Shown here piece by piece: positions 1 to 64,000 of a DNA stretch of 64,000 nucleotides. The notes below the pieces were generated by a model. That model saw nothing but the letters and a program-made list of their open reading frames with translations, was not told where the DNA came from and did no database searches. Positions within the stretch are counted from its first letter, which is position 1. Every line of letters starts with the position of its first letter. This DNA comes from an uncultured delta proteobacterium (GTDB taxonomy: Bacteria; Desulfobacterota; Binatia; UBA9968). The DNA lies in contig CAVUVW010000011.1 in the NCBI GenBank assembly GCA_963745035.1, forward strand, positions 96,001 to 160,000, read 5' to 3'. The translations under genes were made by a program, and so were the position numbers.

Positions 1-236
1 AACGCGACGATATCCAGCGCCATTTGCTCGATCGTATAAACTTGCTGCTCCGCTACCGATCGGCCGCACCCGCGCGGATCATGAAAAACGATGTTCAAAG
101 AATTCGCCAGCGGCATCTGAGACGGCTTCCAGACTTCGCCGGAATAGGCGGTCGAAGGAACGAAAATTAGAGGTTCACCGCTGCCGTGAGTTTCGTAATA
201 AAGATCGACGCCGGTCGGTAGTTTGATATTGGGCAT
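1..236 (-). CDS. alpha/beta hydrolase, N-terminal part (runs off window)
   Basis: Manual translation MPNIKLPTGVDLYYETHGSGEPLIFVP...HDPRGCGRS, a typical abhydrolase start. Confidence 0.8.
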   Translation of the reverse strand, partial: MPNIKLPTGVDLYYETHGSGEPLIFVPSTAYSGEVWKPSQMPLANSLNIVFHDPRGCGRSVAEQQVYTIEQMALDIVA

Positions 237-308
237 AGATCAACGCCTCATGTTCGGAATCAGAGATTCTGGAGAAAGATTCTCCCGGAGTTTATCCTGA
301 GCCTTGCC

Positions 309-385
309 GAAGGAATCGAAATGACACGCGAGTGCTTGTTTTCGCTTTGTCCCATTGTGTCATCTCGAATGAAATGAGAGATCTT
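309..385. repeat. REP-like intergenic inverted repeat (GAAATGACA...TGTCATCTCGAA family)
   Basis: Similar to the copies at 2597-2666 and 25027-25097. Confidence 0.5.
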
Positions 386-397
386 TCCGATAACTGC

Positions 398-1381
398 TTA
401 CTTCGGAAGCCCCGCTTTATAGAAGCCTTCCTTTTCCAACTGACTGACAAAGCGCGTGTCAAGAAAATCTTCCGGTTTTGCCGTCTTGGCTTTTGGTTCA
501 GTCGGCAACAATTCGGCAATGATCGTCTCCATTCCCTTCCGCGTAACGTACGGGACGTTCTCGATGTAGGCGCGGGCCTCGCCGTAAGTCGCTTCGAGAA
601 TGTCCGGATCTTTGATGCGCGCATACTTTTGGATCGCCCGGATGCCGGCCGCCTTGTTGGCTTTGAGAAACAAAACTCCTTCGCTATAACCGCGAACGAA
701 CCGCCGGGTCATCTCTTCGTTGGCTTTGATGAATGACCGCGTCGAGCCGATCGCCACTGAAACATAGTCCGGCCCGTCTTTGCTGAGGTCGATCAATTCG
801 CTGAGCCCCGCTTTGCGCGCCCGGAAGTTAGTCGGCGGCGACAGCGCACCCGCATCGATCTGCCCGGCGGCGATCGCCGTAAAGATATTGGGCACGTCGA
901 CCAACTGGAGCATTTGATACTCTTCCGGCTTGAGTCCGAACTTGTTCGCCACCCAGAGCGTCACGCTGTGGGTCGACGAGCCGATACGGGTGATGCCGAT
1001 CTTCTTGCCCCGAAGCTCGTTAAAGCTTTTGATTTCCGGCCGCGCCATAAAAGAGAACACCAAGCGGTTGGCGACGCCGGCGACGATGACGACATCCGCG
1101 CCCTTCAGTGCCGCAGTCACCGAGTTGCGTCCGTCCATGTAGGAGTAATTGAGCTCGCCGGCGAGCATCACCTGGATCGCCCGCGAGGTGGAAGGAATGT
1201 GGACCAGCTCAACTTCCAAACCGTTTTTTCGAAAGAGACCTTCTTCCTGGGCGACCCAAGTCCCGCTCATGTTGCTGGCAAATGAGGTCCACGCGACCCG
1301 CGCCTTCATCTGCGCCCAGGCGTGTGTTGCGCATAAGCTCATTAACACTATGACGGTGATCGGAAGGATTCTGCTCTTCAT
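398..1381 (-). CDS. ABC transporter substrate-binding protein, SsuA/THI5/NMT1 family
   Basis: 327 aa ORF with signal peptide and WVAQEEGLFRKNGLEVE / LRGKKIGITRIGS motifs. Confidence 0.9.
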   Translation of the reverse strand: MKSRILPITVIVLMSLCATHAWAQMKARVAWTSFASNMSGTWVAQEEGLFRKNGLEVELVHIPSTSRAIQVMLAGELNYSYMDGRNSVTAALKGADVVIVAGVANRLVFSFMARPEIKSFNELRGKKIGITRIGSSTHSVTLWVANKFGLKPEEYQMLQLVDVPNIFTAIAAGQIDAGALSPPTNFRARKAGLSELIDLSKDGPDYVSVAIGSTRSFIKANEEMTRRFVRGYSEGVLFLKANKAAGIRAIQKYARIKDPDILEATYGEARAYIENVPYVTRKGMETIIAELLPTEPKAKTAKPEDFLDTRFVSQLEKEGFYKAGLPK

Positions 1382-1548
1382 TCCTGTCTCGATTGTTGAA
1401 TTGTCTGTCTACGGAGCTGGCCGCTCAATATCACAGTTTTTACGGCAGAGTCGAGAACAGCACGCGGCCGCTTGCGTGATGGCCGAACCCTGTCATAGAG
1501 TCGCCCGTCGAGAATCCGGCCCGGCCGTTCGCATTGGGAGGATAGATT

Positions 1549-2529
1549 ATGAAGCGCAAGTCGCTGTTGGCGATATTGTTCTCAATCCTTTGCGCGTCCC
1601 CCGCATTTGCCGCCGATCGGTTGCGCATTGCTTACAGCTCGATCAGCGCCGCTTACGCCGGCATCTGGGTCGCTCACGACGCAGGCTTATTCGCCAAAGA
1701 AGGATTGGAAGACCAGATCATCTTTATTGCCAGCGCCACGCAGCTTGCCCAGGTGCTGGTCGCCGGAGATGTCGATATCGCGTCCCTCGGCGGCGGTCCG
1801 GTGATGGCCGCTTCGTTGAGCGGCGCGGAACTCAAAGTCATCGGCAACAACGTCAACAAGCTCATCTTCTCGATCCATGCCAAACCCGAGATCAAGAGCC
1901 TCGAAGAGCTGCGCGGCAAACGCATCGCGGTCAGCCGCTTCGGCTCGAGCGCCGACATCGCCGCGCGCACGGCGCTGAGAAAATACAAGATGGATGCCGC
2001 GAAGGACGTGAATCTCATGCAGTTGGGCACCATGTCGAACATGTTCGGCGCACTCAAGTCCGGCGCCGTGGAGGCTTCCGTGGTATCGCCGCCTACGCAG
2101 TTTCTCTCCGAGAAGATGGGCTTTAAAGAGATCGTCAACATCACGGAAATGGATCTCGCCTATCCGAACCCCTCCATGGCGGTGTCCGGAGACTTGATTC
2201 GTAAGAAGCCCGACTTGATCGACCGATTCATGCGCGCTTATGTCCGCGCTATGCATCGCGCGAAAACAGATAGAGAATTCACGATCAAGACTCTGGCGAA
2301 ATATACCACGATCACGGATACGGCGATTTTGGCCAAAGCCTATGATTTTTACATGGGCAAGGTTCTGGAACCCGCTCCTTATATCAACATGCAAGGCATG
2401 CAGAACGCTCTCGATGATGTGGCGCGAACCGTTCCCGCCGCGAAGAACGCCAAGCCCGAGCAATTCGTCGACCTGCGATTTCTAGACCGGTTGGAAAAAA
2501 GCGGTTTATTGAAGGAACTGTACAGGTAG
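1549..2529 (+). CDS. ABC transporter substrate-binding protein, SsuA/THI5/NMT1 family
   Basis: 326 aa ORF with signal peptide, GLFAKEGLE and LRGKRIAVSRFGS. Confidence 0.9.
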   Translation: MKRKSLLAILFSILCASPAFAADRLRIAYSSISAAYAGIWVAHDAGLFAKEGLEDQIIFIASATQLAQVLVAGDVDIASLGGGPVMAASLSGAELKVIGNNVNKLIFSIHAKPEIKSLEELRGKRIAVSRFGSSADIAARTALRKYKMDAAKDVNLMQLGTMSNMFGALKSGAVEASVVSPPTQFLSEKMGFKEIVNITEMDLAYPNPSMAVSGDLIRKKPDLIDRFMRAYVRAMHRAKTDREFTIKTLAKYTTITDTAILAKAYDFYMGKVLEPAPYINMQGMQNALDDVARTVPAAKNAKPEQFVDLRFLDRLEKSGLLKELYR

Positions 2530-2596
2530 GGACAGTTCACCACGAAGTGAGTCATGGGCTTACGCCCCCCGGCAGATGATGAAAACGCGTGGGGAA

Positions 2597-2666
2597 AGAT
2601 TCCTCACATCTGTTCGGAATGACAACAAAAGCGGCCGCCTGTCATTTGGAACGAAGTGAGGAATCT
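2597..2666. repeat. REP-like palindromic intergenic repeat
   Basis: AGATTCCTCAC...GGAATGACA...TGTCATTTGGAA...GTGAGGAATCT inverted repeat between convergent genes. Confidence 0.7.
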
Positions 2667-2804
2667 TTCTCTACCTACATTTTTCGAAGCAGCACACGAA
2701 GTTCACGAAGGCTCGTTCTCTTTTTATGCCTTCCCCCTCGACGGGGGACGGCTAGGATAGGGGTGATCTTTCGCGAGACCCGAAACTCGAGACTCGAGAC
2801 CGAT

Positions 2805-3803
2805 TTAATTCGGCAGCCAGCAAACCGCCGCGATCTCGCTCAGCTCTCTTCTCAGTTTCGTCCATGAAGCCCCGGCATCGTCGCTGCGATAGAGATAGCC
2901 GTACCGGCTTGCCGCGAACATGACATTCGGATCATCCGAATTGGTGCCGAACGTCCACATCGTCGAGTTCGGCTCGACCGGCAGCGGCAGCAGTCTCCAA
3001 CTCCGGCAGAAGTCCTCGCTCTGCGCGATTGCGCCCGAAGTTCCCGGCGTAAAGTCACCGAAGCTGAGAAAGATTCTCTTCGAGTTGGCCGGATCCACCG
3101 CGATACCGCGCAGATAATTTTCTTTTCGCGGGTACTCCCAGGGCAAACACTTTTGCATGTCGCGCGGCTCCCAGCTCTGGCCGTTATCAGTGCTCGCATA
3201 AATCTCGCGATTGGCCATGATGAAAACTGTTTTCGGCGGTCCAGCCGTCACGGCAACGTTGTGGATGTCGCGGCGACCCGTCACGTCCACAATTTCCCAG
3301 GTATCGCCGCCATCGCTGCTGTGACGCGCGCCGTCCACCTCGAGTCCGGCCCAGACATGATTAGGCTCAATCGGATCGACGGCAATGCCGGTAAATCGTG
3401 GCGTGCCGACCGCCTCGCATTCCGTGGCCACTTCCACCGGCCGCTTGTCCCAACTCCGGCCGCTGTCCTTGGAACGAAACAGCATCGCCGGCGTCGGCGT
3501 GCCGGTGCCGACGAACATATTGTCCGGATTCGCCGGATCGATGCCGATTGTCCAGATATAATGAGGATTGAGCGCCGAGTCGAGATACTTCCAGTTCGCT
3601 CCCGCATCCTCGCTGCGATAGAGACCTCTTTCCGTGCCCGCAAAAAGAATATTGTGCTGCTTTGGATGCATTGCGATGCAGCGCACGGAGGCTTCATACG
3701 CAAAGCCGCGCCGCGGACCGATGCGCGCCCAGGTCTGACCGTTGTCTTCGCTGCGCATAATGCTCTGGCCGATCGTGCCGACAACAATCGTTACATCTTT
3801 CAT
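2805..3803 (-). CDS. BNR/Asp-box repeat beta-propeller protein
   Basis: 332 aa with multiple SxDxGxTW Asp-box motifs. Confidence 0.85.
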   Translation of the reverse strand: MKDVTIVVGTIGQSIMRSEDNGQTWARIGPRRGFAYEASVRCIAMHPKQHNILFAGTERGLYRSEDAGANWKYLDSALNPHYIWTIGIDPANPDNMFVGTGTPTPAMLFRSKDSGRSWDKRPVEVATECEAVGTPRFTGIAVDPIEPNHVWAGLEVDGARHSSDGGDTWEIVDVTGRRDIHNVAVTAGPPKTVFIMANREIYASTDNGQSWEPRDMQKCLPWEYPRKENYLRGIAVDPANSKRIFLSFGDFTPGTSGAIAQSEDFCRSWRLLPLPVEPNSTMWTFGTNSDDPNVMFAASRYGYLYRSDDAGASWTKLRRELSEIAAVCWLPN

Positions 3804-3876
3804 GGCTCCCTCCGACGGTTTGAACGTTTTGGCCGTTTAACGTGCTCGAATCTTACTCACGCCTCACGCCTAACGC

Positions 3877-4858
3877 CTAAATGTTGACCCGATGCATATC
3901 CCGGCTGCGCGGCCCCGCCACGGCTTCCGGCCGCAAGATCGCATCGAGGCGGGCCAAATCTTCCTTGCGACAACTTGATCTCCGCCGCCTTGATATTTTC
4001 TTCGAGGTGAGAGCGCGTCTTGTTGCTGGGTATCGGAATAACGTCGTTCCCCTGCGCCATCAACCAGGCGAGAGTCAACTGCGCCGGCGTGACGCCTTTT
4101 TCTTTCGCCACCGCCTCGAACTCAGCGAGCATTTTTAGGTTTCGTTCGAGGTTGCCGGGTTGGAAGCGCGGATGATTGTTCCGCCCATCGCCCTCGCTCA
4201 TATCGTTCTGCCCATGCACCACGCCGGCAAAAAATCCGCGCCCCAGCGGCGAATAGGCCATGAAGCCCATGTTGAATTCCCGGCACGCCTGGATGTTGCC
4301 GCCTTCCGGGTCGCGTGACCATGGCGAATACTCCATCTGCAAGGACGCGATCGGATGAACCTTGCGCGCGCGGCGGATCGAGTTCGCGCTGGCTTCCGAG
4401 AGGCCGATGTACCGAGTGAGGCCGCGCTCGACCAACCGCGCCATGGCGCCGACTGACTCTTCCACCGGGATATCGGGATCGACGCGCGACATGCAAAACA
4501 CGTCGAGGGCGTCTACACCGAGCCGCTTCACGCTCTGCTCGCAGTTTTGGGTTAAATATTCCGGCGTACTGCCGCTGCGATTGCCGCTCGCGTCCGGCGC
4601 CCGCGGGCTGCCGGACTTGGAGTGAATCACGATGCGCTCGCGCCGCCCTCTCAGCGCCTTGTTGATCAGCTCATGATTATGCCCGCTGCCGTAGCTCGCC
4701 GAAGTGTCGATGAAGTTGATGCCGAGATCGAAGGCGCGGTGCAAAGTCGCGATCGACTCATTGTCGTCCGCCGGCCCGTACGCTCCCGACATGCTCATGC
4801 AGCCGAGCGCTAAATGGGAAACTTTAAATTCCGTCGTGCCGAACTGAACGTATTCCAT
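3877..4858 (-). CDS. aldo/keto reductase (frameshift near the C-terminus)
   Basis: LALGCMSMSGAYG, DTSASYG, SLQMEYSPW. The likely true C-terminus MHRVNI* lies in another frame. Confidence 0.85.
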
Positions 4859-5058
4859 CTTACCTCCGTTATGTTTTCGACAGTTACTCCAGTTGCGCGA
4901 ACCAAGTCAACCTCAGCGGCAGGCCAGTTCTCGATCGGCACCACGCCCTTCTTTTTTCTGCAGCGAGTCAAATGAAGGCACACCTCAAGCAATATGATTC
5001 CTTTGAACGAACGCTCGTGAATGAATTCTCCTCTTTGAAGAAGAGGGGCAGGGGAGAT

Positions 5059-6138
5059 TTAGAACGTTCTGACTATCGGCATGACTGCCTCTGCGAAGAG
5101 CCGCATCGAATTCAGCGCCGCGTCCTGCGGGAGAGTGCCCGAGGCGATGTTCAGCATGAGCTGCTCGGGATGCAACGCCGCCATGTAAAATCTGATCTTC
5201 TCGATGCAGTCCTCCGGTGTGCCCCAGACTGCCATGATATCGGTCCCTTCCTTTAATACGGCTTGCCGCGCCTTTTCCGGCGTGGATAATTTTTCGAACG
5301 CCATTCGCGACGCGCTCTTGGTCGCATAGGCTTCTTTCACTCCGCTCAGGTTCGGCCGGCTCTGGCTCGAGCGCAAGAACACGTCGGCCTGGGTGGCTAG
5401 GGCGAGCGCGCCGTTCTCGATCGCTTCTTCGCGATCGCGCGCCACGTGCAGATGAATCCCTAGAACCACCTCGCCGCTGATGCCGGATGGAAGATTTTGT
5501 CGATACGTGTCGGTCAGCCCGCGCACCAAGTCGAAAGGAATTCCCAGGTAGCCTGGCTGCACGAGCCCATGGCCGATCCTACCGGCAAAAATCGCGCTGT
5601 CAGGAGTCGTCGCCGCGGCAGTGTAAATCGGCGGATGCGGCTGCTGCGCCGGCGTGGGGCTGAGTTTGAAATCTTTGATTTGCCAGAATTTACCGTCGAG
5701 CTGTTCGATGTAATCGCCTTTGAAAATCTCGACGAGCATGCGGATGCTTTCCTCGAACCGCGCCGTGCTTTCGCCGGGATTGACGCCTATTCGATTCAAC
5801 ACCCACGGATGCCCGCGGCCGATGCCCACCATGATCCGTCCATTGGTGAGCAGATCAGCGGCGGCGATCTCGCTCGCCAGTATCGCTGGATGATGCGCCG
5901 GCGCGCTGATAATTCCGGTCAGAAAGCGAATGCGCTCGGCGCGCTGCGCCGCCGCGACGTAAAGACCTAACGGAAAGGGCGAGCAAGAGAACAAATCCTT
6001 GCCGTAGCTCTCCGTCGTCGAGAAAAAGTCGAAACCCAATTCGTCGGCAACGGCGATTTGCTCCAGCACTTCCGCGTACGTCTGCTGCTCCGACTTTTCA
6101 GGATACGAAAACTCTGTGAATAATCCGACTTTCATCAC
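5059..6138 (-). CDS. LLM-class flavin-dependent oxidoreductase
   Basis: 359 aa; ADELGFD, GRIMVGIGRG, PAQQPHPPIY. Confidence 0.9.
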   Translation of the reverse strand: MMKVGLFTEFSYPEKSEQQTYAEVLEQIAVADELGFDFFSTTESYGKDLFSCSPFPLGLYVAAAQRAERIRFLTGIISAPAHHPAILASEIAAADLLTNGRIMVGIGRGHPWVLNRIGVNPGESTARFEESIRMLVEIFKGDYIEQLDGKFWQIKDFKLSPTPAQQPHPPIYTAAATTPDSAIFAGRIGHGLVQPGYLGIPFDLVRGLTDTYRQNLPSGISGEVVLGIHLHVARDREEAIENGALALATQADVFLRSSQSRPNLSGVKEAYATKSASRMAFEKLSTPEKARQAVLKEGTDIMAVWGTPEDCIEKIRFYMAALHPEQLMLNIASGTLPQDAALNSMRLFAEAVMPIVRTF

Positions 6139-6165
6139 GTTCCAACTTAATTTTTGAACTGACTT

Positions 6166-7115
6166 CTAATCGCCGATCACCATCGTCGTCCCGACACTGT
6201 TGGGAATGAATGCCGCAGGAAATTCGCTGGGCGATCAGATGCGTCGCTTTCCAACCGGTGCAGTGCTGCGGCACGATCACCCTCGGACTGAATTGCTGAA
6301 GCGCCTGAATGGTCGGTGCGATGATCGACTCGAATGTCGGACCGGTCAGATGAAAGCCGCCGATCACGGCATGAATTTGATCGACCCCGGTAAGCTCGCG
6401 CGCGCACTTCAAGGTGTTGACCACACCCGCGTGGCCGCAGCCGGTGAGCACGACCAGTCCTTTGTTCTTGACGTTCAAAACGATCGCCTGATCGTCGTGA
6501 ATCCAGGGATCGGGCTGCCACTTGCCGTCGATCCAAGCGACCTGCGCCGGGCTGCCTTTTTCGAAGGGCGTCGTGCGCGGGATTTGGCCGGTCACCAGCG
6601 CGCGCCCGCCGATGACCATGGTCGGGACCGCGCTCCTCTATGATTTCGACGTCTTCCGCTTCGAGATCGCGCTTGCTCGGCGGAATGTGTTCCGACTCGT
6701 GCCCATCGGGCTGCACGTTTTTGCGCTTGAGATAGGCGTCGGGATGGAGCACGATCGGGACTCTGGGCCGGCCGTAGCGTTTGATGAAACCGATCAATCC
6801 GCGCGTGTGATCCGTGTGGCCGTGACTCAAAACCACCGCGTGCAATTCGTTGCCTTTGATTTCAAGCACATCCATGTTGTGCAGCACGCCGTCGAGAGTC
6901 ACGCCCGTGTCGAACAAGAAGGAATCCTTGTTGCCGCCCTCATAGGTTGTCACCAGCATCGAGACACCGTGCTCGGCGCGTAGCTGCGGTTTGGCGAGCG
7001 CGTCGCGCTCGCGCTTGGCTCGTTTTGCGACCGCGGTGCTGCCCATCAAAACGTCAATGGAATTATCCATGACACTGAGTATCTCGACGCGATCAACACT
7101 CTTCAGCGCAATCAA
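6166..7115 (-). CDS. MBL-fold metallo-hydrolase (frameshifted)
   Basis: AEHGVS, LSHGHTDH, LTGCGHAG and IGGFHL split over ORFs 6177-7115 and 6098-6619. Confidence 0.85.
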
Positions 7116-7124
7116 AGCAAACTC

Positions 7125-7924
7125 CTATTTGACCTCGTGAGCGACCGGCTTCTTCAACATCCAGTTGACGATCTGCTCGACGGTGTCCGACTCCTTCCCC
7201 AGAAAGCCATGCTGGCTGAAAGCATCGCACGGCCCGGACTGCGGCGAAGGTCCGCCGAAAACCGTAATCAAGGGAAATTTATCGGCCAGGCGCGCCGCCT
7301 CTGCGTACGGCGTCGATTCGCACTGGTCGCTCACATGATGGACGAAAAGCAGCGGCGCCTTGATCGTCGCGAAATCGAATTTGCTGAGGCCTGGTCCTGG
7401 CTCTTTCGAATTTTTCGGGCTCCGCCGAAACATTGTCGCGGTGAGGACCGCCCCGGCAATTTCTCCCTCGGCAAAGCCCGCGCCGAGGGCGGCGGCGGAA
7501 ATACTGCCGCGGCTGGTGCCGACAAAAACAGCGGCACCCCGGCAACTCTCTTCCGAAGATCACGAACAACGGCCGAGATGTCGGTAAAGTGATCGGTACC
7601 CAGGCGAAACTCGTCGCCCATGCCCCAGCCGCCTTGCTGGTCCGACGGCGCGTCTAAAATGGCGGCAACGACACCGCGCTTGATGAACTCAGACCGGCTC
7701 CGCACAAGAAAATTGCCCTGATTGAATCTGGGCTTGCCATTTTCGTTCCGTAGGTGGATCAGACCGCCGGAGCCGGGAAACAGCAGCGCCACCGCCTGGA
7801 GATTTTTCGGGATGCTCGTCAGAAAATAGGATTGCGTCACGCCGGCTCGCGTCGGCAGCGTGACGATCTCCTGCTGCGCGAGCCCTGTAGCGGCGTCATG
7901 CAGCAGCCACAACAGCGCGAGCAC
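7125..7924 (-). CDS. exported alpha/beta hydrolase (frameshifted)
   Basis: LLFPGSGG, GNFLVRSR, GTSRGS nucleophile motif after the shift; ORFs 7331-7924 and 7125-7433. Confidence 0.75.
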
Positions 7925-7980
7925 CAGCGATGTCTTTGCCGCAACCAGGATCCTTTTGAGACAATTCAGATGAATCTCTG

Positions 7981-8889
7981 TTATTTCTTCACCGACCTGT
8001 AAGCCGCGTCGATATTGGCTTCCAGGCGATTCTGGTCATGCCAGTCGGCGTACTCCGGCATCTTCAGTTCCTTTTTGATCTCGGCGAGAGACTTGCCCTG
8101 GGCCGCCATTGCGCCCACGCGCTTGAGGAGCAGCGTGTAGAAGCCCTCGTATTCGTCGAAGACTTTCGTCGTCGTCGGAGGGCCGTGGCCGGTAATCACA
8201 ATTTCTGGATTCAATGACTTCATCAACTTGTAGCTCGCGAGCACGTCGGGAATCACGACCGAAGGACGAAGATTGAGGAACCTTCTTACATTGGCCGCCG
8301 ATGACGCGAAAAGGACGCGCTCCTTGGGCAGCCAGATCGCCGTATCGGCGTCACTGTGAACGTTTTTCAGATAGATGAGTTCGAAAGTCCGCTCGCCGAG
8401 GTTGATTGTCATACGATCTTTATACTCGATATGCGGCGCGATCATCTTTTCTCCTTTCAGCGCGTCGCGCATTTCGGGAGATTTCGCCGCAAGGGTCGCG
8501 GCGCGCTTCGGACTGTATTCCTTTTTCATGCCAGCCCCGGCTCCCAGGTGATTGATGACCGTTGCCGGCGGCGAGAATATAAAATGATTGGCCGTATGAT
8601 CGCCGTGCGTCTCCGTGTCGATCAGAAACACAATAGGCTTGTCGGTAACTTTCTTTATCGCCGCCGCCATATTGCGGGAATCCACGGGGCTGTTGCAGCT
8701 ATCGATCATGACGACGCCTTCCTGAGTAACTATGAAGGCACAGGTTGTCGTGGTCGCGTCGGGTGCAAAAACGTAGATGCCGTCCTTGACCTTCGAAAAA
8801 CCGGGACCAAGCTCCGGTGCCTGCGCGACATGTCCCGCGCACGAGAGCGCGATAAGCGGCACAATGAACAAACCGAATTTGATTTTCAT
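7981..8889 (-). CDS. MBL-fold metallo-hydrolase (cyclase-like), exported
   Basis: THGDHT, HSDAD and TGHG motifs; signal peptide. Confidence 0.85.
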   Translation of the reverse strand: MKIKFGLFIVPLIALSCAGHVAQAPELGPGFSKVKDGIYVFAPDATTTTCAFIVTQEGVVMIDSCNSPVDSRNMAAAIKKVTDKPIVFLIDTETHGDHTANHFIFSPPATVINHLGAGAGMKKEYSPKRAATLAAKSPEMRDALKGEKMIAPHIEYKDRMTINLGERTFELIYLKNVHSDADTAIWLPKERVLFASSAANVRRFLNLRPSVVIPDVLASYKLMKSLNPEIVITGHGPPTTTKVFDEYEGFYTLLLKRVGAMAAQGKSLAEIKKELKMPEYADWHDQNRLEANIDAAYRSVKK

Positions 8890-9078
8890 GGTCGCCTCCT
8901 TCAACGATACACTCGGACGGAGGGAAAGTAGTTTAATCACGGGTACGCCGTCAAGGGATTTATCACTACGGTGACAAGATGCCGAACCATTGACCAGCCT
9001 GATCGGTTTGTACTAAGAGGGCGTTGCGGAGATTGCATGGCCGAACTCGTTCGCTCGCAGAAACTTGGGAGGACAACC

Positions 9079-10107
9079 ATGAAGACACTGGCGTTGGCGG
9101 TCTCTTTCTTCCTTCTTGAGATTTTTGCCGTACAGGCTCAGACGCCATACTTTCAAGGAAAGACGATTCGAATCGTGACCGGCTATCCCGCCGGCGACGT
9201 GAACGATCTCTGGCCGCGGCTCATCGCCCAGCACATGACGAAGTATATTCCCGGCAACCCGACTTTCATCATCCAAAATATGCCGGGAGCCAGCTCGATG
9301 ATCGCCGCGAATTATGTGGCTACCGTCGCCAAGCCGGACGCCTTGACTCTCGGATGGATCGCTCCGACTCTCTATTTCGATCAGATCGTCGGACGCAAAG
9401 AGGTGCAATACGATTGGGGAAAGTACAGCTTTATCGGCTCGCCGTCGGAGAGCGAACACCAGCTTTATATGCGCACCGACAGCCCGTACAAAACCATCGA
9501 AGACATTCGCAAGGCAAGCGAGCCGCCCAAATGCGGCTCCGGCGGCGCCACCGGAACCGGCTTCTACTTTCCCAAGCTGCTGGAAGAAACGGTCGGGGCC
9601 AAGTTCAACATCGTGCTCGGTTATCAGGGCGGCGGCCCCATCGACCTTGCCGTCGAAAAGGGCGAGATCCACTGCCGCGCGATGACCATCGAGTCATTCT
9701 TCGCGCGCGAGCCGTTTCATACCTGGCGCAAGACCAACTTTGTCAAAAGCATCGTCCAATCGGCGCGCAAGCGCGACGCGCGTTTGCCGGACACGCCGAC
9801 GATCTACGAGCTCATGGATCAATACAAAACCGGAGAGCAGTCACGGAGGGTTGCCACCGTGATTCTCGCCGGCGGCGTCTTCGGCCGTCCGATGGTCGGA
9901 CCCGCTGGCATCGCTCCCGATCGGTTAAAAATCCTTCGCAGCGCTTTCGCCAGTGCGCTCAAAGATCCGGAGCTGAAGGCGGAAGCGGAGAAAAGAAACT
10001 ACGAAGTCGGACCGGTGGCGGGCGAAGAAATGGAAAAACTCGCCAAAGAAGTGATGGCGCAGCCGCCCGCGGTTATCGAGAGGATGAAAAAAATATTGGG
10101 CAACTAA
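9079..10107 (+). CDS. tripartite tricarboxylate transporter substrate-binding protein (TctC/Bug)
   Basis: GKTIRIVTGYPAG, QNMPGA, KPDALT. Confidence 0.9.
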   Translation: MKTLALAVSFFLLEIFAVQAQTPYFQGKTIRIVTGYPAGDVNDLWPRLIAQHMTKYIPGNPTFIIQNMPGASSMIAANYVATVAKPDALTLGWIAPTLYFDQIVGRKEVQYDWGKYSFIGSPSESEHQLYMRTDSPYKTIEDIRKASEPPKCGSGGATGTGFYFPKLLEETVGAKFNIVLGYQGGGPIDLAVEKGEIHCRAMTIESFFAREPFHTWRKTNFVKSIVQSARKRDARLPDTPTIYELMDQYKTGEQSRRVATVILAGGVFGRPMVGPAGIAPDRLKILRSAFASALKDPELKAEAEKRNYEVGPVAGEEMEKLAKEVMAQPPAVIERMKKILGN

Positions 10108-10331
10108 TCAGTTTCCAGAACTAGATCGATGATTCAGCGCCGGCTTCATTGCTTAGCGCAGCACTCATCATTAGCTCAGTAAAAACTTCGGTCGCTCTCG
10201 TCCGTCATTCCGCCCGAGCCGGAATCCAGATTGGCCGGTAGGGCGCCGTGCTCCTCACTGACAGTTTTAGGTGTAGCCCAACGAATCCGTTCTTCCGCAA
10301 AACGGAACGACTACCTACGCCTGGGTTGCGC

Positions 10332-11519
10332 CTAGACGTCTTTCACGATGAGTTTCAGCTCGCGCTTGCCGAGGCGGCGGGCGCCGGTCTCGGTAACCGT
10401 GACCGTGTCGCCGATGCTGCCGCGTCCTTTTCCTTCCTTGGGCCGGACTTGCGGCTTGAGAATGAATGTCATGCCGGTTTTGAGCTCGATTTTTGAGAAC
10501 CGCTCAAGATCTTTGTCGCCCAGCAACGCCGGGCCATCGTCGCCCAACCCGCGCGCGTGCATCACCGGGTGGCTCCACAGATATTGTCCTTGCCCCTGGC
10601 GCTCGACGGTGTCGCGATAGATGTCGAAGAGCCAGCCGAAAGTCACGCCGGGTTTCATATTGTGGAGGATGGCATCGAAACAGGCGCGGGAGATATGAAT
10701 CAATTTTTGATACTCATCATCCGCCGCGCCGATCACCACCGGGCTCACCGCCTGCGCCGCGTAGCCGGCGTATTTGGCTTCGATCTCGTTGATCAGCCGG
10801 TCGCCTTTTTGAATCCGGTAGTCGGTCGGAACGAATGAGCTGTTGGTGAGTCCCGGCCCGGCGCTCAAGAAAAACAAAGTCGGCAGCTCGCCGCCGTTGG
10901 CGAGCATGGCGTGCACCATCGCGCCGTAAAGTTCCTTCTCGCTCACGCCGGGATTGGCGTTTTCGATCATCGCCGCGATGGTCTTTTCGACGATCTCCGC
11001 CGAGCGTTCGAGCATGGACACTTCCTCGGCGCTTTTCACCGCGCGAATCTCCTGCATCATTTCCGTGGCGTTGACAAACTGGGCTTGCGGAAACGCGTCC
11101 TGAATCGCTTTCACCGACGAGTAAGGGATGATCCCTTCGGGCGCGCGAAACAGGCCCGCCAGTCCGGAAATGCCGATGGTGCCTTTCTGCAAGCCTAGCT
11201 CGGTGATCCGCTCGATGGCGTTTTGTCCCCAGCGGTTGCGCCCGTCGCGCACGTCGCTGACCCATTTCTGCGCTCTCTCCCACCATGCCGCGCGGTTGAA
11301 GATATACGCCGTCACATCGCCTTCGCGCGGAAACACGGTGAAAACTTCGGTGGCGAAACCACCGATGGTCGTCAGATAGCGCGAATCCCCTTGGAGTTGT
11401 TCCCAGCGGCCGGTGTTCGCCGGCAAAAGCAAAACATCGATGCCGCGCTCAGCCATCGCCGCTCGTACGAGCCGGTAGCGCCGGTCGCGTTCCTGAATAG
11501 ACAACTGTGGAATCATCAT
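10332..11519 (-). CDS. M24 family (Xaa-Pro peptidase/creatinase-like) protein
   Basis: IRAVKSAEE, HARGLG, IGDTVTVTETG. Confidence 0.85.
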   Translation of the reverse strand: MMIPQLSIQERDRRYRLVRAAMAERGIDVLLLPANTGRWEQLQGDSRYLTTIGGFATEVFTVFPREGDVTAYIFNRAAWWERAQKWVSDVRDGRNRWGQNAIERITELGLQKGTIGISGLAGLFRAPEGIIPYSSVKAIQDAFPQAQFVNATEMMQEIRAVKSAEEVSMLERSAEIVEKTIAAMIENANPGVSEKELYGAMVHAMLANGGELPTLFFLSAGPGLTNSSFVPTDYRIQKGDRLINEIEAKYAGYAAQAVSPVVIGAADDEYQKLIHISRACFDAILHNMKPGVTFGWLFDIYRDTVERQGQGQYLWSHPVMHARGLGDDGPALLGDKDLERFSKIELKTGMTFILKPQVRPKEGKGRGSIGDTVTVTETGARRLGKRELKLIVKDV

Positions 11520-11594
11520 GGTCCCCTTCGCTCTGGGTTTTCCTACGATTTGAACTTTTTGAACGGCTTGAACGTTTTGAACGAATGTTGTTGC

Positions 11595-12464
11595 TCAGTG
11601 CGACCCTTGATGGCCAAACCGATGCCCGATCTGGATGCGATTGCCGAACGGGTCATAGCCGTAAACCGTATGCCCGCCCTGCTCGTGCCAGGGAATCTTC
11701 GTTGGATCCGGACCCCAATAGAACTCGCGCCGGTTGAATTTTTCGAGAATCGGCGGATACAGCTCCGGCGCGATGCGAAAATCCACGTGCGGCCCTTTGA
11801 CCGCGCGCGTGCTGCGCTCGGCGACCTGATCGACTTTGCGCAGGATCACCAACTGCCCCGTGTTGGGAACCGTCAGCGTGACTTGATCGTCGCCGGGAAC
11901 CTGTGCTTCTTCGGCCAGACCGAACGTATCCCGATACCAGGCTTTGCCCTGATCCATATCGGTGACCTCGATGCGCACGTGACTGATTCTTCGAAGCGGC
12001 ACGATCTTTCCCTGCGGCTTGTCGTTCACCGGATCACGGCGAATAGAAAGCTCTAGTGTGTTGCCGTCGGGATCGAGCACGAACAGCGACTGCTTGATCG
12101 GAGAGGGCGCCGCATACTCGACCGGCCCGTGAACGCGCAGCTTTCTCTCCTCCGCCGCGCGCGCAATCTCGGCAATATCGTCGGCCGCAACTTCGAACCC
12201 GTAGACCACGCCCTCCAACGGCCGCGCGGGGTTCGGCGAGATCGGAAAATCCTGCAAAGCCACGCCCCAGCCTTTGTGATTGGCGAGGGTATAAAAAATG
12301 ATCTGCGGCACTTCGCGATTGAGACCGCGCAGATTGAGATTGGTCATATGATCGATCTCGCCGCCCATGAACGCGCCGTAAAAACGATGCGCCCGTCCCA
12401 GATCGTTGCTCGGAATCACCCCATGGTCGATGCGATCGATCGTCGGCTTTCCATTTGAGCTCAT
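11595..12464 (-). CDS. two-domain VOC/glyoxalase family protein
   Basis: DPDGNTLEL and DPFGNRIQ motifs. Confidence 0.85.
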   Translation of the reverse strand: MSSNGKPTIDRIDHGVIPSNDLGRAHRFYGAFMGGEIDHMTNLNLRGLNREVPQIIFYTLANHKGWGVALQDFPISPNPARPLEGVVYGFEVAADDIAEIARAAEERKLRVHGPVEYAAPSPIKQSLFVLDPDGNTLELSIRRDPVNDKPQGKIVPLRRISHVRIEVTDMDQGKAWYRDTFGLAEEAQVPGDDQVTLTVPNTGQLVILRKVDQVAERSTRAVKGPHVDFRIAPELYPPILEKFNRREFYWGPDPTKIPWHEQGGHTVYGYDPFGNRIQIGHRFGHQGSH

Positions 12465-12575
12465 CTCAATCTCCTCACGGATTCACAGAAACTACTTGCG
12501 GTTCAATGCGCTCGAATTGCTCATCGATATCCGAATTTCGTACTGTTGCCTATCGCCTCGTGCCTGTTGCCTATT

Positions 12576-13728
12576 TTATTTTCCCGACTTCTGCCGCGCG
12601 GCGTTGATCAAATCCCCCACCGGCTTCCATTCCATCCAGTCATGCCGGCTGATTTCGATATAGTCCACGTCTTTTCTTCGCCGCGCCGGCTCGGGCACCA
12701 CGCTGAGCGGTAAATCCTCGCGCATGGAAGTCGTCGTATCGTCTTCCATGGTGTTGTTGGCTTGGCGAAACGCGATCTGCCCGTCGCGTGACAAGTACCA
12801 GTTGAGGAAAACCTTCGCCGCATTGGCGTGCGGATGATTGTTCATCAGGACAATCGCGCCGTTGTTGGAGCCGATCCCGGGCGCTTCCTTGAAATGATAC
12901 GGGCTCACTTCCGAGACCGGCAGACCCTGTTCGTGCGCCCGCCGCAGCCGGCAAAGAATACAGATCTGATACTTGCCGGCGGCCAGCCAATCGGTGCCCT
13001 GCCGAAAGTCGCTGAAGTAGGTAATGATCCATCTCGCTGTAAAGCCGCTCGAGAAATTTCGGTCCGACCTGTGGATGATGATACATAAAAAGCAGCGCGG
13101 TCGAGACGTAGTTGGCGCGCGGCCATAAACCGATCATCTTGCCTTTCCACTTCGGGTCGAGGATGTCCCACACCGAACGGATCGAGTCCAAGTTGACCAG
13201 TTTCGTGTTGGTGTAAACCGGCGGGCCGTAGAGCGAGCTTTGGTAGACGAAAACAAATTGATTCTCGGGATCGACGTAGCGGTGCTTGCCTTTCCACCAT
13301 TTGGCAAGATCGATCACCTCGGGCAGCACCAGCGCCGGCGGCATCGGGTCGAGCGCCTTGCCGCGATAGAAGCTGTTGTACGTCGCGCCCGGCGCGCCGA
13401 GCATGACGTCGACCAGAAACTGCCCGGCGCGGCGTTCGGCCATCACCTTGGTGACGATCTCGCTGGTCGTGCTGATCCCCGTCGCATTGAGCTTGATCTT
13501 GGGAAATTTTTTCTTGAACGCCTCCCAGATCACTTGCAGGTCACCGACCGAGTTCGTCGCGTAGACGGTGACCTCGCCTTCCTTCTCCGCGGCCTTAACG
13601 ACATCCTCCCAACGGCTCGGCGCCGAGCGCGGAGGATCGGCGCCGAACACCGAAGCCGCCATTATACAAATTGACGCCGTAGCCGAAGCGATCCAAGCCC
13701 GCATCCTGTGTTTTCCGTCGTGCTTCAT
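12576..13728 (-). CDS. extracellular solute-binding protein, Fe3+/thiamine type (frameshifted)
   Basis: AAEKEGEVTVY, LDPKWKGK, PHANAAKVFLNWYLS across two frames. Confidence 0.85.
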
Positions 13729-13741
13729 ATCTCAGTCCTCG

Positions 13742-14689
13742 CTATTCCAGGCTGATCTCCCGGCCAAGGCCGCGCTTGCGCGCCTCTTCGTAGGCCCACG
13801 CCGCCAAAGCCAGATCGCCATAGCCGCCCTGCGAATCGCGAAACACGATGATGCTCTTCGATCGATCCGGCGGCGCAGCTTTGCCCGCGATCATATCGCC
13901 GAGCTCGACCACCGAATTCCACGAAATAGTCCCCGCGCGCGACAGGCGAATCAGCGGCTGGTCCAACCGTGTATCGTAATATCCGAGCTCATGAGTTTTG
14001 CTGGTCACGCAGATCAAGGCGGCGCGCAAATATACTTCATCGTCGAATTCATTGGGCCGCCCGATACCGAAAATCGCAAGTCCCGGACGCAGCCATCGTC
14101 CGAGCAATGCCGCCGCCGGCGAGTTGGTGCTGACCAGCACGAAATCCGCGCCATCGATGGCTTGCTCGGCGGAGGCCACGGCCTGAACCGGAATTTCTAG
14201 TTGCTCACTTGCTTTGCGCGCGAAAGCTTCGCGCTTTTCCGCGCTCCGGCTGTAGACCAGAACCCGTTCGAGCGAGCGTGCCGCCACTGCCGGCGTGAGA
14301 GCCGACAGCGCCAGCCGGCCGCTGCCGATCATCGCCGCCGCGCGCGCTTTGGGATCGGCGAAGCGGTCGATGGCGAGGCCGACGGTCGCGCTGATGCGCA
14401 GATTGCTGAACGGATAGCCCATCAGCGCCACCAGATCTCCCGAGCGAATACTGAACAGCAGCGCCATCGCCTCCCCGCCCGTCACGCTGACGCGGAAGCC
14501 GGTCTTGTCCTGTGCTTCGAGCGCACCTGCCACCATGCGCATGCCGCGGTTCATGAGCCGGAGCGGCGCCACCTGACCGACCTTGCCGTCGGATTGTTCG
14601 CGAAACGTCTGCTCCAGCACCGTCATCGCGCTTTTGAGATCGAGCATCGAGGAAATTTCTGTGCGTTTGAGTAAAAGCGCCACGATCAA
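13742..14689 (-). CDS. ornithine cyclodeaminase/mu-crystallin family protein
   Basis: IGSGRLA, VFRDSQGGYGDLALA. Confidence 0.85.
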   Translation of the reverse strand: MIVALLLKRTEISSMLDLKSAMTVLEQTFREQSDGKVGQVAPLRLMNRGMRMVAGALEAQDKTGFRVSVTGGEAMALLFSIRSGDLVALMGYPFSNLRISATVGLAIDRFADPKARAAAMIGSGRLALSALTPAVAARSLERVLVYSRSAEKREAFARKASEQLEIPVQAVASAEQAIDGADFVLVSTNSPAAALLGRWLRPGLAIFGIGRPNEFDDEVYLRAALICVTSKTHELGYYDTRLDQPLIRLSRAGTISWNSVVELGDMIAGKAAPPDRSKSIIVFRDSQGGYGDLALAAWAYEEARKRGLGREISLE

Positions 14690-14906
14690 CGTCCCTGTGA
14701 AGCGAAGGCTGCGGACGAGCGCAATCTACTAACGATAGGTGAATGAGGTCAAGGCGAGCTGAAGACTTTGCAGTGGCAGCGCGTCGCAAAAGCCGAGGGA
14801 AGTCGTTCCGCCGGTGAAACGCGCGAGGAGCGCGCACGATCGGCGCAGTGCGAACGACTTGAGCGCGGCGTGCCAAGCTCAGATCGCCGATCGAAAACGA
14901 AGGCGC

Positions 14907-15446
14907 TTACTTTTTCGTATCTTTGATATCGGTGATCTTGACGTCGAACGACAAAGTTTTTCCCGCTAGCGGATGATTGAAATCCATGACCACCGTTTTT
15001 TCCTTGACCTCGTGCACGCGCACCGGAACTCCTTCTCCGGCCGGGCCTTGGGCCAGCAGCATCGTGCCCACCTTGAGCGCCTCGGGCGGCACGCTTTCTT
15101 TGGGGATTTCTCGAAAAGCCTTGGGATCGACTGGACCGTAGGCATCCTCGGGTTTGACCGTGACTTTTTTCTCGCCGCCCACGGTCATGCCGGTAAGCTC
15201 CCTTTCCAGTCCGGGGATGATCTGTCCTGTGCCGTGTACGTAGTGCATGGGCACTTTGCCCTTGCTCGTATCGACCACTCGGCCGCTCTCGTCCGTCAAG
15301 GTGTAATCAAAAGACACCTCGGCGCCAGACTGCACGACAGAATCGGGCTTAGTTGCGCTCTGCGCCGGGCCGATGTTGCCGGGAAAATCGGCGGCGAGCA
15401 GCGAAATAGTGAGAGAAACAGCGGCGAGAAATCGAAACGGCAACAT
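14907..15446 (-). CDS. FKBP-type peptidyl-prolyl isomerase, SlyD-like, with N-terminal signal peptide
   Basis: GQIIPGLE, PEDAYG, DFNHPLAGKTL; no His-rich tail. Confidence 0.85.
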   Translation of the reverse strand: MLPFRFLAAVSLTISLLAADFPGNIGPAQSATKPDSVVQSGAEVSFDYTLTDESGRVVDTSKGKVPMHYVHGTGQIIPGLERELTGMTVGGEKKVTVKPEDAYGPVDPKAFREIPKESVPPEALKVGTMLLAQGPAGEGVPVRVHEVKEKTVVMDFNHPLAGKTLSFDVKITDIKDTKK

Positions 15447-15552
15447 GATCACCTCCGGAGCGGTTGCTGGAACGGCACGTGACAATTTCAAGCTACGTGC
15501 TAATCCGTCCGACTTCAACCACGCCGCTGCATGAGGCATAAAACGATTGTCT

Positions 15553-16581
15553 TTATTGCGACAGAATCTTTTTAATCCGCTCCACGACCTCCGGCGGCTG
15601 CTCGATGACTGCCTTGGCGATCTTGGCCAATTCCTCACCGCTCACCGCCTGGATCTCGAGATTGCTTTTGGCGGCTTCCGCCAACAGCGCCGGATCGGCC
15701 ATGCTCTTCATGAACGCGTCTTGCAAAATTTTGACGCGGTCCGCGGGCAGCCCCGGCGTAGTAACGATCGGCCGGCCCAGCTCGCCGGAACCGAGCATGA
15801 CGGTGACCACTCGCCTTCCCAGATCCGAGGTTTTGAATTCGTTCATCAACTCGCTGAGCAGCGGCGTATCCGGCAGCCGTGGATCTTTCTTTTCGCCGGT
15901 CTGCATCAGAATGCGGACAAACCCTTTCTTGCGCCAAGTGTGATAGGGCTCGCGCGCAAAGTAGGCCGCGGTGGTAAAAGAGCGGCATACGACTTCGTTG
16001 CGCTCGGTGGCGAGATCGATCTCATTGCCGCCGGCATAGCCAGTGACGATGGTAAACTTGGTGCCGAGGGCTTCTTCGAGCATGCGGGGAATGTAGTGGC
16101 CGCTGGTTCCCGTACCGGTGGCGCCGCATTTCGGCGCTTCACTCGCCTTGCGCACGTCTTGTATGGTCTTGTACGGCGTGTCGGTGCGCATGTAGAGCAT
16201 GTGTTCCGACTTATCGGAGCTCGCAAGCCAGGTGAATTTCGGCCAATCGAATTTTACTTCCTTGTTGCCCTGGAGCTGGTTGAAATAGTGCGCCGGGTTG
16301 ATCGAGGCAATCGTGAGACCGTCGGGCTTGGCCACGCCATACACGTAGTTCGCGGCCACCATGCCGCCGGCGGCCGGCATGTTCTGCACCACCACGGTCG
16401 GATTGCCGGATATGTACTTGCCGATATGGTTTGCGAGCAGCCTGCCGTACATGTCGTACGCCGTCCCCGCTCCCGAGCCGACGATCAAGTTAATCGTCTT
16501 GCCTTGATAAAACGTGCTCTGCGCACCCAGCGGACTCGCCGCCAGCGCGAACAATGCGGTGAATAAAAAACTGAATTTCAT
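15553..16581 (-). CDS. TctC/Bug family substrate-binding protein
   Basis: GKTINLIVGSGAG, NMPAAGG, KPDGLT. Confidence 0.9.
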   Translation of the reverse strand: MKFSFLFTALFALAASPLGAQSTFYQGKTINLIVGSGAGTAYDMYGRLLANHIGKYISGNPTVVVQNMPAAGGMVAANYVYGVAKPDGLTIASINPAHYFNQLQGNKEVKFDWPKFTWLASSDKSEHMLYMRTDTPYKTIQDVRKASEAPKCGATGTGTSGHYIPRMLEEALGTKFTIVTGYAGGNEIDLATERNEVVCRSFTTAAYFAREPYHTWRKKGFVRILMQTGEKKDPRLPDTPLLSELMNEFKTSDLGRRVVTVMLGSGELGRPIVTTPGLPADRVKILQDAFMKSMADPALLAEAAKSNLEIQAVSGEELAKIAKAVIEQPPEVVERIKKILSQ

Positions 16582-16932
16582 AGTCCCTCCCCGGCGCTGC
16601 TTGAGATCGAGCGGCGCCATACTAATGCGCGGCAAGGAGGCAAATCAAGGGTGAAGATGCGCATTCCAAACAAATGGCATGTCGCGAAATTCGTTCACCG
16701 CGCGAAAACTGTGCATTCCTCCAGGGGAACCACCGTGGGCACGGTGGTCCGGCGCTGACATTTACGGGCACTCTCGCCAATCCCGGCGATCGACGATAAT
16801 CTATTGCTCCCAAAAGTTCGCTGCTATTGCGCGGAGGGCATTGCGCGCGCTGCGATCGGAGCGAGTGGACCGGGGTACAAAACTTGCTTTGAACGAGTCG
16901 TTTGAGTATTCAAGGGAGGACCCCCAGTTGTT

Positions 16933-17850
16933 ATGACAAGCCGCGAACGGAATTGGCCCATGGGATGGAAAGGATTCCTAGGCGTCGCGAGCTGCGTGAC
17001 CGTCTTGGCTGTTGTCTATTTCGGTTACGGTGCCGGCACGAAGTCGCCCCAGAAAAACGTCGTTGCCGAAGCGAAACCCGCGGTCCAGAAGCGGCCTGTT
17101 CGAGCGATGAATCTCGCGCTCGGCAACATGGTCTTCTTTGCTCACGAGCTCGGCTTTACCGTGACGAGCGCCAAGGGCGCAACCGTCGACTCCGCCAAGA
17201 TCGCCGCGCGTATCGAGAACCAGTTGCACGGTGTGCGGGAGCTGTATCGCCAAGCGATCGCCAAGAATCCCTCCCTCGCCGGCGGCCTGGTGTTGCAATT
17301 TAGCATCGCACCCGGCGGCGAAGTAAGCCATGTGCACGAGCTTTCTGCGCGGCTGAGCGATGGCGAGTTCAAAAAGGCCGTCGTCGCACAAGCCGCGACG
17401 TGGTCGTTCGCCGAACTCGTCGCGGAAAATCTGCTAGTTACTTGCCCGCTGCTGTTCGTCCACGAAGGGATGGACATCACCACACTCATCCAGTGGGAGA
17501 AATCCGTCGAGGCCCCGGCCGCGAAAACGGTGACCGCGCGTCCGTCTGGCAATCCGCTTGCTGCCGCGTCCGCATACGCAGCCGCAAGCGCAGGCACCGG
17601 CCCGGCGCCTGTCGGTGTTCCACGCGCGAGCGTGAGAACGGACGGAAGAGAATTTCAGATCAAGTACGCTACTGCTCTTCGCGCAAATCCGAATTTTTCC
17701 GCCCCTTCCTTGTTGACCTTCGCCATTGGCACGAAAGTGACAGTGCTGCGGCGCCAAGGTGATTGGCTGGAGGTCCGTTCGAGAACAGACGGACCGACCG
17801 GTTTTATTCGCAAGGAATTTGTCACGCCTCTGGAAACGGTCCGCAAGTAA
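16933..17850 (+). CDS. AgmX/PglI C-terminal-like plus SH3 domain membrane protein
   Basis: LYRQAIAKNPSLAGGLVLQFSIAPGG and a C-terminal SH3b-like GDWLEVR...GFIRKEFV. Confidence 0.7.
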   Translation: MTSRERNWPMGWKGFLGVASCVTVLAVVYFGYGAGTKSPQKNVVAEAKPAVQKRPVRAMNLALGNMVFFAHELGFTVTSAKGATVDSAKIAARIENQLHGVRELYRQAIAKNPSLAGGLVLQFSIAPGGEVSHVHELSARLSDGEFKKAVVAQAATWSFAELVAENLLVTCPLLFVHEGMDITTLIQWEKSVEAPAAKTVTARPSGNPLAAASAYAAASAGTGPAPVGVPRASVRTDGREFQIKYATALRANPNFSAPSLLTFAIGTKVTVLRRQGDWLEVRSRTDGPTGFIRKEFVTPLETVRK

Positions 17851-18103
17851 GTTGTGCCGGGGCTTGCCGTCCGGCGTTCCCAGTGACCAGCAGGTGATGC
17901 GCTCCCGTCCTCAGCCCGGATGATTCATCGTCGGTAACTTAGAAGGTCTCCTGAGTAGGGCAGGGCGCGCCTTGCCCTATCGCCTGGCGTCACAGAGGCG
18001 CACGGTCCATTGCCCCATCTCACATGAATGGACGACTTTTCATTTTCATTTGTGAGGAGTGATCGCGCCGGATAGAATTGTCCACGTCCGACCGCCGTTC
18101 GCC

Positions 18104-19075
18104 ATGTCGAAGCTGCCTCATCGCCGCCCCTGGGAAGTGTGCGCGCGCGAAGCGACGCCTGAAACGATCTTTCGCGAGCGCCGCCGTTTCCTCAAGATAA
18201 CCGGCTCCATCGGCCTGGGACTCGCCGCGCTCGGTTTTCCCGGGTGCGGTCCGGCGCGCGACGCGTCGGTCATCGGCGCGCAGGAAAATCCGCCGGCGCT
18301 CGATCTCTACCCCGCTCGACGCAATCCACGTTTTCCATTGGACCGCCCGCTGACCGAGGAAGCCTATGCTGCTTCGTACAATAATTTCTACGAGTTCAGC
18401 GTGTTCAAGGGCGGCGTTTACAAGAAAACGGCGCGTTGGCGCACCTCGCCGTGGCAAGTGGAAATCGGCGGGCTGGTCGAGAAACCGCGCGTCGTTGATA
18501 TCGCCGAGCTGATTCGCGCCATGCCGCTCGAAGAGCGGCTTTACCGTTTTCGCTGCGTCGAAGCCTGGGCCATGGCCGTGCCTTGGACCGGTTTTCCGCT
18601 GCGCGATCTCATCACAGCCGTGCAGCCGCTTTCCGCCGCGAGATATGTCCGTTTTACAGCGTTCCTCAAGCCGCAAGAAGCGCCCAATCAACATCCTTCC
18701 CGAGGTCCTTGGCCCTACACGGAAGGCTTGACCATCGCGGAAGCGATGAACGAATTGACCTTGTTGGCGACCGGCATTTACGGTCGTCCGCTACCGAAGC
18801 AGCACGGCGCGCCGCTCCGTCTGGTCGTGCCCTGGAAGTACGGCTTCAAGAGCATCAAGTCGATCGTCAGAATCGATTTCACCGCGGAGCAGCCGCGCAC
18901 GTTTTGGAACAGCAATCGGCCGCGAGAATATGATTTTACCGCTAACGTCGATCCGACTCTCCCGCATCCCCGCTGGTCGCAGGCGAGCGAAAAACTGATC
19001 GACACCGGCGAGCGCCGCGCGACTTTGCCTTATAACGGTTACGGCGAATGGGTGGCTGGACTTTATAGAACCTAG
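18104..19075 (+). CDS. msrP: protein-methionine-sulfoxide reductase catalytic subunit MsrP
   Basis: Tat motif RRRFL, YNNFYEF, RFRCVEAW, GAPLRLVVPWKYGFKSIKS, HPRWSQA. Confidence 0.95.
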   Translation: MSKLPHRRPWEVCAREATPETIFRERRRFLKITGSIGLGLAALGFPGCGPARDASVIGAQENPPALDLYPARRNPRFPLDRPLTEEAYAASYNNFYEFSVFKGGVYKKTARWRTSPWQVEIGGLVEKPRVVDIAELIRAMPLEERLYRFRCVEAWAMAVPWTGFPLRDLITAVQPLSAARYVRFTAFLKPQEAPNQHPSRGPWPYTEGLTIAEAMNELTLLATGIYGRPLPKQHGAPLRLVVPWKYGFKSIKSIVRIDFTAEQPRTFWNSNRPREYDFTANVDPTLPHPRWSQASEKLIDTGERRATLPYNGYGEWVAGLYRT

Positions 19076-19142
19076 TCGAGGATCGATGATGGAGGATGGA
19101 GATGGAATCGCGATCCTCGATCCTCCATTTTCTATACTCGCG

Positions 19143-20256
19143 TCATTGGATCAACTGCTTGAGCGCCTTGGCGAGAATCTCAACGTTCTCCGTCCGCGCT
19201 CCATGTCCCATCAAACCGACGCGCCAGATTTTTCCCTTGAGCGGTCCGAGGCCGGCGCCGATTTCGATGTTGAAATCGTCGTACAAGCGCTGGCGCACCT
19301 TCGGATCGTCGACGCCGTCGGGGACTTTGACGGCGTTGATCATCGGGGCGCGGATCGATTCGGCGACCGCCGGCTCCAGCTCGAGCTTGCGCATCTCGCG
19401 GATGAAGGTTTCGTGGGTCGCGCGATGGCGCTGCCACGCCGCTTGCAGACCTTCTTCGAGAACGACGCGCAGCGCTTCATGCAGCGCGTAATTCATCGAG
19501 ATCGGCGCGGTGTGGTGATAGACGCGCTCGCTGCCCCAGTATTTTTCGATCATCGAGAGATCGAGATACCAGCTCTGGACTTTGGCTTTGCGCGCGGCGA
19601 ATGACTTCCACGGCGCGCTCACTGAAGGTCACCGGCGACAAGCCCGGCGGACAGCCCAGACATTTCTGCGTGCAGCTGTAGCAGGCGTCGATGCCGAGCT
19701 CATCGACTCGCACCGGCGCGCCGCCGAGCGAAGTCACTGTATCCACGAGCAGCAGCGCGCCGCTCTCGCGCACGATTTTTGCGATGTCGTCGAGCGGCTG
19801 CAGCACGCCGGTGGAGGTCTCGGCGTGGACGAGCGCCGCGAGCTTGTATCGCTTTTGCGCCAGCGCGGTTTTGAATTGCTGCGCGTCGAGCGCGCTGCCC
19901 CACGCCGCGTCCACAGTGTCGACCTCGGCGCCGCAGCGCTGGGCGACGTCGACCATGCGCGTGCCGAAGACGCCGTTTACGCCGATCAGCACGGCGTCGC
20001 CGGGCTCGACGAGATTGGCGAAGCAGGTCTCCATGCCGGCGCTGCCGGTGCCGGACATGGGCAGAGCGAGGCGATTCTTCGTCTGAAAAACTTCGCGCAG
20101 CATCGCCATGCTCTGATCCATGATTTCCAAAAATTTTGGATCGAGATGGCCGATGACGGGAAGTGACAGGGCTTGGAACACGCGCGGATGGACCGGGCTC
20201 GGCCCCGGGCCGAGCAACGTGCGAACGGGCGGATTGGCTTTTGGCGCTGCGGGCAT
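19143..20256 (-). CDS. alanine-glyoxylate aminotransferase family, class V PLP (frameshifted)
   Basis: [22 protein letters not shown]; C-terminus in a second frame. Confidence 0.9.
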
Positions 20257-20277
20257 AAATAAAGTTCCTCGTGTGAG

Positions 20278-21165
20278 CTACTCGTCGGCTTTGACGTGCA
20301 GCTCCATGCTGCCGATTTTCTCGATGGTGCCGTGCAGATGATCGCCGGGGTTGAGCTTGCTCACGCCCGCGGGCGTGCCGGTGGTGATCAAATCGCCGGG
20401 GCGCAGGGTTAAACAGCCCGACAGAAAACGGATGTGCTCGCGCAGGCCGCAGATCATGTCGCTGGTGTGCGCGACCATCGCTTCCTTGCCGTTCTGCAGC
20501 ACTTTGATCGAAAGATTCTGCGGCTCGTCGATCTCGTCGCGCGTGACGATCCACGGCCCCAGCGCGCTGAAGGTGTCGAAGCCTTTGCGGATATTGCGCG
20601 TGTTGTGCATGCCCTTGCCCCACGGGTCGCGCTGGCTGATATCCCAGCAGATCGTGTAACCGAATACGTGATCGAGCGATTGCTCCTCGCTGACTTTGCG
20701 CGCGCGTTTGCCGATGACCGCGCAGAGCTCGCACTCGAAGTCGACGAGCTTGGAGATCTTCGGCAGGATAATGGCGTCGCCCGGACCGATGATCGACGAG
20801 GTTGTCTTAAGAAAAAATTCCGCCATCAGATCGTCTTTATTCTTGATCTCCTTGTTGGCGCTGCCCATGCGGTCGACCATTTCGGCTCGATGGGCGTAAT
20901 AGTTCGCCGCCGCGGCCCACAACGAGCCGGGATTGGTGATCGGCGCAAGCAGCTTCACCGATAACAAATCTTCCCCGCTCGTGCTGCTTTCGGCGTCTTT
21001 GGCAATCTGCATCGCCTTGGGATTGTTGGCCAGCGCGTCGATGATCTCCAACATCGTGTAACCCTGGCGCGCGAGCCCTGCTTTGATCAGATTCTCGCCG
21101 ATGTTGACGACTTTATTGCCGACGACCACGCCCGCCTGATGATTGTTGTAATGGCAAATTTTCAT
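20278..21165 (-). CDS. fumarylacetoacetate hydrolase family protein
   Basis: DFECEL, KGFDTF, TGTPAG. Confidence 0.9.
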   Translation of the reverse strand: MKICHYNNHQAGVVVGNKVVNIGENLIKAGLARQGYTMLEIIDALANNPKAMQIAKDAESSTSGEDLLSVKLLAPITNPGSLWAAAANYYAHRAEMVDRMGSANKEIKNKDDLMAEFFLKTTSSIIGPGDAIILPKISKLVDFECELCAVIGKRARKVSEEQSLDHVFGYTICWDISQRDPWGKGMHNTRNIRKGFDTFSALGPWIVTRDEIDEPQNLSIKVLQNGKEAMVAHTSDMICGLREHIRFLSGCLTLRPGDLITTGTPAGVSKLNPGDHLHGTIEKIGSMELHVKADE

Positions 21166-21387
21166 GTTCGAACCTCCGCACAGAGCAGATTCGCAAGCTC
21201 AATTTTCATACCTGATGGAACGCGCAAAGTCCAACGAGCGCGGCGTGATCGCGCTCTTATGGCGCCGTTGGCGCGCGCGGAAGTGCGCGCAGATTTCTTA
21301 TTGACAGCGGCGTCGTACCTAGTTTATCCCTGCTAACGGTTGACCGATCCCTCACGAAGCGCGAAACCTTAACGAAAGGAAAGAAAC

Positions 21388-21759
21388 ATGGACGTCAGCG
21401 GCACGATGCAGGTAATCACGGCGTATGCGATCGCCGTCGGCTTCAAGATCGTCGGCGCAATCGTCTTTTGGCTGATCGGGCGATGGCTCATTGGTCTTGC
21501 CGTGCGGCTGGTCTCCAACGCGTTGGAGCGGCAAAGAGTCGACCCGACTCTGCTCCGCTATCTGGGCACGGTGATCTCCGTCACCCTGAATGTTATTCTA
21601 GTTGTCGCGATCCTCGGCTACTTCGGCGTCGAGACGACGAGCTTCGCCGCCATCGCCGCCGCCGGCGTCGCCATCGGCATGGCGTGGAGCGGCTTGCTCT
21701 CCAACTTCGCCTCCGGCGCCTTTTTGATGGTGTTGCGACCGCGGCTTTCCGCCCGATGA
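21388..21759 (+). pseudogene. truncated MscS mechanosensitive channel
   Basis: GVETTSFAA...GLLSNFASG...LRP, then homology stops before the beta domain. Confidence 0.8.
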
Positions 21760-21840
21760 TCCGACGCCGCGGCCGGAATGCATCTTCTCGTCATTCGAGA
21801 GGCAATCCGCTAGGTTGTCTTTAATGGAGCCGTAACCTTC

Positions 21841-22872
21841 ATGCTCTCTCTCAAACTCGGTCTCACCAACAATCCGCGCTTCGGCCAGCTCGTCGACGGC
21901 ACCGCGAAATCGCCGCGCTGCGATCTCGACGTGGTGGTCACGACGCCGCCGGAGCTTTTTTACCGCAATCTCAAAAACGACGAGTTCGACGTCTTTGAAA
22001 TGTCGCTCTCCGAATATCTGATCACTCGCGAAAAGGCGGTCGGCAATCGCTGGCAGTGGTGTGCGCTGCCGATTTTCCCGGCAAAGGCGTTCGTGTGGCT
22101 CGGTCTCTACGTCAACACATCGAGCGGCATTCATTCGCTGGCGGATTTGCGCGGTAAACGCGTGGGCGTCCCCGACTACGTCATGACGGCGGCGCTCTGG
22201 TTTCGCGTGTTTCTGCGCGAGCTCCACGGCATCGGGCCGCGCGAGGTCTCCTGGTATATCGGCCGCACGAAAGATTTGAGCCACGGCGGGCTATTGAATG
22301 CCGACACCGAGCCGCCGCCGGAAGTTCCTATGACCTGGCTCGATGCATCGCAGACCTTCGATGTGATGCTAGATCGCGGTGAGATCGACATCGCCTATGG
22401 CTTTGCGCCGCGCCACGACCCGAAACTCTTTTCTCTCAACATCGACCGCTACGGCGGCACGCCGCTCGAGGGGAATCCGCGCATCGGAAAACTCTTTACC
22501 GACGGCGGCTGCGCCGTGGTCAAAGCTTTCTTTCAGAAGACCGGCATCGTTCCGGCCAACCACGTGATCGTGGCGCAGCGGCGCTTGCTCGAAGAGCATC
22601 CCTGGCTCGGCGCCGAAGTTTTGGAGCTTTTCACCCGGAGTAAGCAAATCGCCTACGAACGAAATAATTTCGGCGCGCCAGCTTATCTTTATTTCGAAGC
22701 GATGAATCGAGCCGAGCAGGCGGCGCTATACGGCGATGACCCGTTTCCCTTCGGCATTGAGAAAAATCGCCATATGCTCGAAACCCTTTTCCGCAGCTCG
22801 CACGAACAGGGGCTCACGCGACGACTCGCAAGAATAGACGACGTCTTTCATCACAGCCTGCTGGACACATAA
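21841..22872 (+). CDS. 4,5-dihydroxyphthalate decarboxylase-like protein
   Basis: FDVFEMSLSEY, GKRVGVPDYVMTAALW, PANHVIV, DPFPFG. Confidence 0.85.
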   Translation: MLSLKLGLTNNPRFGQLVDGTAKSPRCDLDVVVTTPPELFYRNLKNDEFDVFEMSLSEYLITREKAVGNRWQWCALPIFPAKAFVWLGLYVNTSSGIHSLADLRGKRVGVPDYVMTAALWFRVFLRELHGIGPREVSWYIGRTKDLSHGGLLNADTEPPPEVPMTWLDASQTFDVMLDRGEIDIAYGFAPRHDPKLFSLNIDRYGGTPLEGNPRIGKLFTDGGCAVVKAFFQKTGIVPANHVIVAQRRLLEEHPWLGAEVLELFTRSKQIAYERNNFGAPAYLYFEAMNRAEQAALYGDDPFPFGIEKNRHMLETLFRSSHEQGLTRRLARIDDVFHHSLLDT

Positions 22873-22887
22873 AGCGACAAGGAAGCC

Positions 22888-23988
22888 ATGATGGCGGTTC
22901 GATTTCCCACCGTCGATGCCGATGGTCATCTCGAAGAGAATCACATCGACTGGAAGGAGCGCCTACCGGATATCTACAAGGACCGAGCACCGGAGCGCCG
23001 GCAGAGCGGCAATGGTCAACTGCGGACGATTATCGAAGGCAAGCCTTGGCCGCGTCCCGACGGCTTGGGCATCGGCGTGGGCGGCCCGTACAGTCGTCCT
23101 CATCCGCGCCGCCCGGGGATGACCGATCCCAAAGCGCGGCTCGTCGATATGGACAGCGAGGGCATTGACGTGGCCGTGCTGTTCGGCGCCGGACTGGCGG
23201 GAACCCTGCCGGCGTTGGAAGACGGCGGTCTTGCCGCCGCGCTCGCGACCGCGCGCAATAGTTGGCTCGCGGAATACTGCGCGGCGGATCCAGAACGCAT
23301 CAAAGGCACGGCGGCGCTGGCGCAGCAGGATATTTCGGCGAGCGTCAAAGAATTGGAGCGCACCGTAAACGAGCTCGGCTTCGTCGGCGCTTCGCTCTTT
23401 CCCAACGTCAAAGGCCGCCATCTCGGCGATGCCTACTATTTTCCGCTCTACGAAGCCGCCGAACGCCTCGACGTGCCGATCTGCGTGCACATGTTCCTGG
23501 GACGTTACGGCTCGGACGCCGTCGGCACCGACCGGGTCGAAAAATTTTTTTACTCGCATCTGTTCGGCCATCCGTTCGAGCAGATGATCGCGCTGTCGGT
23601 CATCATCGGCGAAGGCGTGCTCGACCGTTTCCCCAAGCTGCGCTTTGTTTTTCTCGAGTCGGGCTGCGGCTGGCTACCCTACTGGTTTGAAAGAATGGAC
23701 GAGCACTACGAGGTGCTCGGCGTGCAGCTACCCGCGCTCAAGATCGAGCCGAGCAGGCTCTTGGAGCGCGGCCAGCTCTACTTCTCCTGCGAAGCGGACG
23801 AAAAGGAGCTCGCGCACGTCGTCGACGTGATCGGCGCCGATTGGATTGTCTTCGCGTCGGACTACAGCCATTTCGACAGTCGCTGGCCCGGCGCCTCCGA
23901 GCCGATCGCAAATCACGCAACGCTCAGCGACGCGGTGAAGCGGAAGATTCTCAACGACAATGCGCGCCGGCTCTATCCCCTGGACTAA
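22888..23988 (+). CDS. amidohydrolase family 2 protein
   Basis: DADGH, LESGCGW, ASDYSHFD. Confidence 0.9.
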   Translation: MMAVRFPTVDADGHLEENHIDWKERLPDIYKDRAPERRQSGNGQLRTIIEGKPWPRPDGLGIGVGGPYSRPHPRRPGMTDPKARLVDMDSEGIDVAVLFGAGLAGTLPALEDGGLAAALATARNSWLAEYCAADPERIKGTAALAQQDISASVKELERTVNELGFVGASLFPNVKGRHLGDAYYFPLYEAAERLDVPICVHMFLGRYGSDAVGTDRVEKFFYSHLFGHPFEQMIALSVIIGEGVLDRFPKLRFVFLESGCGWLPYWFERMDEHYEVLGVQLPALKIEPSRLLERGQLYFSCEADEKELAHVVDVIGADWIVFASDYSHFDSRWPGASEPIANHATLSDAVKRKILNDNARRLYPLD

Positions 23989-23992
23989 CGCA

Positions 23993-24926
23993 ATGAAAAA
24001 AACAGAATCACTCCTAGCGATCCTCTTCGTGCTGTTTACCCTCTCGCCGGCTCATGGCGAGGACATCAAGATCGGCCTGCCGTCGGTGACCATCACCGCC
24101 ATGCCGTTTTTCGTCGCCAAGGAACACGGCTTCTTCAAGCAGGAAGGCCTCAACGGGGAAATGGTGGTGATGCCGGCGGCGCTGAACATTCGCGTCCTCC
24201 TGGCCGGCGATATCCAGTATGCGGCGACCATCGGTTCCGCCGTTGCCGCGGCGATTCGCGGCATCAACGTGCGCACGGTGATGCTCTTCGTCGATCGCCC
24301 GCTGCAGGATCTCGTTGGCGGAGCCGGCATCAAATCGATACCGGACCTCAGGGGAAAAGTCGTGGCGCTCTCGTCGCGCGGCGGTCTGCAGGACATCATC
24401 ATGCGGCGCATGCTCGCAAAGGCCAAGATCGATTCCACCCAGATCACCATGGTAACCATCGCTGGCCAGACCGCCCTGATCGCGGCCGTGAAAACCGGAC
24501 GGGTCGCCGCGGCGCTGCTCAATCCGCCTTATAATTTCCTCGCCTACCGCGAAGGGCTGAACAACTTGGGATTCTCCGGAGACTTCGTGCGCCTGCCGAG
24601 CACGGGCATCGCGACTCTTGGGTGAAACTCTCGAGCGCAATCCCGATCAAGTGCGGCGCCTGACACGCGCGATAGCGCGCGCCCGCGCTTTTGCCAGAGA
24701 CAACAAGGCCAAGGTGATGCCGACCCTCAAGCGCGCGCTGCGCATCGAAGACGAAGAGCTGCTATCGAAGATCTATGACCAGCACAAACTGGTCGAAACC
24801 GCCGACGGCCGCGTCGATGACGGCCTGATCGCCGACACCATCCGCGACGCGCGCCAGACCGACAAGATCGAGAAAGAAATTCCCGCCAATCAGGTCTTTG
24901 ATTTCTCGTATTTGCCGGCGCGCTGA
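23993..24926 (+). CDS. NMT1/THI5 ABC substrate-binding protein (frameshifted ~24620)
   Basis: AKEHGFFKQEGL; C-terminus in ORF 24618-24926. Confidence 0.85.
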
Positions 24927-25026
24927 CGCCGATGGTGTGATCTCTGCCGCGGTGAATCAAAGGATCATCACCACGGAGTGATTCATGAGTTTCGCTCGCC
25001 CACAGATACTGAGAAAGCATCGGGAA

Positions 25027-25097
25027 AGATTTCTCGCATCCGCTCGAAATGACAATTAGGCGGACGCATCTGTCATTTCGAATGAAGTGAGAAATCT
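25027..25097. repeat. REP-like palindromic intergenic repeat
   Basis: AGATTTCTC...GAAATGACA...TGTCATTTCGAA...GAGAAATCT, same family as 2597-2666. Confidence 0.7.
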
Positions 25098-25244
25098 TTC
25101 TCTACCTGTTATTTTCAAAGGAGCAAAACGAAGGCCACGAAAGGTAAGGATATCGTGGGTTCCGTTGATCTAAGCGGGCTTCGATCGATGCGCAAGCGCA
25201 CCTTATGAGAAACTTTGCGCCCTTGGCGTTCTCTGCGGTTTCCT

Positions 25245-26285
25245 CTACTTGAACTGTGGCATGACTTTTTCGGCGAAGAGCCGGATATTCTTAAGCGCCA
25301 TCTCCTGCGGCATGCCGCCGAAGTGAAACGTGCCGGAGATCGTGGTGAGCCCGTTCGGTTCGCTCCACTTGCGGATCGTGTCGGCCACCCGCTGCGGATC
25401 TCCTGCCAAGACAAACCCTTCCCTGATCTGCGTCTCGGCGGCGCGCTGGACGAGCAGTCCTATTTCTTTGCGATCGGTATCCGCCGCGGTGTGAACTTCG
25501 AGATAGTTGTCCAAATAGGGCGCGGCTTCTTCCACGGCTTTGTCCAAACTGCTCGACACGTAGATATGAAACTTGCCCAAAATATCCGTTTTGCCGGCAT
25601 CATGCCCGGCCTTGGCTAGATTCTCGCGGTAGATTTTTATGAACGCGGGCAAGGCTCCCGGATCGCGATAGAGGTACGGCAAGGTCATCAGATGAAAGCC
25701 GTTTTCTCCCGCCCAGCGAAACGAATCCTCGGTGCGCGCACAACCGACCCAGAAACGCGGATGGGGCCGCTGTACCGGCTTGGGATAGACCGGCACGTTC
25801 TCGTAATTGTAAAACTCGCCTTTGAAATTGACCGGCTTGTCCGACCATGCCTGCAGCATGACTTCGACGCCTTCGTACATGCGCCCGGTCGCTTCCTTTT
25901 GATCGACGCGAAACTTTTTGTACTCGTGCGCCTCGCTGCCCTTGCCGACGCCGAAATCCAATCGCCCGTTGGAAATCACATCGACCATCGCATAGGACTC
26001 GGCGATGTCGATGGGATTATGCAGCGGTAAAACATTGATAGCGACGCCGAGGCGAATTTTTTTGGTCGTCCGCGCGATCGCCGACATGAAAGTCGGCGGA
26101 TGCGGCAAATCGCCGCCGTAGTGCGCGAAATGATGCTCGGTGACCCAGATATGGTCGTAATCGAGCCGGTCCATTTCCTCCATCTGCCCGAACATCTTTT
26201 GATAGAACTCCGACACCGACCCGTCGAGGTCGGGAACGTAGGTTGGTAAATAGTGCGCGCCAAACTTCATCGTTTTCCTAGCCAT
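25245..26285 (-). CDS. LLM-class flavin-dependent oxidoreductase
   Basis: WVTEHHF, GRLDFGVGKG, PKPVQRPHP. Confidence 0.9.
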   Translation of the reverse strand: MARKTMKFGAHYLPTYVPDLDGSVSEFYQKMFGQMEEMDRLDYDHIWVTEHHFAHYGGDLPHPPTFMSAIARTTKKIRLGVAINVLPLHNPIDIAESYAMVDVISNGRLDFGVGKGSEAHEYKKFRVDQKEATGRMYEGVEVMLQAWSDKPVNFKGEFYNYENVPVYPKPVQRPHPRFWVGCARTEDSFRWAGENGFHLMTLPYLYRDPGALPAFIKIYRENLAKAGHDAGKTDILGKFHIYVSSSLDKAVEEAAPYLDNYLEVHTAADTDRKEIGLLVQRAAETQIREGFVLAGDPQRVADTIRKWSEPNGLTTISGTFHFGGMPQEMALKNIRLFAEKVMPQFK

Positions 26286-26397
26286 CCGGAATCACAACCT
26301 CCAAAAATTTCATCCCACTAGATATAGGGTGGCGCTCCGCGGGAGTCAACGCTGGGCCGGCGACCGGTTCTACTTAATCTGCCCGAATCGCCAGGGT

Positions 26398-27738
26398 CTA
26401 ACCGCCCATTGCTACCGGCGGAGAAAATACCGTGGGTCCTGTGACCTCGGACTCGAGGGCACGAAGCGCGGTCTGAATAATCTCCCGGCGCAAACGCGCA
26501 TCGAGCTCTTTCGACAGGTTCGGGTCGCCGCACGGGTGTGGAATACTCACGCCTTTCACGATCCGGTTCGCGCGCACCTGTTGCGCCACTGCAAACATCG
26601 CGCTCACGAGCGCCACCGGCAGGCCGGCCTTTTCAAGTTCCTTGCTGATCACAGCGCCGCTGCGACTGCAGGTTCCTCACGTGGCGACGAAAAGAACTCC
26701 TTCCACATTGTCTTTCTTCAAGTCCGCGGCGATTTCCTGACCCATGCGCCGCATGACGGCGGGCGAGCCCTGATTCCCCGGAATAACGTAGTAGGCGGGG
26801 TAGAGCTTCCCGGCGCCGATGGCGCCTTCCGTTTCTAGCGCCCGCAGAGCGTCGAGCGGCACACCGTAGTGCGGATTCTGATTCATGTAGGCAACGTTGT
26901 AGCCGCCGTGCACCGCTTCCCACTTCCCCGGCTCGAGTTCTTTGAGCTCGGCGATGTTGTATTTGCGCCAGTACGTGTTGCGGTACGTCTTGAACTTGTC
27001 CGGGTTGCCGTACGGCACGACGCCGCTGGTCGTCACCACGGCAAGATTGCGACTTTTCGCATGGTCGAGCGGCGGGGCCGGCGCGGCATCGTCCCAAACT
27101 TCCAGCGGCAGCTCGCTCGCGAACGGTTCACCGTGGATTTTCCGGAGCAACATCTCGACGGCGCGCGTCGCGCCGCGGGACTCGGCTTTCTCAATGCGCC
27201 GAATGCCGCGGCCAATGTAGCCTTCTTGTGCTGCGGAACCGATCTCCTCTCCCTGGGCAAGGCGAATCGTGAGGTGAGCCAAGCGGGTCATGGCTTCGCT
27301 CATGCCCGCAGTGGTTTCCGCCGTCGGCAAGCAGTACATCCGCGCATTGGCGAACTCGCGATAAGCGTCCACGCCGGGATTTTCGATGTGCATCGCGGTC
27401 ACGCACGGTATCGCTAGTTCGTTGGCAATTGCATTGCCCGCCTCGACGCAAATCACACCGTAGCGTCCGGAATTGAAAGCGGGCCCGGCAACAACAACTT
27501 GCGGCTCAGCGGCCCGCACGGCATTCAAGATGGCCGTGATCGCCTCATCCTTGTGCTCGTGGAAGTAATTGTCGCCGACATAGATCGTGCGCACGACCTC
27601 CGCCTGTCCGCCGAGTTTCGCCTCCAAAGCCCGCGCCGCGCCGGCGCTGCCCTCGATAATGCCGACGGGCATACCGGCTTTTTCCTCGCCGCCGAGGCCG
27701 GCAAAAAATTGATTGACGACGTGAACGATGTTGATCAT
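26398..27738 (-). CDS. grdB: glycine/betaine/sarcosine reductase family selenoprotein B (Sec-UGA at 26677-26679)
   Basis: VNQFFAGLGGEEKA, GPAFNSGRYG. In-frame TGA in VAT-U-GTC (UxxC) continues to IPHPCGDP. Confidence 0.9.
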
Positions 27739-27844
27739 GAGTCTAACTCCTTGAGAGTTCAAAACGTTCAAGCCGTTCAATCGCTTCGCTCTGTTCAACC
27801 GGTGGGGGATCGAACGGTTTGAACAATCTGAACGTTTTGAACGG

Positions 27845-29170
27845 CTACGAAATTAATGCTCCGTCGCATCTAAAATTTCCGCCGCCCCAAATATCTGCCC
27901 CGCCGATCATCACGTCGCGCGCTTCCAGCGCTAGTGCGCCGAGCGCAGGCACGGGAGCGGCGCCGGGAAAGGGAAAGATCTTGATCTGTTCGTAGGGCCC
28001 GATCACTCGGTCCATGGCCGGCAACTCGACGGTGCGATCGAGCGCTCCTGTGCTAACGATCGCATCAGCTTCTGGAAGATAGAACAACACCGGACTGTCC
28101 TTCCCTTCCTTGCCGCCGTTCTCGTACGTAACGAGCGTCGTCTTGATCCCCGCTTGCTCGCAGGCGCGCACGGTCAACATCACATCGACAAAGGCGTTGC
28201 CGCCGCCGATCCATGTGACCAGCGCGCCCTCCGCGCCCATCGCCTTGGCCAGGCGCGCCGCATTCTGAGCGCCGACTTCCTTGCCGTGATTCGTTTCAAA
28301 GCGGATGCGCTGCAAGATGACTCCGCCGAAGTTCACGCTATTGCCGTGCGCCGCGTACAATTCCAGCGCCAGAGGATGGTTTTGCCAATCCCATGTCGTC
28401 GGGTAATAGCCGCGGCCCGAGCGCGTCGTATCGACGGTGACCGCGCCGTCAAGAAGCTCGTTCGGATGGATGAACGTAGACAGCGAATTCCGCAGCGATA
28501 AGCCATAGTACCCGACACCCGAGTGCACGTGCTGGGGGTCGGTAATGCATCCTTGAATCAGCATGACGTTGGGCAGGTCGGGATGCTTGTCCGTCAAATC
28601 ATAAATGGAAATTTTCGCGGGCGGCAATTCCGCGGTGACTTGCGCAAGACGCTGAGCAACTTTGAGCTCGGCGGACTGAATCGCGCCATGCGCATCGAGC
28701 TCGCCGAGGCCGGCAGCGATGCGAAAGCTTACGACCAGATGCACATGCGCGCTGAACCGTGAAATCTCCGCGCCGGGGCCGGACATGTCGAGGATCGCGC
28801 TTCGTTGCACCGTCGTGCCAGCCCGGATCGTGCCGTCATAATCGGCGGCTGCAATGACGGTCATGCCCGAGAGACGGTGCGTCCGCCCTTCGCCCACGGT
28901 CGCAACCTCGCCCAGAACACCGGGAAAAACCTGGCCGCTGCCGGAAACTTTGTATCTCGGCTCGACGATGTCCCTGATTCCGGTGATGCGCGTCTTCTCT
29001 CCCGGCGTTGCCACGGCAAGCGTTCACGTCGCTGATCCGCGCATCCTGCCGAAACCAGCGCGATCAACGCCGCTTCATCGACCTCGAAGCACTTCGCTCG
29101 TCGTACTTGAACCGATGCCCCAGCCGAATCTGTTTTACCGGAAATTCTGCGAGTTCGAGTCTCATCATCA
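27845..29170 (-). CDS. glycine/sarcosine/betaine reductase component B proprotein subunit, GrdE-like (N-terminus frameshifted)
   Basis: DIVEPRYKV, LDMSGPGA, HPNELLDGA, GGGNAFVD; N-terminal MRLELAEFPV read manually. Confidence 0.8.
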
Positions 29171-29179
29171 TTCGCGGGA

Positions 29180-29332
29180 GTTCAAAACGTTCAATACGTT
29201 CAAACCGTTCAAGCCCTCACCCCGGATCACGTCCGGGGCAGGCTCTCGTTCCTCCCCCGCGACGCGGGGGAGGATGCAAGGAGGGGGTTTGAACGGAGCG
29301 TAGCGGTTGAACGGTTGGAACGTTTTGAACGC
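29180..29332. repeat. TTGAACG/CGTTCAA short-repeat intergenic palindrome
   Basis: Repeated TTCAAA.CGTTCAA arms and their complements around a GC-rich hairpin; relatives at ~3817-3850, 11549-11585 and 27758-27845. Confidence 0.6.
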
Positions 29333-29337
29333 TTATA

Positions 29338-30411
29338 TTACGGCGCCCCCATGATTTTCCGAAAGTCCTGGATATAAGTTTGCAGATTTGTCCCCAGCTT
29401 GGGGCTCACGACAAAGTCCGGCTTGATCTGAAATTCTTTGAACTTGCTGCGCGCGCCTTTCATGGCGCTGCCTTTGCCCAGATTCGTCGCCAGAAAAGAC
29501 TGCGCCTCTTCGGAAAGCACCCATTCGGCGAACAGCAAAGCGGCATGCGGGTGCGGCGCGTTCTTCGCCACAAACAGCCCTTCGGGTTTGACGATCGCCG
29601 GAGCGAGGACTTTGAAGCCGAGCGGCGCGCCTTTTTCGCGGATGGCCGCCGAGGTCTCGCCGTTGATCGCGATGCCGATAGGATATTCGCCCGAAGTCAC
29701 GACTTGAGTCGTCAGCGTTCCGCCGCGCCGGTAACTTATGTCCTGCTTGGCGAGCCTGCTCAGATAAGCGACCGCTTTCTCTCGTCCCCAGGCGGCCTCC
29801 ATGGCCGCGAGAATATAACCCGCCTCCGGATCGAACAGCATCTTCCCCTTCCACGTGGGCTGAAGCAAATCGTCGTAACTTTTCGGTGCTTGCTCCGCCT
29901 TGACGGCATTGGCGTTGTAAATCAGCGCCGTGGTCAAATAGTACATGCTGTGCCAGGAGCCGGCCGGATCGTAGGTGCCGTCGAAAAAGCGGTTCGCTCC
30001 GGGAATCGCGTAAGGTTGCACAAGGTTGGCGTTGAGCAATTGATAGCCGTAGCTCAGATCGACCTGCACGATATCGAATGCATGCCTGCCGGCGCGCGCT
30101 TCGGTCAACGTCCGGCTGAGAATGCCGTCGCGCGGCGAGAAATAATGATGCAGAGCGATGGAACGATAGCGCTGATTGAAGACGCGCGCGAGCGGCAGGA
30201 ACTCGTCGATCGGCAAAGTGCCGTAATAAACCATTTCTCCTTCGGCTTGAGCGCCTTTGACGAGATAATTGATCCGCTCTTGTGGCTTGAGTGATTTGAT
30301 CTTATCTGCGACTTCGCCGATGGTCGCGGCGCCCGCCGGCAACGCCGACAGGACGCAACAACCGATGAGCAACATAAACCAGCTTGATCGAATTTTTCGA
30401 GCCCGAGACAT
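29338..30411 (-). CDS. extracellular solute-binding protein, Fe3+ type
   Basis: GAQAEGEMVYY, LQPTWKGK, APHPHAALLFAEWVLS. Confidence 0.9.
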   Translation of the reverse strand: MSRARKIRSSWFMLLIGCCVLSALPAGAATIGEVADKIKSLKPQERINYLVKGAQAEGEMVYYGTLPIDEFLPLARVFNQRYRSIALHHYFSPRDGILSRTLTEARAGRHAFDIVQVDLSYGYQLLNANLVQPYAIPGANRFFDGTYDPAGSWHSMYYLTTALIYNANAVKAEQAPKSYDDLLQPTWKGKMLFDPEAGYILAAMEAAWGREKAVAYLSRLAKQDISYRRGGTLTTQVVTSGEYPIGIAINGETSAAIREKGAPLGFKVLAPAIVKPEGLFVAKNAPHPHAALLFAEWVLSEEAQSFLATNLGKGSAMKGARSKFKEFQIKPDFVVSPKLGTNLQTYIQDFRKIMGAP

Positions 30412-30515
30412 GAAGCGATTCCTCTTTCCAGTGAGTTGCCAGATTTCCGTTTACAAAACATCCAAGCGAGCGTCAACTCGCAGGATTACGCAGCATGCGC
30501 GACGGCGGCCGCGCG

Positions 30516-31148
30516 TTACGAAGACACTGTCCGAGGTCCGATCGGTCCCTGATAAACCATATCGACGTCCATCTTTTGATAAGCGGCGACAAAACCGTTC
30601 TTGTATTCGTGGCCGCAGTAGTGCGCCGGCTTGAGTTTCTCCCACACAAGATAGCCGTTGGCGTCGACGCAGCCCTCGTCGACCGACGCCGCAACCACTT
30701 TCCCGACCACCATGACCCGGTGCAACCATTGCCTGGTCCATTCCACTTTGCACTCGAAATGGCTTTTGCATTCGGCGATGCGCGGCGGTTTGGCGACCCT
30801 TGACGGCAGCGCCGTCAGCCCCGCTTTTTCCAATTCGTTGACGCCCGGCGGAAACTCTAATCCGCACACCCGGACCTTTTCCAAAATTTCTTTCTCGAAC
30901 GGCGGTACGTTGACGACAAACTCGCCGGTCGACATGACATTGCTGCATGTGTCTTTTGTCGCACCAACGGTAAACGCGATAAACACCGGATCATGGCACA
31001 CGCGCACGCAGGTGCCGAAGGAGGCGGCATTGATTCGGCCTTGGCCGTCCACAGTGGTGATCATCACCAAACAAGCGCTCGGCGCAAACAGCCGATCCCA
31101 GTGTTCGCCCGGCACGTCGATCTTTCTAGCGAAGCTCGATTCGTTCAT
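30516..31148 (-). CDS. flavin reductase family protein
   Basis: TTVDGQGRINAA, GEFVVN, PPRIAEC, HFECKV. Confidence 0.85.
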   Translation of the reverse strand: MNESSFARKIDVPGEHWDRLFAPSACLVMITTVDGQGRINAASFGTCVRVCHDPVFIAFTVGATKDTCSNVMSTGEFVVNVPPFEKEILEKVRVCGLEFPPGVNELEKAGLTALPSRVAKPPRIAECKSHFECKVEWTRQWLHRVMVVGKVVAASVDEGCVDANGYLVWEKLKPAHYCGHEYKNGFVAAYQKMDVDMVYQGPIGPRTVSS

Positions 31149-31340
31149 TTCACCGCCTCCTTTAAATTCGATCAGGAACCGAAGTCTATTCGAGTGGCAT
31201 CGGCATCGTCAATGCGTCGCCCTGGAAGACGGCGTAATTTTCCGCGCAAACGTTCAATAAACCGCGTCTCGTTCATCATTTCAGATAATATTTGCAGCCC
31301 AAACGCCACGCTCGTAAAATATGCCTCTAACGAGCCTTGT

Positions 31341-32456
31341 ATGAAGCGCTGGCAAATTATGGTCATCGCGGCCGTCGTCGTTCTGGCGATGGCGGTGATC
31401 GTCGGGTATCGAATCGGCGTGCAAATGCTCCACGACAAAGTCGTTGCCGCGCTCGGGAGCGGCAGCCGCTTGACGGAGCTGAAGGTCAATTGGTTCACGA
31501 TCGAATTGCTCGGGCTCAGCATCGACGCTCCCAAAGGATGGCCGGCGGCGCGCACATTCGAAGCGGAGCGGGTGATCATAACTCCCGATCTTCGCACCCT
31601 GTTTACTAGAAAAAACCGGATCTTTTCCATCGTCGTCGAAAAGCCTTACATGTCGATCCTGCGCAATCCAGCCAAACTGGTGTTGGTTCCCAGTTTGACG
31701 GAACGGCAGGAACCGGCGCAATCGACAGAATCAAGCGCTCATGAGATAGAAATCTCAAGGATCGAGCTCAAGAACGGCAGCTTGGATTTCTATGACGCCA
31801 CGGTGAGCCGGCCACCTTATAAGACCAGAATTGAAGAAATCGATGCGCTGATCAAAGACGTCGCGACCCCCGCGGCCGACAAAACCCACTTCGAGCTGAC
31901 TGGAATTGTAAAAGGAGTGCGGCGCGATGGTCGAGGCAAGGTGCGCGGCTGGGTCGGGCCGGCGGCCAGGGACTCTTCGTCGCAGATCACCCTCGAAGCG
32001 GTTGACCTGGTGGCGCTCCAACCCTATCTCGTGAAGAAAAACGATGCCCGGGTCGCCAAAGGAACCCTCGACTTGGATCTCGCCTCCGAGGTTCGCAACG
32101 ACAATTTGAACGGCAAAGGCAAAATCGTTCTGCGCGACCTAGGGTTTGCGCCGTCGTCGACATTCTTCGACACCTTCATGGGCATGCCGCGCAACGCCGT
32201 GATCAATTTTCTCAAAGATCACAACAACGCCATCGACGTCGACTTTACGCTTACCGGCAACACAAAGAACCCCAACTTCTCGCTCAACGAGAGTCTGTCC
32301 ACGCGCATCGCCACGGCGATGGCCGGACAACTCGGCGTCGGCATCACCAACGTCGCCGAAGGGCTCGGCAACATGGGCCGTAAAGGCTTGGAAGGAGCGA
32401 GCAGCGTCGTCGAAGGGGTCGGCGCGGCGGCCAAGCGCCTGTTTGGCGGCCAATGA
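31341..32456 (+). CDS. DUF748/AsmA-like membrane-anchored protein
   Basis: N-terminal TM helix, beta-rich body, IDVDFTLTG..NPNFS. Confidence 0.75.
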   Translation: MKRWQIMVIAAVVVLAMAVIVGYRIGVQMLHDKVVAALGSGSRLTELKVNWFTIELLGLSIDAPKGWPAARTFEAERVIITPDLRTLFTRKNRIFSIVVEKPYMSILRNPAKLVLVPSLTERQEPAQSTESSAHEIEISRIELKNGSLDFYDATVSRPPYKTRIEEIDALIKDVATPAADKTHFELTGIVKGVRRDGRGKVRGWVGPAARDSSSQITLEAVDLVALQPYLVKKNDARVAKGTLDLDLASEVRNDNLNGKGKIVLRDLGFAPSSTFFDTFMGMPRNAVINFLKDHNNAIDVDFTLTGNTKNPNFSLNESLSTRIATAMAGQLGVGITNVAEGLGNMGRKGLEGASSVVEGVGAAAKRLFGGQ

Positions 32457-32558
32457 AAATCCGGTGGTGCCATCAAAGCGCACGCGCGGGTCAAGTTGAA
32501 CCATACGAATACGGCGGATAGTCAACCTCTTTCACGGCTGCGGCGCCGCGCACATTGA

Positions 32559-32624
32559 GATTGAACTGAATTCTCCTACTACTCAGTCCTGTGGAATTTG
32601 ACTGTAGCGTCGTTCAGTTCAAAG
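32559..32624 (+). repeat. composite site R1 (full A+B, diverged)
   Basis: GATTGAACTGA ATTCTCCT ACTACTCAGTC ... ACTGT AGCGTCGT TCAGTTCAAAG. Confidence 0.9.
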
Positions 32625-32877
32625 CAACGAAATAATTTATTGCGAGGCCTCGCGCAATGGAGTGCTAGTAGGCCACTTGATTCGGAATCAAGTTCGTTCT
32701 GCGCTCAGGCGCGTCTGCGGGTCGTGGTGTCACAGCTCTAACGGGCTTTCGCCAGATTTCTTCGAGTCGCCCCTGGCAATGGTAGAGTCGGGGTTTGACA
32801 ACTTCCTGCTATCTAACCGATAGTGACTTAACTCGCCTCGATGCTGCACGGTAGACGGCACCTCGGGAAGCAACAAA

Positions 32878-33567
32878 TTGACTAACGATGACGTCGAAAT
32901 GGTATTTCGACTGGTCGCTGCCCTTATTGCGGGAGCCTGCATCGGCTACGAGCGTTCGTATCACGGCAGACCCGCCGGTTTTCGTACACATGCGCTGGTC
33001 TGCACAGCATCCAGTCTTCTGATGCTGGTCACCGTCTATGAGGCGCACTGGGTGCGCGCAACCGCCGACCTCGTGAGACTCGACCCGACAAGGATGGCTC
33101 AAGGAATCATGACCGGAATCGGTTTTCTCGGCGCGGGCGTGATTATGAAGGATGGGCTTTCCGTCCGAGGACTCACTACGGCGGCGTCAATCTGGATTAC
33201 GGCGGCAATCGGCATTCTGGCTGGGATTGGCTTCTATTTTCCCCTGGTTGTTTCCGTCATACTCACTATCGGTATGCTGTCCGTCCTCCGCCTAGTCGAA
33301 GCTCGTATGCCTATGCAGGCGTATTATCACGTCGATATTCGTTTCACGCCGAATTCCGAGATGGGGGAAGGCACGTTGCGGGCGCTGATCGAAAGTTACG
33401 GGTTCAGTATTGCCAATTTCAGCTACCGCCTCGATGGCGAAGGCCGCGTGCGTCGTCACACCATGGTGCTGCGCAGTACCGATCGCTCCAGCGCATCGCG
33501 CCTTTCCGAGAGACTCGAGGCCACAGAGGCGGTACAGGAGTTTCGCATCGCACCCACTGGTGATTAA
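32878..33567 (+). CDS. MgtC/SapB family protein
   Basis: IGYER...PAGFRTH, DPTRMAQGIMTGIGFLGAG, GLTTAASIW. Confidence 0.92.
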   Translation: MTNDDVEMVFRLVAALIAGACIGYERSYHGRPAGFRTHALVCTASSLLMLVTVYEAHWVRATADLVRLDPTRMAQGIMTGIGFLGAGVIMKDGLSVRGLTTAASIWITAAIGILAGIGFYFPLVVSVILTIGMLSVLRLVEARMPMQAYYHVDIRFTPNSEMGEGTLRALIESYGFSIANFSYRLDGEGRVRRHTMVLRSTDRSSASRLSERLEATEAVQEFRIAPTGD

Positions 33568-33696
33568 GCCAAGCTATCACAGTGAAATCCTTCTGGAGCG
33601 CTCTTCGCGACTACTCAGTCACTCTGAAAAACTCCATCTCGATTAATGGGATACGGGCAGTGGAACCCAAATCGCCCACTTAACCCCGCCACCCGC

Positions 33697-33870
33697 TGTG
33701 CTAGTTTTGTGCTAGTTCAATCCGCAAACACAAGGAAGCACGAGCAGAGAAAAGCGGAGGCGCTCGTTTCCTGTTGGTTTCTGTGGATGTTTGTCGGTGA
33801 GCACCGACCACCACGAGACTCGAAATCAAGTTTACCCGGAAATGCTAATGACGGTCGAAATCCTTCCGCG
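33697..33870 (+). other. att-like remnant: TGTGCTAGTT direct repeat plus degenerate tRNA-Ser(CGA) 3' half
   Basis: TGTGCTAGTT x2 (33697-33717); GACTCGAAATCAAG anticodon loop at 33817-33830. Confidence 0.5.
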
Positions 33871-33884
33871 CTCGGGTGGGCTCT

Positions 33885-33914
33885 AATTGAATTAAATTCT
33901 CCACCAGTATTAGC
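33885..33914 (+). repeat. R2: core A half-site upstream of the recombinase
   Basis: AATTGAATTAA ATTCTCCA CCAGTATTAGC. Confidence 0.75.
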
Positions 33915-33972
33915 CGGGCGCTGAAACTGTCGTATCCTCCTCTCTCTAAAAACAAGGGAGAGGAGAAAAGTC

Positions 33973-34875
33973 ATGCGGCAGGTCATTCGACGATTTTTGA
34001 AGCACCTCCAAGCGGAGAAAAACGCAAGTCCATCCACCATAGAATCCTACCAATACGACCTAAACAAGTTCGACGACTATGTCGTTCATCGACTCGGAAA
34101 CAGGTTCTTACCAGGAGATATTTCCCGCGACCACATACGAGATTATCTTACGTGGCTCTCGGAAGCCATCAAAAGCCAAACGGTCCATTGGCTTGTGCAC
34201 GGGCTTTGGCAGCGATACGGTCGTTTTTTAAATACGCTCATCGAGCAGGGATGCTGAGAGACAATCCCACTGCAGATATTGCCCTTCCAAAAATCAGGAT
34301 GGGCGAAATCCGCGCTCTGTCACAGGATGAATGCGGTCGGCTTCCTGCGAGTTGTCGAGACGAATCGGAGTCCATTTAGAAAAATCAGGGACAGGGCAAT
34401 AATAGCGACATTCCTCTTAACCGGAGCGAGATTACGCGAAATTGTGCAGCTGGACAAAGCCGACATCGACCTTCATCAATCGACAGTACGGCTGCATCGT
34501 AAAGGCGGGGACATTAACATACTGCCTTTGGCTGACTCGGCAAAAACAGAACTGAAATTGTACCTAAAGCAGCGGCGGAAGAGGAGCCGCGCAAGGGCAC
34601 TATTTATATCTTGCCAGAATCGAAGAATATCACGTGGCGCGGTTTGGTATCTGGTGAAGAAATATTTCAAGAAATGCCGACTGAGAACGCGCGGCATGGG
34701 ACCACACGCTTTGCGGCATACCTTTGCGACACTGCTTTTAAGCCACGGAGAAAACCTCAGAGTCATTCAGAGTCTTATGAATCACAAAAGTCTGGCGACG
34801 ACAGCACGGTATTTGCCTTCGCGAAGCAAAGAGCTGGTAAAAGCCGTGAACGGTCTGAAGCTGTTGCGTGGCTAG
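33973..34875 (+). CDS. XerC/D-like tyrosine recombinase (two compensating frameshifts)
   Basis: SAM-like N-domain (SPSTIESYQYDL; RALAAIRSFFKY); catalytic LTGAR, RKGG, HALRH, NH, TARY; ~300 aa; no IntI-specific insertion. Confidence 0.92.
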
Positions 34876-34899
34876 AATGTGCCGTCGTTCAGTTCAATT
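34870..34899 (+). repeat. R3: core B half-site overlapping the recombinase stop codon
   Basis: GGCTAGAATGT GCCGTCGT TCAGTTCAATT. Confidence 0.85.
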
Positions 34900-35123
34900 C
34901 TGCAAGGTATCCTAAATTCGTCCCTTTTTTTCTGCATACAAAGCAACTTCTTGTGGTCCTATTAATGGAAAGCGACACGGCGAAAATAACAGAGAAGGGT
35001 GGGAGCCAACACATGTGCAGGAGATCCGTTTGCAAGACGATAGTTTCTATTTGAAGTTTGTTCAATATTAGACAGCAATCGTGACCTAGGAGTATATCGT
35101 GATGTCTCATACTGGAGGTCGTC

Positions 35124-35645
35124 ATGCGAACCATTTTTATTTTACCCTTCATATTCGCTGCTTGGATTGTGATGCCGACGGTTTCAGGCGCCCAAGTAGG
35201 AAAAGACGCTACGTCGCCGGGGCAGCTTGCACCGGGCGCTGTGCAAGGCGCACGCATGGAGAGTTGCAAGGCAAGTACCAAAACGGAAATCGCGTTGCTG
35301 TTTGACCGCTGGAATCAGTCGCTGCAGACAGGTGATCCGCGCAAGGTGGTCGCCAATTATGCGGAGCCTTCGATCCTCTTGCCCACCGTTTCAAACAAAC
35401 CACGTCTCACGCCAGCCGAGAAGGAGGATTACTTTCATCATTTCTTAGAGGACCGCCCTTCCGGCAAGATTGACTTGCGAAACGTTGAGCTTGGTTGCAA
35501 CACTGCGGTTGATGCAGGTCTTTACACCTTCACGTTTGCCAGGACAGGGGCAACGGTCAGCGGACGCTATACCTACACCTATCGCTGGAACGGTTCAGAA
35601 TGGTTAATTACAAGTCACCATTCTTCAGCGATGCCAGAGAAGTAG
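35124..35645 (+). CDS. SgcJ/EcaC/DUF4440 (NTF2-like) exported protein
   Basis: LFDRWNQSL, LLPTVS, DAGLYTF, WLITSHHSSAMPE. Confidence 0.85.
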   Translation: MRTIFILPFIFAAWIVMPTVSGAQVGKDATSPGQLAPGAVQGARMESCKASTKTEIALLFDRWNQSLQTGDPRKVVANYAEPSILLPTVSNKPRLTPAEKEDYFHHFLEDRPSGKIDLRNVELGCNTAVDAGLYTFTFARTGATVSGRYTYTYRWNGSEWLITSHHSSAMPEK

Positions 35646-35652
35646 CCGAGAG

Positions 35653-35709
35653 GCATAACCCTTTATTCCAGAGGACCGCCTGTGGCGGCCGCGGATGGAC
35701 GCGTTGTCC
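35653..35709 (+). other. degenerate integron attC site
   Basis: GCATAAC just after the stop codon, then GGACCGCCTGTGGCGGCCGC hairpin, then GTTGTCC. Confidence 0.55.
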
Positions 35710-36015
35710 GGCTGTAAGACGACGACAATTGCTACTATGCTGCGTTGAACGAAGAGAAGATCGAAAAGATGGAATTGGCGTATGAAGAGAATTTGAATTT
35801 ACAGGGACTTTTGGGCTTAGGTGATTTCAAAATATTCGGGTCAATTGTGGATATGCAGAAGTAAAGCGGGACTATACGGAACTGGAGAATCATAGTTATG
35901 CGGATGGAGAGTTCCGGAGATCCCCAGCCGTGCCGGATCGACCGTCGTCTTGCAAAGCAGTTCCAGCAGGACTACCGTCATCGAGCAATTCTAGGTGAAC
36001 GGAGGAGAACCTGTC

Positions 36016-36529
36016 GCTACACGGCGTTTCACACATCGGCCTCTCGACGCTCGACCTCGCCGCCACCCGCGCCTTCTACGAGGATGTGCTCGGCTTCCGC
36101 CTAGTGACCATTGAGCAGATCGATTTCGAAGAAGGGGGATGTATCCGCCACGCGTTCTTCGACTGTGGCGATGGCCAACTTCTCGGATTCATGGAGCCTC
36201 GCGGGATCCAAGGACTACCAGCCGAATACGACACCGGCATCAATCAAAGCCTCGGGCTACCCGAATGGTTCTACCACTTCGCCTTCAACGCTGGCTCGGT
36301 CGAAGAGTTGCACGCGAAGCGCGCGGAGCTGATTGCCAAAGGCATCAAGGTCACGGCGATCGTCGACCACGAGTGGGTGCTGTCGATCTACTTCAAAGAT
36401 CCCAACGGCCTCCTGCTCGAGTATGCGGTGCAGACGCGTGCGCCCGCCGACCCTCACGTAAGCCCGGGCAGGCGCATTATGGCCAGCATGCGTGGACCGT
36501 CCCGGGTCACCGATTTCCGCGATTCCTAG
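36016..36529 (+). CDS. VOC/glyoxalase family protein (5' end unclear)
   Basis: HGVSHIGLST, YHFAF, SIYFKDPNGLLLE. Confidence 0.8.
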
Positions 36530-36590
36530 ACCTCGGTGGGATGCATCGAGAACTCGCTATCGTGCTGGGCTCGAGATGGTGAGATGAGTC

Positions 36591-36655
36591 GCATGACCAG
36601 GCGATGAAGCAGACGGTCGCTTTCGGCGCCCGGAGCTTATCACGATCCGTTAGGC
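36591..36655 (+). other. integron attC site (R'' mutated)
   Basis: GCATGAC CAGGCGATGAAGC...GCTTATCACGATCC GTTAGGC. Confidence 0.7.
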
Positions 36656-36701
36656 GCATTGACCAGGAGAGCGCTGGTATCACAGGAAAGGAGGAAATGC
36701 C

Positions 36702-37276
36702 ATGGCAAAGCCCTCGAAATTTGCTCACATCGTTTATCGCACGAGACGCTTCGAGGAGATGATTGCTTGGTACGAAAAAGTGTTCGAAGCAAGGGTGCAA
36801 TACAAAAATCCAGCCCTCGCATTTCTTACATATGACGATGAGCATCACCGTTTCGCTTTTGGCAACCTAGAAATGCTCGATCCATCCGGTAAGGCTCCCG
36901 GCGGCAAAACCGATATCGGTGTCGACCACGTGGCTTATACATACGCAAGCCTCCGCGATCTTGTCGATACTATACACGGCTCAAGAGGGAGGGCATCAGA
37001 CCTTACTGGCCCATTCGCCACGGTCCAACCCTGTCGCTCTACTACAAAGATCCTGACGGAAACCGAATCGAGTTTCAGGTCGATTGCTTTGCGACGGCCG
37101 ATGAGGCTAATGCATATATGCGAGGAGACGGTTTCTCTTCCAATCCTATCGGCGTGAACTTCGATCCAGATGAACTGGTAGAGGAATTTAAGAAAGGCGT
37201 GCCCGAGCAGCAGCTTCTCGCCCGACCCGAAGGACCACCGGCCTCAATCCCGCGCGAGCATGGTCTTGGCGCCTAA
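36702..37276 (+). CDS. VOC family (extradiol dioxygenase III-related) protein, integron cassette gene (frameshift ~36970)
   Basis: KFAHIVYRT, TYDDEHHR, YYKDPDGNRIEFQ; stop TAA lies within GCCTAAC. Confidence 0.85.
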
Positions 37277-37351
37277 CAGCGCCTTGTTGCCCGACACCTA
37301 TGTCTCGCCGCTTCGCGCTCAGCACGGCGCGGCAAAACGCGAACGTTACGC
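37271..37351 (+). other. integron attC site
   Basis: R'' GCCTAAC ... GCGGCAAAACGCGAAC GTTACGC R'; R'' is the exact complement of the upstream GTTAGGC. Confidence 0.8.
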
Positions 37352-37507
37352 GACGTGAGGAGCATGTGATGCGACTTCCGAAGCAGGTCGTGCGTATCGT
37401 GAACGCGGTCACCAAACTTGCCCTTCTCGTAGGCATCCCACGGCCTCCATACACGGCGGGAAAACGCGCTCATCGTCGAAACCGTCGGGCCGAGCGTTAG
37501 CCATCAG

Positions 37508-37575
37508 GATTGAACTGAATTCTCCATCAACGTAATCTCGCGTGGCATCACATTGAAGCGTCGTTCAGTTCAATC
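37508..37575 (+). repeat. composite site R4 (full)
   Basis: GATTGAACTGA ATTCTCCA TCAACGTAATC TCGCGTGGCATCACATTGA AGCGTCGT TCAGTTCAATC. Confidence 0.95.
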
Positions 37576-37731
37576 TCAGGCTAAATTTGATCTTGCCATT
37601 TGATGAATACTGTCGAAGGCATCGCCGCGCGGAACGTCTGATATTCAGTCAGCGTGCTTCTCAGTTCGATGTCCGCTCGCCCTCTCATAAACGGCTTGCT
37701 TGATCGCCGCAGGTAGTCAGGGGGCCACCCA

Positions 37732-38543
37732 TCAGAAGGTTGCATGCGTGTCCTGCCATCCGAGTCCGTTCCAAAACACTGTTTCGAGCAATCGCCTTAT
37801 TTTCCGACTTGGAAGATTGCGAAAGATCCCATTGTTCGGCCCTACCATGCGGTAATCCAAATGAATCCGCCGGTAATTCCATTTGACACTGTCAAGCGGT
37901 CGCCATTCGCCAGGGGCCTCCTCGCCGAACAGCCCGCTTGAGCCGCCTTCAAACCGATGGTCGACGAAAATGCCCTCTCTTGCCGGGTTGGGGCATCGTT
38001 GCTCAGTAATAGTGAGTTGTGGGACAATCTTGAATCTCTTGTATCCCAGCTGATCGAGTAGATGCAGTTGCGTGAACGTGTCCTTGATCGACGTCGCGCT
38101 TGCCTCCACCGAAATATACTTCGGCTTCTCCTCTACGCTGAGCAGACCTTCGAGGCATACGGAATCCATTCCCTCGATATCTACTTTCATGTAGTACGGC
38201 ACACCGAATTTTAGGATGACGTCCTTGATCGTAGTCGCCTCGACCTTAACCGGATGACTCTTGAATCCTCGCGCCTCGTTTCTTTTGACCCATTCGGGGT
38301 TTGCTGTCCCCCATATGCTGACTTGCTCGTTGACAAAAAAATCGATGGTTCCGACGGTATGACTGATCGCCTTGTTGATGATCTGTAATTGGCCAGAGCC
38401 GATCGCTGCCGAGAATTTGTGTACACACTCCTCGCAGAGTTGGGCATTCGCCTCGATTCCGACGACCCGAAATCCTTTTCTGAGATAGAACTCGTGTCTT
38501 CTCCTGTATGCATTCCAACGTCATAGATTAAGTCGCCTGGCAT
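37732..38543 (-). CDS. FkbM family methyltransferase (frameshifted)
   Basis: LIYDVGMHTGEDT, PYYMKVDIEG, PKYISVE. Confidence 0.85.
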
Positions 38544-38651
38544 CTCGTAATCTCCAGGGTTATGAATACGCGCCGATCCGTCTCTCGAAAGATCGTCATC
38601 GCTTCGGGCACAACGGCGCTTTTCGACTCAACGATGGGTCCGAAACCCGTC

Positions 38652-38798
38652 TGTGCTGGTTTGTGCCAGAACCAGAGCAGAACAAACACCTCCCATTGTC
38701 TAACACCCAGGAGGTGAACATTAAAATAGTTGGATTTTTTCGTTGATGTTCCGCTCTGGTTTGGCCCCGACTTGGCTCTTAATCAGCGGGTCCGGGGT
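38652..38798 (+). other. att-like remnant: TGTGCYRG direct repeat plus tRNA-Lys(CTT) fragment
   Basis: TGTGCTGG/TGTGCCAG at 38652-38669; GGCTCTTAATCAGCGGGTCCGGGGT at 38774-38798. Confidence 0.6.
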
Positions 38799-38812
38799 GT
38801 TCTGGATGCTAG

Positions 38813-38880
38813 GATTGAATTGAATTCTCCACCAACGCAATCTCGCGCGGCATCACATTGAAGCGTCGTTCAGTTCAATC
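38813..38880 (+). repeat. composite site R5 (full)
   Basis: TAG GATTGAATTGA ATTCTCCA CCAACGCAATC ... TTGA AGCGTCGT TCAGTTCAATC CTA. Confidence 0.95.
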
Positions 38881-38960
38881 CTACGGGTCCGCGAGCACTT
38901 CTTATTTGACAAATCCCTTCGTTCGGCGTGATAAATAACGCTCGAAACTCTGGGTGTGCA

Positions 38961-39251
38961 ATGAAGAAAGCTCGTCTGTCATCAATCCTGATTGCGGTAC
39001 TGATGCTCGCTGTTGCCGTCATGGCCGTCATCACGGTTTGCGATGGAGCGAGAGAATCGTGTCCGCTTTTTCCCGGCCAGCCAGAGATTGCCCATTGGAA
39101 TATCCCCGATCCGACCAGGGCTACTGGATTGAAGGAAATCGATAAGTACAGGGATGTCGCACAGCAAATTCAGCAGCGTGTGCACTTGCTTTGTGCGTTC
39201 CCGATAGAAAAGCTGGGCCACTTGGCACCAGAACAGCGTGCAACCTCATAA
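38961..39251 (+). pseudogene. chimera: ABC SBP signal peptide fused to an ArsC/LMW-PTP C-terminal fragment
   Basis: MKKARLSSILIAVLMLAVAVMA + VITVCDGARESCPLFPGQPEIAHWNIPDP. Confidence 0.75.
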
Positions 39252-39626
39252 CCGGGCTGCGAGTGCTGTTAATGGACCAGCGCCTTTGCTCATGCAGCAC
39301 GGGGGCTTTGAAAGCTCTTGTATCGCTACCGAGTCAAATAGCCGGTCCAGAAACAGCGGACATTGTTGCGGTGCTCTTCAGAATGTCTGGCGGCAGAAGC
39401 CTGTAATGCTCCGATAGGCGAAGCGCATGTTTTGGCAAATTCAAACGGTAACCCTGAAGTTCGAAACAAATGCCAAACAACTAAAGGCCAAACTCGCCTC
39501 CCTGTCGCCTCTCCCGCAAAGTCACGGGAAGGCGACAGGAAAGGGTTGAAAGGCTAGGACGTTTGGAACAGTCCGCACGTTTTTCTTTTTCTGCAAACGG
39601 CGCAAAATTCGGGTAGCAAATAAGCC

Positions 39627-42600
39627 ATGACTGCTACAGCTCCAATTATCACGCTCTCGCCGCGGGATTACGACGCGGTTTTGTTCGACCTCGACGGTGT
39701 ACTGACGAAAACGGCGACCGTGCATGCCGCGGCATGGAAAAAACTGTTCGATGGATATCTAAAGCAGCGCGCCCAAGACACCGGAGGACCCTTCGTCGCC
39801 TTCGACATCGATGCCGACTACCTGCGCTATGTCGACGGCAAACCGCGTTACGATGGCGTGGTGTCTTTTCTCCACTCGCGCGGAATTGATTTGCCGTTGG
39901 GTTCGGCCGGCGACGCGCCCGGCACGGGAACGGTACATGCTCTCGGCAAGCTAAAGGATCGATACTTCACGGAGAGTCTGGAGGAGCAAGGCGTCGAGAC
40001 TTATGAACCGACGATCTCTCTCGTGCGCACGCTGCGCGCGCAAGAGATCAAGACCGCGGTCGTCTCTTCGAGCAACAACTGCGCGGCAGTTCTGCAGGCC
40101 GCCGGCATCGCGCATCTTTTCGATACGCGGGTTGATGGCAGGGAGATCGCCCGCCTCGCGCTCAAAGGCAAGCCGGCGCCCGATGCTTTCCTCGAAGCGG
40201 CGCGGCGTCTGGCTGTCGAGCCGTCCCGCGTCGTCGTCGTGGAGGACGCGATCGCCGGCGTCGCTGCGGGACGTGCCGGCCGTTTCTGCTGTGTGATCGG
40301 TGTCGATCGAGGTGGGCATTCTAAGGCGCTGCGTGAGGCCGGTGCTAATGTCGTGGTAACGAGCTTGGCGCAGGTTAGGATCAGTCCAGAACCCGCCTCC
40401 GCCTGGACGCTAGTGTATGAAGGATACGAGCCAGCGCGGGAAAGAATCCGCGAAGCCCTATGCGCGCTAGGGAACGGCTATTTCGCTACTCGTGGAGCAG
40501 CGACCTGGGCGCGGGCGGATGAGATTCACTACCCCGGGACCTACCTCGCCTGCGGCTATAACCGAATGCGCACTGATATTGCGGGCCGGATTGTCGAAAA
40601 CGAAGATCTCGTCAATCTTCCCAATTGGCTCCCCCTCGAATTTCGTATCGGCGAGGAGGACTGGTTCGATCCGGCGACGGTCACGATCCGTCTTTATGAT
40701 CAGCGGCTAGATCTGCGACGTGGCATGCTGCTGCGAACGATCCGCTTCGAAGATCGCCAGGGGCGGCAGACTACGCTGAAGGAACGCCGTCTGGTGTCCA
40801 TGAGCGACATGCATGTGGCGGCGCTCGAGCTGAGTCTTTCTGCCGAGAATTGGTCGGCCAAGGTCACGGTGCGTGCATCAATCGACGGCCGGATTGTCAA
40901 TAGCGGCGCGCAGCTCTACCTCAAATTCAACAACAAACATCTCGAGTTGCTGGAGCGCCAGGTCCTCGACAGCGACGGCGTTTATATGCTCGTGCGCACC
41001 AGCCAGTCACATATTTACGTCGCCCAGGCGGCGCGAACTCAAGCGTTTGTCGACGGCAAAATCCGTGAGGTGCCGCGCCGTGTTATCGAAGAGCCGGAAT
41101 ACATCGGGCAAGAGATGGTGATCGACGTGCGGCAGGGCGAGACTTTGGCCCTCGAGAAGATCGCGTCTTTCTACACCTCGCGTGATCAAGCTATTTCGGA
41201 GTGCGGTTTGGCGGCGCGTAAGGCGATTGGCCGGGCGGGCCGCTTTGACGCGGTGATGGCCGAGCATGTTCTTTCCTGGAAGCACTTGTGGCGCCGCTTC
41301 GATGTGCATATTCAGCCGGCCGAACCGGGATTCAAACTGAATGTACTGATGCTGTTGCGGCTGAACATGTTTCATCTCTTGCAGGCCGTCTCGCCCAACT
41401 CGATCGGACTCGATATCGGCGTGCCGGCGCGCGGCTGGACCGGCGAGGCCTACGAGGGCCACATTTTTTGGGACGAGCTTTTTATTTTTCCGTTCCTAAA
41501 TTATCGCATGCCGGAAATCACCCGCTCGTTGCTATTGTACCGCTATCGCCGTTTGGGGGAGGCGCGTGCCGCAGCGAGAATGGCGGGGTTGCGGGGCGCG
41601 ATGTTTCCCTGGCAAAGCGGCAGCGACGGGCAGGAAGAGACGCAGGAGCTCAACTTCAACCCGCGCTCACAGCGCTGGGTGCCGGACAATTCTTACCTGC
41701 AGCGCCATGTCGGCAGCGCCATCGCTTACAACGCTTGGCAGTATTATCAAGTCACTCACGATGTCGAGTTTATGCAAGCCCATGGCGCCGAGCTGATTCT
41801 CGAAATCGCTCGCTTTTGGTCGAGTATCGCGAGTTTCAACGAGGAGAGCGGTCGGTACGAGATTAGCGGGGTTATGGGCCCGGACGAGTTCCACGAGGGA
41901 TACCCCGGCTCATCGTCGCCCGGCCTTAATAACAATGCCTTCACTAACCTCATGGCGGCTTGGGTGCTGTGCCGCGCGCTCGATGTGCTCGAACTCCTTC
42001 CCGACATACGCCGCGCCGAGCTGAGCGCCCGACTCGGGCTATCGCCTGACGAGATTGTGCGATGGGGCGAAGTGAGCCGCAAGATGGTCGTGCCCTTTCA
42101 CGGCGACGGCATCATCAGCCAGTTTACAGGGTATGAAAATCTCGCTGAGCTGAACTGGGCGGACTACCGCGCCCGCTACGGCAATATTCAGCGGCTCGAT
42201 TTGATTCTGGAAGCCGAGAACGACAGTGCGAACCGCTACAAATTATCGAAGCAAGCCGACGTGCTGATGTTGTTTTATCTGTTTTCCGCGCAGGAGCTGG
42301 GCGAGCTGTTCAGGCGTTTAGGTTATCCGTTCGACCCTGAGATGATTCATCGCAACGTTGCCTACTATGACGCGCGCTCGTCGCATGGTTCGACGCTCTC
42401 GCGCGTAGTCCATGCGTGGGTGTTGGCGCGTTCGGACAGGCCGCGCTCGATGACTTATTTCGCCGAGGCACTGCAGAGCGATGTCAGCGATATTCAGCAA
42501 GGGACTACCGCCGAAGGTGTTCATCTCGGCGCTATGGCGGGATCGGTAGATCTGGTGCAGCGCGTCTCGACAGGCATCGAAATTACCGGCGACGTTCTGC

Positions 42601-42869
42601 GACTCGATCCACAATTGCCCCAGGAAATGGAGCGGCTCGACATGCGCATTCGCTACCGCGGACATTCGCTCGATTTGCGGCTAACCCGCGATACCCTGAC
42701 AGTGCGCGGCCGCGAGCGCGGTGTCGCTGCGATCAAGCTGGGAATCAAAGACGAGGTATACGACTTTCAATGCGGCAGCACGCGCGTCTTCAAACTCACC
42801 CGCGAACAGGCTGAAAGCAATGCATCAGATAGGACGATCACCGCCAAGGGCCGAAGAGCCCGAAGCTAA
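39627..42869 (+). CDS. HAD (beta-phosphoglucomutase-like) plus GH65 trehalose/maltose phosphorylase-family fusion
   Basis: FDLDGVLT, GKPAPD, LGNGYFATRG, GHIFWDE, GPDEFH, KQADV, HGSTLS. Confidence 0.92.
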   Translation: MTATAPIITLSPRDYDAVLFDLDGVLTKTATVHAAAWKKLFDGYLKQRAQDTGGPFVAFDIDADYLRYVDGKPRYDGVVSFLHSRGIDLPLGSAGDAPGTGTVHALGKLKDRYFTESLEEQGVETYEPTISLVRTLRAQEIKTAVVSSSNNCAAVLQAAGIAHLFDTRVDGREIARLALKGKPAPDAFLEAARRLAVEPSRVVVVEDAIAGVAAGRAGRFCCVIGVDRGGHSKALREAGANVVVTSLAQVRISPEPASAWTLVYEGYEPARERIREALCALGNGYFATRGAATWARADEIHYPGTYLACGYNRMRTDIAGRIVENEDLVNLPNWLPLEFRIGEEDWFDPATVTIRLYDQRLDLRRGMLLRTIRFEDRQGRQTTLKERRLVSMSDMHVAALELSLSAENWSAKVTVRASIDGRIVNSGAQLYLKFNNKHLELLERQVLDSDGVYMLVRTSQSHIYVAQAARTQAFVDGKIREVPRRVIEEPEYIGQEMVIDVRQGETLALEKIASFYTSRDQAISECGLAARKAIGRAGRFDAVMAEHVLSWKHLWRRFDVHIQPAEPGFKLNVLMLLRLNMFHLLQAVSPNSIGLDIGVPARGWTGEAYEGHIFWDELFIFPFLNYRMPEITRSLLLYRYRRLGEARAAARMAGLRGAMFPWQSGSDGQEETQELNFNPRSQRWVPDNSYLQRHVGSAIAYNAWQYYQVTHDVEFMQAHGAELILEIARFWSSIASFNEESGRYEISGVMGPDEFHEGYPGSSSPGLNNNAFTNLMAAWVLCRALDVLELLPDIRRAELSARLGLSPDEIVRWGEVSRKMVVPFHGDGIISQFTGYENLAELNWADYRARYGNIQRLDLILEAENDSANRYKLSKQADVLMLFYLFSAQELGELFRRLGYPFDPEMIHRNVAYYDARSSHGSTLSRVVHAWVLARSDRPRSMTYFAEALQSDVSDIQQGTTAEGVHLGAMAGSVDLVQRVSTGIEITGDVLRLDPQLPQEMERLDMRIRYRGHSLDLRLTRDTLTVRGRERGVAAIKLGIKDEVYDFQCGSTRVFKLTREQAESNASDRTITAKGRRARS

Positions 42870-43078
42870 ACCGTCGAGAGTCCTTGATGAACTTCGTGTG
42901 CTTCGCGATGAGATCCTATTAATGAATACAGGACGGAAAAATCTAATTGAAGTCAGGGTAAGCTGGTCGGGAGCGGACTGGCGGAAGAAGTTTGCTCTCG
43001 GCCTGCGAATCAGGAAGTCGCGGGATTTGGCGGCTTTGTGATCCCCATGGTGTCGCTCGCCGTGTCGATTGCTCGTGC

Positions 43079-43231
43079 TTGTCCGCCTTTTGTCCGTGTA
43101 CCAGAAACAACAAGCCCCAAGAACTGCCGTTGTAAGCAGCGCTCGGGGCTTGACTTTGTTGGGCTTTGACCGCTGCTTTAGGTTCTAGTCACGATCGATT
43201 TTCGAATGGCATTCAAGTGGTGACCGGGTCG
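43079..43231 (+). other. att-like remnant: TTGTCCG direct repeat plus degenerate tRNA-Ala(GGC) fragment
   Basis: TTGTCCG x2; CAAGCCCC..GGGGCTTG hairpin; GAATGGCATTCAAG at 43204-43217. Confidence 0.5.
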
Positions 43232-43307
43232 GCCTAGCACGATCGAGCGGATAAAATCGTTATAGAGATTCTTGTAGCTCGCATCGTTGAATCCAGCATC
43301 GCGCCAG

Positions 43308-43337
43308 GATTGAACTGATTTCTCCATCAATTCAGGT
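43308..43337 (+). repeat. R6: solo core A
   Basis: GATTGAACTGA TTTCTCCA TCAATTCAGGT. Confidence 0.9.
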
Positions 43338-43719
43338 GGAGCGCAGCGCTCGGTGCTTCCCCGGCCTCTCCAGACTGGGAGTCTGGCGCGGCGATATCTA
43401 TGGTGGCATGTCTGGAGGGAGAGATTTAGTCAGCGCTTTCGAGCGTGCAACCGTCCGGCGCGACCTTGAAGATTGAAGCATCGGGAATCGTCACGTAGCC
43501 GTCCAGCCGCTTGCAGTAGTACAGCTTGACGATCGTTTCGCTTGGTATCAGTTCGCCCTCCGGGTCAATGATTTCCCGAAGACAAAAATAAGCAAGCTGA
43601 AAAGAACGTCACCGAAGAAGAAGACAAGAAGAGCGCGCTTAATTGCAGGTGCCATTGTCACACGCCGAAACACAAGCACTAGCGGGTCTTCAGCTCTAAC
43701 TGTGCTTGATAAACGCGGA

Positions 43720-43932
43720 TCATCTGTCGTGGTCGATCCACTTCTTTCCGTAACGAATGCCCCAGGCTTCGGCTTCGGCTACCGAATCGAAGGTATCTTC
43801 CGGTTTCAAAGGTTGAAAAGTTTCGCGGCCCTCCTCACCCCAGGAGACCATGACGCTCGCAATCCATTTTTGGCTGTCTGGCGTCTGATGACCTACTGAT
43901 TCAATTCTACGGCTAGCGTACAGGCGTCTCAT
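43720..43932 (-). CDS. small hypothetical protein (…EAEAWG…KKWID family)
   Basis: 70 aa, similar to 49590-49889. Confidence 0.6.
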   Translation of the reverse strand: MRRLYASRRIESVGHQTPDSQKWIASVMVSWGEEGRETFQPLKPEDTFDSVAEAEAWGIRYGKKWIDHDR

Positions 43933-44187
43933 GGTTTCCTCGGGTCAAAAAATCCTTGGCTGGATATAAGTCCTGCCGTCCCAGCCGTTTTTCTTCCTAA
44001 ATTCCTGTAGGTACTGCTCTACCAAAAACTGCGCTTCCTGCTCCGAAATAATCCCATGCATCCGCGCAGACGCAATAGTTTTCCCCCAAATACGCGCTTC
44101 GAGTTCCGTCCGATTCACATGGCCTCCGAGTTTGAAAATCCAAAACGTCTACCATGTTCCATTCGGAAAGCCAACCGACAAACGTTC

Positions 44188-44502
44188 TCATGCTATCAGC
44201 GTATTGCTCGGGTCATCCGGCAAGTCAAGTTCGCCGACCTCACCTATCGGCTTGCCGATGTTCTTCTGAAGCACGGTATAAATTGTCCGGCAAACACTGG
44301 AGTCCCGGCACAACAGCCGGCCCATGTACGTCTCATCTTCAATTTGAGTTGTCAGGTAACAAATCGTGATCGGATTGACCCGAGAGAGGGCGACATTTGT
44401 CAGCGTGGCAGAATCATGTGGTACTTTTTTTTCGTGTGATCCCGACAGTGAGAGCCAATTCGGCGGCCAAGCGCTTATCCCAGGGTGTTCTCGTAGTTTC
44501 AT
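44188..44502 (-). CDS. hypothetical protein
   Basis: 104 aa ATG-start ORF with globular composition. Confidence 0.6.
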   Translation of the reverse strand: MKLREHPGISAWPPNWLSLSGSHEKKVPHDSATLTNVALSRVNPITICYLTTQIEDETYMGRLLCRDSSVCRTIYTVLQKNIGKPIGEVGELDLPDDPSNTLIA

Positions 44503-44629
44503 GGCGCGCCGAATAAACAGAAATCACGCGTGGGTGTCAAGAGACCGCGGAAATTGTCAGAAAGCCGACAATAGGTAGCTGAAACGATTTGGCGGGAACC
44601 GGAGAGTTGTTGAGTGACTATCGCGAGAG

Positions 44630-44798
44630 TGTGGCCAAACATAGCGTCGGCCTCCATGCCGGTGGCATCGGCCATAATGTTTGCATAAACAGCCAAACCA
44701 GACATCGCGGTTAATTCCACTATTTCGGGCTGACCGAGGCCATGCGAGCGCACGCTTTCATAGTCTGCTTCAGATAAGCTCAGCACGCACATCAACAC
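44630..44798 (-). pseudogene. carboxymuconolactone decarboxylase/AhpD-like C-terminal fragment
   Basis: EADYESVRSHGL..EIVELTAMSGLAVYANIMADATG. Confidence 0.6.
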
Positions 44799-45173
44799 GC
44801 ACCCCCGGGCTTGATTTGCTTGATTCGCCTGCGATAGAAGGCGCAGTTAGACCGCTTGCAGCGGTATCTGGAAAGGGGTTCCGCAGCAGTAACCACTTTG
44901 CAAGAGTGAGGAGGGTTCCGTCCGATGCAACACACCCCGAAGCTGAAGGAAAACCGACTTCAACGCTATTCCACAGAACGTCTCGTCATGGAACCGCATA
45001 GAGACAAACAGTTGATTCCAACTTGGTTGAAAACTTTCACATTCTTGGGAGCCGCCGGCGCCGCTTCTCTGATCGTGGCTGCGTCGCTTTTCACGCTTTC
45101 ACAACAGGATTTTCCACTGCTCCATGGATTCTTAAGTTGGTAACTCACCGCCGCCGCGGATCGTAACCAGGGA

Positions 45174-46175
45174 ATGCAGGCGCGTGCACATTTGTTCGCC
45201 CGGGGAAAACCTATGGATACGAAAACGGGAATGCTCATCCTGCTGATCGTCGGCCAATTGCTTGCTACTGACGTGTGGAATGTTCATTCGGCCGAAGAAG
45301 TCGTTGGACAATACTTTTTTCAATTCGGCATTGGTGAGGTTACTGGTGAGTTCTCAAAGGCAGAGCGGCGCTATACAATTTCGGGGAGGTATGCGGTCGG
45401 TCACGACTTCAACACTGAGCCACCGTTTAATCCCGCCAAACGGAAGCTGGAGGCCTCCTTCGACTGGGTCGCTGAGGGGCGATATAATCCTGCCACCAAC
45501 GCCACCAGCGAGAAATTGGATCTATTCAATACGAACACTCGCGCGTCTGCCGGGTCTCTTACATCAACAATGGTGTGCGACCGAGATCCATGGCTGGAGG
45601 CATCCGTCGGCCCGTGCCAATTTGTCGTTACCACTGCCAGTGGTAGCCCACCCGGGACATTCGTTTTAGATATCAGTCCAGTGGCCCCAAGCGTTCCGTT
45701 TTCGTCGGCGCTGACCACAACCGAACGTTGGCGGTTGAACCGTCAGTACGACATCTTCCTCGCGGCGCGCCAAAAACTCGAACCTTTACTGACGCCCACG
45801 TATGAATCGACCGCACCCAGTATCGTCGCGCCGGCTCAGAATGGCTACATGATTCACAGGAAGTCGAAATTTATTATCCAACCCGCTCCAAACTTCAGCG
45901 GCACCGAAATCCTCGTGGAGTTTACGCCGCCCGACGCACCCGCCGGCCAAGCTCCCGAGAAAGTTGTTTGGCAAATGTCAACAAGCATTCTTAGTCTGGG
46001 TGCCGATATTCCGTACGCGATCTTCGGAACACGGGAGGGGACCTGGGCAATGCGTGCCCGCATAAACGTGCCGACACCCGGCGCCTTTACCCGGGAAGTC
46101 CGATTTCAGTACCTTATGCAAAGTCCATTCGTGAACCTCCCGTCAGAGAGATCGGTTGAGCTGCCGGGTCGGTGA
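45174..46175 (+). CDS. hypothetical secreted protein
   Basis: 333 aa ORF with hydrophobic leader; no family recognised. Confidence 0.65.
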   Translation: MQARAHLFARGKPMDTKTGMLILLIVGQLLATDVWNVHSAEEVVGQYFFQFGIGEVTGEFSKAERRYTISGRYAVGHDFNTEPPFNPAKRKLEASFDWVAEGRYNPATNATSEKLDLFNTNTRASAGSLTSTMVCDRDPWLEASVGPCQFVVTTASGSPPGTFVLDISPVAPSVPFSSALTTTERWRLNRQYDIFLAARQKLEPLLTPTYESTAPSIVAPAQNGYMIHRKSKFIIQPAPNFSGTEILVEFTPPDAPAGQAPEKVVWQMSTSILSLGADIPYAIFGTREGTWAMRARINVPTPGAFTREVRFQYLMQSPFVNLPSERSVELPGR

Positions 46176-46221
46176 GAAACTGATCGCCAAAAAGCGGCGT
46201 CGCGCCTTGCGTTATCCTTTT

Positions 46222-46251
46222 AACTGAATTGAATTCTCCGCCGGTACACTA
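46222..46251 (+). repeat. R7: degenerate solo core A
   Basis: AACTGAATTGA ATTCTCCG CCGGTACACTA. Confidence 0.55.
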
Positions 46252-46368
46252 GCGTTCTCCAGCCAAAGCGATTTGACTGATGGACCCGTCACAGGAGAAG
46301 TCGACCGGCGTTTACTACGACAGCTCACTTAACAGGTGGTGTCGATACTACGCTCAAAGGACACATCG

Positions 46369-46730
46369 ATGGAGAAGAGCGTCTGGGCGAGTGGCCAAGC
46401 GTATGAGCCCTACGTAGGTCGTTGGAGCCGACGGGCGGCTCGCGAGTTCGTCGGGTGGCTTGCGGTTCCGCCTGCTGCTCGGTGGCTTGATGTCGGATGC
46501 GGTACGGGAGCGCTGACTGAAACGATTCTGCGTTGCGCAAGTCCCTCCGAAGTTATGGTATCGCCCCTTCGGAGGGCTATCTTGGCCTCGCGCGCGAGCA
46601 GGTTCGAGATCCCAGAGTTCGCTTCGACGTCGGCGATGCTCGCCACCTTTTAGTTGAACCGGCGCGATGCGATGCTGTAGTGTCCGCACTCGTGCTCAAC
46701 TTCATTCCGGATCTTCCTGCGGGACTGGCG
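46369..46730 (+). pseudogene. class I SAM methyltransferase, frameshifted and truncated
   Basis: AYEPYVGRWSR, WLDVGCGTG, DAVVSALVLNFIPD. Confidence 0.8.
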
Positions 46731-46849
46731 GGCAGTCCGCGGCCGGGCATCCCAGTAGGGAGCAACGGTGAAGCATATTGCGGCCCAGCCAATCATTGCT
46801 GCGGACGCGGCAAATACGTTGCGCTGCTGAGTGACTCGGTTATTCCTGA

Positions 46850-46913
46850 GATTGAACTGATTTCTCCATCAAGCCAATCTTGCCAGATTAATGGTGCGTC
46901 GTTCAGTTCAATC
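46850..46913 (+). repeat. composite site R8 (full, short linker)
   Basis: GATTGAACTGA TTTCTCCA TCAAGCCAATC ... TGCGTCGT TCAGTTCAATC CTA. Confidence 0.92.
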
Positions 46914-47026
46914 CTACGTCCAAATTAGCCTTTTCTCCCTCGATGAATCGGTTTTCCTTCTGCCGTAAATAACACTTTTCTCAGCTTCCGTGTCCGTGAT
47001 AAGTCTTGTCACGAACGAGGCGCGAA

Positions 47027-48027
47027 ATGAAAAAACGAGTTGGTCATCAATCCTGGTTGCAGCCATGCTGCTCGCTGTTGCAGTCATAGCCGAGGCGCAG
47101 CAGCAGGCGAAGAAGGTACCTCGGATAGGGTATCTAGCATCGAGAGACCCGGCTACGGAGTCCACGCGGTCCGAGCCAGTTCGACTGGCTCTGCGGGAGC
47201 TTGGCTACATAGAAGGAAAGAACGTCGTCATCGACTACCGATATGCGGAGGGGAAGCGTGATCGCTACCCTGAGCTTCTGGCCGAACTGGTCCGTCTCAA
47301 GGTTGATGTCATCGTGGCAGCAGGAGGCGAGCCGACGGTCCGGGCGGCCATTAAAGCGACGAAGACGATTCCCATCGTAATGACAGGTGGTGGGGCCGAT
47401 CCTGTCGAGGCAGGCTATATCAAAAGCCTTGCCCGTCCCGGCGGCAACGTCACCGGCATTACGAACCTTGGCTTAGAGCTAGGCGGAAAACGGCTGGAGT
47501 TGCTCAAAGAAGCTCTTCCCAAGGTGGCCCGTGTCGCGGTTCTCTACGATCCGGCGGCAGGTTCAGACTTCCTACGCGAGGTGAATGAGGATCTCCCAAT
47601 CGCGGCACATGGGTTGGGTTTGGATATTCGGTCTTGGGAGGCACGAGCTGTGGGCGATTTCGAAAGGATATTCGCTGCGCTAAACAAGGAGCGCCCCGAT
47701 GGGCTCTATGTGACCGGGAGCCTGCTCTTTCATACTAACCGAAAACGGATTGTCGAGTTTGCGTTACAGAGCCGGTTACCGTCTGTATACAGTAGAAGAG
47801 AATATGTAGATGAAGGGGGGCTCATATACTATGGGGCGGACCTCGCGGACAGCTACCGGCGTGTCGCATATTACGTGGACAAAATTCTCAAAGGTACGAA
47901 GCCTGCGGACTTGCCTGTCGAACAACCTGCAAAGTTCGAGCTGGCGATCAATCTTAAAACCGCAAAGCAGATCGGTCTGACGATTCCACAAAAAGTGTTG
48001 TCGCGGGCGGATAAGGTGATCAAGTAA
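47027..48027 (+). CDS. ABC transporter substrate-binding protein (ABC_sub_bind, Trp/Tyr-type)
   Basis: LRELGYIEGKN, SLARPGGNVTG, GTKPADLPVEQP, RADKVIK*; start probably frameshifted in an A-run. Confidence 0.92.
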
Positions 48028-48044
48028 CCACCCGGCGACGCTAG

Positions 48045-48104
48045 GATTGAACTGAATTCTCCATCTAATCAGTCTCGCCTTAGATCAACCTGAAGCGTCG
48101 TTCA
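48045..48104 (+). repeat. composite site R9 (last arm truncated)
   Basis: GATTGAACTGA ATTCTCCA TCTAATCAGTC ... GATCAACCTGA AGCGTCGT TCA. Confidence 0.9.
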
Positions 48105-48227
48105 TGTTGGAGCCGCATTCGAAAAAGCGAAGATAGAGCGTACCCAAGGGCTTCTCGTAAATGCTCGATTCCGATCGGGTTAAAGCCCTCCAATAAAGCA
48201 TTTTCTTCCTTCCCAAATTTTTTACAC

Positions 48228-48257
48228 GATCAAACTGAAGCGTCGTTTAGTTGAATT
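48228..48257 (+). repeat. R10: solo core B
   Basis: GATCAAACTGA AGCGTCGT TTAGTTGAATT. Confidence 0.85.
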
Positions 48258-48646
48258 CTAGGCGCGCCAACCCTGCCGCCAAGCTGAAAGCGCCTCGCAA
48301 AAAACTGTTTCACCTCCGCTGTTTCTCAGAGAAACGGAGGTGACGGTGACCTCTGTCCGTACAAGAAAATTCATCGATCCGCCGTTGGAGGCCCACCGCC
48401 TCGGGCTACTCATTAAAGGGATGTGAGTAAATTTCCTACCGACTCTAACTCTGAGTGTCTGCTTATCCAAACATTGTGAAAGGTTTGTTCACTAAATTTC
48501 ACGCGGTTGTGCTGGCATATGGATTGCCAGACTAAAAAGGATGTGAATTCACCTACTCAGCCCTACGAAGCGCGACTTGTGTGTAGGGTCAGTCGTTTTT
48601 AACCGGGATGGCCTTAAAAAGAGAAATAAAACAAATAAAGTAGTTT

Positions 48647-49066
48647 ATGAAAAAAATCTTCTCGGCGCTCCTATTTTTACAACTCTTGGTGTTGGCATTG
48701 ATGGCGCCGAATCTGTTTGCAGATGAAAGACGGGAATTCATTTCGAAAACAATGAATCCGGAGGTTCAAAAGCTTTTGGAAAACTGCGGCAGAGAAATAA
48801 TTGGCGAGGAGCCATTTTCAAGCAAGAATAATAATATCATGAACTATATGATCGGCTTTTATGATACCGATCACGGTTTGCTTGTTACGCTTCAAGCATT
48901 ACAGCAACGATTAAATGAGCATGGACGCGCGATCCCGGATGTTTATTCTAGCGAACTTGTGGCGATTGTATTCGTTGATCGATCGCTCTTGTGGTATAAA
49001 TCTCAAACCGCTAAGAGCACCTTAAAAGCAAAAATGGCGCGGTTAATGCAAAACCGATCTATTTAA
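48647..49066 (+). CDS. hypothetical exported protein, AT-rich
   Basis: 139 aa with signal peptide MKKIFSALLFL. Confidence 0.65.
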   Translation: MKKIFSALLFLQLLVLALMAPNLFADERREFISKTMNPEVQKLLENCGREIIGEEPFSSKNNNIMNYMIGFYDTDHGLLVTLQALQQRLNEHGRAIPDVYSSELVAIVFVDRSLLWYKSQTAKSTLKAKMARLMQNRSI

Positions 49067-49246
49067 GCAGGCACCCTGCTTTTTATTTTTCTTTGAGTCC
49101 CGCATCGTAACATACCTCGAACTCCTCTCAACTTAGACGCCCTCCGTGCCGTTATCATCGAGCGCCGAACACTTTGCGAGTGACCCCTCACCCGTTTGGG
49201 TAGATCTTAGGAACCAGTTTATTAAACAACCATGCGACGATGCCAG

Positions 49247-49294
49247 GATTGAACTGAATTCTCCATCAACGCAATCTCGCCTGAAACACATTGA
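49247..49294 (+). repeat. R11: core A plus linker, truncated at spacer B
   Basis: GATTGAACTGA ATTCTCCA TCAACGCAATC TCGCCTGAAACACATTGA. Confidence 0.9.
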
Positions 49295-49589
49295 CGTTCG
49301 CATGTGTCCTCAGTGTAAGTCGCCGCACGTGCCGAAAGACCAGAGGCGGGAGCGCTAAGATGCCATTTCGCGTTATGCGGCGATGGGCCTTATACATGCG
49401 ACATTTCCCGTTCTCGCGAATGGAAAACTTAGATGTTTAGAACGCGCAGCGAGAGAGAGGAGGCAGAAAATGTGTGGACTAGAAATCTTTACTGATTAGA
49501 GTGCGGCTATCCCATGGATGGTTGGTGGTTACTCAGTACGTTTGGTCGGGACTTGGAATATCTGCCAAACAGGCATCAGTCGCCCGTGG

Positions 49590-49889
49590 TTACTTGATCA
49601 CTCTATCCGAAGCGCCCATATCCAAAGTGTCCTCTCTCCCCGCCCGCGCCAGCACATTCGGCGGAATCGTCACCCGCGATGAACGTTCGGCGTCCGGGAC
49701 GAGTGACAGATCCGGTTTTCCATCATCGATCCATTTCTTTGCGAATCTAAGACCGTCCATTTCCGCTTCTTCTCGTAGACGAAACGTTCGATTAACAGTT
49801 AACTTACTAGTTATCCCTTTACCATCTTCGCTCCAAATTATTGTAAGGCATAGCTTCCACTGACGCGGGGCCAGTCGCGAGGAGGACAC
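49590..49889 (-). CDS. small KKWIDDGKP-type protein fused to an ABC SBP C-terminal tail
   Basis: EEAEMDGLRFAKKWIDDGKP then VTIPPNVLARA...DRVIK*. Confidence 0.55.
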   Translation of the reverse strand: MSSSRLAPRQWKLCLTIIWSEDGKGITSKLTVNRTFRLREEAEMDGLRFAKKWIDDGKPDLSLVPDAERSSRVTIPPNVLARAGREDTLDMGASDRVIK

Positions 49890-49959
49890 GAGGATCCTAT
49901 GACCTTTGTGAGTTGCGTTGATGAATTTTTCTCCTAGATGTTGGTGGGCGAGTTCCTAC

Positions 49960-50352
49960 TTAGGAAGCCAGCAAATGGGTCCGCAGGACATCCCGTAGCA
50001 GTGGCAATTGTAACGGCTTGTACAAGATCTCTGCAGCGCCGGCATTAAGCGCGCGGTCGGCACGTTCTTCAACGTTGAAGTCGGTGGTCCACCCGCTATT
50101 TAAGACCACCGGGATATTGCGAGTGGACATATTCCTCTTTAATTGCACCGTTACTTCATCTCCATTTAACCCGGGCAAACGTATGTCCATCATGATCAGA
50201 TCAGGACGAAGGCTGAAAGCCTTGTCGAGGCCCTCTGGACCCGTAGCCGCTTCGACAACTTCGTGGCCCAAACCATTGAAAAACCCTCGAAGCGATTCTC
50301 GAAACTTTTCGTTGCCATCGACGATCAATATTTTTTTAGCCGTGTTGTGCAT
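49960..50352 (-). CDS. single-domain response regulator receiver
   Basis: KILIVDG, PDLIMMDIRLPGLNG, KP. Confidence 0.88.
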   Translation of the reverse strand: MHNTAKKILIVDGNEKFRESLRGFFNGLGHEVVEAATGPEGLDKAFSLRPDLIMMDIRLPGLNGDEVTVQLKRNMSTRNIPVVLNSGWTTDFNVEERADRALNAGAAEILYKPLQLPLLRDVLRTHLLAS

Positions 50353-50525
50353 GGAAGAAGCCTAGCAGCACAAGATATGCCAGCGCTTCAAATGTCAGTA
50401 TTTTGGTATTTTGTCGCCTTTAGCGCCTATGCAGCGATGTTTGGCGCTGCGACTTGCTTGGAGAATGACTGTCACTTTGCCAAGATTCGCGGGCCGTGCC
50501 TGCTCAGCCTTGGCGTTAGCGCCAG

Positions 50526-50594
50526 GATTGAACTGCATTCTCCATCAACGCAATCTCGCGTGGCATCAACATTGAAGCGTCGTTCAGTTCAATC
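50526..50594 (+). repeat. composite site R12 (full)
   Basis: GATTGAACTGC ATTCTCCA TCAACGCAATC ... ATTGA AGCGTCGT TCAGTTCAATC. Confidence 0.95.
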
Positions 50595-51202
50595 TCAGGC
50601 TAAATCTGGTCCTCCCAGTCGACGAATATCTGTTGCCTTCGTATCGTAAATCCGAGTTTCGTAGCGATTCGAATTCAGCCAGATCTTCGAGGCTCATCGC
50701 CCAGGATAAACAAAGACTCTGCCGGGAAATCTCCCCTTGGGCTAAAACGTGGGATCAATACATCATCGCGCCGGATTATGATTATAATTTACTCGGTGGG
50801 TGCGCTGGGTGTAGAGTTCGTATATTGGTTGAATCTCTCTTTTAAGGGGAAACTTTATGGATAAAAATGCGCCTGGCCTTGATGTCGGAACTAAGTGCGG
50901 ACATTCGTGTACAAGACTAGATGGCCCCATTAAGAATGACTTTGGTTGTTGTATTTGTATGGGCGAGACGCAGTTGTGTACATCGTGCGAAAAGAGAAGA
51001 CTCTCGGAAGATCCCGTTGGGGAGAAGGACGAAAGTGTCAACACACCTGGAAGCCGAAAAGATTAAGGTTTAGGAACCGGCGTTGGATCGACGGCCTCGG
51101 CTAGAATAGCGCGAATCAACCGGATCTTTTGCCCGACAACTTTTTGAGATCGTAAGTTACGGTCTCGTGGCGCGGGCGGGTAAAGTGATGAAGTGACGCC
51201 AA

Positions 51203-51232
51203 GATTGAACTGTATTCTCCATCAATTCAATT
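51203..51232 (+). repeat. R13: solo core A
   Basis: GATTGAACTGT ATTCTCCA TCAATTCAATT. Confidence 0.9.
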
Positions 51233-51321
51233 TCACGTCGATGACCCTGGAGTGCTACGGTCCGTGCTGCCCGGCCCTTTTCCTGCGCGGGCGGACAGAG
51301 TGATAAAATAAGGAGCGCATT

Positions 51322-51984
51322 ATGATCGGTGCCAAGGCTCTGTTAGAAGGGATTCGGCAAGATTTGCAGCCCGTCACGGAACGGCTTCTGGGGCATCCTT
51401 ACGTGAAGGCTCTGGAGGAAGGGCAGATTGAGCGGGAGAAGCTCCGTCTTTTTGCCGGCGAGCAGTACAGCATCATAGCGAGTGATCTCAAAAGCGTCGC
51501 TTATTTGCTTAGCCGCTTCGGTAGCGCTCCGAGCCGTGATTTCTTTCTCGGAATCCTGCAGGGTGAAAGAGCTGCCTGGGATGGCTTGCTAACGTTCGTC
51601 AATGCCCTCGGCCTAAGCGAAGCTCAACTGAGCAAGCACGAGCCAGCGGCTGGCGCTCATGCCTACACCTGCTACATGGCGTGGCTTGCGCTCTATGCCT
51701 CTGACGCCGAGATTGCTGCTGCCTACCTGGTCAATTTTCCAGCGTGGGGTCAGAACTGTGGCCGCCTGAGCCGGATTCTGAAAGAGCGTTTCGGTATGGG
51801 CGAGAAGGAAGTCGCTTTTTTTGATCTCTTCGCCTCTCCTCCAACTACATTTGAAGCCGACGCTCTGAAAGTTATTCAGCAGGGACTCGATCGAGGCATC
51901 GAGCCGAGCCTGATCCAACGGGCGGCTCGGTTACTCCAGGCCTACGAGCTCATGTATTGGGATACCCTCTACGGGGCGTCTTAG
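51322..51984 (+). CDS. TenA/THI-4 family protein
   Basis: HPYVKAL..G, AYTCYMAWLA, YELMYWD. Confidence 0.85.
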   Translation: MIGAKALLEGIRQDLQPVTERLLGHPYVKALEEGQIEREKLRLFAGEQYSIIASDLKSVAYLLSRFGSAPSRDFFLGILQGERAAWDGLLTFVNALGLSEAQLSKHEPAAGAHAYTCYMAWLALYASDAEIAAAYLVNFPAWGQNCGRLSRILKERFGMGEKEVAFFDLFASPPTTFEADALKVIQQGLDRGIEPSLIQRAARLLQAYELMYWDTLYGAS

Positions 51985-52045
51985 CCGTGCTGGCAGGGCG
52001 GATAAAGTGATCGAGTGAGCGAAGAAAACCAAGCGGCAATGCTAG

Positions 52046-52113
52046 GATTGAACTGAATTCTCCATCAAACCAATCTTACGTCTCATCCAACTGAAGCGTC
52101 GTTCAGTTCAATC
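52046..52113 (+). repeat. composite site R14 (full)
   Basis: TAG GATTGAACTGA ATTCTCCA TCAAACCAATC TTACGTCTCATCCAACTGA AGCGTCGT TCAGTTCAATC CTA. Confidence 0.95.
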
Positions 52114-52264
52114 CTACATGGCTGTTTTTGTGATGGTCTGGCCGAATAGGCCGCCGATTCGTTAGGCAGATAAGCTGCCGTGCCGGTCGGCTTTTTAGCG
52201 AAAAACTCTAACGTTGACAATCCAGGTGAGCTGATGGATATTCCACGCAATTTGAACTTTTATT

Positions 52265-52340
52265 GTCCAAGCTGTCGCCGAGATAAGCCGACCGGCATTT
52301 GTCGCCGCCTACGGCGGCGCGGCTCACTTAATAGTTAGAC
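52265..52340 (+). other. degenerate attC ending in GTTAGAC
   Basis: GCCGCCTACGGCGGC hairpin, GGCTCACTT, R' GTTAGAC at 52334-52340. Confidence 0.6.
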
Positions 52341-52374
52341 CTCATTAACCATCGACACGTTTAGGGAGGCGACT

Positions 52375-53170
52375 ATGGAACCCAACCTGCATACGGATGC
52401 CAATAAGTACCAGGCCGGGATGGGAGGCTGGAGTAAAACTCTTGCTCCTCTATTCATCGAATTTATAGGAGGTATCAAAGAAGGGGATCGGGTGTTAGAT
52501 GTAGGCTGTGGTACGGGTTCACTCACAAACACCATTGCTGATACAACAAAAGCCGCAACAGTTATCGGCATCGACCCTTCAGTAGGCTACTTAGAATATG
52601 CCCGTACACACAATACACGTTCGCACGTTTCCTTTGAAATCGGGGATGCTCAGAAACTTTCCTATGACAATGGCTCTTTCGACTGCTGCGTATCTTCGTT
52701 GATGATTCAATTTGTCTCGGCTGCGGACGCGGCAGCAAGAGAAATGAGGCGCGTCACAAAGAACGCGCGGAACTGTTGCAACTTGTGTATGGGACAACAG
52801 TGGAGGCATGGAGTTAGCCGAAAGATTCTGGGATGCGGCCATTGCAATTGACCCAGAAGCCAAACGAACTGGGAATAGCCGTTATGGATCGCCAAGCGCG
52901 CTTTCAGATTTGTGGAGCGCCGCTGGTTTTGCGAATGTTGAAACAGGACCTCTGGTTATTCCTATGGAGTTTCCTTCCTTCGAGGATTTGTGGCGCATTC
53001 AGTCAGATGCGCAGGGACCGCCTAAACTTTATATCAGCAGTCTGTCTGAGGATCGCCGACAGTTATTGAAGGAGCGACTACGCGCGGACATTCTTGGTAA
53101 TCGCCCTCATGGATCGATTAGCCTTCGTGCAAAGGCTTGGGCAGTGCGTGGGATAGTGCCGGCAGGGTAG
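52375..53170 (+). CDS. class I SAM methyltransferase, integron cassette gene (frameshift ~52770)
   Basis: RVLDVGCGTG, IGIDPS, AKAWAVRG; ORFs 52375-52851 and 52808-53170. Confidence 0.85.
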
Positions 53171-53294
53171 ATTTTCGACGGACTAGTTTGCGCAAATTGG
53201 AGTAGCTGTGATCCATCCATCCTAGTAAACGAAGCGAACGGATAATCTTCTTATCGCTTGGGCGTGGCCGCGTGTCGGTTTCGCATTGTGTGGT

Positions 53295-53351
53295 GTCTAA
53301 CTTTCCGCTTCAAGCCGCCGCATGACGCGCGGGCTGAGCGCGGCGTTAGCG
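53295..53351 (+). other. integron attC site
   Basis: R'' GTCTAAC (complement of upstream GTTAGAC) ... GCTGAGCGCGGC GTTAGCG. Confidence 0.7.
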
Positions 53352-53355
53352 CCAG

Positions 53356-53423
53356 GATTGAACTGAATTCTCCATCAAACCAATCTTACGTCTCATCCAA
53401 CACAAGCGTCGTTCAGTTCAATA
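53356..53423 (+). repeat. composite site R15 (full; island right end)
   Basis: GATTGAACTGA ATTCTCCA TCAAACCAATC TTACGTCTCATCCAACACA AGCGTCGT TCAGTTCAATA. Confidence 0.95.
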
Positions 53424-53501
53424 CCGGAAAAAAATTCTCCTTAAGGCCCACACATTTTCAGGAAATGAGAAAGGGGACATTCTGAAATTAGCCTGTGGGT
53501 C

Positions 53502-54491
53502 TCATCTTTTGTATAGCTGCTTGATAAACCCCGACGCTTCCAGCTCCTGGACCAAGCTCATATCGACGAAACTTTTTGGGTCGGCCGTTGCCGCTTTGGG
53601 TGTGCGTGGGGCGATGTCGTCGAGGAGCGTCTTCACTCCTTCGGCGTTTGGGTAAGGAACCTCTGGGAATGCGCCGTTGTAGGCGCGATAAGCGCGCTCC
53701 AATCCTTCCGGGTCGTTGGTCTTGAGATTCTTGCCGATCAGCGCTTTGGTCTCTTCCTTGTTGGTCTTGATGAAATGGAGCGCTTCGGTGAAGGCGCGGA
53801 CGACTTTGGCAACGAACGGGCGCCGTTCCTTGACGGTCTTCTCGCGCGTGACGACGGCGTTAACGTGGTAGGGAATCTTGAGAGTTCCGATGTCGATCAG
53901 GTCCCTGAAGCCCATCTTCTCGGCTTCGCGCACCAGCGGCTCGGCGAGCAAGGTGAACTGCGTGATGTTGCGCGTGAGCGCCGCGAGACGTTGCGGGTTT
54001 TCCCCGGTGGCAATGATCTTGGTGTCCTTTTCCGGATCGATACCGAAGCGGCGTAGGGCGAGTCGCAAAGTCATGTCCGAAGTGGTGCCGAGGCGATTGA
54101 CGCCGCCGGTCTTGCCCTTGAGCTGTTCGATGCTCGTGATGTCCGCCAGCGATACGATGTGATCGATGAACAGCGGCAAATTGGTCGACACCATGACCGT
54201 GTCCGCGCCGGCCAAACGAGAGGTCACCAACGTCGCCGACGGCGCGATGATGAAATCTACCTCGCCGGTGAGCAGCGCTTGGATGACGATGGTGCTGGCG
54301 CTGATGGCGATCACTTCGGCTTGCAGGCCATTCTTCTTCAGAAAGCCCTTCTGATCGGCGACCCAAATCGGTGTGTTCGACGGCGAGCTTCCCGCCCACG
54401 CGATGCGCATCCGCTCCTGCGCCGAGATTGGTCTTGCGGAAACAAGTGTCAGCAGGGCAATGACAATCAACCAGAACGATGATTTGAGCAT
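53502..54491 (-). CDS. NMT1/THI5 ABC substrate-binding protein
   Basis: WVADQKGFLKKNGL, LKGKTGGVNRLG. Confidence 0.9.
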   Translation of the reverse strand: MLKSSFWLIVIALLTLVSARPISAQERMRIAWAGSSPSNTPIWVADQKGFLKKNGLQAEVIAISASTIVIQALLTGEVDFIIAPSATLVTSRLAGADTVMVSTNLPLFIDHIVSLADITSIEQLKGKTGGVNRLGTTSDMTLRLALRRFGIDPEKDTKIIATGENPQRLAALTRNITQFTLLAEPLVREAEKMGFRDLIDIGTLKIPYHVNAVVTREKTVKERRPFVAKVVRAFTEALHFIKTNKEETKALIGKNLKTNDPEGLERAYRAYNGAFPEVPYPNAEGVKTLLDDIAPRTPKAATADPKSFVDMSLVQELEASGFIKQLYKR

Positions 54492-54849
54492 GGGCGGGCT
54501 CCCGGACTGCAAAATTGGTATTCCCGGTATCGGACGGCGCAAAATCTAAGCCGGTGGAACGGCTGTGTCAATGGATTTCTTTTTGAATAGTCTTGTGCGT
54601 GTGCTTCGTTCCGTGTCTTGCTCGTCAGCTTTTCACCGAAACCTCGTTGCCGCTCCTTTTGAGCACCAGATTTTTGGATATAACCGAGCATGATGAAATT
54701 CAGATTTGCCTTCTCGGCGCGAACTAGAACATGAGCTGCGTGTTCTATTAATCACTACTAAAGCTTGATAATACGATTTTGCGCGCCGCGTCACGGCGCG
54801 CTCAATCCAAGCTCGGGGTCAATCCTCGCCATTTCGCTCTCAAGACACT

Positions 54850-55926
54850 ATGAATACCTCAAACCCAACCAACTTGCCTGGACTCGAAGACAAGGCTTTT
54901 CTTCTGCTCGTCGTTGCGGTGTCGTTCGCGTTCGCGTGGATTCTCTGGCCGTTCTTCGGCGCGGTTTTGTGGGGAACGATCTTGGCGATCGTCTTCGCGC
55001 CGCTCTGTCGACGGCAGATGAAGTATCTGGGACAGCGTCGCACGCTTGCGGCGCTTGCGACCGTGGTCATCGTCCTGCTCATCGTAATCCTGCCGATCCT
55101 GCTGATCGGCGGGCTATTGGTGCAGGAAGCGATCTCTGTCTACGGAAGATTTTCGTCGGGAGAGCTCAATTTTGGCCGGTATTTTGAGCAAATTTTTAGC
55201 GCAATGCCGGGGTGGATCAGAGATATTTTGGAGCGTTTCGGATTATTGAACCTTAACGCGATGCAAGAAAGATTCTCTACCGCTTTGATGTACGGCGGTC
55301 AGTTCGTCGCGGCCAAGGCCATCAACATCGGCCAGAACACCTTCGACCTGCTCGTGAACCTGTGCATCGTTTTGTACCTGCTTTTTTTTCTGCTGCGCGA
55401 CGGCGATTATCTTACCCGGCGCATCAGGACCGCAATTCCCTTGTATCCGGATCAACAGCGCGAGCTCTTCAATAAGTTCACTACCGTGATACGCGCCACG
55501 GTTAAAGGCAACGTCGTGGTGGCGATCGCGCAGGGCGCGTTGGGCGGCCTGATTTTCTGGTTCTTGGGCGTTCACGCGCCGGTGCTCTGGGCGGTGGTGA
55601 TGGCGTTTCTATCCTTGCTGCCCGCGGTCGGCAGCGCGCTCGTCTGGCTGCCGGTGGCGATTTATTTTTTAGTGACCGGCGCGACGTGGCAGGGCATTGT
55701 TCTCATCGCCTTCGGCGTGCTCGTCATCGGTCTGGTTGATAATGTCCTTCGCCCGATTCTGGTCGGCAAAGACACCAAGATGCCCGACTACGTCGTGCTG
55801 ATCGCCACCCTTGGCGGCATGGCGATTTTCGGTATCAACGGCTTTGTGATCGGCCCGGTGATCGCCGCGATGTTTATGGCCGTGTGGGATATTTTCGCGG
55901 TCTCGAGGGCGCAGCGTCAGGGTTGA
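54850..55926 (+). CDS. AI-2E family transporter
   Basis: LFFLLRDG, VDNVLRPILVG, GFVIGP. Confidence 0.92.
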   Translation: MNTSNPTNLPGLEDKAFLLLVVAVSFAFAWILWPFFGAVLWGTILAIVFAPLCRRQMKYLGQRRTLAALATVVIVLLIVILPILLIGGLLVQEAISVYGRFSSGELNFGRYFEQIFSAMPGWIRDILERFGLLNLNAMQERFSTALMYGGQFVAAKAINIGQNTFDLLVNLCIVLYLLFFLLRDGDYLTRRIRTAIPLYPDQQRELFNKFTTVIRATVKGNVVVAIAQGALGGLIFWFLGVHAPVLWAVVMAFLSLLPAVGSALVWLPVAIYFLVTGATWQGIVLIAFGVLVIGLVDNVLRPILVGKDTKMPDYVVLIATLGGMAIFGINGFVIGPVIAAMFMAVWDIFAVSRAQRQG

Positions 55927-56009
55927 GATGTACGGTTCGAAAGCCTCACCACAAATAAAAAGCCTATTCGCGCGACTCTGCAAACGCGAAGCCGTCGACG
56001 ACCGACCGT

Positions 56010-56843
56010 CTAGGCAGTTTGCCGTCGAATAAACGCAGTGATCGTGTCGATTACGCGCATCGTTTCCGGCTCGCTGGGCGAGGGCACCATGCGGTGCTCG
56101 GGCAAGCCATCAAAGGTGTGCGCCTCGATCGGGCCGCCGCGCTTTTTATAAGACGCGATGAAGCGCTCCTGCATTTCCAGCGGATGGTTCTTGTCATTCG
56201 CCTTCAGCAGCATGAGGATCGGCGGCAAGTTGATCGGCTCGTTCTGCTCGACGATTGTCTGCGGGCTGCCTTCGGCCATCGCTGCTTCCGTGCGCCAGTA
56301 GTCGATGTGCGCTTTGATGTGTTCCTGGCGGTCGAATTCCTTGGCGAAGCGGAAGCGATAGAGCGGGCAGATCACCGGCCAGCCGGCGATCACGTAAGCC
56401 AGACTGGCGTCAAGCTCAGGATGATCGGGCAGCGCCAGCGCCGAATAGGCGGGATGCCGCGGCCGCATCGCGCTCAGCACGACTTGATGTCCGCCGCTGG
56501 AATTACCAAAGGCGCCGACGGTCGTCGTTCCTTTGAATTCCTCGGCATGCGCCTTGAGCCAGCGCGTCGCCAGATTCACGTCGCAGATCGAAGCGGGATA
56601 ACCAGCCTCCGGCGGCTGGCGGAAGTCGACGGCTGCGACGACGATTCCTCTGGCCGCCAGTGCTCGATCGATGCCGGCGTTGTTCGTTCGGTCGCCGTTG
56701 TGCCACGCGCCGCCGTGCACGTCGACGATCGTCGGGAACGGCCCCGCTCCTCTAGGTTGGTAGATACGCGCCAGCCAAGGCTTGTCTCCCTGGCGCTGAT
56801 ACTCGACGTCGCGCTCGTCTACTTCGTATTTGGTGTTATCCAT
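56010..56843 (-). CDS. alpha/beta hydrolase (esterase/lipase)
   Basis: HGGAW, GNSSGG. Confidence 0.88.
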   Translation of the reverse strand: MDNTKYEVDERDVEYQRQGDKPWLARIYQPRGAGPFPTIVDVHGGAWHNGDRTNNAGIDRALAARGIVVAAVDFRQPPEAGYPASICDVNLATRWLKAHAEEFKGTTTVGAFGNSSGGHQVVLSAMRPRHPAYSALALPDHPELDASLAYVIAGWPVICPLYRFRFAKEFDRQEHIKAHIDYWRTEAAMAEGSPQTIVEQNEPINLPPILMLLKANDKNHPLEMQERFIASYKKRGGPIEAHTFDGLPEHRMVPSPSEPETMRVIDTITAFIRRQTA

Positions 56844-57164
56844 GGCGCCAATCTAGTAGACGCGAGGGTCACTGTGCAAGCTCCGGCTATAACGAAGTCT
56901 CAAGAACGGAACAGTCGAACCTGCCGAGGTACCAAGGTCAGGAAACACTCGGTCGCCACTGCCGCCGATCCACAACTTTCAAGCCCGGTTATACCGAGAC
57001 TTCTGCGCCTTCTGCTGTCCTGATTCCGCCTACAACTCCGACTTTACCGCGCATCAAAGATCTTGAAAAATGGGCAATCGGCGGCCGGTATCGTTCTTGC
57101 TCAATTTTGAATAGACGTTGGCAAACAGAGTCGCCGCGTGACGAGACTCATCGAAGGAGGAATT

Positions 57165-57698
57165 ATGACAAATCAGAAAAATAGCGCTGGCGAAGTTCAA
57201 CAGGCTATTCGGCAAGGGGCGATAACTCGAGAATACAAAGCGGACCCGGAGAACATCGTTCAGGCCCTGAACGGGCTCCGCTCCACAGAAATTATGAGCT
57301 ATCTGCAATACATGCAGCACCAGTATATGGCCGTCTCGCTGTTATCGCCGGGCATGAAGACGGAATTCGGCGCTCATGCGACCCAGGAGCTGGATCATGC
57401 CAACCGCCTGGCGGATCGGGTGCAGCAGCTCGGCGGGGTGCCGATCTACGACCCCAAAGAAATTTCCTCGAAAGCGGCGAATGTCGGAATCACGCCGGAC
57501 CAGGCGACGACTCTGGCGGAGATGGTTACCGAAGATCTGCTGCTCGAAAGACAGCAGATCGAAGTATACACCGCCTTGATTCGCCAAATCGGCGATCAGG
57601 ATTTGGTAACGCGGCATGTCCTGCTGGGGATTCTCGCGGAGACGGAAAAGCACGCCAGCGAATTGGCGGACTATCTCAAGAGATCTTCCGCCAAATAA
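57165..57698 (+). CDS. bacterioferritin/ferritin-like protein
   Basis: QELDHA, QLGGVP, EKHA di-iron motifs. Confidence 0.85.
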   Translation: MTNQKNSAGEVQQAIRQGAITREYKADPENIVQALNGLRSTEIMSYLQYMQHQYMAVSLLSPGMKTEFGAHATQELDHANRLADRVQQLGGVPIYDPKEISSKAANVGITPDQATTLAEMVTEDLLLERQQIEVYTALIRQIGDQDLVTRHVLLGILAETEKHASELADYLKRSSAK

Positions 57699-57943
57699 CA
57701 TGAGTTGACGCGCGTCATTTCGATATCTCATCCAGGTGCAGATGCGCTGGACCGAGCGGTGACTCTGTCGCGACGGTGGTTCATCGCCCAACGCCAGCTA
57801 TGGACGTCTGAGGCTGCTCGCCACTTTCAGGTAAGCCAGCTCATACCATCCCTTGGCCGCCGTGTTCACAGGCTTGATCACGCGCCGGCTTTAAGAGATA
57901 AGAAGGCAGCGCAACGATCGCATCGCCTTGTAGAGATCGAACC

Positions 57944-58666
57944 TTGAGCACGAGAACAGATACCATCAGCGTCATGACCTCCGGCGCCTTTACCGCCGCA
58001 TATCTCGAGCTCATCCCCAAGCTAGAGGAGATGACGAAGAAGAAACTCGTGACCGCGGCGACGTCCATCGGCACCGGCGAGAGCTCGATCCCGAATCGGC
58101 TGCGGCGCGGCGAGCCCGTTGACGTCGTCATCGTCGCGGATGCCGTGCTGGTTGGGTTTATCCACGAGGGCCTGATCGAAGCCGAGAGCCGTACTCCCAT
58201 CGCGCGCTCCGCCATCGGCATGGCGGTGCGCGCCGGAGCGCCAAAGCCGGACTTGAGCTCGGTCGAGGCGCTGAAGCGCGCGCTGTTGGAAGCGAAATCC
58301 ATCGCATACTCTGCCAGCGTCAGCGGCGAATATGTCACCACCGAGCTCTATCAGCGCTTGGGCATAGCCGACCAAGTGATGGGTAAGAGCCGGCTCATCG
58401 GCGGTGGCGAGCGCGTCGGCGCGGTGATCGCGCGCGGCGAGGCGGAGATCGGCTTCCAGCAGATCAGCGAGCTTCTACCCGTGCCCGGCATCGCGCACAT
58501 CACGCCGCTGCCGGCGGAGGTGCAGAAAGTCTCCGTGTTCTCGGCCGGCGTTGCGCAAAGCACCGGCGATGCGGACGCGGCCCGCGCAGTGATTCAATTT
58601 CTGGCTTCCCGCGAAGCTGCCGACGCCATCACAAAAAGTGGGCTCGAGCCGGTGGAAAATCGTTGA
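57944..58666 (+). CDS. ModA-like substrate-binding protein
   Basis: RLRRGEPVDVVI, SIAYSASVSG, GFQQISEL. Confidence 0.85.
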   Translation: MSTRTDTISVMTSGAFTAAYLELIPKLEEMTKKKLVTAATSIGTGESSIPNRLRRGEPVDVVIVADAVLVGFIHEGLIEAESRTPIARSAIGMAVRAGAPKPDLSSVEALKRALLEAKSIAYSASVSGEYVTTELYQRLGIADQVMGKSRLIGGGERVGAVIARGEAEIGFQQISELLPVPGIAHITPLPAEVQKVSVFSAGVAQSTGDADAARAVIQFLASREAADAITKSGLEPVENR

Positions 58667-58961
58667 AGCCTACTTTGCTTGGCGCGCTCAAAGCCTGATC
58701 CGCCTGGTCACAAAAAATTCGCCCATCTTCTCACGGCTCATCCGGCCTGTCACATCTTCGGCGTGTGAGATCGCGATCAACCGCGCTTCGCGCATCGCAC
58801 GCTTGACTGCTTGACTGCTGTGTAAGCTTCTGGCCAAGGCGGTCGAACACAACTCGCTTCCACCGCCTCTTCGTGTTAGTTTGGGCACGCTTTGCAGTCC
58901 TCGCCTCGTCCGCAGCTCGACAGGCCCGCGCAAAGAATCGATTCGGCAATTTTCTTTCCCA

Positions 58962-60149
58962 ATGACCGTGGAAAAATCTCCGCCGCTTTGGACGCCGGCA
59001 TTTGTCCTGCTGTGCGGCGCGCAGTTTTTTGGCTCGGCGCAGCACGCCCTGCTGCAACCCACTTTTCCGCTTTACATCACCGCGCTCGGAGGAACACCGT
59101 TTCAGGTCGGCTTGGTGCTTGCCTGCTTCGCGGTGACAAGCGTCGTCTTTCGTCCGCTTATCGGCGGCTGGGCCGACCAATGGTCCGAGGCCGGAGTGTC
59201 GGTTTGCGGCCTGTCACTGCTGTCGCTCGCGGTGCTGATCTGTTTCATCCCGCATCCCGAAGCGACCATGTTCGCCAATGCGCTGCGCGGCATCGGCTGG
59301 GCGGCGATGAGCGCCGCCGGTTATTCCTTGCTCGCGCTGAGCGCGCCGCCGCACCGCCGCGGCGAGGCATCAGGTTACTATAGCGGCGTGCAGGCGAGCG
59401 GCACAATCCTGCTTTCCCGCTGTCGCGCTGTGGCTCATCGACGCGCCTTTCGGCGGTTTCGATGTGGTTTTCACCGCAGCCATTGCTTTCGCTGCGCTCG
59501 GCGCCGCCATTAGCGCGCAACTCTTCCGGCGCGGCGCCTAAGAAAATTCACCAGAGCCGAATCGTCGCGGAGACGGGGCCTTGGTGGCAGGAAATTTTGA
59601 ATGTCCTGGATCGCGAGATCATTCTCGCCTCGGTGCTTTCGTTCGGCTCCCATGTGACTTTCCCTGCGGTGGCGAGTTTTTTGGTGCTCTATGCGCGCGA
59701 GCTCGGCATCGACAACATCGGTTGGTTCTACGTCGTAAGCGGCATCACCAGCATCCTCTGCTCGTCCGCTGTTGGGCAAGGTTTCCGACAGGATCGGCCG
59801 GCGCCGCGCCTTGCTCGCGTGTTTTGTTCTCCAAACTATCGCACTACTGACGCTCGCCTATGCTTCCGAGCTCATCGCTTTGATGATTTCAGGCGCGCTC
59901 TATATGGTGGGATTGGCCATGAGCAGCTCGACCACCTTGGCCATCGCCATGGAGCAGGCCAAACCCGAACGACGAGGCGAGCCATGGCGACGTTCTCCAT
60001 CGCCTTGCCTCTAAGCAACGGCGTCGGCGCGCTTGATCTGCGGCAGTTTGGTGCAATCGATCGGCTTTTTTTGGATGTATCTTGTCGCCGCGGGCATTGC
60101 CGCCGGCGGTTTGCTGGTTACGATGGCCAACCGTGCGCGCCTGAAGTAG
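58962..60149 (+). CDS. MFS transporter (multiple frameshifts)
   Basis: LWTPAFVLL, RPLIGGWAD, RRGEASGYY. Confidence 0.8.
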
Positions 60150-60303
60150 AGGAGAAAGAATTGCGAGGGCTAATCACCCAATGGCTTAGAGAAAGTTTGT
60201 CCGCTTCGCCAGCACTTTTCTCGATCGTGCTCGTGCGACGTGATCGTGGTCGAGTCCTGACACGAACACGGTCACGAACACGGTGGCCTTCAAGACCGCG
60301 CCC

Positions 60304-61490
60304 ATGACCACCGAGCGCTCCGACACCCTCTGGAACAAAACTTTCCTTCTGCTCTGTAGCGCGCAGTTTCTGGGCTATGCGCAGCATGCCATGCTCTCCC
60401 CGGTTCTGCCTCTCTACGTCACCCAGCTCGGCGGCTCGCCCTTTGTCGTCGGCATGGTGCTCGCGTGCTTCGCAGCGTCAAGCGTCATTGTCCGTCCTTT
60501 AGTCGGTCATTGGTGCGATCGCTGGAGCGAAGCGAAGGTCATGATCTCCGGACTGGTTTTTCAGGGCGCGAGCATTCTTATCTGCTTTATTCCCTTCGTC
60601 AGCATGGCGATGCTCGCCAATGGCCTGCGTGGCATTGGATGGGGCGGGCTCAACACCGGCGGCTACTCGCTGCTCGCCCATATCGCGCCCGAGTCACGCC
60701 GCGGCGAGGCCTCCGGTCTTTACAGCGGCGTGCAAAGCTCGTCGTCGATCTTGTTTCCCGCCTTCGCTCTCTGGTTGCTGCACGCTTCGTTCGGCGGCTT
60801 CGGAGTGGTGTTCGTCGCGACCGCGCTATTTTCTCTCGCTGGCGCAGTGCTCGGCGCGGTCATGACCCTCCAGATGCCGAAGATCGCGCGCTCGAGCGCC
60901 GCTCTCGATCCGGCGCGCCGCTGGTGGCGCGAGATTTTCCGTTTCATCGAGCCGGAGATCTTACTGCCGTCGGTGATGCTCGCCTGGCTGAATATTTCCC
61001 TCCCTTCCATCACCAACTTCAGCGTGCTCTATGCGCAAGAGCTCGGCATCATCGACTTCGGACCGTTTTTTATTGTCATCGGCTTCACGAGCTTGCTCGG
61101 CCGGCCCATGCTCGGGCGGCTTTCCGACAAAATCGGCCGCGAATCTATCGGTCGGCGTCGGTTTCGGTCTGCAACTCGTAAGCCTGCTCCTGATCGCCTT
61201 CGTGTCCAATCTCGTCGGCATGATCGTGTGCGGCACGCTCTACATGCTCGGCAACGCGATCGGCAGCTCGACGACCCTGGCGCTGGCAGTCGAGCGCGCC
61301 GCATCCGCAGCGCCGCGGCAAGCAAATGGCGAGTTTCTCCGTCGCCTATCCGTTGAGCTACGGCATCGGTTCATTGATCGTCGGCAGCGCGGTGGAAGCG
61401 GCGGGTTATGCGGGCATGTTCTACATCATGGCCGCGATTCAGGCATTGGGCTTGATCTTCGTCGTAATCAAAGCGGACAGACTGCGCTGA
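60304..61490 (+). CDS. MFS transporter (frameshifted)
   Basis: LWNKTFLLL, RRGEASG, GRLSDKIGR. Confidence 0.8.
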
Positions 61491-61501
61491 GAAAACCAGC
61501 G

Positions 61502-62683
61502 ATGACGAGCGATCGCCAAGATTCGATCTGGACCCGCGGCTTTTCGCTCCTCTGCCTCGCCGAATTTCTCGGCTACGCGCAGCACTTCATTCTCCAGCCC
61601 ACCTTTCCGCTCTATATCACTCAACTGGGCGGCTCACCGTTTCACGTTGGTTTGGTAATCGCATCCTTCGGCGTTGCCAGCGTGATATCCCGCCCTATCC
61701 TCGGCTATTGGGCGGATCGGTGGAGCGTCACCGGGATGATGATCCTGGGCTTGTGTTTGCAGACACTGAGCATTTCGCTTTGCTTCCTGCCATTCGTCGC
61801 CGCGCTGATGCTCGCCAATGGCTTGCGCGGCATCGGCTGGTCGGGAATGAATACCGGCGGCTACACCTTGCTCGCGACGATTGCGCCCGCAGCGCGCCGC
61901 GGCGAAGCGTCGGGATACTACGGAGGCGTGCAATCCAGCGCGACGATTCTGTTTCCGGCCGTAGCGCTTTGGATCATCGATGCTCCGTTCGGCGGCTTCG
62001 ATGCGACATTTCTCTTCGCCATGTCGCTGGTGCTGCTCGGCGCCGGCGCGGCGATCGCCTTATCGCGCGCCGTTCCCAAGGCGCCTCGTCAATCCGTCAC
62101 GGCATCCTCCGAACCGTGGTGGCGCGAAATTTTGAACGTATTCGATCGCCATATCTTGCTCGCCGCAACCTTGATGTTCACCTTGCATGTCTCGCTTCCC
62201 TGTTTCTCGAGCTTCGTCGTGCTCTATGCCCGCGAGTTGGCGATCGATCACTTCGGCTGGTACTTCGTTGCAACCGGAGTCACCAGCATGCTGGCGCGCC
62301 CGCTTCTTGGTCGGGTCTCGGATAAGATCGGCGCCGGCCGCTCGCTCATCGTCGCCTACGTACTCGAATCCGCCGCGCTGCTGATGATGCCGTTCGCCGG
62401 CAATCTTGCCGGTGTCATGTTGGGCGGAGCGCTTTACTTCATGGGATCGGCGATCGGCGGAGCGAGAATTCTCGCGCTGGCGATGGAACAAGCGCCAGCC
62501 GAAAGGCGCGGCCGCGCCATGGCGAGTTTCTCCGTGGCGTTTCCTTTGAGCAACGGCACCGGAGCGATGCTGAGCGGCCTGGTCGTCGATCTTGCCGGCT
62601 ATAACTGGATGTACATCACCGCGGCTCTACCCTGCGCCGTTGGACTTCTCCTCACTGCGAAATACTGGAAGAGCTTGAGATAG
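61502..62683 (+). CDS. MFS transporter
   Basis: IWTRGFSLL, RRGEASGYY, GRVSDKIG. Confidence 0.9.
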   Translation: MTSDRQDSIWTRGFSLLCLAEFLGYAQHFILQPTFPLYITQLGGSPFHVGLVIASFGVASVISRPILGYWADRWSVTGMMILGLCLQTLSISLCFLPFVAALMLANGLRGIGWSGMNTGGYTLLATIAPAARRGEASGYYGGVQSSATILFPAVALWIIDAPFGGFDATFLFAMSLVLLGAGAAIALSRAVPKAPRQSVTASSEPWWREILNVFDRHILLAATLMFTLHVSLPCFSSFVVLYARELAIDHFGWYFVATGVTSMLARPLLGRVSDKIGAGRSLIVAYVLESAALLMMPFAGNLAGVMLGGALYFMGSAIGGARILALAMEQAPAERRGRAMASFSVAFPLSNGTGAMLSGLVVDLAGYNWMYITAALPCAVGLLLTAKYWKSLR

Positions 62684-62757
62684 CCATCTCCAAAAGCTCT
62701 TGTCCGAAACGCGATCGATGATATAAGCCTGTCCGTGCCCACGAAACACCCATCGCC

Positions 62758-63765
62758 ATGGAGGGTTTGGTTATGAAACTTCGACAGTTTTCGCTTGTCG
62801 TTCTCACCTTCGCCGTCTCATATATGTCGGGAAGCCGACCGGCGGAAGCCAAGAGCTACATCGCCTATATCTCGGATTCGACCAATTCCTCGGTGATCTA
62901 CTGGATCGCCAAAGAAGCGGGCATCTTCAAGAAACACGGCCTCGATCTCGATACGATCTTCATCAACGGCAGCGTGCGCGGAATACAAAGCCTGATCGCC
63001 GGCGATCTCAGCTACAGCGGCGCGGTGGGAACGGCGGTAATCAACGCCAAGCTCGCCGGCGGCGACGTCGCGATCATCCAGAGCCAGATGAACACGCTTC
63101 CCTACTTCATCATCGGCAACGCCAATATCAAATCGCCGGAAATGCTTAAAGGCCGCTCGGCCGCGGTGCACATTCCCGGCACCTCGGCCGATTTCGCCAT
63201 GCGTCTTGCGCTCACCAAAGTCGGCATACCCTACAAAGACATCAAAGCGATCACCGTCGGCGGTGCGCCCGCCCGCCTCGCGGCGGTCACTCAGGGCCAA
63301 GCCGATTTCACTGTCGTCACCGACGGCGAAAGAATCCAGGGCGAGAAGATGGGCCTCAAAGTGATCATCGACATGGCGAAACTGAACGTGCCCTTTCAGT
63401 TCAACTGCACCGTCGCCATGCGCCGGAAAATCCGCGAAAACCCCGACGAAGTCCGCCGCGTGGTCTGGACGATGGCCGAGTCGATTCACTTCTTCAAGAC
63501 CCGCAAAGATGAATCGATCAAAATCATGCAGAAGTACACCCGCGGGTTGCCGAGAGAGGTCCTCGAAGGCGCTCATGCGGCCAACTCCGAGCTGCTCGTC
63601 GAAGACACCTACCCGACCATCGAAGGATTGAAACAAACTCTCGATGTTCAAGCCTTGACCGACCCGCGCGCCGGGAAATTCAAGGCCGAGGACATGGTCG
63701 AACTCCGCTTCGTCGACGAGCTGCGAAAAAGCGGCTTCGTCGAAAAACTCTACGGCCGGCGCTGA
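62758..63765 (+). CDS. NMT1/THI5 ABC substrate-binding protein
   Basis: WIAKEAGIFKKHGLD. Confidence 0.9.
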   Translation: MEGLVMKLRQFSLVVLTFAVSYMSGSRPAEAKSYIAYISDSTNSSVIYWIAKEAGIFKKHGLDLDTIFINGSVRGIQSLIAGDLSYSGAVGTAVINAKLAGGDVAIIQSQMNTLPYFIIGNANIKSPEMLKGRSAAVHIPGTSADFAMRLALTKVGIPYKDIKAITVGGAPARLAAVTQGQADFTVVTDGERIQGEKMGLKVIIDMAKLNVPFQFNCTVAMRRKIRENPDEVRRVVWTMAESIHFFKTRKDESIKIMQKYTRGLPREVLEGAHAANSELLVEDTYPTIEGLKQTLDVQALTDPRAGKFKAEDMVELRFVDELRKSGFVEKLYGRR

Positions 63766-63792
63766 GCCGTGAGGCGCGAGTAAACAACATTC

Positions 63793-64000
63793 ATGATCGT
63801 TCCGCGCGCCGAAGTTGCCGACACCGCCGCCGTCGCGGCGCACTACGATGAGCTCGACGATCTTTACCGCAGCTTCTGGGGAACGAGCCTTCACCATGGA
63901 TATTGGATTACGGGAAAAGAATCGGCCGAAGAAGCAGCCGGCAATCTGACCCGACTCGTCGCGAATCAAGCGGGAATGAAACCCGGCGACCGGGTTTGCG
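63793..64000 (+). CDS. SAM methyltransferase, tocopherol/sterol-MT-like (partial)
   Basis: HYDELDDLYRSFWGTSLHHGYW. Confidence 0.8.
   Translation, partial: MIVPRAEVADTAAVAAHYDELDDLYRSFWGTSLHHGYWITGKESAEEAAGNLTRLVANQAGMKPGDRVC

Follow-up and report, generated by a model that had tools for sequence, protein, structure and literature searches.

A candidate integron-like cassette array with 68-bp sites linked to a small Xer-like tyrosine recombinase in an uncultured Binatia bacterium

The window considered here is a whole stretch of 64 kb of DNA from an uncultured member of the Binatia. Between positions 32559 and 53423 it contains a 21 kb array in which unrelated genes are separated by composite repeats of about 68 bp. 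The reading that we favour, with moderate confidence, is that these repeats serve as recombination sites for small Xer-like tyrosine recombinases belonging to a distinct family, and that they form cassette arrays. The system is probably an integron-like cassette platform which makes no use of IntI.

A first-pass annotation of the window had listed 15 copies or half-copies of the repeat, all on one strand and essentially intergenic. Each of these positions indeed holds a full or partial copy on the plus strand, verified by motif, repeat-family, nhmmer, or pattern search. Seven copies are full (32559, 37508, 38813, 46850, 50526, 52046, and 53356), six consist of the left half only or lack the last arm (33885, 43308, 46222, 48045, 49247, and 51203), and two are right halves (34870 and 48228). 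The 11-nt arm motif, with at most one mismatch, has 18 matches in the window, every one within 32559-53423, against 1.1 expected, and none of 100 shuffles attained this number. The repeat-family search recovered 13 left and 9 right halves in the window, and an nhmmer profile of the repeat recovered 12 copies at E <= 0.01 and, with E 0.046, the right half at 34873. Pattern matching alone, and not nhmmer, detected the two weak left halves, at 33885 and 46222. Neither the arm motif search nor nhmmer found the repeat elsewhere in the 64 kb window. The copies are placed between Pfam-supported ORFs, except for the right half at 34870, which overlaps the recombinase stop codon. The array and its flanks are laid out as follows (C-numbers are contigs of the source genome; L-numbers are homologue loci).

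30993-32456, plus strand: left flank gene of the DUF748 family, outside the array (Pfam PF05359, E 3.4e-31)
32559-32626, plus: full composite site, first of the array, last arm degenerate (nhmmer E 1.3e-16)
32878-33567, plus: cargo, MgtC/SapB family protein (NCBIfam NF007431, E 3.7e-35)
33885-33930, plus: left half-site, left end of the recombinase unit (repeat family D3; L029 homology begins at 33886)
33973-34875, plus: pseudogene of an Xer-like tyrosine recombinase, in which two compensating frameshifts displace about 65 codons from the reading frame (translated in three frames and compared with the intact L081 homologue)
34870-34899, plus: right half-site, right end of the recombinase unit, over the stop codon (nhmmer and repeat search; L029 homology ends at 34898)
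35124-35645, plus: cargo, SnoaL/DUF4440-like protein (Pfam)
36139-36582, plus: cargo ORF without Pfam match (50-nt repeat D11 common to it and the glyoxalase-fold gene)
36702-37157, plus: cargo, glyoxalase-fold protein (Pfam)
37271-37351, plus: canonical attC site of the type adjoining intI in relatives (model R1, 24 bits, E 4.4e-4)
37508-37575, plus: full composite site (nhmmer E 1e-23; fold)
37732-38543, minus: cargo, two small ORFs without Pfam match (second copy of the whole cassette at C26:82181-83489, 95% identity)
38813-38880, plus: full composite site (nhmmer E 1e-23)
39627-42869, plus: cargo, HAD phosphatase fused to GH65 glycoside phosphorylase, 1080 aa (Pfam PF03632, E 2.9e-129)
43308-43344, plus: left half-site, then a repeated IS-like segment to about 45143 (repeat search)
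46222-46243, plus: degenerate left half-site (family D3, 81%; pattern match, 1 mismatch)
46850-46913, plus: full composite site (nhmmer E 1.2e-17)
46990-48027, plus: cargo, ABC_sub_bind solute-binding protein, SBP (Pfam PF04392; cassette type also in arrays on C1, C2, C6, C13, and C14)
48045-48104, plus: site with left half, centre, and spacer B, without last arm (repeat search)
48228-48263, plus: right half-site (repeat search and nhmmer)
49247-49294, plus: left half-site (nhmmer)
49960-50352, minus: cargo, response-regulator receiver domain (Pfam PF00072)
50526-50594, plus: full composite site (nhmmer E 3.5e-23)
51203-51240, plus: left half-site, remnant of an SBP gene 3' end just before it (repeat family D7)
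51322-51984, plus: cargo, TENA/THI-4 family protein (Pfam)
52046-52113, plus: full composite site (nhmmer E 8e-23)
52375-52851, plus: cargo, SAM-dependent methyltransferase (Pfam PF13649)
53295-53351, plus: canonical attC site, ending 5 nt before the last composite site (model R1, 18.8 bits, E 0.013)
53356-53423, plus: full composite site, last of the array (nhmmer E 5e-21)
53502-54542, minus: right flank gene, NMT1-type solute-binding protein (Pfam)

The unrelated nature of the cargo, as originally described, is borne out by Pfam and NCBIfam. Supported cargo ORFs lie mostly on the strand of the sites, eight being on the plus strand and one on the minus strand, with 15 of 15 sites on the plus strand. 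The same cassettes reappear in further arrays of the genome beside different neighbours; the cassette at 51168-52115, for example, has a second copy at C13:1123646-1124598 with 96.6% identity. At the NMT1-SBP locus, where a comparison of cargo between relatives had been suggested, the array is absent beside the orthologue in all six relatives examined. With more than 85% identity over 68 bp, cargo shuffling by homologous recombination alone is also possible.

Each full site is formed by two core-type halves, and each half by 11-nt inverted arms around an 8-nt spacer. Core A is composed of the arm GATTGAACTGA, the spacer ATTCTCCA, and a variable arm, and core B of a variable arm, the spacer AGCGTCGT, and the arm TCAGTTCAATC. 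A sequence-divergent site family (L086, L080, L093, and L089) has an identical architecture, and the spacer GCGTCG is common to both families. The truncated copies at 48045, C26:82176, and C26:96605 are intact through spacer B and miss only the last arm, and about 9 of the 12 clusters of the genome open with a lone right half. The core motifs of attC are RYYYAAC (R'') and GTTRRRY (R'); the outer arms of the composite site hold ATTGAAC and GTTCAAT, each agreeing with this consensus at 6 of 7 positions. On folding, the sites form hairpins (z-scores -2.9 to -4.6) in which 4 paired bases lie between the AAC of the outer arm and the unpaired spacer, with no single extrahelical bases.

The recombinase of the window retains the R-K-HxxR-H-Y residues. 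IntI is distinguished by an additional helix-forming segment, inserted into the catalytic domain between conserved patches two and three. In an alignment with the genome's own IntI, this insertion of 29 residues is found only in IntI and is missing from the window protein, L081, and L080; the catalytic set and the missing insertion had both been recognised at first pass, and both are seen in this alignment. Against TIGR02249 (IntI, cut-off 265 bits), the intact L081 homologue scores 69.6 and the C-terminal part of the window protein 49.9, whereas the true IntI on contig C6 scores 445. The missing insertion and the scores below the cut-off speak against an IntI identity. Every NCBIfam match of the window recombinase lies under its cut-off, and the recombinase falls below the curated equivalog thresholds of XerD (199.9/329.6), XerC (198.3/335.15), and XerA (185.6/220). 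A chromosome-dimer resolvase of these three types was also rejected, given these scores and the presence of tens of sites rather than a single dif-type site per replicon.

The gene and the site are physically linked, and this link is supported outside the source genome too. The 1.0 kb unit at 33886-34898 has 90-91% identity to a unit at L029, in another genome, with unrelated flanks; the homology runs from the first arm to the last arm, and both units share their end arms with the 68-bp sites. In the window, at L029, and at related metagenome loci, the gene lies between a left and a right half. Of the 8 homologue loci with upstream sequence, 7 have a left-type site no more than about 150 nt ahead of the start; a right-type site follows the stop within about 130 nt in 7 of 9. 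The two other recombinase copies found inside GATTGAAC arrays are damaged too, L029 by a 27-aa in-frame deletion and L040 by frame breaks.

Across the whole genome, 46 nhmmer matches at E <= 0.01 are distributed over 10 contigs in about 12 clusters, and each is oriented like its cluster. The earlier statement that no copies lie outside the interval thus holds for the 64 kb window and fails genome-wide. Scatter in both orientations with no link to the recombinase, named at the outset as REP or MITE behaviour, is not what is seen; the clusters run in one direction and site halves bracket the recombinase gene. The repeat is present in 20 of 24 same-genus genomes and in 24 of 40 relatives. A close recombinase homologue was found in one of the 40 relatives (E <= 1e-30) and in none of 400 other genomes of the phylum (E <= 1e-40), and in the source genome only the window cluster contains a recombinase of the family. 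The relative G033 (3.2 Mb) encodes an intact homologue together with 93 cognate core copies (reversed-pattern control 0 and 1); the counts are 35 in G031 and 0 in G000. Contigs of G033 and G031 with at least two sites have them in one direction in 27 of 27 cases, among the matches listed, at a spacing of about 0.1-4 kb, mainly 0.5-3 kb. The anticipated co-occurrence of repeat and recombinase clade is seen in part, in the sites flanking homologues and in the 93 copies of G033, but not in the 39 of 40 relatives without a close homologue. Neither an excision circle nor an empty site was seen, nor any site-bounded indel of cassette size.

Insertion sequences and their MITE derivatives also combine a gene-bearing unit with many short gene-less copies having common inverted ends. 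By analogy, the 68-bp repeats might be gene-less derivatives of a small tyrosine-recombinase element that favours integron cassette arrays or other accessory islands as targets, and the intervening genes would be ordinary resident DNA which the sites do not mobilise. We regard this as unlikely, though it explains several features: autonomous and short forms end identically, short copies far outnumber recombinase genes, the homologues occur mainly on contigs of 1-3 kb as multi-copy repeats do, and the position of sites 10-12 nt past the R' end of a canonical attC in at least 7 cases resembles target-site choice. However, the single orientation of each cluster, including those 27 contigs, is not what a near-palindromic element would give if its copies had inserted independently. 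Target-site duplications were not found at the copies, where the flanking sequence prolongs the inverted repeat, and cargo units recognisable by their 5' and 3' ends reappear between sites of different arrays. In G033, 17 of the 24 copies inspected are single cores and not paired ends. The enzyme is also a tyrosine recombinase and not a DDE or HUH transposase, and the strictly same-direction copies are clustered with cargo between them.

The arrays also resemble those of integrons. Integrons likewise have one-direction arrays of short imperfect-palindrome sites between unrelated genes that lie mainly on the strand of the sites; the individual site comprises two inverted simple sites with non-complementary spacers, and the arrays occur with or without a recombinase nearby, the 93 sites of G033 being on the scale of large arrays. 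The differences concern the recombinase, which lacks the IntI insertion and has its gene within a split site instead of beside attI, and the sites, which have 11-nt arms and 8-nt spacers and, in one family, suffice as single 32-bp cores. A covariance model (R1) was built from 8 canonical attC sites adjoining intI in relatives and run with filters off. At E <= 10 it recognised not one of the 15 copies of the repeat, in support of the initial view that the sites are not attC. The same model puts a canonical attC, in identical orientation, at a distance of 10-12 nt on the upstream side of at least 7 sites; by eye there are at least 10. This proximity is not accounted for by the recombinase-site model. 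In the source genome the cassette system is not physically separate from integrons: of the original description as analogous to and independent of them, the different enzyme and site stand, whereas independence needs qualifying, given the intI gene in the genome and the attC sites abutting the repeats.

It could also be supposed that the repeats are an unusual attC class and that the window is a CALIN on which the genome's IntI acts in trans. A CALIN has at least two recognisable attC sites close together and no intI nearby (PMC4889954); the two canonical attC matches in the window lie 16 kb apart, and no intI is encoded within the 64 kb. This explanation appears improbable. In its favour, the genome encodes a true IntI, canonical attC sites share the arrays, IntI and the repeat match in lineage distribution (both in families f1 and f2, both absent from f3, 0 of 11), and the outer arms contain AAC and GTT. 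The classical 59-base element, moreover, is made of two inverted simple sites, as the composite site is. Against it, besides the rejection by model R1, the arm and spacer lengths, the displaced AAC, and the lack of extrahelical bases, the repeat occurs in 0 of 16 regions around intI genes of 10 relatives, at least 4 of which hold canonical attC arrays. The site halves bound the gene of another recombinase, and G018 (at least 54 repeat copies), G033, and G031 have no IntI at E <= 1e-40, the assemblies of G018 and G033 being about 80% complete.

A passive origin seems very improbable. The repeats would be REP-like, terminator, or regulatory palindromes carried with duplicated genes, chiefly ABC_sub_bind SBP genes, and the arrays would arise through tandem duplication and homologous recombination. 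SBP genes are indeed the commonest cargo, with the site beginning 7-20 nt past their stop codon, the genome has large tandem SBP families, and the sites fold into hairpins. Yet 10 of 10 SBP paralogues outside site arrays, among the matches listed and including tandem families on C2, C14, and C17, lack the repeat, and many cargo genes are not SBP-related. No T-run follows the hairpin, an Rfam search with the site gave no match, and the halves bracket the recombinase gene in several lineages. REP/RAYT elements were rejected as well, since no Y1 (HUH) partner adjoins the repeat clusters (five Y1_Tnp matches in the genome, 0 adjacent) and the copies are limited to about 12 clusters without genome-wide scatter.

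Among other Xer systems, XerS/difSL and XerH/difH consist of a lone Xer-like recombinase beside its own core site, with one site per chromosome, and serve dimer resolution. The adjoining of gene and core site is similar here, whereas the sites number tens per genome and surround accessory genes. The pdif sites have an 11-6-11 structure, are served by the host XerC and XerD, and alternate in orientation. In contrast, the present sites run in one direction, have 8-nt spacers, and have a dedicated mobile recombinase scoring under the XerC and XerD cut-offs. The pdif-like aspect is that cargo segments are flanked by cores with arms in inverse order; in pdif/Xer modules of Acinetobacter plasmids, cargo is bounded by core-type Xer-like sites of two arms and a short spacer, as here (PMC7399989).

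According to the recombination-site reading, the 1.0 kb recombinase unit would be the autonomous form and the 68-bp sites the gene-less form. We infer that the recombinase cuts the sites and that cargo moves in this way: recombination between two same-direction sites would excise a circle of one cargo segment and one site, which could re-insert at another site, and repeated rounds would build same-direction arrays of unrelated cargo in integron fashion, with another enzyme and another site. The crossover would most likely fall within core B, because spacer B is conserved between the site families, arrays tend to begin with a lone core B, and truncated copies lose the last arm only. The only family recombinase of the source genome is frameshifted, and judging from its sequence the window copy looks decayed; therefore, the 21 kb array is probably quiescent or fossil, or depends on a recombinase supplied in trans.

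Among well-established systems, integrons are to our knowledge unique in having a single recombinase that stores and shuffles promoterless genes by means of short structured sites. We tentatively suggest that a second class of bacterial gene-cassette platform may exist without IntI, in which a mobile Xer-like recombinase has GCGTCG-spacer core sites which also serve as the termini of its own gene; sites seeded beside genes would make cassettes and form same-direction arrays on the scale of large integrons in uncultured soil Binatia, intermixed with true integron cassettes. If so, cassette platforms would have arisen more than once, here with a simpler Xer-like enzyme. To the question of how cassettes come by their sites, sites that form the termini of a small element encoding the recombinase suggest a concrete answer, namely that new cassettes are created by a mobile site. 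Such a system would provide a further, compact pair of recombinase and site, suited to asking whether a single- or double-stranded substrate is needed, and would account for some of the extensive accessory genome of the Binatia, an abundant and uncultured soil lineage, together with the fragmentation of their assemblies.

The repeat described in the first-pass annotation was recovered in the window. Its 11-nt arm (at most one mismatch) occurs 18 times against 1.1 expected, a count reached in 0 of 100 shuffles, and every such match lies within 32559-53423. Repeat finding and an nhmmer profile returned all 15 reported copies on the + strand, placed, as had been claimed, between ORFs with family support; seven are full, six keep the left part, and two have the right part only. 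The interval is not unique in the genome under study (G000, contigs C1, C2 and so on, with the window at C11:96001-160000), which has 46 profile matches (E ≤ 0.01) in about 12 clusters on 10 contigs; inside each cluster, orientation is uniform for every one of these matches. The left-half pattern is present in 20 of 24 same-genus genomes, four of five of the sister family, and none of 11 of a third family; the tallies across relatives of the repeat, IntI, the close recombinase homologue, and the NMT1-SBP orthologue include the unpublished genome G005, which entered as counts and not as sequence. By record title, other carriers are Candidatus Binatia and "uncultured delta proteobacterium" MAGs, with a few short contigs labelled differently. 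Rfam holds no family for the repeat. A CRISPR reading was ruled out by the irregular 0.2-4.5 kb spacing and the palindromic units.

Parts of a full copy of the repeat, in order:
Arm 1: GATTGAACTGA, the first part of the copy
Spacer A: ATTCTCCA, after arm 1
Arm 2: variable, e.g., TCAAnnCAATC, after spacer A
Centre: 5-9 nt, between arm 2 and arm 4
Arm 4: variable, e.g., ATCnnAYTGA, after the centre
Spacer B: AGCGTCGT, after arm 4
Arm 3: TCAGTTCAATC, the last part of the copy

Arm 1 is complementary to arm 3 and arm 2 to arm 4, and the two spacers are conserved and mutually noncomplementary. A single-stranded copy folds into an outer stem of 11-12 bp and an inner stem-loop, separated by an internal loop of roughly 7 by 7 nt, with fold z-scores from -2.9 to -4.6. 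Seen as a duplex, it consists of two core-type tyrosine-recombinase sites (11-8-11), each inverted relative to the other. The active form may be the folded single strand, as for attC, or the duplex cores. A comparison of 49 sites from several genomes shows almost no variation in arm 1 plus spacer A or in spacer B plus arm 3, and subfamily-dependent variation in arm 2, the centre, and arm 4. RNAalifold retains the outer 9-bp stem alone in this set; the pairing register of the inner arms differs between subfamilies, and position 8 of arm 1 has changed from C to T in 16 of the 49 sites with no compensating change in arm 3, so that the folded site and the two double-stranded cores are not separated. 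The bottom strand folds better by 0.7-2.2 kcal/mol in all of three sites, a sample too small to build on. Some left halves are followed, and one right half is preceded, by a module of about 40 nt, GGAG..CGGTCCGTGCTGCCYGGCCCT (window 51240-51278 and 43337-43375; C13:1123728, C13:1956411, C13:1958995, and C17:2860); this module may be either a site variant with a long centre or an element in its own right.

The Xer-like recombinase gene of the window (33973-34875) leaves frame 0 for frame 2 over about 65 codons and then returns to it, which amounts to two compensating frameshifts. All the catalytic residues (R, K, HxxR, H, and Y) are kept, and the absence of the IntI insertion holds as well, since a 29-residue block of the G000 IntI is missing from the window protein. 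The intact homologue at locus L081 (305 aa) misses all curated cut-offs: it scores 199.9 against 329.6 for XerD, 198.3 against 335 for XerC, 185.6 against 220 for XerA, and 69.6 against 265 for IntI. At least 387 members of the family were found in the protein collection at E ≤ 1e-20, and most of them sit on 1-3 kb contigs, which is what repeated DNA would be expected to give. Among 40 relatives, 39 have no close homologue; the one carrier, G033, has an intact gene. No close relative is annotated in plasmid records, where XerD-level relatives of at most 34% identity are found, and a search with the standard dif consensus gave three poor matches only. Another tyrosine recombinase of 278 aa, with Phage_integrase and SAM-like N-terminal domains and 30-34% identical to the L081 protein, lies inside arrays of window-type (GATTGAAC) sites in other MAGs (L034 6530-7363, L036 3782-4678, L042 4096-4929, and L030 1750-2076).

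The recombinase gene and the site are linked across genomes. In the window, the left half at 33885 and the right half at 34870 bracket the gene. A left-type site lies at most about 150 nt upstream of the homologue in seven of eight loci, and a right-type site at most about 130 nt past the stop codon in seven of nine. Most of these loci belong to another sequence family, with outer arm TTAATTGCGTC, which shares the architecture and the spacer GCGTCG; the L086 locus has one full composite site, L093 and L089 have several same-direction sites adjoining the gene, and among the cargo at these loci are a SnoaL-like protein, a FadL-type porin, and an ABC_sub_bind SBP. Among 34 loci with GATTGAAC sites in other MAGs, two contain a homologue (≥57% identity), each right after a left half. 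One of the units, at L029, is 90-91% identical to window 33886-34898; the similarity begins precisely at arm 1 and stops precisely at arm 3, and the flanks of the two are unrelated. The cognate sites of the L081- or G033-type recombinase are TTAATTGC-type; the 19-nt core has 93 copies in G033, 35 in its congener G031, and none in G000, and the reversed-pattern control gave 0 and 1. On all 27 contigs with at least two core sites, the listed sites are co-oriented within the contig, with a spacing of about 0.1-4 kb, mostly 0.5-3 kb. Inspection of 24 sites in G033 and G031 gave seven composites (centre about 80 nt) and 17 single right-type cores. An invertible switch was considered for the inverted cores that flank the gene in L081, yet it leaves the same-direction arrays unexplained.

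The cargo of the window array comprises MgtC, SnoaL/DUF4440-like, and glyoxalase-fold proteins, a 1080-aa HAD-GH65 fusion, an ABC_sub_bind SBP, a receiver domain, a TENA protein, and a methyltransferase. Most cargo genes are on the strand of the sites, and a site begins shortly past the stop codon. Whole units recur in other G000 arrays beside different neighbours: the unit at 37508-38836 has a copy on C26 at 95% identity and that at 51168-52115 a copy on C13 at 96.6%, and a right half with its 225-bp leader recurs in five loci. Homologous recombination between repeats may be an alternative explanation. The ABC_sub_bind SBP (window 46990-48027) is the commonest cassette cargo, found also in an unrelated site family (L089) and three times consecutively in L029; its family has undergone a huge expansion, and outside arrays its tandem paralogues number in the dozens (C17:177-204 kb, C14:386-414 kb, and C2:1-27 kb). 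The segment 43337-45143, which comes after the left half at 43308, has a further copy at C20:54378 (93% identity) and others at C26:57078, C12:63467, and C1:2870; it has short broken ORFs only and is probably what remains of an IS that inserted into a site. In six relatives compared on the NMT1-SBP side, neither the repeat nor any of this cargo adjoins the NMT1-SBP orthologue. The DNA past the 3′ end of this gene matches C11:89.5-120 kb of G000 in five of the six (L095-L100), and the array therefore lies at a synteny breakpoint. The match implies that about 40 kb of G000 has been inverted, the array marking one of the two breakpoints.

A true IntI is encoded in G000 at C6:42038-43168, where it scores 445 bits on TIGR02249 (cut-off 265). 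It is directly beside a gene recognised by eye as lexA-like from the start of its translation, and the pair lies in C6:42038-43974 (L001). Because no attC was found within about 20 kb, this arrangement looks like the In0 type. IntI occurs in 13 of 24 same-genus genomes (E ≤ 1e-40). In 16 regions around intI from 10 relatives, the repeat is absent and at least four contain canonical attC arrays. These attC have the form GCCTAAC-N5-GGCTTGAGA...TCTCAGCC-N5-GTTAGGC, and their consensus fold has the textbook R box, unpaired spacer, L box with one extrahelical base, and variable loop. A covariance model (R1) was built from eight attC sites near intI of relatives; it replaced strict palindrome and regular-expression scans, which overlooked sites visible by eye. 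At E ≤ 10 and with filters off, not one of the 15 repeat copies was picked up by R1; therefore the repeat is not a canonical attC, in agreement with the earlier reading. Canonical attC arrays occur elsewhere in G000, on C23 and C13, and an R1-supported attC ends 10-12 nt (from GTT to first arm) before at least seven GATTGAAC sites in the same orientation; further such pairs at fixed spacing are visible by eye.

Canonical attC found by R1 and attC-repeat pairs:
37271-37351: canonical attC in the window
53295-53351: canonical attC in the window
Window 53295-53356; C26:96554; C26:82085; C17:2741; C10:16665; C14:611636; C13:1956493: attC followed by a GATTGAAC site

IntI may act in trans on the arrays; in G033 and G031, which carry the core arrays, no IntI was found at E ≤ 1e-40. 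The window's system is like integrons and pdif modules in its inferred working, but tests for membership placed it in neither. A second repeat family consists of runs of three to five tandem 9-bp units (GTTCAAnnC), with like runs just upstream of intI in two relatives.

Runs of 9-bp units:
Window 29182-29328 and 27759-27840: inverted pairs around a GC-rich hairpin
L012: 1432-1486, 2245-2299, 19290-19335
L015: 2225-2263, 2704-2762, 3026-3082, 9840-9953

Recombination products were sought in public runs and array loci. Part of the stretch occurs in 20 public runs from seven studies, and four runs from four studies were aligned to it. Their contigs are all short and end at sites; joints between sites have short sides of 21-48 letters, compatible with several sites, and a form skipping 51278-52090 in two runs has sides of 22 letters that could fit several sites. 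All-against-all megablast of 50 array loci gave no site-bounded cassette-sized indel, the sole candidate being a deletion within cargo and not at a site. No recombination product was seen in the public-run contigs, whose joints are too ambiguous to bear on excision, circles, or cassette order, or in the 50 loci; none of this comes from complete MAGs, and binning often drops short contigs rich in repeats.

About nine of 12 clusters open with a lone right half. Several truncated copies have lost arm 3 alone and retain all parts up to and including spacer B; this spacer is what stays conserved from one site family to another. Single right-type cores would suffice in G033. We infer that the exchange most likely takes place in core B, because of the lone right-half starts, the arm 3 losses, the conservation of spacer B, and the single cores of G033. 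No description of this recombinase-site system was found in titles and abstracts or in passages of PMC4889954 and PMC8138268. The system would consist of a small mobile Xer-like recombinase using core-type sites that double as the termini of the 1 kb unit in which it is encoded. Two same-direction sites would recombine to excise cargo with one site, which would then be re-inserted, and repeated excision and re-insertion of units would build integron-like arrays. The array of the window has the look of a decayed instance: its recombinase is broken, the two other copies found within GATTGAAC arrays show damage too, and a close homologue is missing from 39 of 40 relatives.

Follow-up and report, generated by a model that had tools for sequence, protein, structure and literature searches.

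The recombinase gene and the arms around it

The window, by which we mean the whole stretch of 64,000 nucleotides that was analyzed, carries a Xer-family tyrosine recombinase gene (here xer) that is set between the left (A) and right (B) arms of a short repeat, E. The core of the A arm, AATTGAATTAAATTCTCCA, occupies positions 33885-33903, and the ATG start codon at 33973 lies 88 nt downstream, just as an earlier note on this DNA had read it. The core of the B arm, GCCGTCGTTCAGTTCAATT (34881-34899), is placed behind the TAG stop codon (34873-34875) as that note had claimed, but it does not follow the stop directly, because a 5-nt spacer (AATGT) stands between them. The claim that the gene is nested between A and B also stood with a correction, as the gene is not one open frame: its 903 nt are split over three frame pieces, at 33973-34257, 34152-34379, and 34279-34875. 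With up to 3 mismatches allowed, the window contains the A core 8 times, against 0 expected from shuffles, and the B core 7 times, against 0.06 expected; every one of these matches lies on the + strand. There are seven full E copies of about 68 nt in the window, in which A and B are linked through a hairpin of 25 to 30 nt. The array of E spans 32558-53423, and every copy is on the + strand, just 3' of co-oriented ORFs. Compared with the array consensus, each of the two arms around the recombinase gene has 3 differing positions. The features are collected in Table 1.

Table 1. Positions of the recombinase gene, the arms and copies of E, and the canonical-type attC sites in the window
Feature	Positions	Strand	Basis
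Full E copy, the first of the array	32558..32625	+	
Left (A) arm of the split repeat, AATTGAATTAAATTCTCCACCA	33885..33906	+	Motif match, repeat family D4
Structured 5' leader of the recombinase mRNA	33927..33981	+	RNA fold, sequence conserved across loci
Xer-family tyrosine recombinase gene, disrupted	33973..34875	+	Pfam domains on separate frame pieces, alignment with 301-aa relatives
Right (B) arm of the split repeat, GCCGTCGTTCAGTTCAATT	34881..34899	+	Motif match, repeat family D6
Canonical-type attC, 81 nt, GCCTAAC ... GTTACGC	37271..37351	+	
Full E copy; GTTAGCC just upstream of the A arm, no matching attC folded there	37508..37575	+	
Full E copy	38813..38880	+	
Solo A arm	43308..43330	+	
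Remnant of a second xer-type left end: A arm and xer-type center CCGCCGGTACACTAGCG, gene absent	46222..46262	+	Compared by eye with xer-unit leaders
Full E copy, with an ABC substrate-binding gene (46990-48027) behind it	46850..46913	+	
E copy complete to GCGTCGTTCA (48045-48104), separated by about 125 nt of other sequence from a solo B arm (48229-48257)	48045..48257	+	
Truncated E copy: A arm and center to CACATTGA, other sequence after	49247..49295	+	
Full E copy	50526..50594	+	
Solo A arm behind a remnant of the 3' end of an ABC substrate-binding gene; repeat families D1 and D11	51203..51232	+	
Full E copy	52046..52113	+	
Canonical integron attC, 57 nt, GTCTAAC ... GTTAGCG	53295..53351	+	
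Full E copy, the last of the array; begins 5 nt past the canonical attC at 53295-53351	53356..53423	+	

Pfam places Phage_int_SAM_1 (PF02899, 5.7e-10) and Phage_integrase (PF00589, 3.8e-30) on the frame pieces of the window. Together the pieces align end to end with relatives of 301 amino acids, keep the native C terminus NGLKLLRG, and contain ARLRE, HALRHTF, and TTARYL, with the catalytic residues present. In the alignment of the family, R154, H246, R249, H272, and Y281 are nearly invariant. With the catalytic residues of PF00589 and an N-terminal SAM-like domain, the gene belongs to the tyrosine recombinase superfamily. The window copy has two frameshifts, one of -4 at about 34164 and one of +1 at about 34344, and the second restores the frame. 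Related contigs in public runs have GTCG extra after 34164 and one base fewer at 34344, and because they differ at these two positions, the window copy is read as carrying compensating changes of -4 and +1. None among the runs listed covered the window's own sequence over 33888-34216, the contigs recovered being those of relatives. The frameshifts may come from an assembly error, and the xer copy in this genome is probably a pseudogene. With the gene inactivated here, any activity in this genome would therefore be past or supplied in trans. The gene is single copy in the 7.4-Mb, 28-contig assembly of the genome (G000), in which a second copy was not found. The two frameshifts and the absence of a second genomic copy argue against the proposal that the A-gene-B unit is autonomous here.

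The intact relative P0036 scores 205.4 against XerD (cut-off, 329.6), 204.1 against XerC (335.15), and 199.1 against XerA (220), and its closest solved structure is that of XerD (1a0p; E value, 9.8e-39). Against TIGR02249, the curated cut-off of which (265) served as the test for the additional domain specific to IntI, P0036 reaches 72 bits and the window piece 49.9 bits. The gene is taken to be Xer-like, and not IntI, because the Xer scores are about 200 bits, the TIGR02249 score is 72 bits, and the nearest structure is XerD. The identity of an integron integrase is thereby ruled out. That of a housekeeping XerC, XerD, or XerA was rejected as well, since the scores fall below all of the NCBIfam equivalog cut-offs and a close homolog is found in only 1 of 40 relatives (G033, at 69% identity; other matches are at 44% or less). 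No exact A arm was found on the contig of G033 that carries xer. The tallies over relatives include one unpublished genome (G005), and no statement rests on it alone. In the databases the family comprises 321 proteins at an E value of 1e-30 or below, mostly of 301 amino acids and mostly encoded on short soil-metagenome contigs.

The leader of the recombinase mRNA folds in two tiers. In one, CTGTCGTAT (33927-33935) pairs with ATGCGGCAG (33973-33981), a stretch that includes the start codon, and in the other an anti-Shine-Dalgarno stretch (33936-33946) pairs with the Shine-Dalgarno sequence GGGAGAGGAG (33956-33965). The RNA fold has a free energy of -29.5 kcal/mol (z, -5.0), and 0 of 200 shuffles were as stable. 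The identical two-tier fold is found in three other loci (L029, L032, and L012), and the homology between the two classes of xer loci begins exactly at the leader element. With both the Shine-Dalgarno sequence and the start codon paired, the leader is predicted to block translation. A simple scan of 33600-35150 gave no sigma-70-like promoter upstream of xer, and a scan of the same interval gave no terminator at the arms. Two further candidates in this region were tried and dropped. A GTCGT target duplication at both junctions was rejected, as its left copy is accounted for by the pairing of CTGTCGTAT with ATGCGACAG in the leader RNA. A cryptic left arm, GTGAACGGTCTGAAG, in the 3' coding end of xer would have provided the gene with its own compact site, but it showed neither pairing with the B arm nor covariation in a consensus fold of 23 loci.

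The nested layout in homologous loci and genomes

Homologous loci were drawn from species-representative genomes (6 loci) and from metagenome contigs (75 loci), 81 in all. The check that the earlier note had proposed, namely, whether A and B consistently flank homologous genes, supports the tie between gene and arms: 57 of the 70 assessable loci have the B arm 9 to 10 nt past the stop codon, 28 of 54 have the A arm 81 to 88 nt ahead of the ATG, and 25 of 47 have both. The 13 loci that have no B arm are mostly distant homologs, at 41 to 55% identity. Neither the A nor the B motif was found in the distant homologs L156 to L166 (41 to 55% identity), and a scan of four of them (L156, L157, L160, and L165) gave no convincing alternative inverted repeats. 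The flank counts in the homologous loci exclude a chance juxtaposition of two half-decayed repeats.

The edges of the A-xer-B unit are sharp, and the sequence beyond the arms varies from locus to locus. About 22 distinct left contexts were counted by eye. Among the 31 left contexts with an A arm, there are 13 3' ends of ABC genes, 4 R'-like sequences, and 14 others. One contig labeled Candidatus Binatia carries two complete A-xer-B units that lie 1.1 kb apart, with a methyltransferase cassette between them. Remnants of the left end of the unit occur twice in the genome of the window, at 46222 in the window and on another contig (C26:86619). When the 81 loci are oriented by xer, 64 A arms, 82 B arms, and 28 ABC-gene 3' ends all lie on the xer strand, and none is flipped. 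The arms are still recognizable in units whose proteins are 73 to 78% identical (L143, L153, and L168), and L153 has a similar derived sequence in both arms. These comparisons support the claim that the enzyme is physically tied to the site: A-gene-B is inherited as a discrete unit and recurs in many unrelated flanks. At the level of the family, the sequences indicate that the A-xer-B arrangement is real and is widespread in soil data. Because the nested layout recurs in dozens of soil-metagenome contigs, the enzyme and the repeat probably work together.

In 16 loci, termed class II, the nearest A-like arm lies about 720 nt upstream, and the only arm that belongs to the gene itself is B, which counts against a cognate pair of enzyme and site. 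The class II loci share an upstream block of 645 to 943 nt, in which all 14 of the others compared match L032. The block starts right after an A-type arm, which in L032 resembles a degenerate mini-E, and it holds a reverse ORF of 131 amino acids that matched no family in NCBIfam, Pfam, or PHROGs.

Among the 48 loci with the start of xer on the contig, 27 have intact frames (295 to 312 aa), 3 run off the contig end, and 18 are interrupted; with the 3 truncated loci set aside, the interrupted share is 18 of 45. The decayed copies include L033, with many frameshifts, and L031, with an in-frame deletion of 27 aa. The xer family looks functional, to judge from its 321 proteins, the near invariance of the catalytic residues, the 27 intact frames among 48, and the conserved fold of the leader.

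The B motif, counted with at most 1 mismatch, occurs 28 times in the genome of the window (G000), 51 times in G018, 8 times each in G017 and G024, and 0 to 4 times in each other relative. The DNA of the xer unit had no match in G018, G017, G024, G012, or G014. In G018, which is only 80% complete, there was no protein with more than 40% identity to xer and no IntI at an E value of 1e-60 or below. A true IntI is encoded in the genome of the window, on contig C6 (445 bits against TIGR02249), with no E array alongside. Of 5 further xer-carrying genomes, 2 have an IntI over the cut-off; the one in G047 sits 5 kb upstream of that genome's two xer units. The arrays beside IntI in G014 use canonical GCCTAAC...GTTAGGC sites and not E. 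An empty site for the whole array could not be recovered, the left-flank synteny across the genus being too rearranged.

The fold of E and its likeness to attC

In 22 aligned copies, E has an outer stem of 11 to 14 bp, ATTGAACTGAA / TTCAGTTCAAT, and a conserved internal loop of 7 by 7 unpaired nucleotides, TTCTCCA opposite AGCGTCG. The inner stem is variable and has about 10 pairs, with compensatory changes at 5 of the 10 and a helix that is 65% paired. For the whole structure, 78.4% of the cells are paired, against at most 46.9% with slid partners. The covariation is 0.127 against 0.105 in shuffles, and as 12 of 500 shuffles reach the score, its support is modest. Folded as DNA, 4 of 6 strands give z values of -3.2 to -4.2. 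Rfam at the gathering score gave 0 matches over the whole window, and thus no family for E. The outer boxes ATTGAAC ... GTTCAAT are invariant or nearly so in the 22 aligned copies and supply the AAC/GTT boxes of an attC site. E further has the unpaired spacer and the variable inner stem of attC, and it sits 3' of co-oriented ORFs in arrays; its array does not adjoin intI and attI, the IntI being on another contig. The flanking AGG/CCT simply lengthens the inverted repeat; it does not represent a target-site duplication. The best explanation for E is that it would be a hairpin-type recombination site built like integron attC, a reading that, taken as a whole, we put forward tentatively.

The junctions with canonical sites bear on how E might be serviced. 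Genome wide, 7 canonical-type attC sites fold directly upstream of A arms, most of them with the R' box ending 4 to 5 nt before E. One canonical attC of 93 nt occurs in three copies, two in the genome of the window and one in G003. Their homology runs as far as GTCG|TTA and breaks off at exactly that point; E is present after both of the former and absent after the latter. The crossover point of integrons is G|TT of the R' box. Because the copies of the canonical cassette diverge exactly at G|TT, and the genome has attC and IntI, IntI could service E too. In duplicated blocks, the homology breakpoints at E fall on the arm edges; as these edges are conserved in all copies, the breakpoints do not decide the crossover point of E.

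The genes between the E copies encode MgtC, DUF4440, glyoxalases, a GH65-HAD fusion, TenA, a methyltransferase, and a response regulator. About a third of the A arms across the genome (13 of 39, counted by eye) stand behind the stop codon of a gene for an ABC substrate-binding protein (PF04392), and 14 of 42 3' ends of such genes have E within 60 nt. Tandem core paralogs of the PF04392 gene on C14 and C17 are without E. In light of the attC-like E, the canonical attC, the linkage to the ABC gene, and the varied accessory genes, the E array is classed, by its sequence, as a cassette array of the integron type that has no integrase next to it.

The relation between enzyme and site

The anatomy of A-xer-B and its conservation, the fold, and the family of the enzyme are established. 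As an explanation of them, we tentatively prefer that the recombinase and a cognate hairpin site travel as one module. A-xer-B would be an E-type site in which the inner hairpin has been swapped for a Xer-family gene with its own translation-blocking leader. The substrate of the enzyme would be the arm pair that flanks its own gene; here we infer arm binding or cutting, and the type of reaction. The Xer-like enzyme would recognize the arms and the conserved loop strands, whether double stranded or folded from one strand, and would move together with its site through cassette arrays. The plain E copies would be further sites of the same kind, acted on by the enzyme in trans. The cognate pair is favored because, with the inner stem missing, an IntI-type fold should be poor and there would be no other reason for the arms to be kept.

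Several readings compete with the cognate pair. The main rival, somewhat unlikely though to be taken seriously, is that E is an ordinary attC-type site serviced by IntI only, that xer landed in the loop of one E, and that the enzyme is inert on the arms, so that the interrupted site is carried along with cassettes, mostly ABC substrate-binding ones. E is indeed attC-like and always in co-oriented arrays with canonical attC, IntI is present in the genome of the window and near the two xer units of G047, and the placement of 13 of the 31 A-arm units behind the 3' end of an ABC substrate-binding gene is as expected if the ORF and the site form one cassette. E is also common in genomes where xer was not found. 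However, all that the xer units retain of E is the outer arms and the loop strands, and because they lack the inner stem, A-xer-B should fold poorly for IntI. The arms are conserved despite deep divergence of the protein, the 3' coding end has no cryptic left arm, and the left contexts vary at the arm edge too, whereas IntI-type exchange varies the right flank only. A mere passenger is thus hard to reconcile with the sharp ends, the many contexts, the keeping of the arms down to 73% protein identity, and the arms of L153. An improbable reading makes E a transcribed terminator, processing site, or stability element with no role in DNA exchange, the arms around xer then being elements of the 5' and 3' untranslated regions or autoregulatory operators. 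It would accommodate the fold of E with its compensatory changes, the position of E between co-oriented ORFs, the elaborate translational leader already on the xer mRNA, and the placement of the A arm where a promoter or operator would be expected. Against it are the lack of an Rfam match at the gathering score and of a sigma-70-like promoter or terminator at the arms, and E shares its arrays with canonical attC. The strict conservation of TTCTCC / GCGTCG and of the AAC/GTT boxes fits protein-DNA recognition better.

Two readings treat the arms as the ends of a mobile or invertible segment. The earlier note had seen the 68-bp copies as "empty" versions of the unit, and a related scheme takes A-xer-B for a transposon that is autonomous and bounded by terminal inverted repeats, from which the 68-nt copies arose by internal deletion and which mobilizes them by cut and paste, in the manner of MITEs and their parent. 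The terminal inverted repeats held in common, the sharp ends, and a copy ratio of many E to one or two xer units are in keeping with it, but we regard it as very improbable. The 68-bp copies have a center of their own, a conserved, covarying hairpin that is unrelated to the xer unit, and the xer-type center is found in 0 of 30 distinct full E copies collected. G018 has its 51 B motifs where xer was not found, as it was not in the other E-rich relatives searched, and E stands beside canonical attC, so the notion of empty copies does not fit. Furthermore, the orientation is 64 to 0 for A and 82 to 0 for B over the 81 loci, all on the + strand, no target-site duplication is seen, the AGG/CCT flanks extending the inverted repeat, and a 68-bp duplex is, in our judgment, too short for a tyrosine recombinase to synapse both ends. 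The hin segment of Salmonella is about 1 kb long and has a recombinase gene between inverted repeats. A-xer-B, at about 1 kb, has the same outward plan, and the enclosed recombinase might flip the arm-flanked segment. Such a switch is virtually without credit and was excluded as a candidate, since 0 of the 81 loci are flipped and the neighboring arms and ABC ends are all on the xer strand, so that both orientations are not seen.

Other observations count against the cognate pair, in addition to the class II loci described above. E is abundant where xer was not found, as in G018, and G017, G024, G012, and G014 likewise gave no match to xer DNA. Many xer copies have decayed while the arms of E stay conserved. 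The arrays hold canonical attC, and the genome has a true IntI.

A wider version of the cognate-pair reading, in which there is a second, non-IntI cassette system, is unlikely on present grounds. A dedicated Xer-type recombinase would move cassettes via the attC-like E, with its own gene packaged in one hairpin. If that were true, the enzyme would be a mobile, cassette-like unit that seeds or services integrase-less arrays, and it would help explain orphan attC clusters (CALINs).

Integron-type arrays are one of the chief means for bacteria to accumulate and rearrange accessory genes. The A-xer-B unit bears on how arrays that have no integrase nearby stay active and on the origin of new types of site. 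A Xer-like lineage in an attC-like hairpin is a candidate for a second enzyme on such sites, and A-xer-B would be a natural example of an enzyme packaged inside its own presumed substrate. Full-text searches of the literature gave no account of a recombinase gene nested within an attC-type repeat.

XerC and XerD act on the folded single-stranded attP of phage CTX, and IntI acts on attC. Xer-dependent integrative elements borrow the housekeeping Xer of the host and integrate at dif. By analogy with CTX and XerCD, A-xer-B combines a Xer-family enzyme with a hairpin, of two paired arms around an unpaired center, as the proposed substrate. The two differ in that A-xer-B carries a Xer-like gene of its own, dif is not involved, and the sites are in arrays. 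RAYT genes, which encode HUH Y1 transposases, are flanked by REPs, and these are scattered through the genome in both orientations. A-xer-B may be likened to them as a single-copy recombinase or transposase gene that is bracketed by a dispersed, many-copy short palindrome, whereas E is found in co-oriented cassette arrays.

The xer enzyme is like IntI in being a tyrosine recombinase tied to cassette arrays and hairpin sites, but the xer relative is without the IntI signature (72 versus 265 bits), and its gene is inside a site, co-oriented with the cassettes, and not beside attI. Set against integron attC sites and CALINs (Cury et al. 2016, PMC4889954), E is alike in its imperfect palindrome, AAC/GTT boxes, unpaired spacer, and variable inner hairpin, and also in its position 3' of co-oriented ORFs, its many-copy arrays, and the canonical attC alongside. 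It is unlike attC in its longer outer stem (11 to 14 bp) and in that one class of E holds a non-IntI recombinase gene in place of the inner hairpin. E also often begins only 10 to 12 nt past the crossover point of a canonical attC, a spacing that ordinary cassette exchange fails to account for.

Other genes reside in attC sites as well. [quoted passage not shown] As characterized there, they are like the xer unit in having genes within attC-type sites of cassette arrays; the xer gene, however, is in sense, replaces the center of the site, and is of the same superfamily as the integrase that uses such sites. Even if the enzyme were inert on the arms, the xer unit would be a new kind of resident of attC-type sites, besides group IIC-attC introns and IS1111-attC.

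Interrupted repeats, leaders and duplicated blocks

Three A arms of the ~68-nt attC-like hairpin repeat stand alone (window 43330 onward and, on other contigs of the same genome, C17:2826 and C13:1956440), and each is followed by similar sequence (...GGAGCGC.GCGCTCGGTGCTTCCCCGGCCTCTCCAGACTGGGAG). This may be another element that breaks the repeat at its centre. In the xer unit a Xer-family recombinase gene lies between the two arms. An A arm on contig C26 is followed by a leader like that of this unit and then, in place of the recombinase gene, by a short unrelated open reading frame; therefore, the leader module can exist without the xer gene. The edges of the two block pairs duplicated between arrays, window against C26 and window against C13, coincide with repeat arms. 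The C26 copies of the duplicated block are missing ~19 nt directly 3' of GCG.CG, and the outer B arm is thereby lost.

Features located in the window, its genome and other bins
Feature	Location	Remarks
Tandem paralogous segments, three, ~1.2 to 1.3 kb each	window 59268-62566	downstream of array; 65 to 78% identical blocks
Recurring stretch, ~140 nt	window 33693-33831	between MgtC gene and xer unit
Bona fide integron integrase	C6:42134-43036	445 bits
A arm and xer-type leader, then short unrelated ORF	C26:86619-86900	anti-SD/SD hairpin; no recombinase
Near-identical block pair, 95%	window 37508-38836 vs C26:82181-83489	arrays on different contigs
Near-identical block pair, 97%	window 51168-52115 vs C13:1123646-1124598	arrays on different contigs
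Truncated remnant of related recombinase gene	L024 2228-2480	roughly residues 193-280
Same truncated remnant	L027 1-120	roughly residues 239-280
PF04392 genes (ABC substrate-binding), large tandem families	C17:177000-204000 and C14:387000-413000	
Palindromic element, 147 nt	window 29182-29328	9-bp repeats with GTTCAA/TTGAAC form a run at either end

Recombinase remnants and the integron integrase

Binning placed the contigs bearing the truncated recombinase remnant, L024 and L027, in one Thaumarchaeota and one Deltaproteobacteria MAG; because one remnant is common to contigs of both, either mis-binning or transfer is suggested. Around the integron integrase of the window's genome, 20 kb contained no recognizable cassette array and no copy of the hairpin repeat. 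Repeat halves on that contig are few and lie 35 kb from the integrase.

Other recurrent sequences

The stretch to the left of the xer unit matched no Rfam family at gathering score. It has further copies, at 74 to 85% identity, both in the same genome (C10:33007 and C14:973035) and in genomes G044, G014, G043, and G018. At least 42 PF04392 gene ends in the window's genome have an identical 21-nt 3' terminus, and there the hairpin repeat lies 3' of such genes only when they are inside cassette arrays. The palindromic element is multicopy in all genomes of the genus that were searched, and clusters of similar 9-bp repeats lie close to integron integrase genes in the window's genome (locus L009, 2112-2945) and in genomes G014 (L106 and L107) and G015 (L108).

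Follow-up and report, generated by a model that had tools for sequence, protein, structure and literature searches.

The window analysed here, a 64,000-nt stretch of DNA from the genome of an uncultured soil bacterium of the Binatia (contig CAVUVW010000011.1, positions 96,001 to 160,000), carries a cassette array spanning 32.5-53.4 kb in which imperfect palindromes of about 100 nt stand between the cassettes, and starts and ends of one ABC substrate-binding protein (SBP) family recur beside these repeats. Why they do so is the question that this locus raises. The initial annotation had proposed a frequent or ancestral site-SBP-site module whose interior gets replaced, and a repeat system that could contribute to the copy number of the family. 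Each palindrome is laid out as an L arm, a spacer and an R arm, as in integron attC sites, and 11 L arms and 9 R arms were located between 32553 and 53429, every one on the plus strand. The following elements are used below, with the repeat numbers of the initial annotation in brackets.

33886-34907, plus strand: Xer-like tyrosine recombinase gene (33973-34875, frameshifted twice), flanked by an L-like arm (33886-33903) and by an R arm (34882-34907)
38807-38886, plus strand: attC-like site (R5), L arm 38807-38849 and R arm 38852-38886, from sequence comparison
43302-43344, plus strand: L arm without R arm (R6)
46844-46919, plus strand: attC-like site (R8), followed by a cassette-specific leader (46920-47026)
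48039-48263, plus strand: attC-like site (R9) whose spacer carries an insert of about 150 nt, L arm 48039-48081 and degenerate R arm 48229-48263
49241-49283, plus strand: L arm without R arm
50520-50600, plus strand: attC-like site
51197-51239, plus strand: L arm without R arm (R13)
52040-52119, plus strand: attC-like site (R14)
53350-53429, plus strand: attC-like site, the last of the array

The palindrome has an outer stem of 13-14 bp, an unpaired central part and a variable spacer, and its core boxes, ATTGAAC and GTTCAAT, each fit only six of seven positions of the attC consensus (RYYYAAC / GTTRRRY). The motif order of attC is given as R''-L''...L'-R' in the description of the site by Ghaly et al. 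(2021, PMC8352920). No covariation was seen in the paired stem because the stem is nearly invariant, and Rfam returned no match to the site. Genome-wide, 32 L arms (nhmmer E<0.01) are clustered at cassette-size spacing, and the cassettes are discrete mobile units, copies of one cassette being found in more than one array, beside other neighbours, at 94.8-98% identity (C11:147168-148115 and C13:1123646-1124598, 96.6%; C11:133508-134836 and C26:82181-83489, 94.8%; C13:1124573-1125509 and C6:4013-4951, 98%). At C13:1124573-1124598, two tracts of homology overlap only within the R arm, an invariant segment in which the exact crossover cannot be read. No integron integrase was found near the window array, the sole TIGR02249 match on the contig being the Xer-like gene (34 bits); the one integron integrase of the genome, IntI, lies on another contig (C6:42134-43036, 445.3 bits vs a cut-off of 265), and IntI exceeds the cut-off in 29 of 61 genomes of the family, a count that includes the unpublished G204. 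With at least two clustered attC-like sites and no integron integrase nearby, the window array would be a CALIN (a cluster of attC sites lacking an integron integrase). The repeats are probably recombination sites of attC type in a chromosomal integron whose cassette array has no adjacent integrase, and IntI would presumably act on them. By DNA search, the site was found in 3 of 13 other genomes of this family and in 0 of 187 from other families of the class, and by a covariance model, built from the sites of this genome and with SBP tails as flanks in some rows, in 34 of 60 family genomes.

Several arrays start with an R arm alone and finish with an L arm alone, as would not be expected from a plain integron model; in G234, the arms are found on the 3' side of intI and are not divergent from it. 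Both observations count against the explanation we favour below, as do the imperfect fit of the core boxes and the lack of covariation in the stem, and no array adjoining an IntI with sites shown to start at attI was found. Arrays that begin with R and end with L are what units bounded by R...L would give, and the arms could accordingly be the inverted termini of an element operated by the nested Xer-like recombinase, the 100-nt sites being miniature derivatives and the arrays not integron cassettes. The recombinase gene does sit between an L and an R arm in the window as well as in G234 (two copies), G237 and G210, and the inverted repeat reaches into the flanks; however, the gene is single-copy and frameshifted in this genome, IntI is common in the family, the G234 recombinase copies lie 5.5 kb from an IntI, and the L-R spacer is conserved from copy to copy, which is not what separate insertions side by side would produce. 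Moreover, the recombinase occurs in 5 of 60 related genomes vs 34 of 60 for the site, so that the association outside this locus by which the initial annotation would stand or fall was recovered for the repeat and was largely absent for the recombinase. We consider such a recombinase-driven element improbable.

The SBP gene and the partial SBP sequences of the window are the following.

38961-39027, plus strand: orphan SBP head, start codon and signal peptide MKKARLSSILIAVLMLAVAVMA
46990-48027, plus strand: full-size PF04392 SBP gene (Pfam E 9.3e-46)
49578-49672, minus strand: orphan SBP tail with a 12-nt post-stop linker of CCACGGGCGAC type (tail profile match C11:145640-145667, E 1e-4)
51167-51196, plus strand: orphan SBP tail VARAGKVMK-stop (alignment score 21)
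51987-52018, plus strand: orphan SBP tail (VLA, one-base shift, RADKVIE-stop) with an SBP-cassette-type linker before the L arm (score 22)

Between R8 and R9 lies an open frame of 345 aa that starts in frame at GTG 46990, ends RADKVIK-stop and matches PF04392 (ABC_sub_bind) over 46990-48024 with 156.8 bits vs a gathering cut-off of 25.9. The ATG at 47027 aligns with the ATG of the paralogous head at 38961 yet is one base off this frame, and the earlier wording "near-intact" is therefore fair. The signal peptide noted behind R5 is indeed paralogous (38967-39027 vs 47032-47092, 79% identity over 61 nt), and its head is fused, in ORF 38928-39251, to a remnant of the 3' part of an LMWPc/ArsC-type gene (34% over 74 aa vs C20:12798-13019, where the gene matches PF01451, E 5e-13). 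The family C-terminal motif, derived from 84 gene ends of this genome, is LTIPPNVLARAD[KR]VI[KR]-stop, and relics were accepted on a regular-expression match, on an alignment score of at least 21 or on a DNA profile match, the null of 2000 random 70-mers having a 95th percentile of 11 and a maximum of 16. The tail before R13 terminates a non-SBP cassette (orf69, 50857-51066), and 51168-51231 is homologous to the tail and L arm that close complete SBP genes in G199, G221 and G202, the G199 counterpart being a full SBP cassette with R arm in a genome of the same genus. Before R14, RADKVIE-stop is preceded, one base out of frame, by GTGCTGGCA (VLA) and followed by a linker resembling that downstream of the full-size SBP gene at C2:62569. 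On the minus strand, ORF 49590-49889 ends in VTIPPNVLARAG-REDTLDMGAS-DRVIK-stop with a 10-aa insert, so that an SBP tail (49590-49672) closes an unrelated 99-aa ORF; the homology runs exactly up to the point at which an L arm would have its outer edge, and the post-stop linker was compared with 48028-48038 by eye. Three of the 11 window L arms are preceded by an SBP tail. A further tail, suspected from "RADKIV" at about 43244 upstream of R6, was rejected, as no stop follows and its score of 9 falls below the 95th percentile of the null. The observation behind the initial annotation is thus confirmed apart from this candidate.

Across the 7.43-Mb genome, the pattern R[AV][DNGK][KRQN][VI][IVM][KRE]-stop occurs 91 times vs once in the reversed genome, and a DNA profile of the last 45 nt gave 101 matches at E<=0.1 vs 0. 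An SBP tail lies within 76 nt upstream of 14 of the 32 L arms, where about 0.015 were expected (computed for 31 arms), and an L arm lies within 300 nt of 15 of the 91 tails. Orphan tails were enriched in cassette regions (7 of 17) relative to the armless tandem arrays (13 of 77 tail matches; Fisher P = 0.045), and degenerate second tails occur before the next gene in the tandem arrays. A specific link of orphan tails to the repeat was not supported, since such tails also occur where no arm is detectable.

The site-SBP-site unit is frequent as proposed, with about 10 full-size SBP cassettes in this genome and a similar series in the related genome G241. The sites might then drive the replacement of interiors, stack SBP cassettes and largely cause the family expansion, the armless arrays being old cassette arrays whose sites have eroded. 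G241, where 6 full-size SBP genes each have an L arm behind them within 15 kb (with one orphan tail beside an L arm), would suit such a course, as would the lone L arm between two tandem SBP genes in G202 (L037 1513-1539), the enrichment of orphan tails in cassette regions and the correlation of site count with SBP-candidate count over 61 genomes (Spearman 0.65, kin not independent). This correlation is what a causal role of the sites would also give, but it is inflated by the SBP tails in some flanks of the covariance model. The genome holds 127 PF04392 matches and 102 SBP gene models, of which just 14 lie in cassette regions and 88 outside, 79 of them in four compact tandem arrays (C2 1-26.5 kb, C14 386-426 kb, C17 177.5-204.5 kb and C15 1-3.8 kb) without a detectable arm even at nhmmer E<=1. 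The intergenic spaces of these arrays contain 7-8-nt periodic spacers rather than arm remnants, and the arrays lack the cassette leader; furthermore, of the 19 family genomes in which SBP candidates number 50 or more, 9 have no more than two sites of this type. Hence the repeat system was not borne out as an important cause of SBP copy number, and we regard site-driven expansion as unlikely.

The other half of the initial interpretation, replacement of interiors, fared better. On the tree, the 7 cassette SBPs tested require 7 separate origins, of which well-supported branches enforce at least 5, and their monophyly was rejected (p-AU 1.1e-39). In the two cassette SBPs compared directly with their nearest tandem-array paralogues, those on C6 and C14, identity rises from background to 73-100% exactly between the end of the signal peptide and the stop codon, with abrupt borders in both: for C6, the match to array or stand-alone copies (88-91% identity) is confined to positions 188-1119 of 1149, and for C14 the corresponding stretch, 196-1118, has 89% identity. 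The leader at 46920-47026, by comparison, has 6 counterparts at 82-91% identity, each of them immediately behind an R arm, and was found in cassettes only, being absent from the tandem arrays. That the mature coding part alone is shared with array paralogues, together with the polyphyly, indicates that interiors were exchanged while heads and tails stayed. We infer that the exchange was homologous rather than site-specific, and likewise its direction.

The explanation that we hold to be probable is homologous recombination and deletion between cassette and array paralogues, not a site-driven expansion of the family, which leaves the initial interpretation partly supported. The PF04392 SBP gene would be the commonest cargo of this site type in this Binatia family, in a canonical order of R arm, leader of about 100 nt, signal peptide, SBP, stop and L arm. 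Since the same genome holds 79 further SBP models in four tandem arrays, cassette and array copies would exchange sequence through ordinary homologous recombination or gene conversion. This would affect the conserved part coding for the mature protein, and the cassette leader with the signal peptide (the head) and the stop-proximal tail with the attC would remain in place. Non-SBP genes living inside SBP arrays could be carried along, and later deletions would reduce SBP bodies to heads and tails. SBP starts and ends would thus lie beside sites because the SBP is their commonest cargo and recombines with many copies elsewhere.

A non-SBP gene of this kind is found between R13 and R14.

51285-51311, plus strand: mini-tail ARADRVIK-stop, then a ribosome-binding site (RBS), the inherited 5' leader of TenA by comparison with related genomes
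51322-51984, plus strand: TenA/THI-4 family gene (PF03070, E 1.5e-20)

TenA (220 aa) has a second copy at C13:1123810-1124469 with 99.5% amino acid identity, and is flanked by two SBP tails in direct orientation, of which the one in front had already been read in the initial annotation. In five other genomes (G201, G202, G210, G216 and G234), TenA immediately follows SBP genes in arrays where neither L nor R arms were detected; the G201 counterpart of the TenA mini-tail is the end of a complete SBP gene, a tail-like stretch precedes the TenA RBS in G202 and G210 and, more degenerate, in G234 and G121, and in G210 a 45-aa orphan tail follows TenA. On this comparative sequence evidence, the tail before TenA arrived with TenA from an SBP tandem array, the ancestral place of TenA being behind an SBP gene in armless arrays; non-SBP genes of SBP arrays would thus bear an SBP mini-tail as a translation-start leader.

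The direct repeat around TenA might instead be due to the tail being a functional DNA element, either as a component of a longer recombination site or as the place at which an element integrates, duplicating the 3' end of the gene that it enters. Such duplication of the 3' end of the target gene is known from phage e14 in icd and from islands in tRNA genes. It would explain why tails persist beside arms, and it fits the minus-strand homology that stops at the expected outer edge of the L arm, as well as the near restriction of relics to the last 8-60 codons. However, 18 of the 32 L arms are free of a tail, and in intact genes the tail is free to vary at third codon positions, which therefore points to constraint on the protein and not on a DNA site. 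Orphan tails in armless arrays and the tail-like stretches before TenA in the armless arrays of other genomes further disagree with it. An integrating element was rejected as a candidate, the insert between the two tails being TenA alone, without an integrase of its own. The tail as a DNA element is already weakened by these results, and we think it has little likelihood. That relics cluster in the last 8-60 codons is not accounted for by random deletion; it counts against the explanation we favour and might reflect a preferred breakpoint.

The relics might also have been produced by the assembly of a repeat-rich metagenome-assembled genome, in which frameshifts split 32 of 82 full-size SBP models and several other window genes. 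Against this, the TenA cassette with both tails is present twice in the genome at 96.6% identity, it occurs on single contigs in soil or rhizosphere runs of three other studies (X2 record 14, 855 nt with 2 differences; X9 record 32; X4 records 23 and 24), and related arrangements are found in other assemblies. An artefact is already refuted for the relics, and has almost no probability left, single-base frameshifts being excluded from this statement. Contigs recovered in the same search show arm-to-arm joints, with just 21-27 nt on one side that could not be assigned.

Collectively, the locus presents an attC frame that has demonstrably exchanged its cargo with chromosomal paralogues, and in TenA a foreign gene within such a frame that is still marked by its earlier position in a tandem array, which bears on how integron cassettes arise. 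Beyond exchange between paralogues, we tentatively raise a stronger reading, itself rather doubtful, that SBP head and tail act as portable homology arms loading new cargo into ready cassette frames, with R arm plus leader before the cargo and tail plus attC behind it, so that any gene living in SBP tandem arrays, with TenA as an example caught in the act, could become a mobile integron cassette. If true, this would be a concrete natural route to new cassettes, a step that integron papers leave unexplained: the mechanism that creates novel cassettes is called unknown where Cury et al. (2016, PMC4889954) touch on it, and cassette genesis is treated likewise in the corresponding passages of PMC8352920. 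If the pattern were general, families with conserved ends could supply integrons with cassettes by plain homologous recombination. For annotation, short ORF ends of the RADKVIK-stop type in Binatia should be taken as relics of one family and not as new genes or sites.

Shufflons such as R64 Rci/pilV switch C-terminal gene ends by a recombinase, and the window resembles them in combining a tyrosine recombinase, repeated short sites and alternative C-terminal ends at one locus. Shufflon-type switching was nevertheless rejected: all window arms are direct, with no inverted sites, no constant or truncated 5' part of an SBP gene faces the tails, and the tails are near-identical in sequence, so that switching among them would change nothing. 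Orphan solute-binding proteins are known to undergo lineage-specific tandem-array expansions, for example Bug/TctC in Bordetella, and the family here is alike in its roughly one hundred paralogues, most of which have no transporter genes next to them and which stand head to tail in arrays decaying into fragments; it differs in being PF04392 and in having a minority of copies packaged as integron-type cassettes. As CALINs are characterized in the relevant parts of Cury et al. (PMC4889954), the window array shares with them at least two clustered attC-like sites, no intI nearby and an IntI elsewhere in the genome, cassette-size units, mostly co-oriented ORFs ending just before the site, and sites highly alike within the genome. 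Here, in contrast, one expanded paralogue family dominates the cargo, many sites are halves with just an L or just an R arm, cassettes share a conserved leader of about 100 nt, a Xer-like recombinase gene is nested inside one site, and the lineage is Binatia, for which a full-text search pairing "Binatia" and "integron" found no literature. With sedentary chromosomal integrons and their homogeneous, taxon-specific attC, as portrayed in the sections of Ghaly et al. (PMC8352920) concerned with them, the locus shares a site family conserved within a bacterial family. It is thus mostly known biology in a new lineage, distinguished from those integrons by a visible exchange of cargo with chromosomal paralogues.

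The near-intact SBP gene (PF04392, ABC_sub_bind solute-binding protein) reported in the initial annotation was recovered at window 46990-48027 (E = 9.3e-46), and the orphan tails (last codons and stop without a gene body) that it placed at 51167, 51285, 51987 and, on the minus strand, 49590 all matched the SBP tail motif. The gene shows an apparent one-base shift at 47027-47040, where metagenome coverage was low and no metagenome contig matched. The paralogous head (start and signal peptide) described at 38961 was likewise borne out, matching the 5' end of the intact gene at 79% of 61 nt and continuing into an LMWPc/ArsC-type gene fragment; 'RADKIV' near 43244, listed as a possible further tail, scored 9, had no stop and was discarded. 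In the genome as a whole (G000; 7.43 Mb in 28 contigs), 84 family ends read LTIPPNVLARAD[KR]VI[KR]-stop, a permissive regular expression covering the seven C-terminal residues and the stop gave 91 matches versus 1 in the reversed genome, and a DNA profile of the 3'-terminal 45 nt gave 101 (E ≤ 0.1) versus 0. The TenA cassette with both of its tails was also present on contigs of three unrelated soil/rhizosphere studies, so these relics are not artefacts of the G000 assembly.

On the plus strand of the window (C11:96001-160000), positions 32553-53429 contained 11 L arms GGATTGAACTGAATTCTCC and 9 R arms GCGTCGTTCAGTTCAA. At 7 places there and 8 elsewhere in G000, L and R arms lay ~30 nt apart and jointly formed a ~100-nt imperfect palindrome with an outer stem of 13-14 bp, whose folding exceeded that of shuffled controls (z = -2.7 to -3.4); the stem was invariant and displayed no covariation, and an Rfam scan of window 32000-54000 (E ≤ 0.1) yielded no family. 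The core boxes fitted the attC consensus at 6 of 7 positions. Open reading frames between sites were mostly co-oriented, with units of 0.7-4.5 kb, and several arrays opened with an R arm alone and closed with an L arm alone. Genome-wide, 32 L arms were located (nhmmer, E < 0.01), clustered on contigs C11, C13, C14, C2, C6, C1, C10, C26, C19 and C17; three cassettes reappeared in other arrays with different neighbours (94.8-98% identity), and at C13:1124573-1124598 the overlap of two homology tracts was confined to the R arm. An integron integrase (IntI) gene was identified at C6:42134-43036 (TIGR02249, 445 bits, cut-off 265); neither type of arm occurred within 20 kb of it, and upstream only a run of GTTCAA repeats was seen. 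From the sites, the cassette-size units, the IntI elsewhere in the genome and the recurring cassettes, we therefore read the window array as a CALIN, an integron cassette cluster without integrase (in the sense of PMC4889954), the sites agreeing with attC features only in part; a literature search found no integron paper for Binatia. Arm-to-arm joints in metagenome contigs (e.g. 51278 to 52090 and 49280 to 50570) gave no evidence for empty sites or excision, because one side spans only 21-27 nt and the joints match paralogous places such as C13:1958996.

Several further features adjoined the sites. At window 48082-48228, ~150 nt were inserted between the arms of one attC-like site, whose R arm is degenerate. 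A palindrome, CACTTGATTCGGAATCAAGTG, occurred at window 32669-32692, ~40 nt past the first attC-like site, and similar sequences adjoined R-only sites at C14:1010143, C26:54638, C2:64947 and C10:18633. A conserved non-coding element of ~245 nt, carrying a terminator-like hairpin and a TTGACA box and having no Rfam match, was found directly 3' of R arms at six places (74-88% identity).

Locations of the ~245-nt element
Window 52092-52338
C14:612935-613172
C10:18425-18658
C17:1324-1554
C26:80839-81078
C13:1121501-1121807

Runs of GTTCAA with a 9-nt period were also present at window 11529-11583, 27755-27843 and 29178-29340, and a similar run lay just upstream of intI (5260-5345 of L001, the stretch around IntI on C6); these runs may represent integrase-binding or attI-like sites. 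A Xer-like tyrosine recombinase gene was found in 5 of 60 family genomes; it always had an L arm ~450 nt ahead of the stretch coding for its catalytic domain and an R arm 6-10 nt past its stop, as if placed in the loop of an attC site. It was intact (319-328 aa) in three other genomes and carried two frameshifts in the window copy; one genome (G234) had two tandem copies, 5.5 kb from an IntI.

Xer-like recombinase loci
Window 33886-34907, frameshifted copy
L026, G234 contig C23
L027, G237 contig C8
L028, G210 contig C291

The PF04392 search returned 127 matches in G000, which, after chaining of fragments, gave 102 gene models: 82 were full-size, 50 of them in one frame and 32 split, and the rest comprised 11 tail fragments, 4 head fragments and 5 partial models. 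Among the 102, 79 were located in four tandem arrays, 14 in cassette regions and 9 elsewhere, and no arm was detectable in the four arrays even at E ≤ 1. The initial annotation had proposed that the family repeatedly abuts the repeat, and the genome-wide count upheld this from the side of the repeat only: an SBP tail lay just upstream of 14 of the 32 L arms (expected ~0.015), whereas an L arm lay ≤300 nt downstream of just 15 of 91 tails, most of the family thus not being beside the repeat.

Tandem SBP arrays
C2, 1-26.5 kb
C14, 386-426 kb
C17, 177.5-204.5 kb
C15, 1-3.8 kb

In the arrays at C2:1-26500, C14:386000-426000 and C17:177500-204500, stops were followed by spacers with a 7-8-nt period (GGCGTGA, GGCAACA, GTCAGTA and GATTTTC types), and many array intergenic spaces held a degenerate second tail just ahead of the next gene.

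Third codon positions of the tail varied like those of ordinary coding sequence, and 13 of the 77 tail-profile matches in tandem arrays without detectable arms were orphans. The decisive case for tails belonging to the family rather than to the site was TenA, which occurred within SBP tandem arrays, with no L or R arm found by the arm profiles, in five genomes of five other genera of the family. In G201, a complete SBP gene stopped 10 nt ahead of the TenA start codon; TenA was preceded by a 7-8-codon mini-tail and ribosome-binding site in G202 and G210, and by a more degenerate stretch in G234 and G121 (with no SBP gene in the G121 stretch examined); it was followed by a 45-aa orphan SBP tail in G210 and by the next SBP gene in G216. 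The tail at 51285-51311 is therefore the inherited leader of TenA. The tail after TenA (51987-52018) has a linker of the type found after the full cassette SBP at C2:62569, and is thus part of the attC frame. The tail at 51167-51196 and its L arm were homologous to the ends of complete SBP genes in G199, G221 and G202, and in G199, of the same genus as G000, the homologous end closes a cassette that is complete with its R arm. The orf69 cassette therefore derives from an SBP cassette that lost its body or had another put in its place; a search of 60 related genomes found no homologue of orf69 itself. Among nine loci of the response-regulator cassette in relatives, an SBP tail was present in two (L016 and L018) and arms in one (L018), so no history was gained for the minus-strand relic. 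The tail was also considered as containing a secondary IntI site (GATCAAG versus GTTCAAT), an idea that was dropped because insertion would split the tail and the relics keep it whole.

The initial annotation had further proposed that the interior of a site-SBP-site module gets replaced, and this pattern was found. In a maximum-likelihood tree of 69 SBP segments (≥180 matched profile positions, shorter fragments left out), the 7 cassette SBPs were scattered among array copies, requiring 7 changes, at least 5 of them forced by well-supported branches, and constraining the cassette SBPs together cost 308.8 log-likelihood units (p-AU = 1.1e-39). The C6 cassette matched copies in C17, C24 and C14 at 88-91% identity, limited to positions 188-1119 of 1149 nt, and the first SBP of the C14:130785-132919 cassette was 89% identical to C17:187766-188693 over 196-1118; in 30-column bins, identity stayed at background up to where the signal peptide ends, then climbed to 73-100% and fell back at the stop codon. 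The ~100-nt leader after the R arm recurred with 82-91% identity at 6 other places, all directly 3' of R arms and none in tandem arrays. Scatter in the tree, sharp identity borders and a cassette-only leader together indicate exchange of interiors within conserved frames: the cassette frame (R arm, leader and signal peptide at one end, tail and L arm at the other) is conserved, and the mature coding part stems from different array lineages.

By BLAST, the site was found in 3 of 13 other family genomes and in 0 of 187 genomes of the class's other families; with a covariance model built from 13 site copies, 34 of 60 other family genomes contained it. G241 gave 45 matches; there, one 15-kb stretch contained 6 full-size SBP genes with an L arm behind each, as well as a 42-aa orphan tail next to an L arm. 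Site count correlated with SBP candidate count (Spearman 0.65; 0.63 leaving out G000), to be taken with caution since both counts also correlate with genome size, kin are not independent and some rows of the model have SBP tails in their flanks; 9 of the 19 genomes having ≥50 SBP candidates had ≤2 sites. IntI exceeded the cut-off in 29 of 61 family genomes and had no clear link with site presence among 60 relatives (20 of 34 with the site, 13 of 26 without), a comparison confounded by kin and assembly quality. The IntI and site counts include the unpublished genome G204, and one family-genome count also the unpublished G208 and G232. At L037 (G202, contig C693), the 70 nt separating two tandem full-size SBP genes contained an L arm without R arm (1513-1539), possibly what remains of a cassette junction within a tandem array.

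Other cassette contents were also recorded. In a second head relic, at C26:83457-83586, spacer, R arm and leader were all missing, and an L arm ran straight into the mid-portion of an SBP signal peptide, followed by the mature N-terminus. The cassette opening with the orphan SBP head encoded a 1080-aa fusion of a HAD phosphatase domain and a complete GH65 glycoside phosphorylase (window 39627-42869). Paralogous SAM-methyltransferase cassettes at 46336-46928 and 52375-53170, the latter with an inverted copy at C26:96803-97375, were each split into two overlapping frames, which may reflect assembly errors.

As for mechanism, we lean towards the view that cassette SBPs exchange sequence with their many array paralogues by homologous recombination or gene conversion, deletions occurring besides. 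Two features are not accounted for by this mechanism, namely that relics nearly always comprise the last 8-60 codons and that their share is higher in cassette regions (7 of 17) than in arrays (13 of 77; P = 0.045). The sources of this pattern may be selection that preserves the next gene's leader (the TenA case), ascertainment beside intact arms, or a recombination hot spot in the tail, whose GCTGGCGCGG resembles the E. coli Chi sequence. What is new here is the link between CALINs and SBP expansion, namely an exchange of cargo between cassettes and tandem arrays that is captured in the case of TenA; this exchange, inferential and drawn from a single genome family, bears on the open question of cassette origin (PMC4889954 and PMC8352920). 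Set beside known CALIN-type arrays, the window array, on our reading, is of the same type, here in Binatia.

Follow-up and report, generated by a model that had tools for sequence, protein, structure and literature searches.

A palindromic repeat that punctuates a gene array in a Binatia genome: a candidate atypical attC-type site, with one copy split around a tyrosine recombinase gene

The window analyzed here, a stretch of 64,000 nt from a Binatia genome (7.43 Mb in 28 contigs), holds between positions 32553 and 53429 a series of 14 copies or half copies of a palindromic element, termed R1, whose full copies measure 74–85 bp. Repeat, motif and profile scans placed every one of them on the + strand: 7 are full copies, 2 more have an altered right end, and 5 are halves (3 left, 2 right). 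In the list below, R″ and R′ stand for the outer arms of the element, L″ and L′ for its inner arms, and bubbles A and B for the left and right spacers between them. The list also includes a recombinase pseudogene that lies between two R1 halves and a site that resembles a canonical attC site.

32553–32630, + strand: full R1 copy, start of the array (nhmmer 60.4 bits; R1 model 68.8 bits)
33876–33910, + strand: left half of a split R1 copy, R″–bubble A–start of L″ (motif scan, 5/23 mismatches)
33973–34875, + strand: Xer-like tyrosine recombinase pseudogene between the R1 halves (PF00589, 3.8e-30, C-terminal frame)
34868–34903, + strand: right half of the split R1 copy, L′–bubble B–R′, overlapping the recombinase stop codon (nhmmer 14.4 bits)
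37271–37351, + strand: canonical attC-like site within the R1 array, GCCTAAC–5 nt–L″ (one bulged base) ... L′–6 nt–GTTACGC (assigned by anatomy)
37502–37581, + strand: full R1 copy (R1 model 94.2 bits; folded)
38807–38886, + strand: full R1 copy (R1 model 94.4 bits)
43302–43334, + strand: lone left half (nhmmer model positions 2–33)
46844–46919, + strand: full R1 copy (R1 model 69 bits; folded)
48039–48112, + strand: R1 copy whose right end diverges just past GCGTCGTTCA (R1 model 48 bits)
48214–48262, + strand: lone right half (nhmmer model positions 31–79)
49241–49300, + strand: R1 copy with shortened bubble B and a different right end, ..ATTGACGTTCGCATG (motif/profile scan)
50520–50600, + strand: full R1 copy (R1 model 84.1 bits)
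51197–51240, + strand: lone left half, with a paralogue at L025:6688 (profile scan)
52040–52119, + strand: full R1 copy, the element at 52043–52116 of the sequence-only reading (R1 model 93.8 bits)
53350–53429, + strand: full R1 copy, end of the array (R1 model 78.4 bits)

The R1 copies lie 3′ of ORFs that are mostly on the + strand and belong to unrelated families, among them MgtC, SnoaL-like, glyoxalase-like, GH65-HAD, PF04392 binding protein, TenA and methyltransferase. The commonest gene in such a position encodes a PF04392 ABC substrate-binding protein (46990–48027 in the window), which recurs in several arrays and genomes (L025, L026, L029, L030, L033, L096, L097 and L103) and conserves both the leader that follows the site (..CCTACGTCCAAATTAGCCTTTTCTCCCTCGATGAATC..) and its 3′ end (..GGTGATCAAGTAA). 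One cassette consists of two neighboring small ORFs of 110 and 156 aa on the − strand (38543–38211 and 38202–37732); neither has a match in Pfam or NCBIfam, and their layout is like that of a toxin-antitoxin pair, which is common in cassette arrays. Several lone left halves are followed on their 3′ side by a conserved GC-rich sequence of ~110 nt that starts with GGAGCGCCGCGCTCGGTGCTTCCCCGG and contains a CCAGACT/AGTCTGG hairpin (window 43337–43410 and 43463–43578; L195:2806–2918; L196:12352–12464 and 15177–15292). It has no Rfam match and no ORF, and a related piece lies 5′ of a lone right half. A group II intron or an IS in the site center was considered and rejected, since Rfam gave no match over 30000–56000 and the sequence shared after the left halves extends for only ~110 nt. 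Downstream of the array and unrelated to R1, three tandem paralogous genes occupy 59268–62566 at a spacing of ~1.2–1.34 kb (repeat families D3, D8, D11 and D12). At least half of the sampled words of positions 45000–54000 also occur in contigs from 8 public runs spread over 4 studies, labeled as soil or rhizosphere metagenomes apart from one run without an organism label; the source sample may be among them.

The copy at 52043–52116 had been described, by a reading made from the letters alone, as two tandem lox-like cores with different, conserved 8-bp spacers. Re-reading of the window confirmed its sequence exactly, as well as the perfect 15-bp inverted repeat formed by its outer arms, TAGGATTGAACTGAA and TTCAGTTCAATCCTA; counted by hand, the arms of core A match at 10/14 positions and those of core B at 8/11. 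At up to 2 mismatches, the window contains the outer-arm 14-mer 16 times, compared with 0.25 expected occurrences and a shuffle maximum of 4 (n = 100). Aligned with one another, 21 full copies from the source genome and one relative bear out the described pattern of near-invariant outer arms and spacers beside drifting inner arms and linker: the columns that are invariant or conserved at ≥90% are TTCTCC, GCGTCGTTCAGTTCA and the outer arms. Conservation of the spacers thus stands, but their length of 8 bp does not, because the first and last spacer bases (A-T) prolong the outer stem and 7 + 7 nt is the better count. Across 59 distinct copies from several genomes these bubble arms are the best-conserved part of R1; on the minus strand one reads CGACGC(T/A/G) in 44 copies and the other (T/A)GGAGAA in 51. 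At the ends of the element, the right-hand outer GTT is retained in 20 of the 21 aligned copies while the left-hand AAC reads AAT in five, which fits a cleavage in the R′ side only, and the inner GTT is conserved at ≥90%.

Folded as a single strand, R1 has a basal stem of 10–15 bp that opens into a bubble of ~7 + 7 nt, beyond which lie another stem of ~10 bp and a variable loop. Of the two strands, the minus strand is the more stable in all four copies folded, and three of these four minus-strand folds beat all 200 shuffles. In the MAFFT alignment of 21 copies, the paired cells of the whole structure amount to 73.6% on the + strand vs. 83.9% on the − strand, and those of the inner helix to 60.9% vs. 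85.1%; most inner-arm mismatches, read on the + strand, are C.A and hence turn into G.T on the − strand. Among the 59 copies, G.T cells of the inner helix number 135 on the − strand vs. 35 would-be G.T cells on the + strand, a bias that two diverged arm consensus sequences could mimic in part, and wobble in the outer helix is symmetric between the strands. Covariation had been proposed as a check of the two-core description, and the inner arms indeed change in a compensatory way, above shuffles. Paired cells reach 81.8% (78.8 ± 0.5 shuffled), cells changed on both sides number 65 (42 ± 5.9) and the covariation score is 0.202 (0.159), none of which was attained in 500 shuffles of the 59 copies, in an alignment fitted to the R1 model and with shared ancestry among copies that inflates the test. 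Double changes fall in 5 of the 10 inner-helix pairs. A role of R1 in mRNA is unlikely, since it is the strand antisense to the genes that pairs better. Likewise, none of the 19 terminator-like sites in 36000–54000 is an R1 copy, the hairpin being followed by no T-run, and Rfam returned no match over 30000–56000 at E ≤ 1.

This anatomy is close to that of the attC sites (59-base elements) of integron gene cassettes. In the passages that characterize them, attC sites have an R box with conserved AAC/GTT, an unpaired central spacer of non-conserved sequence, an L box and a variable terminal structure; their bottom strand is recombined, and the sites of one chromosomal array are highly similar (PMC5027507). 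R1 has the imperfect inverted repeats R″/R′ and L″/L′ with one strand that can fold into a hairpin, the AAC/GTT (bottom/top strand of R′), the unpaired bubble and the variable loop. Its full copies fall inside the attC length range of 57–141 bp, its split copies (~1030 bp) far outside. Pairing favors the bottom strand, opposite in sense to the cassette ORFs, which are mostly on +. Against the consensus RYYYAAC/GTTRRRY, the outer ATTGAAC and GTTCAAT fit at 6/7 positions each, and the inner candidate ACTGAAT/GTTCAGT at 5/7 and 6/7. Like the sites of sedentary chromosomal integrons, the copies of one genome are highly similar, and they stand in co-oriented arrays 3′ of promoterless-looking ORFs. 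An attC-like ssDNA hairpin with an unpaired internal loop had been offered as the alternative to two lox-like cores, and since R1 has attC architecture it is the better fit, by anatomy, array layout and genomic company.

There are also clear departures from attC. R1 shows no consistent extrahelical base in L″, its inner-stem arms being of equal length in 20 of the 21 copies (the copy at 50520 has a 1-nt insertion), whereas the L″ bulge is present in canonical attC sites from this genus. With the outer core as R box, 11 nt separate R″ from L″ (the 7 + 7-nt bubble plus a 4-bp stem extension), compared with the usual 5–6 in attC; only the inner register ACTGAAT/GTTCAGT yields a 6 + 6-nt spacer, at the cost of AAC in R″. 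Unlike in attC, moreover, the bubble is conserved in sequence, the strand asymmetry comes from G.T pairs, and half sites are many. Before 2005, the literature described 59-base elements in double-stranded form as two “simple sites,” each an inversely oriented pair of core sites. The left (R″–spacer–L″) and right (L′–spacer–R′) cores of the sequence-only reading re-derive this older view, but attC cores are 7 bp long and 5–6 bp apart, whereas R1 arms of 11–14 bp surround 7–8 nt.

The source genome encodes a single integron integrase, on contig C6 (TIGR02249, 445 bits vs. a cut-off of 265), and canonical attC-like sites follow on its 3′ side (C6:34636–34695, 39460–39522 and 40614–40683). In relatives, intI is likewise followed by co-directional cassettes whose canonical attC sites read GCCTAAC–5 nt–L″ with bulge ... 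L′–5 nt–GTTAGGC (L089). Arrays beside intI thus use the canonical type, different from R1, and 169 kb of sequence around 7 intI loci in 5 genomes gave no significant R1 hit, which counts against R1 as a simple member of the attC class. The two kinds of site are nevertheless intermixed in R1 arrays. The attC-like site at 37271–37351 sits between the glyoxalase-like ORF on its 5′ side and an R1 copy 150 nt further downstream, and a second one, C10:17190–17249, stands in an R1 array in R1 orientation. Both rest on their own anatomy, because our home-made detector of canonical attC is unspecific (52 hits genome-wide vs. 75 in a reversed-sequence control); individual attC-like sites were used only if the core read G(C/T)CTAAC. 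The window itself is no complete integron, as it has no intI. If R1 is an attC site, its 7 full copies and variants over 21 kb make up a CALIN, for which the definition given in PMC4889954 asks for at least two attC sites without a nearby integron integrase.

Clusters of 3–5 tandem 9-bp units (GTTCAAnnC/GnnTTGAAC), which have the TTGAAC core in common with R1, form inverted pairs that bracket single genes, for example the glycine reductase component B gene at 27845–29014. They lie in the window at 3815–3839, 11529–11587, 27754–27851 and 29171–29340, and elsewhere in L036 (112–156, 594–640 and 910–945), L087, L090, L092 and L093, frequently near intI in relatives. They may be a second type of cassette boundary or a protein-binding array.

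A profile built from 16 full copies located further R1 clusters on contigs C1, C2, C6, C10, C13, C14, C17, C19 and C26 of the source genome, each in a single orientation and many of their members half copies. We scored R1, intI and the Xer-like recombinase gene in 31 genomes of the genus and 5 further genomes. The R1 covariance model (E ≤ 0.001) matched 19 of the 31 genus members, with 45 hits in G018. A match to intI, in several cases a fragment, was present in 10 of these 19 R1-bearing genomes vs. 5 of the 12 without R1, a tally of 15/31 that takes in the unpublished genome G005; R1 and intI thus co-occur only weakly, which also counts against the attC reading. One genome that is 99% complete (G044) has 5 R1 hits and no intI.

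With moderate confidence, we read R1 as an atypical attC-type (59-base-element) site and the window array as a CALIN on which an integron integrase acts in trans. The minus strand can form a hairpin with a basal stem of 12–15 bp (R″/R′), a 7 + 7-nt bubble, an L″/L′ stem of ~10 bp and a variable loop; the outer arms of the two-core description would then be R″/R′ with AAC/GTT, its spacers the bubble, its inner arms L″/L′, and its two cores the left and right attC halves. A tyrosine recombinase would bind both stems of the folded strand and cut in the right-hand GTT region, and recombination between two sites would release a circle of one gene plus one site, able to re-insert at another site. 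The enzyme would most likely be the integrase encoded on contig C6. The two GTT in GCGTCG/TTCAG/TTCAAT (slashes after each G) are the candidate crossover triplets.

Comparisons between copies bear on where such a crossover might fall. The copies at 48039 and 49241 and two copies in L028 show divergence or a deletion directly past GCGTCG, a thin piece of evidence that hints at the inner G/TT as the crossover point. In two paralogous cassette pairs, 94.8% and 96.6% identical, similarity ends inside the site, right after TCTCCATCAA and not at GTT, which speaks against an attC site. Cassette-end complementarity, that is, between a right flank and the left flank of the next site, followed no consistent pattern among the sites compared. 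An orthologous empty locus for the window array was sought by flank synteny in G018 and G003 and none was found, the left and right flank genes being neither adjacent nor co-oriented there. Two further candidates were set aside. A solo R1 copy distinguishes C19 from C14 by an insertion/deletion of ~290 nt + R1 + 20 nt, but its ends are a 3-bp GCT microhomology and not the G/TT of an attC crossover, and this empty-site comparison is silent on both the cassette and the MITE model. Apparent excision joints in Logan contigs (e.g., 51278 to 52090, in 3 runs) were explained by paralogous loci or other strains.

The split copy raises a different possibility. Between its halves lies the Xer-like recombinase gene of 33973–34875, a pseudogene with two frameshifts near 34160 and 34345 (three frames were read), whose NCBIfam matches are XerA/XerC/XerD-like and below cut-offs. 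Relatives at 80–93% identity, plus one at 45%, were found in a species-representative collection, in MAGs labeled Pyrinomonadaceae, Candidatus Binatia, “delta proteobacterium” and Candidatus Udaeobacter, though the contigs are short and mis-binning is possible. The relatives sit in the same R1 frame: a left R1 half precedes the gene also in L103, L104, L105 and L114, a right half directly follows its stop codon also in L103–L106, and in L104, L105 and L106 the gene is intact (301–307 aa). Since the flanks beyond the outer arms differ from locus to locus, the shared unit extends from R″ to R′. R1 could be the site of its own Xer-like tyrosine recombinase, carried in the loop of the split copy, in a cassette system that runs alongside true integrons and mingles with them; the short R1 copies would then be gene-less derivatives of the split unit that still capture neighboring genes. 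The pseudogene sits exactly between the two halves in the window, all five genomes with the gene also have R1 (6, 8, 1, 3 and 43 hits; three of the five have an intI match), and R1 is present in genomes without a match to intI. Within the genus, on the other hand, only G000 has the gene, as a pseudogene; no close relative turned up among the 31 genomes, where the best match has 44% identity, and the other 18 of the 19 R1-bearing genomes, G018 with its 45 R1 hits included, hold nothing above that value. A hairpin is also unlikely for a split copy with a loop of 950 nt, and in the split units L″/L′ complementarity is weak and its register inconstant.

The gene order of L197, from the Binatia MAG of L104 (G048:C23), is relevant here. 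On one strand, intI (4647–5735) is followed by a rhodanese cassette with a canonical attC, a large TPR gene, a first split unit (10806–11820), an O-methyltransferase cassette with a canonical attC (12912–12966), a second split unit (12966–13978) and more cassettes with canonical attC sites. The second unit abuts the GTTAACC core of a canonical attC, and the units start 10 nt past such a core. Lying 5 kb downstream of intI with one O-methyltransferase cassette between them, the two recombinases are 86% identical, and two such copies in one array count in favor of a self-carried recombinase. From this gene order the split unit is a cassette inside a real integron, and judged by sequence it would behave like a cassette made up of nothing but one giant attC-like site whose loop holds a gene; that the units act as ordinary cassettes counts against an enzyme of their own. 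We hold it unlikely, though a serious candidate, that R1 belongs to this recombinase, and equally doubtful the wider proposal of an undescribed cassette-shuffling system that passes between soil bacteria and enters true integrons in cassette form. Within titles and abstracts on attC, gene cassettes and Xer, none concerns a recombinase gene inside an attC site; in the relevant part of an archaeal integron preprint Xer proteins serve only as outgroups, and Xer modules are among the topics of PMC7399989.

Other tyrosine recombinases adjoin R1 in G018 and G043, and they were rejected as cognate enzymes because they are companions of IS91-family Y2 transposases, that is, IS insertions. These elements (L096:5783–7876 and L096:13674–15767 in G018; L097:6065–8364 in G043) combine a tyrosine recombinase ORF with a Y2 transposase that has a zinc-binding domain, and lie ~78 nt from R1 copies, twice at identical spacing. 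Given the target preference of IS91, R1 may attract them through its GAAC/GTTC.

The model from which the analysis started, with R1 as two adjacent double-stranded cores of lox/FRT/dif type (A, outer arm–ATTCTCCA–inner arm; B, inner arm–AGCGTCGT–outer arm) that would permit A×A and B×B crossovers, we now regard as improbable. Its geometry is real: arm–spacer–arm lengths are ~13-8-13, and an isolated core A at L026:6603 has near-perfect inverted arms (GAGATTGAACTGA/ATTCTCCT/ACAGTTCAATCTC). Isolated A and B halves are frequent and keep both arms, A and B can stand ~950 bp apart around a gene, and the two alternate along the window array with few exceptions. The spacers are the most invariant part, as expected if partners must match in spacer identity, and the two paralogous cassette pairs differ only between the spacers or break right after spacer A. 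The idea that the R1 halves are separable modules therefore survives, on account of the isolated halves and of the copy split around the recombinase gene, but the inner arms do not look like conserved binding sites: they vary and co-vary, without a single consensus. Compensatory changes in variable inner arms speak against the model, as does the G.T bias to one strand, which a double-stranded site does not predict even if divergence of the arm consensus could mimic part of it. Segments that occupy the A...B slot are rare (~3/25 sites in the source genome), and most R1-bearing genomes lack a cognate recombinase.

Equally improbable is a reading in which R1, either a non-autonomous palindrome of REPIN or MITE type or an element with a structural or regulatory role, owes its spread or retention to something unrelated to cassette recombination, its arrays having arisen by duplication of gene plus repeat: the PF04392 paralogues with common leaders in many cassettes and the R1-containing insertion/deletion with microhomology ends would suit it, but every cluster is uniformly oriented at one-gene spacing, the genes between copies are unrelated, the hairpin lacks a trailing T-run, the strand that pairs better runs antisense to the genes, and none of the 5 Y1 transposase matches (PF01797) in the genome adjoins an R1 array. 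REP/REPIN elements are hairpin doublets of inverted units, and their RAYT is a Y1 HUH transposase. The dispersed R1 hairpins, with the gene of a DNA-breaking enzyme between inverted half elements, recall this arrangement and lend the repeat reading a likeness, but the enzyme flanked by R1 is a tyrosine recombinase, and R1 is clustered and co-oriented with single-gene spacing. Another comparison is with pdif sites, which are single 28-bp sites with a 6-bp center. As in pdif modules, genes lie between inversely oriented sites of tyrosine-recombinase type with one conserved and one variable arm, and the recombinase is not necessarily encoded nearby; unlike pdif, R1 is two sites fused into a hairpin-forming palindrome whose inner arms covary.

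In the paper texts searched, none that names Binatia also mentions integrons. If R1 is a working attC variant, large cassette arrays exist in Binatia, an uncultured soil class, and integron integrases tolerate sites that have no extrahelical bases and a large bubble conserved in sequence. The unit in which a recombinase gene occupies a split site bears on the origin of attC sites and cassettes, and also on whether cassette arrays can be driven by a recombinase that is not IntI; if so, the many attC clusters without an integrase would be accounted for.
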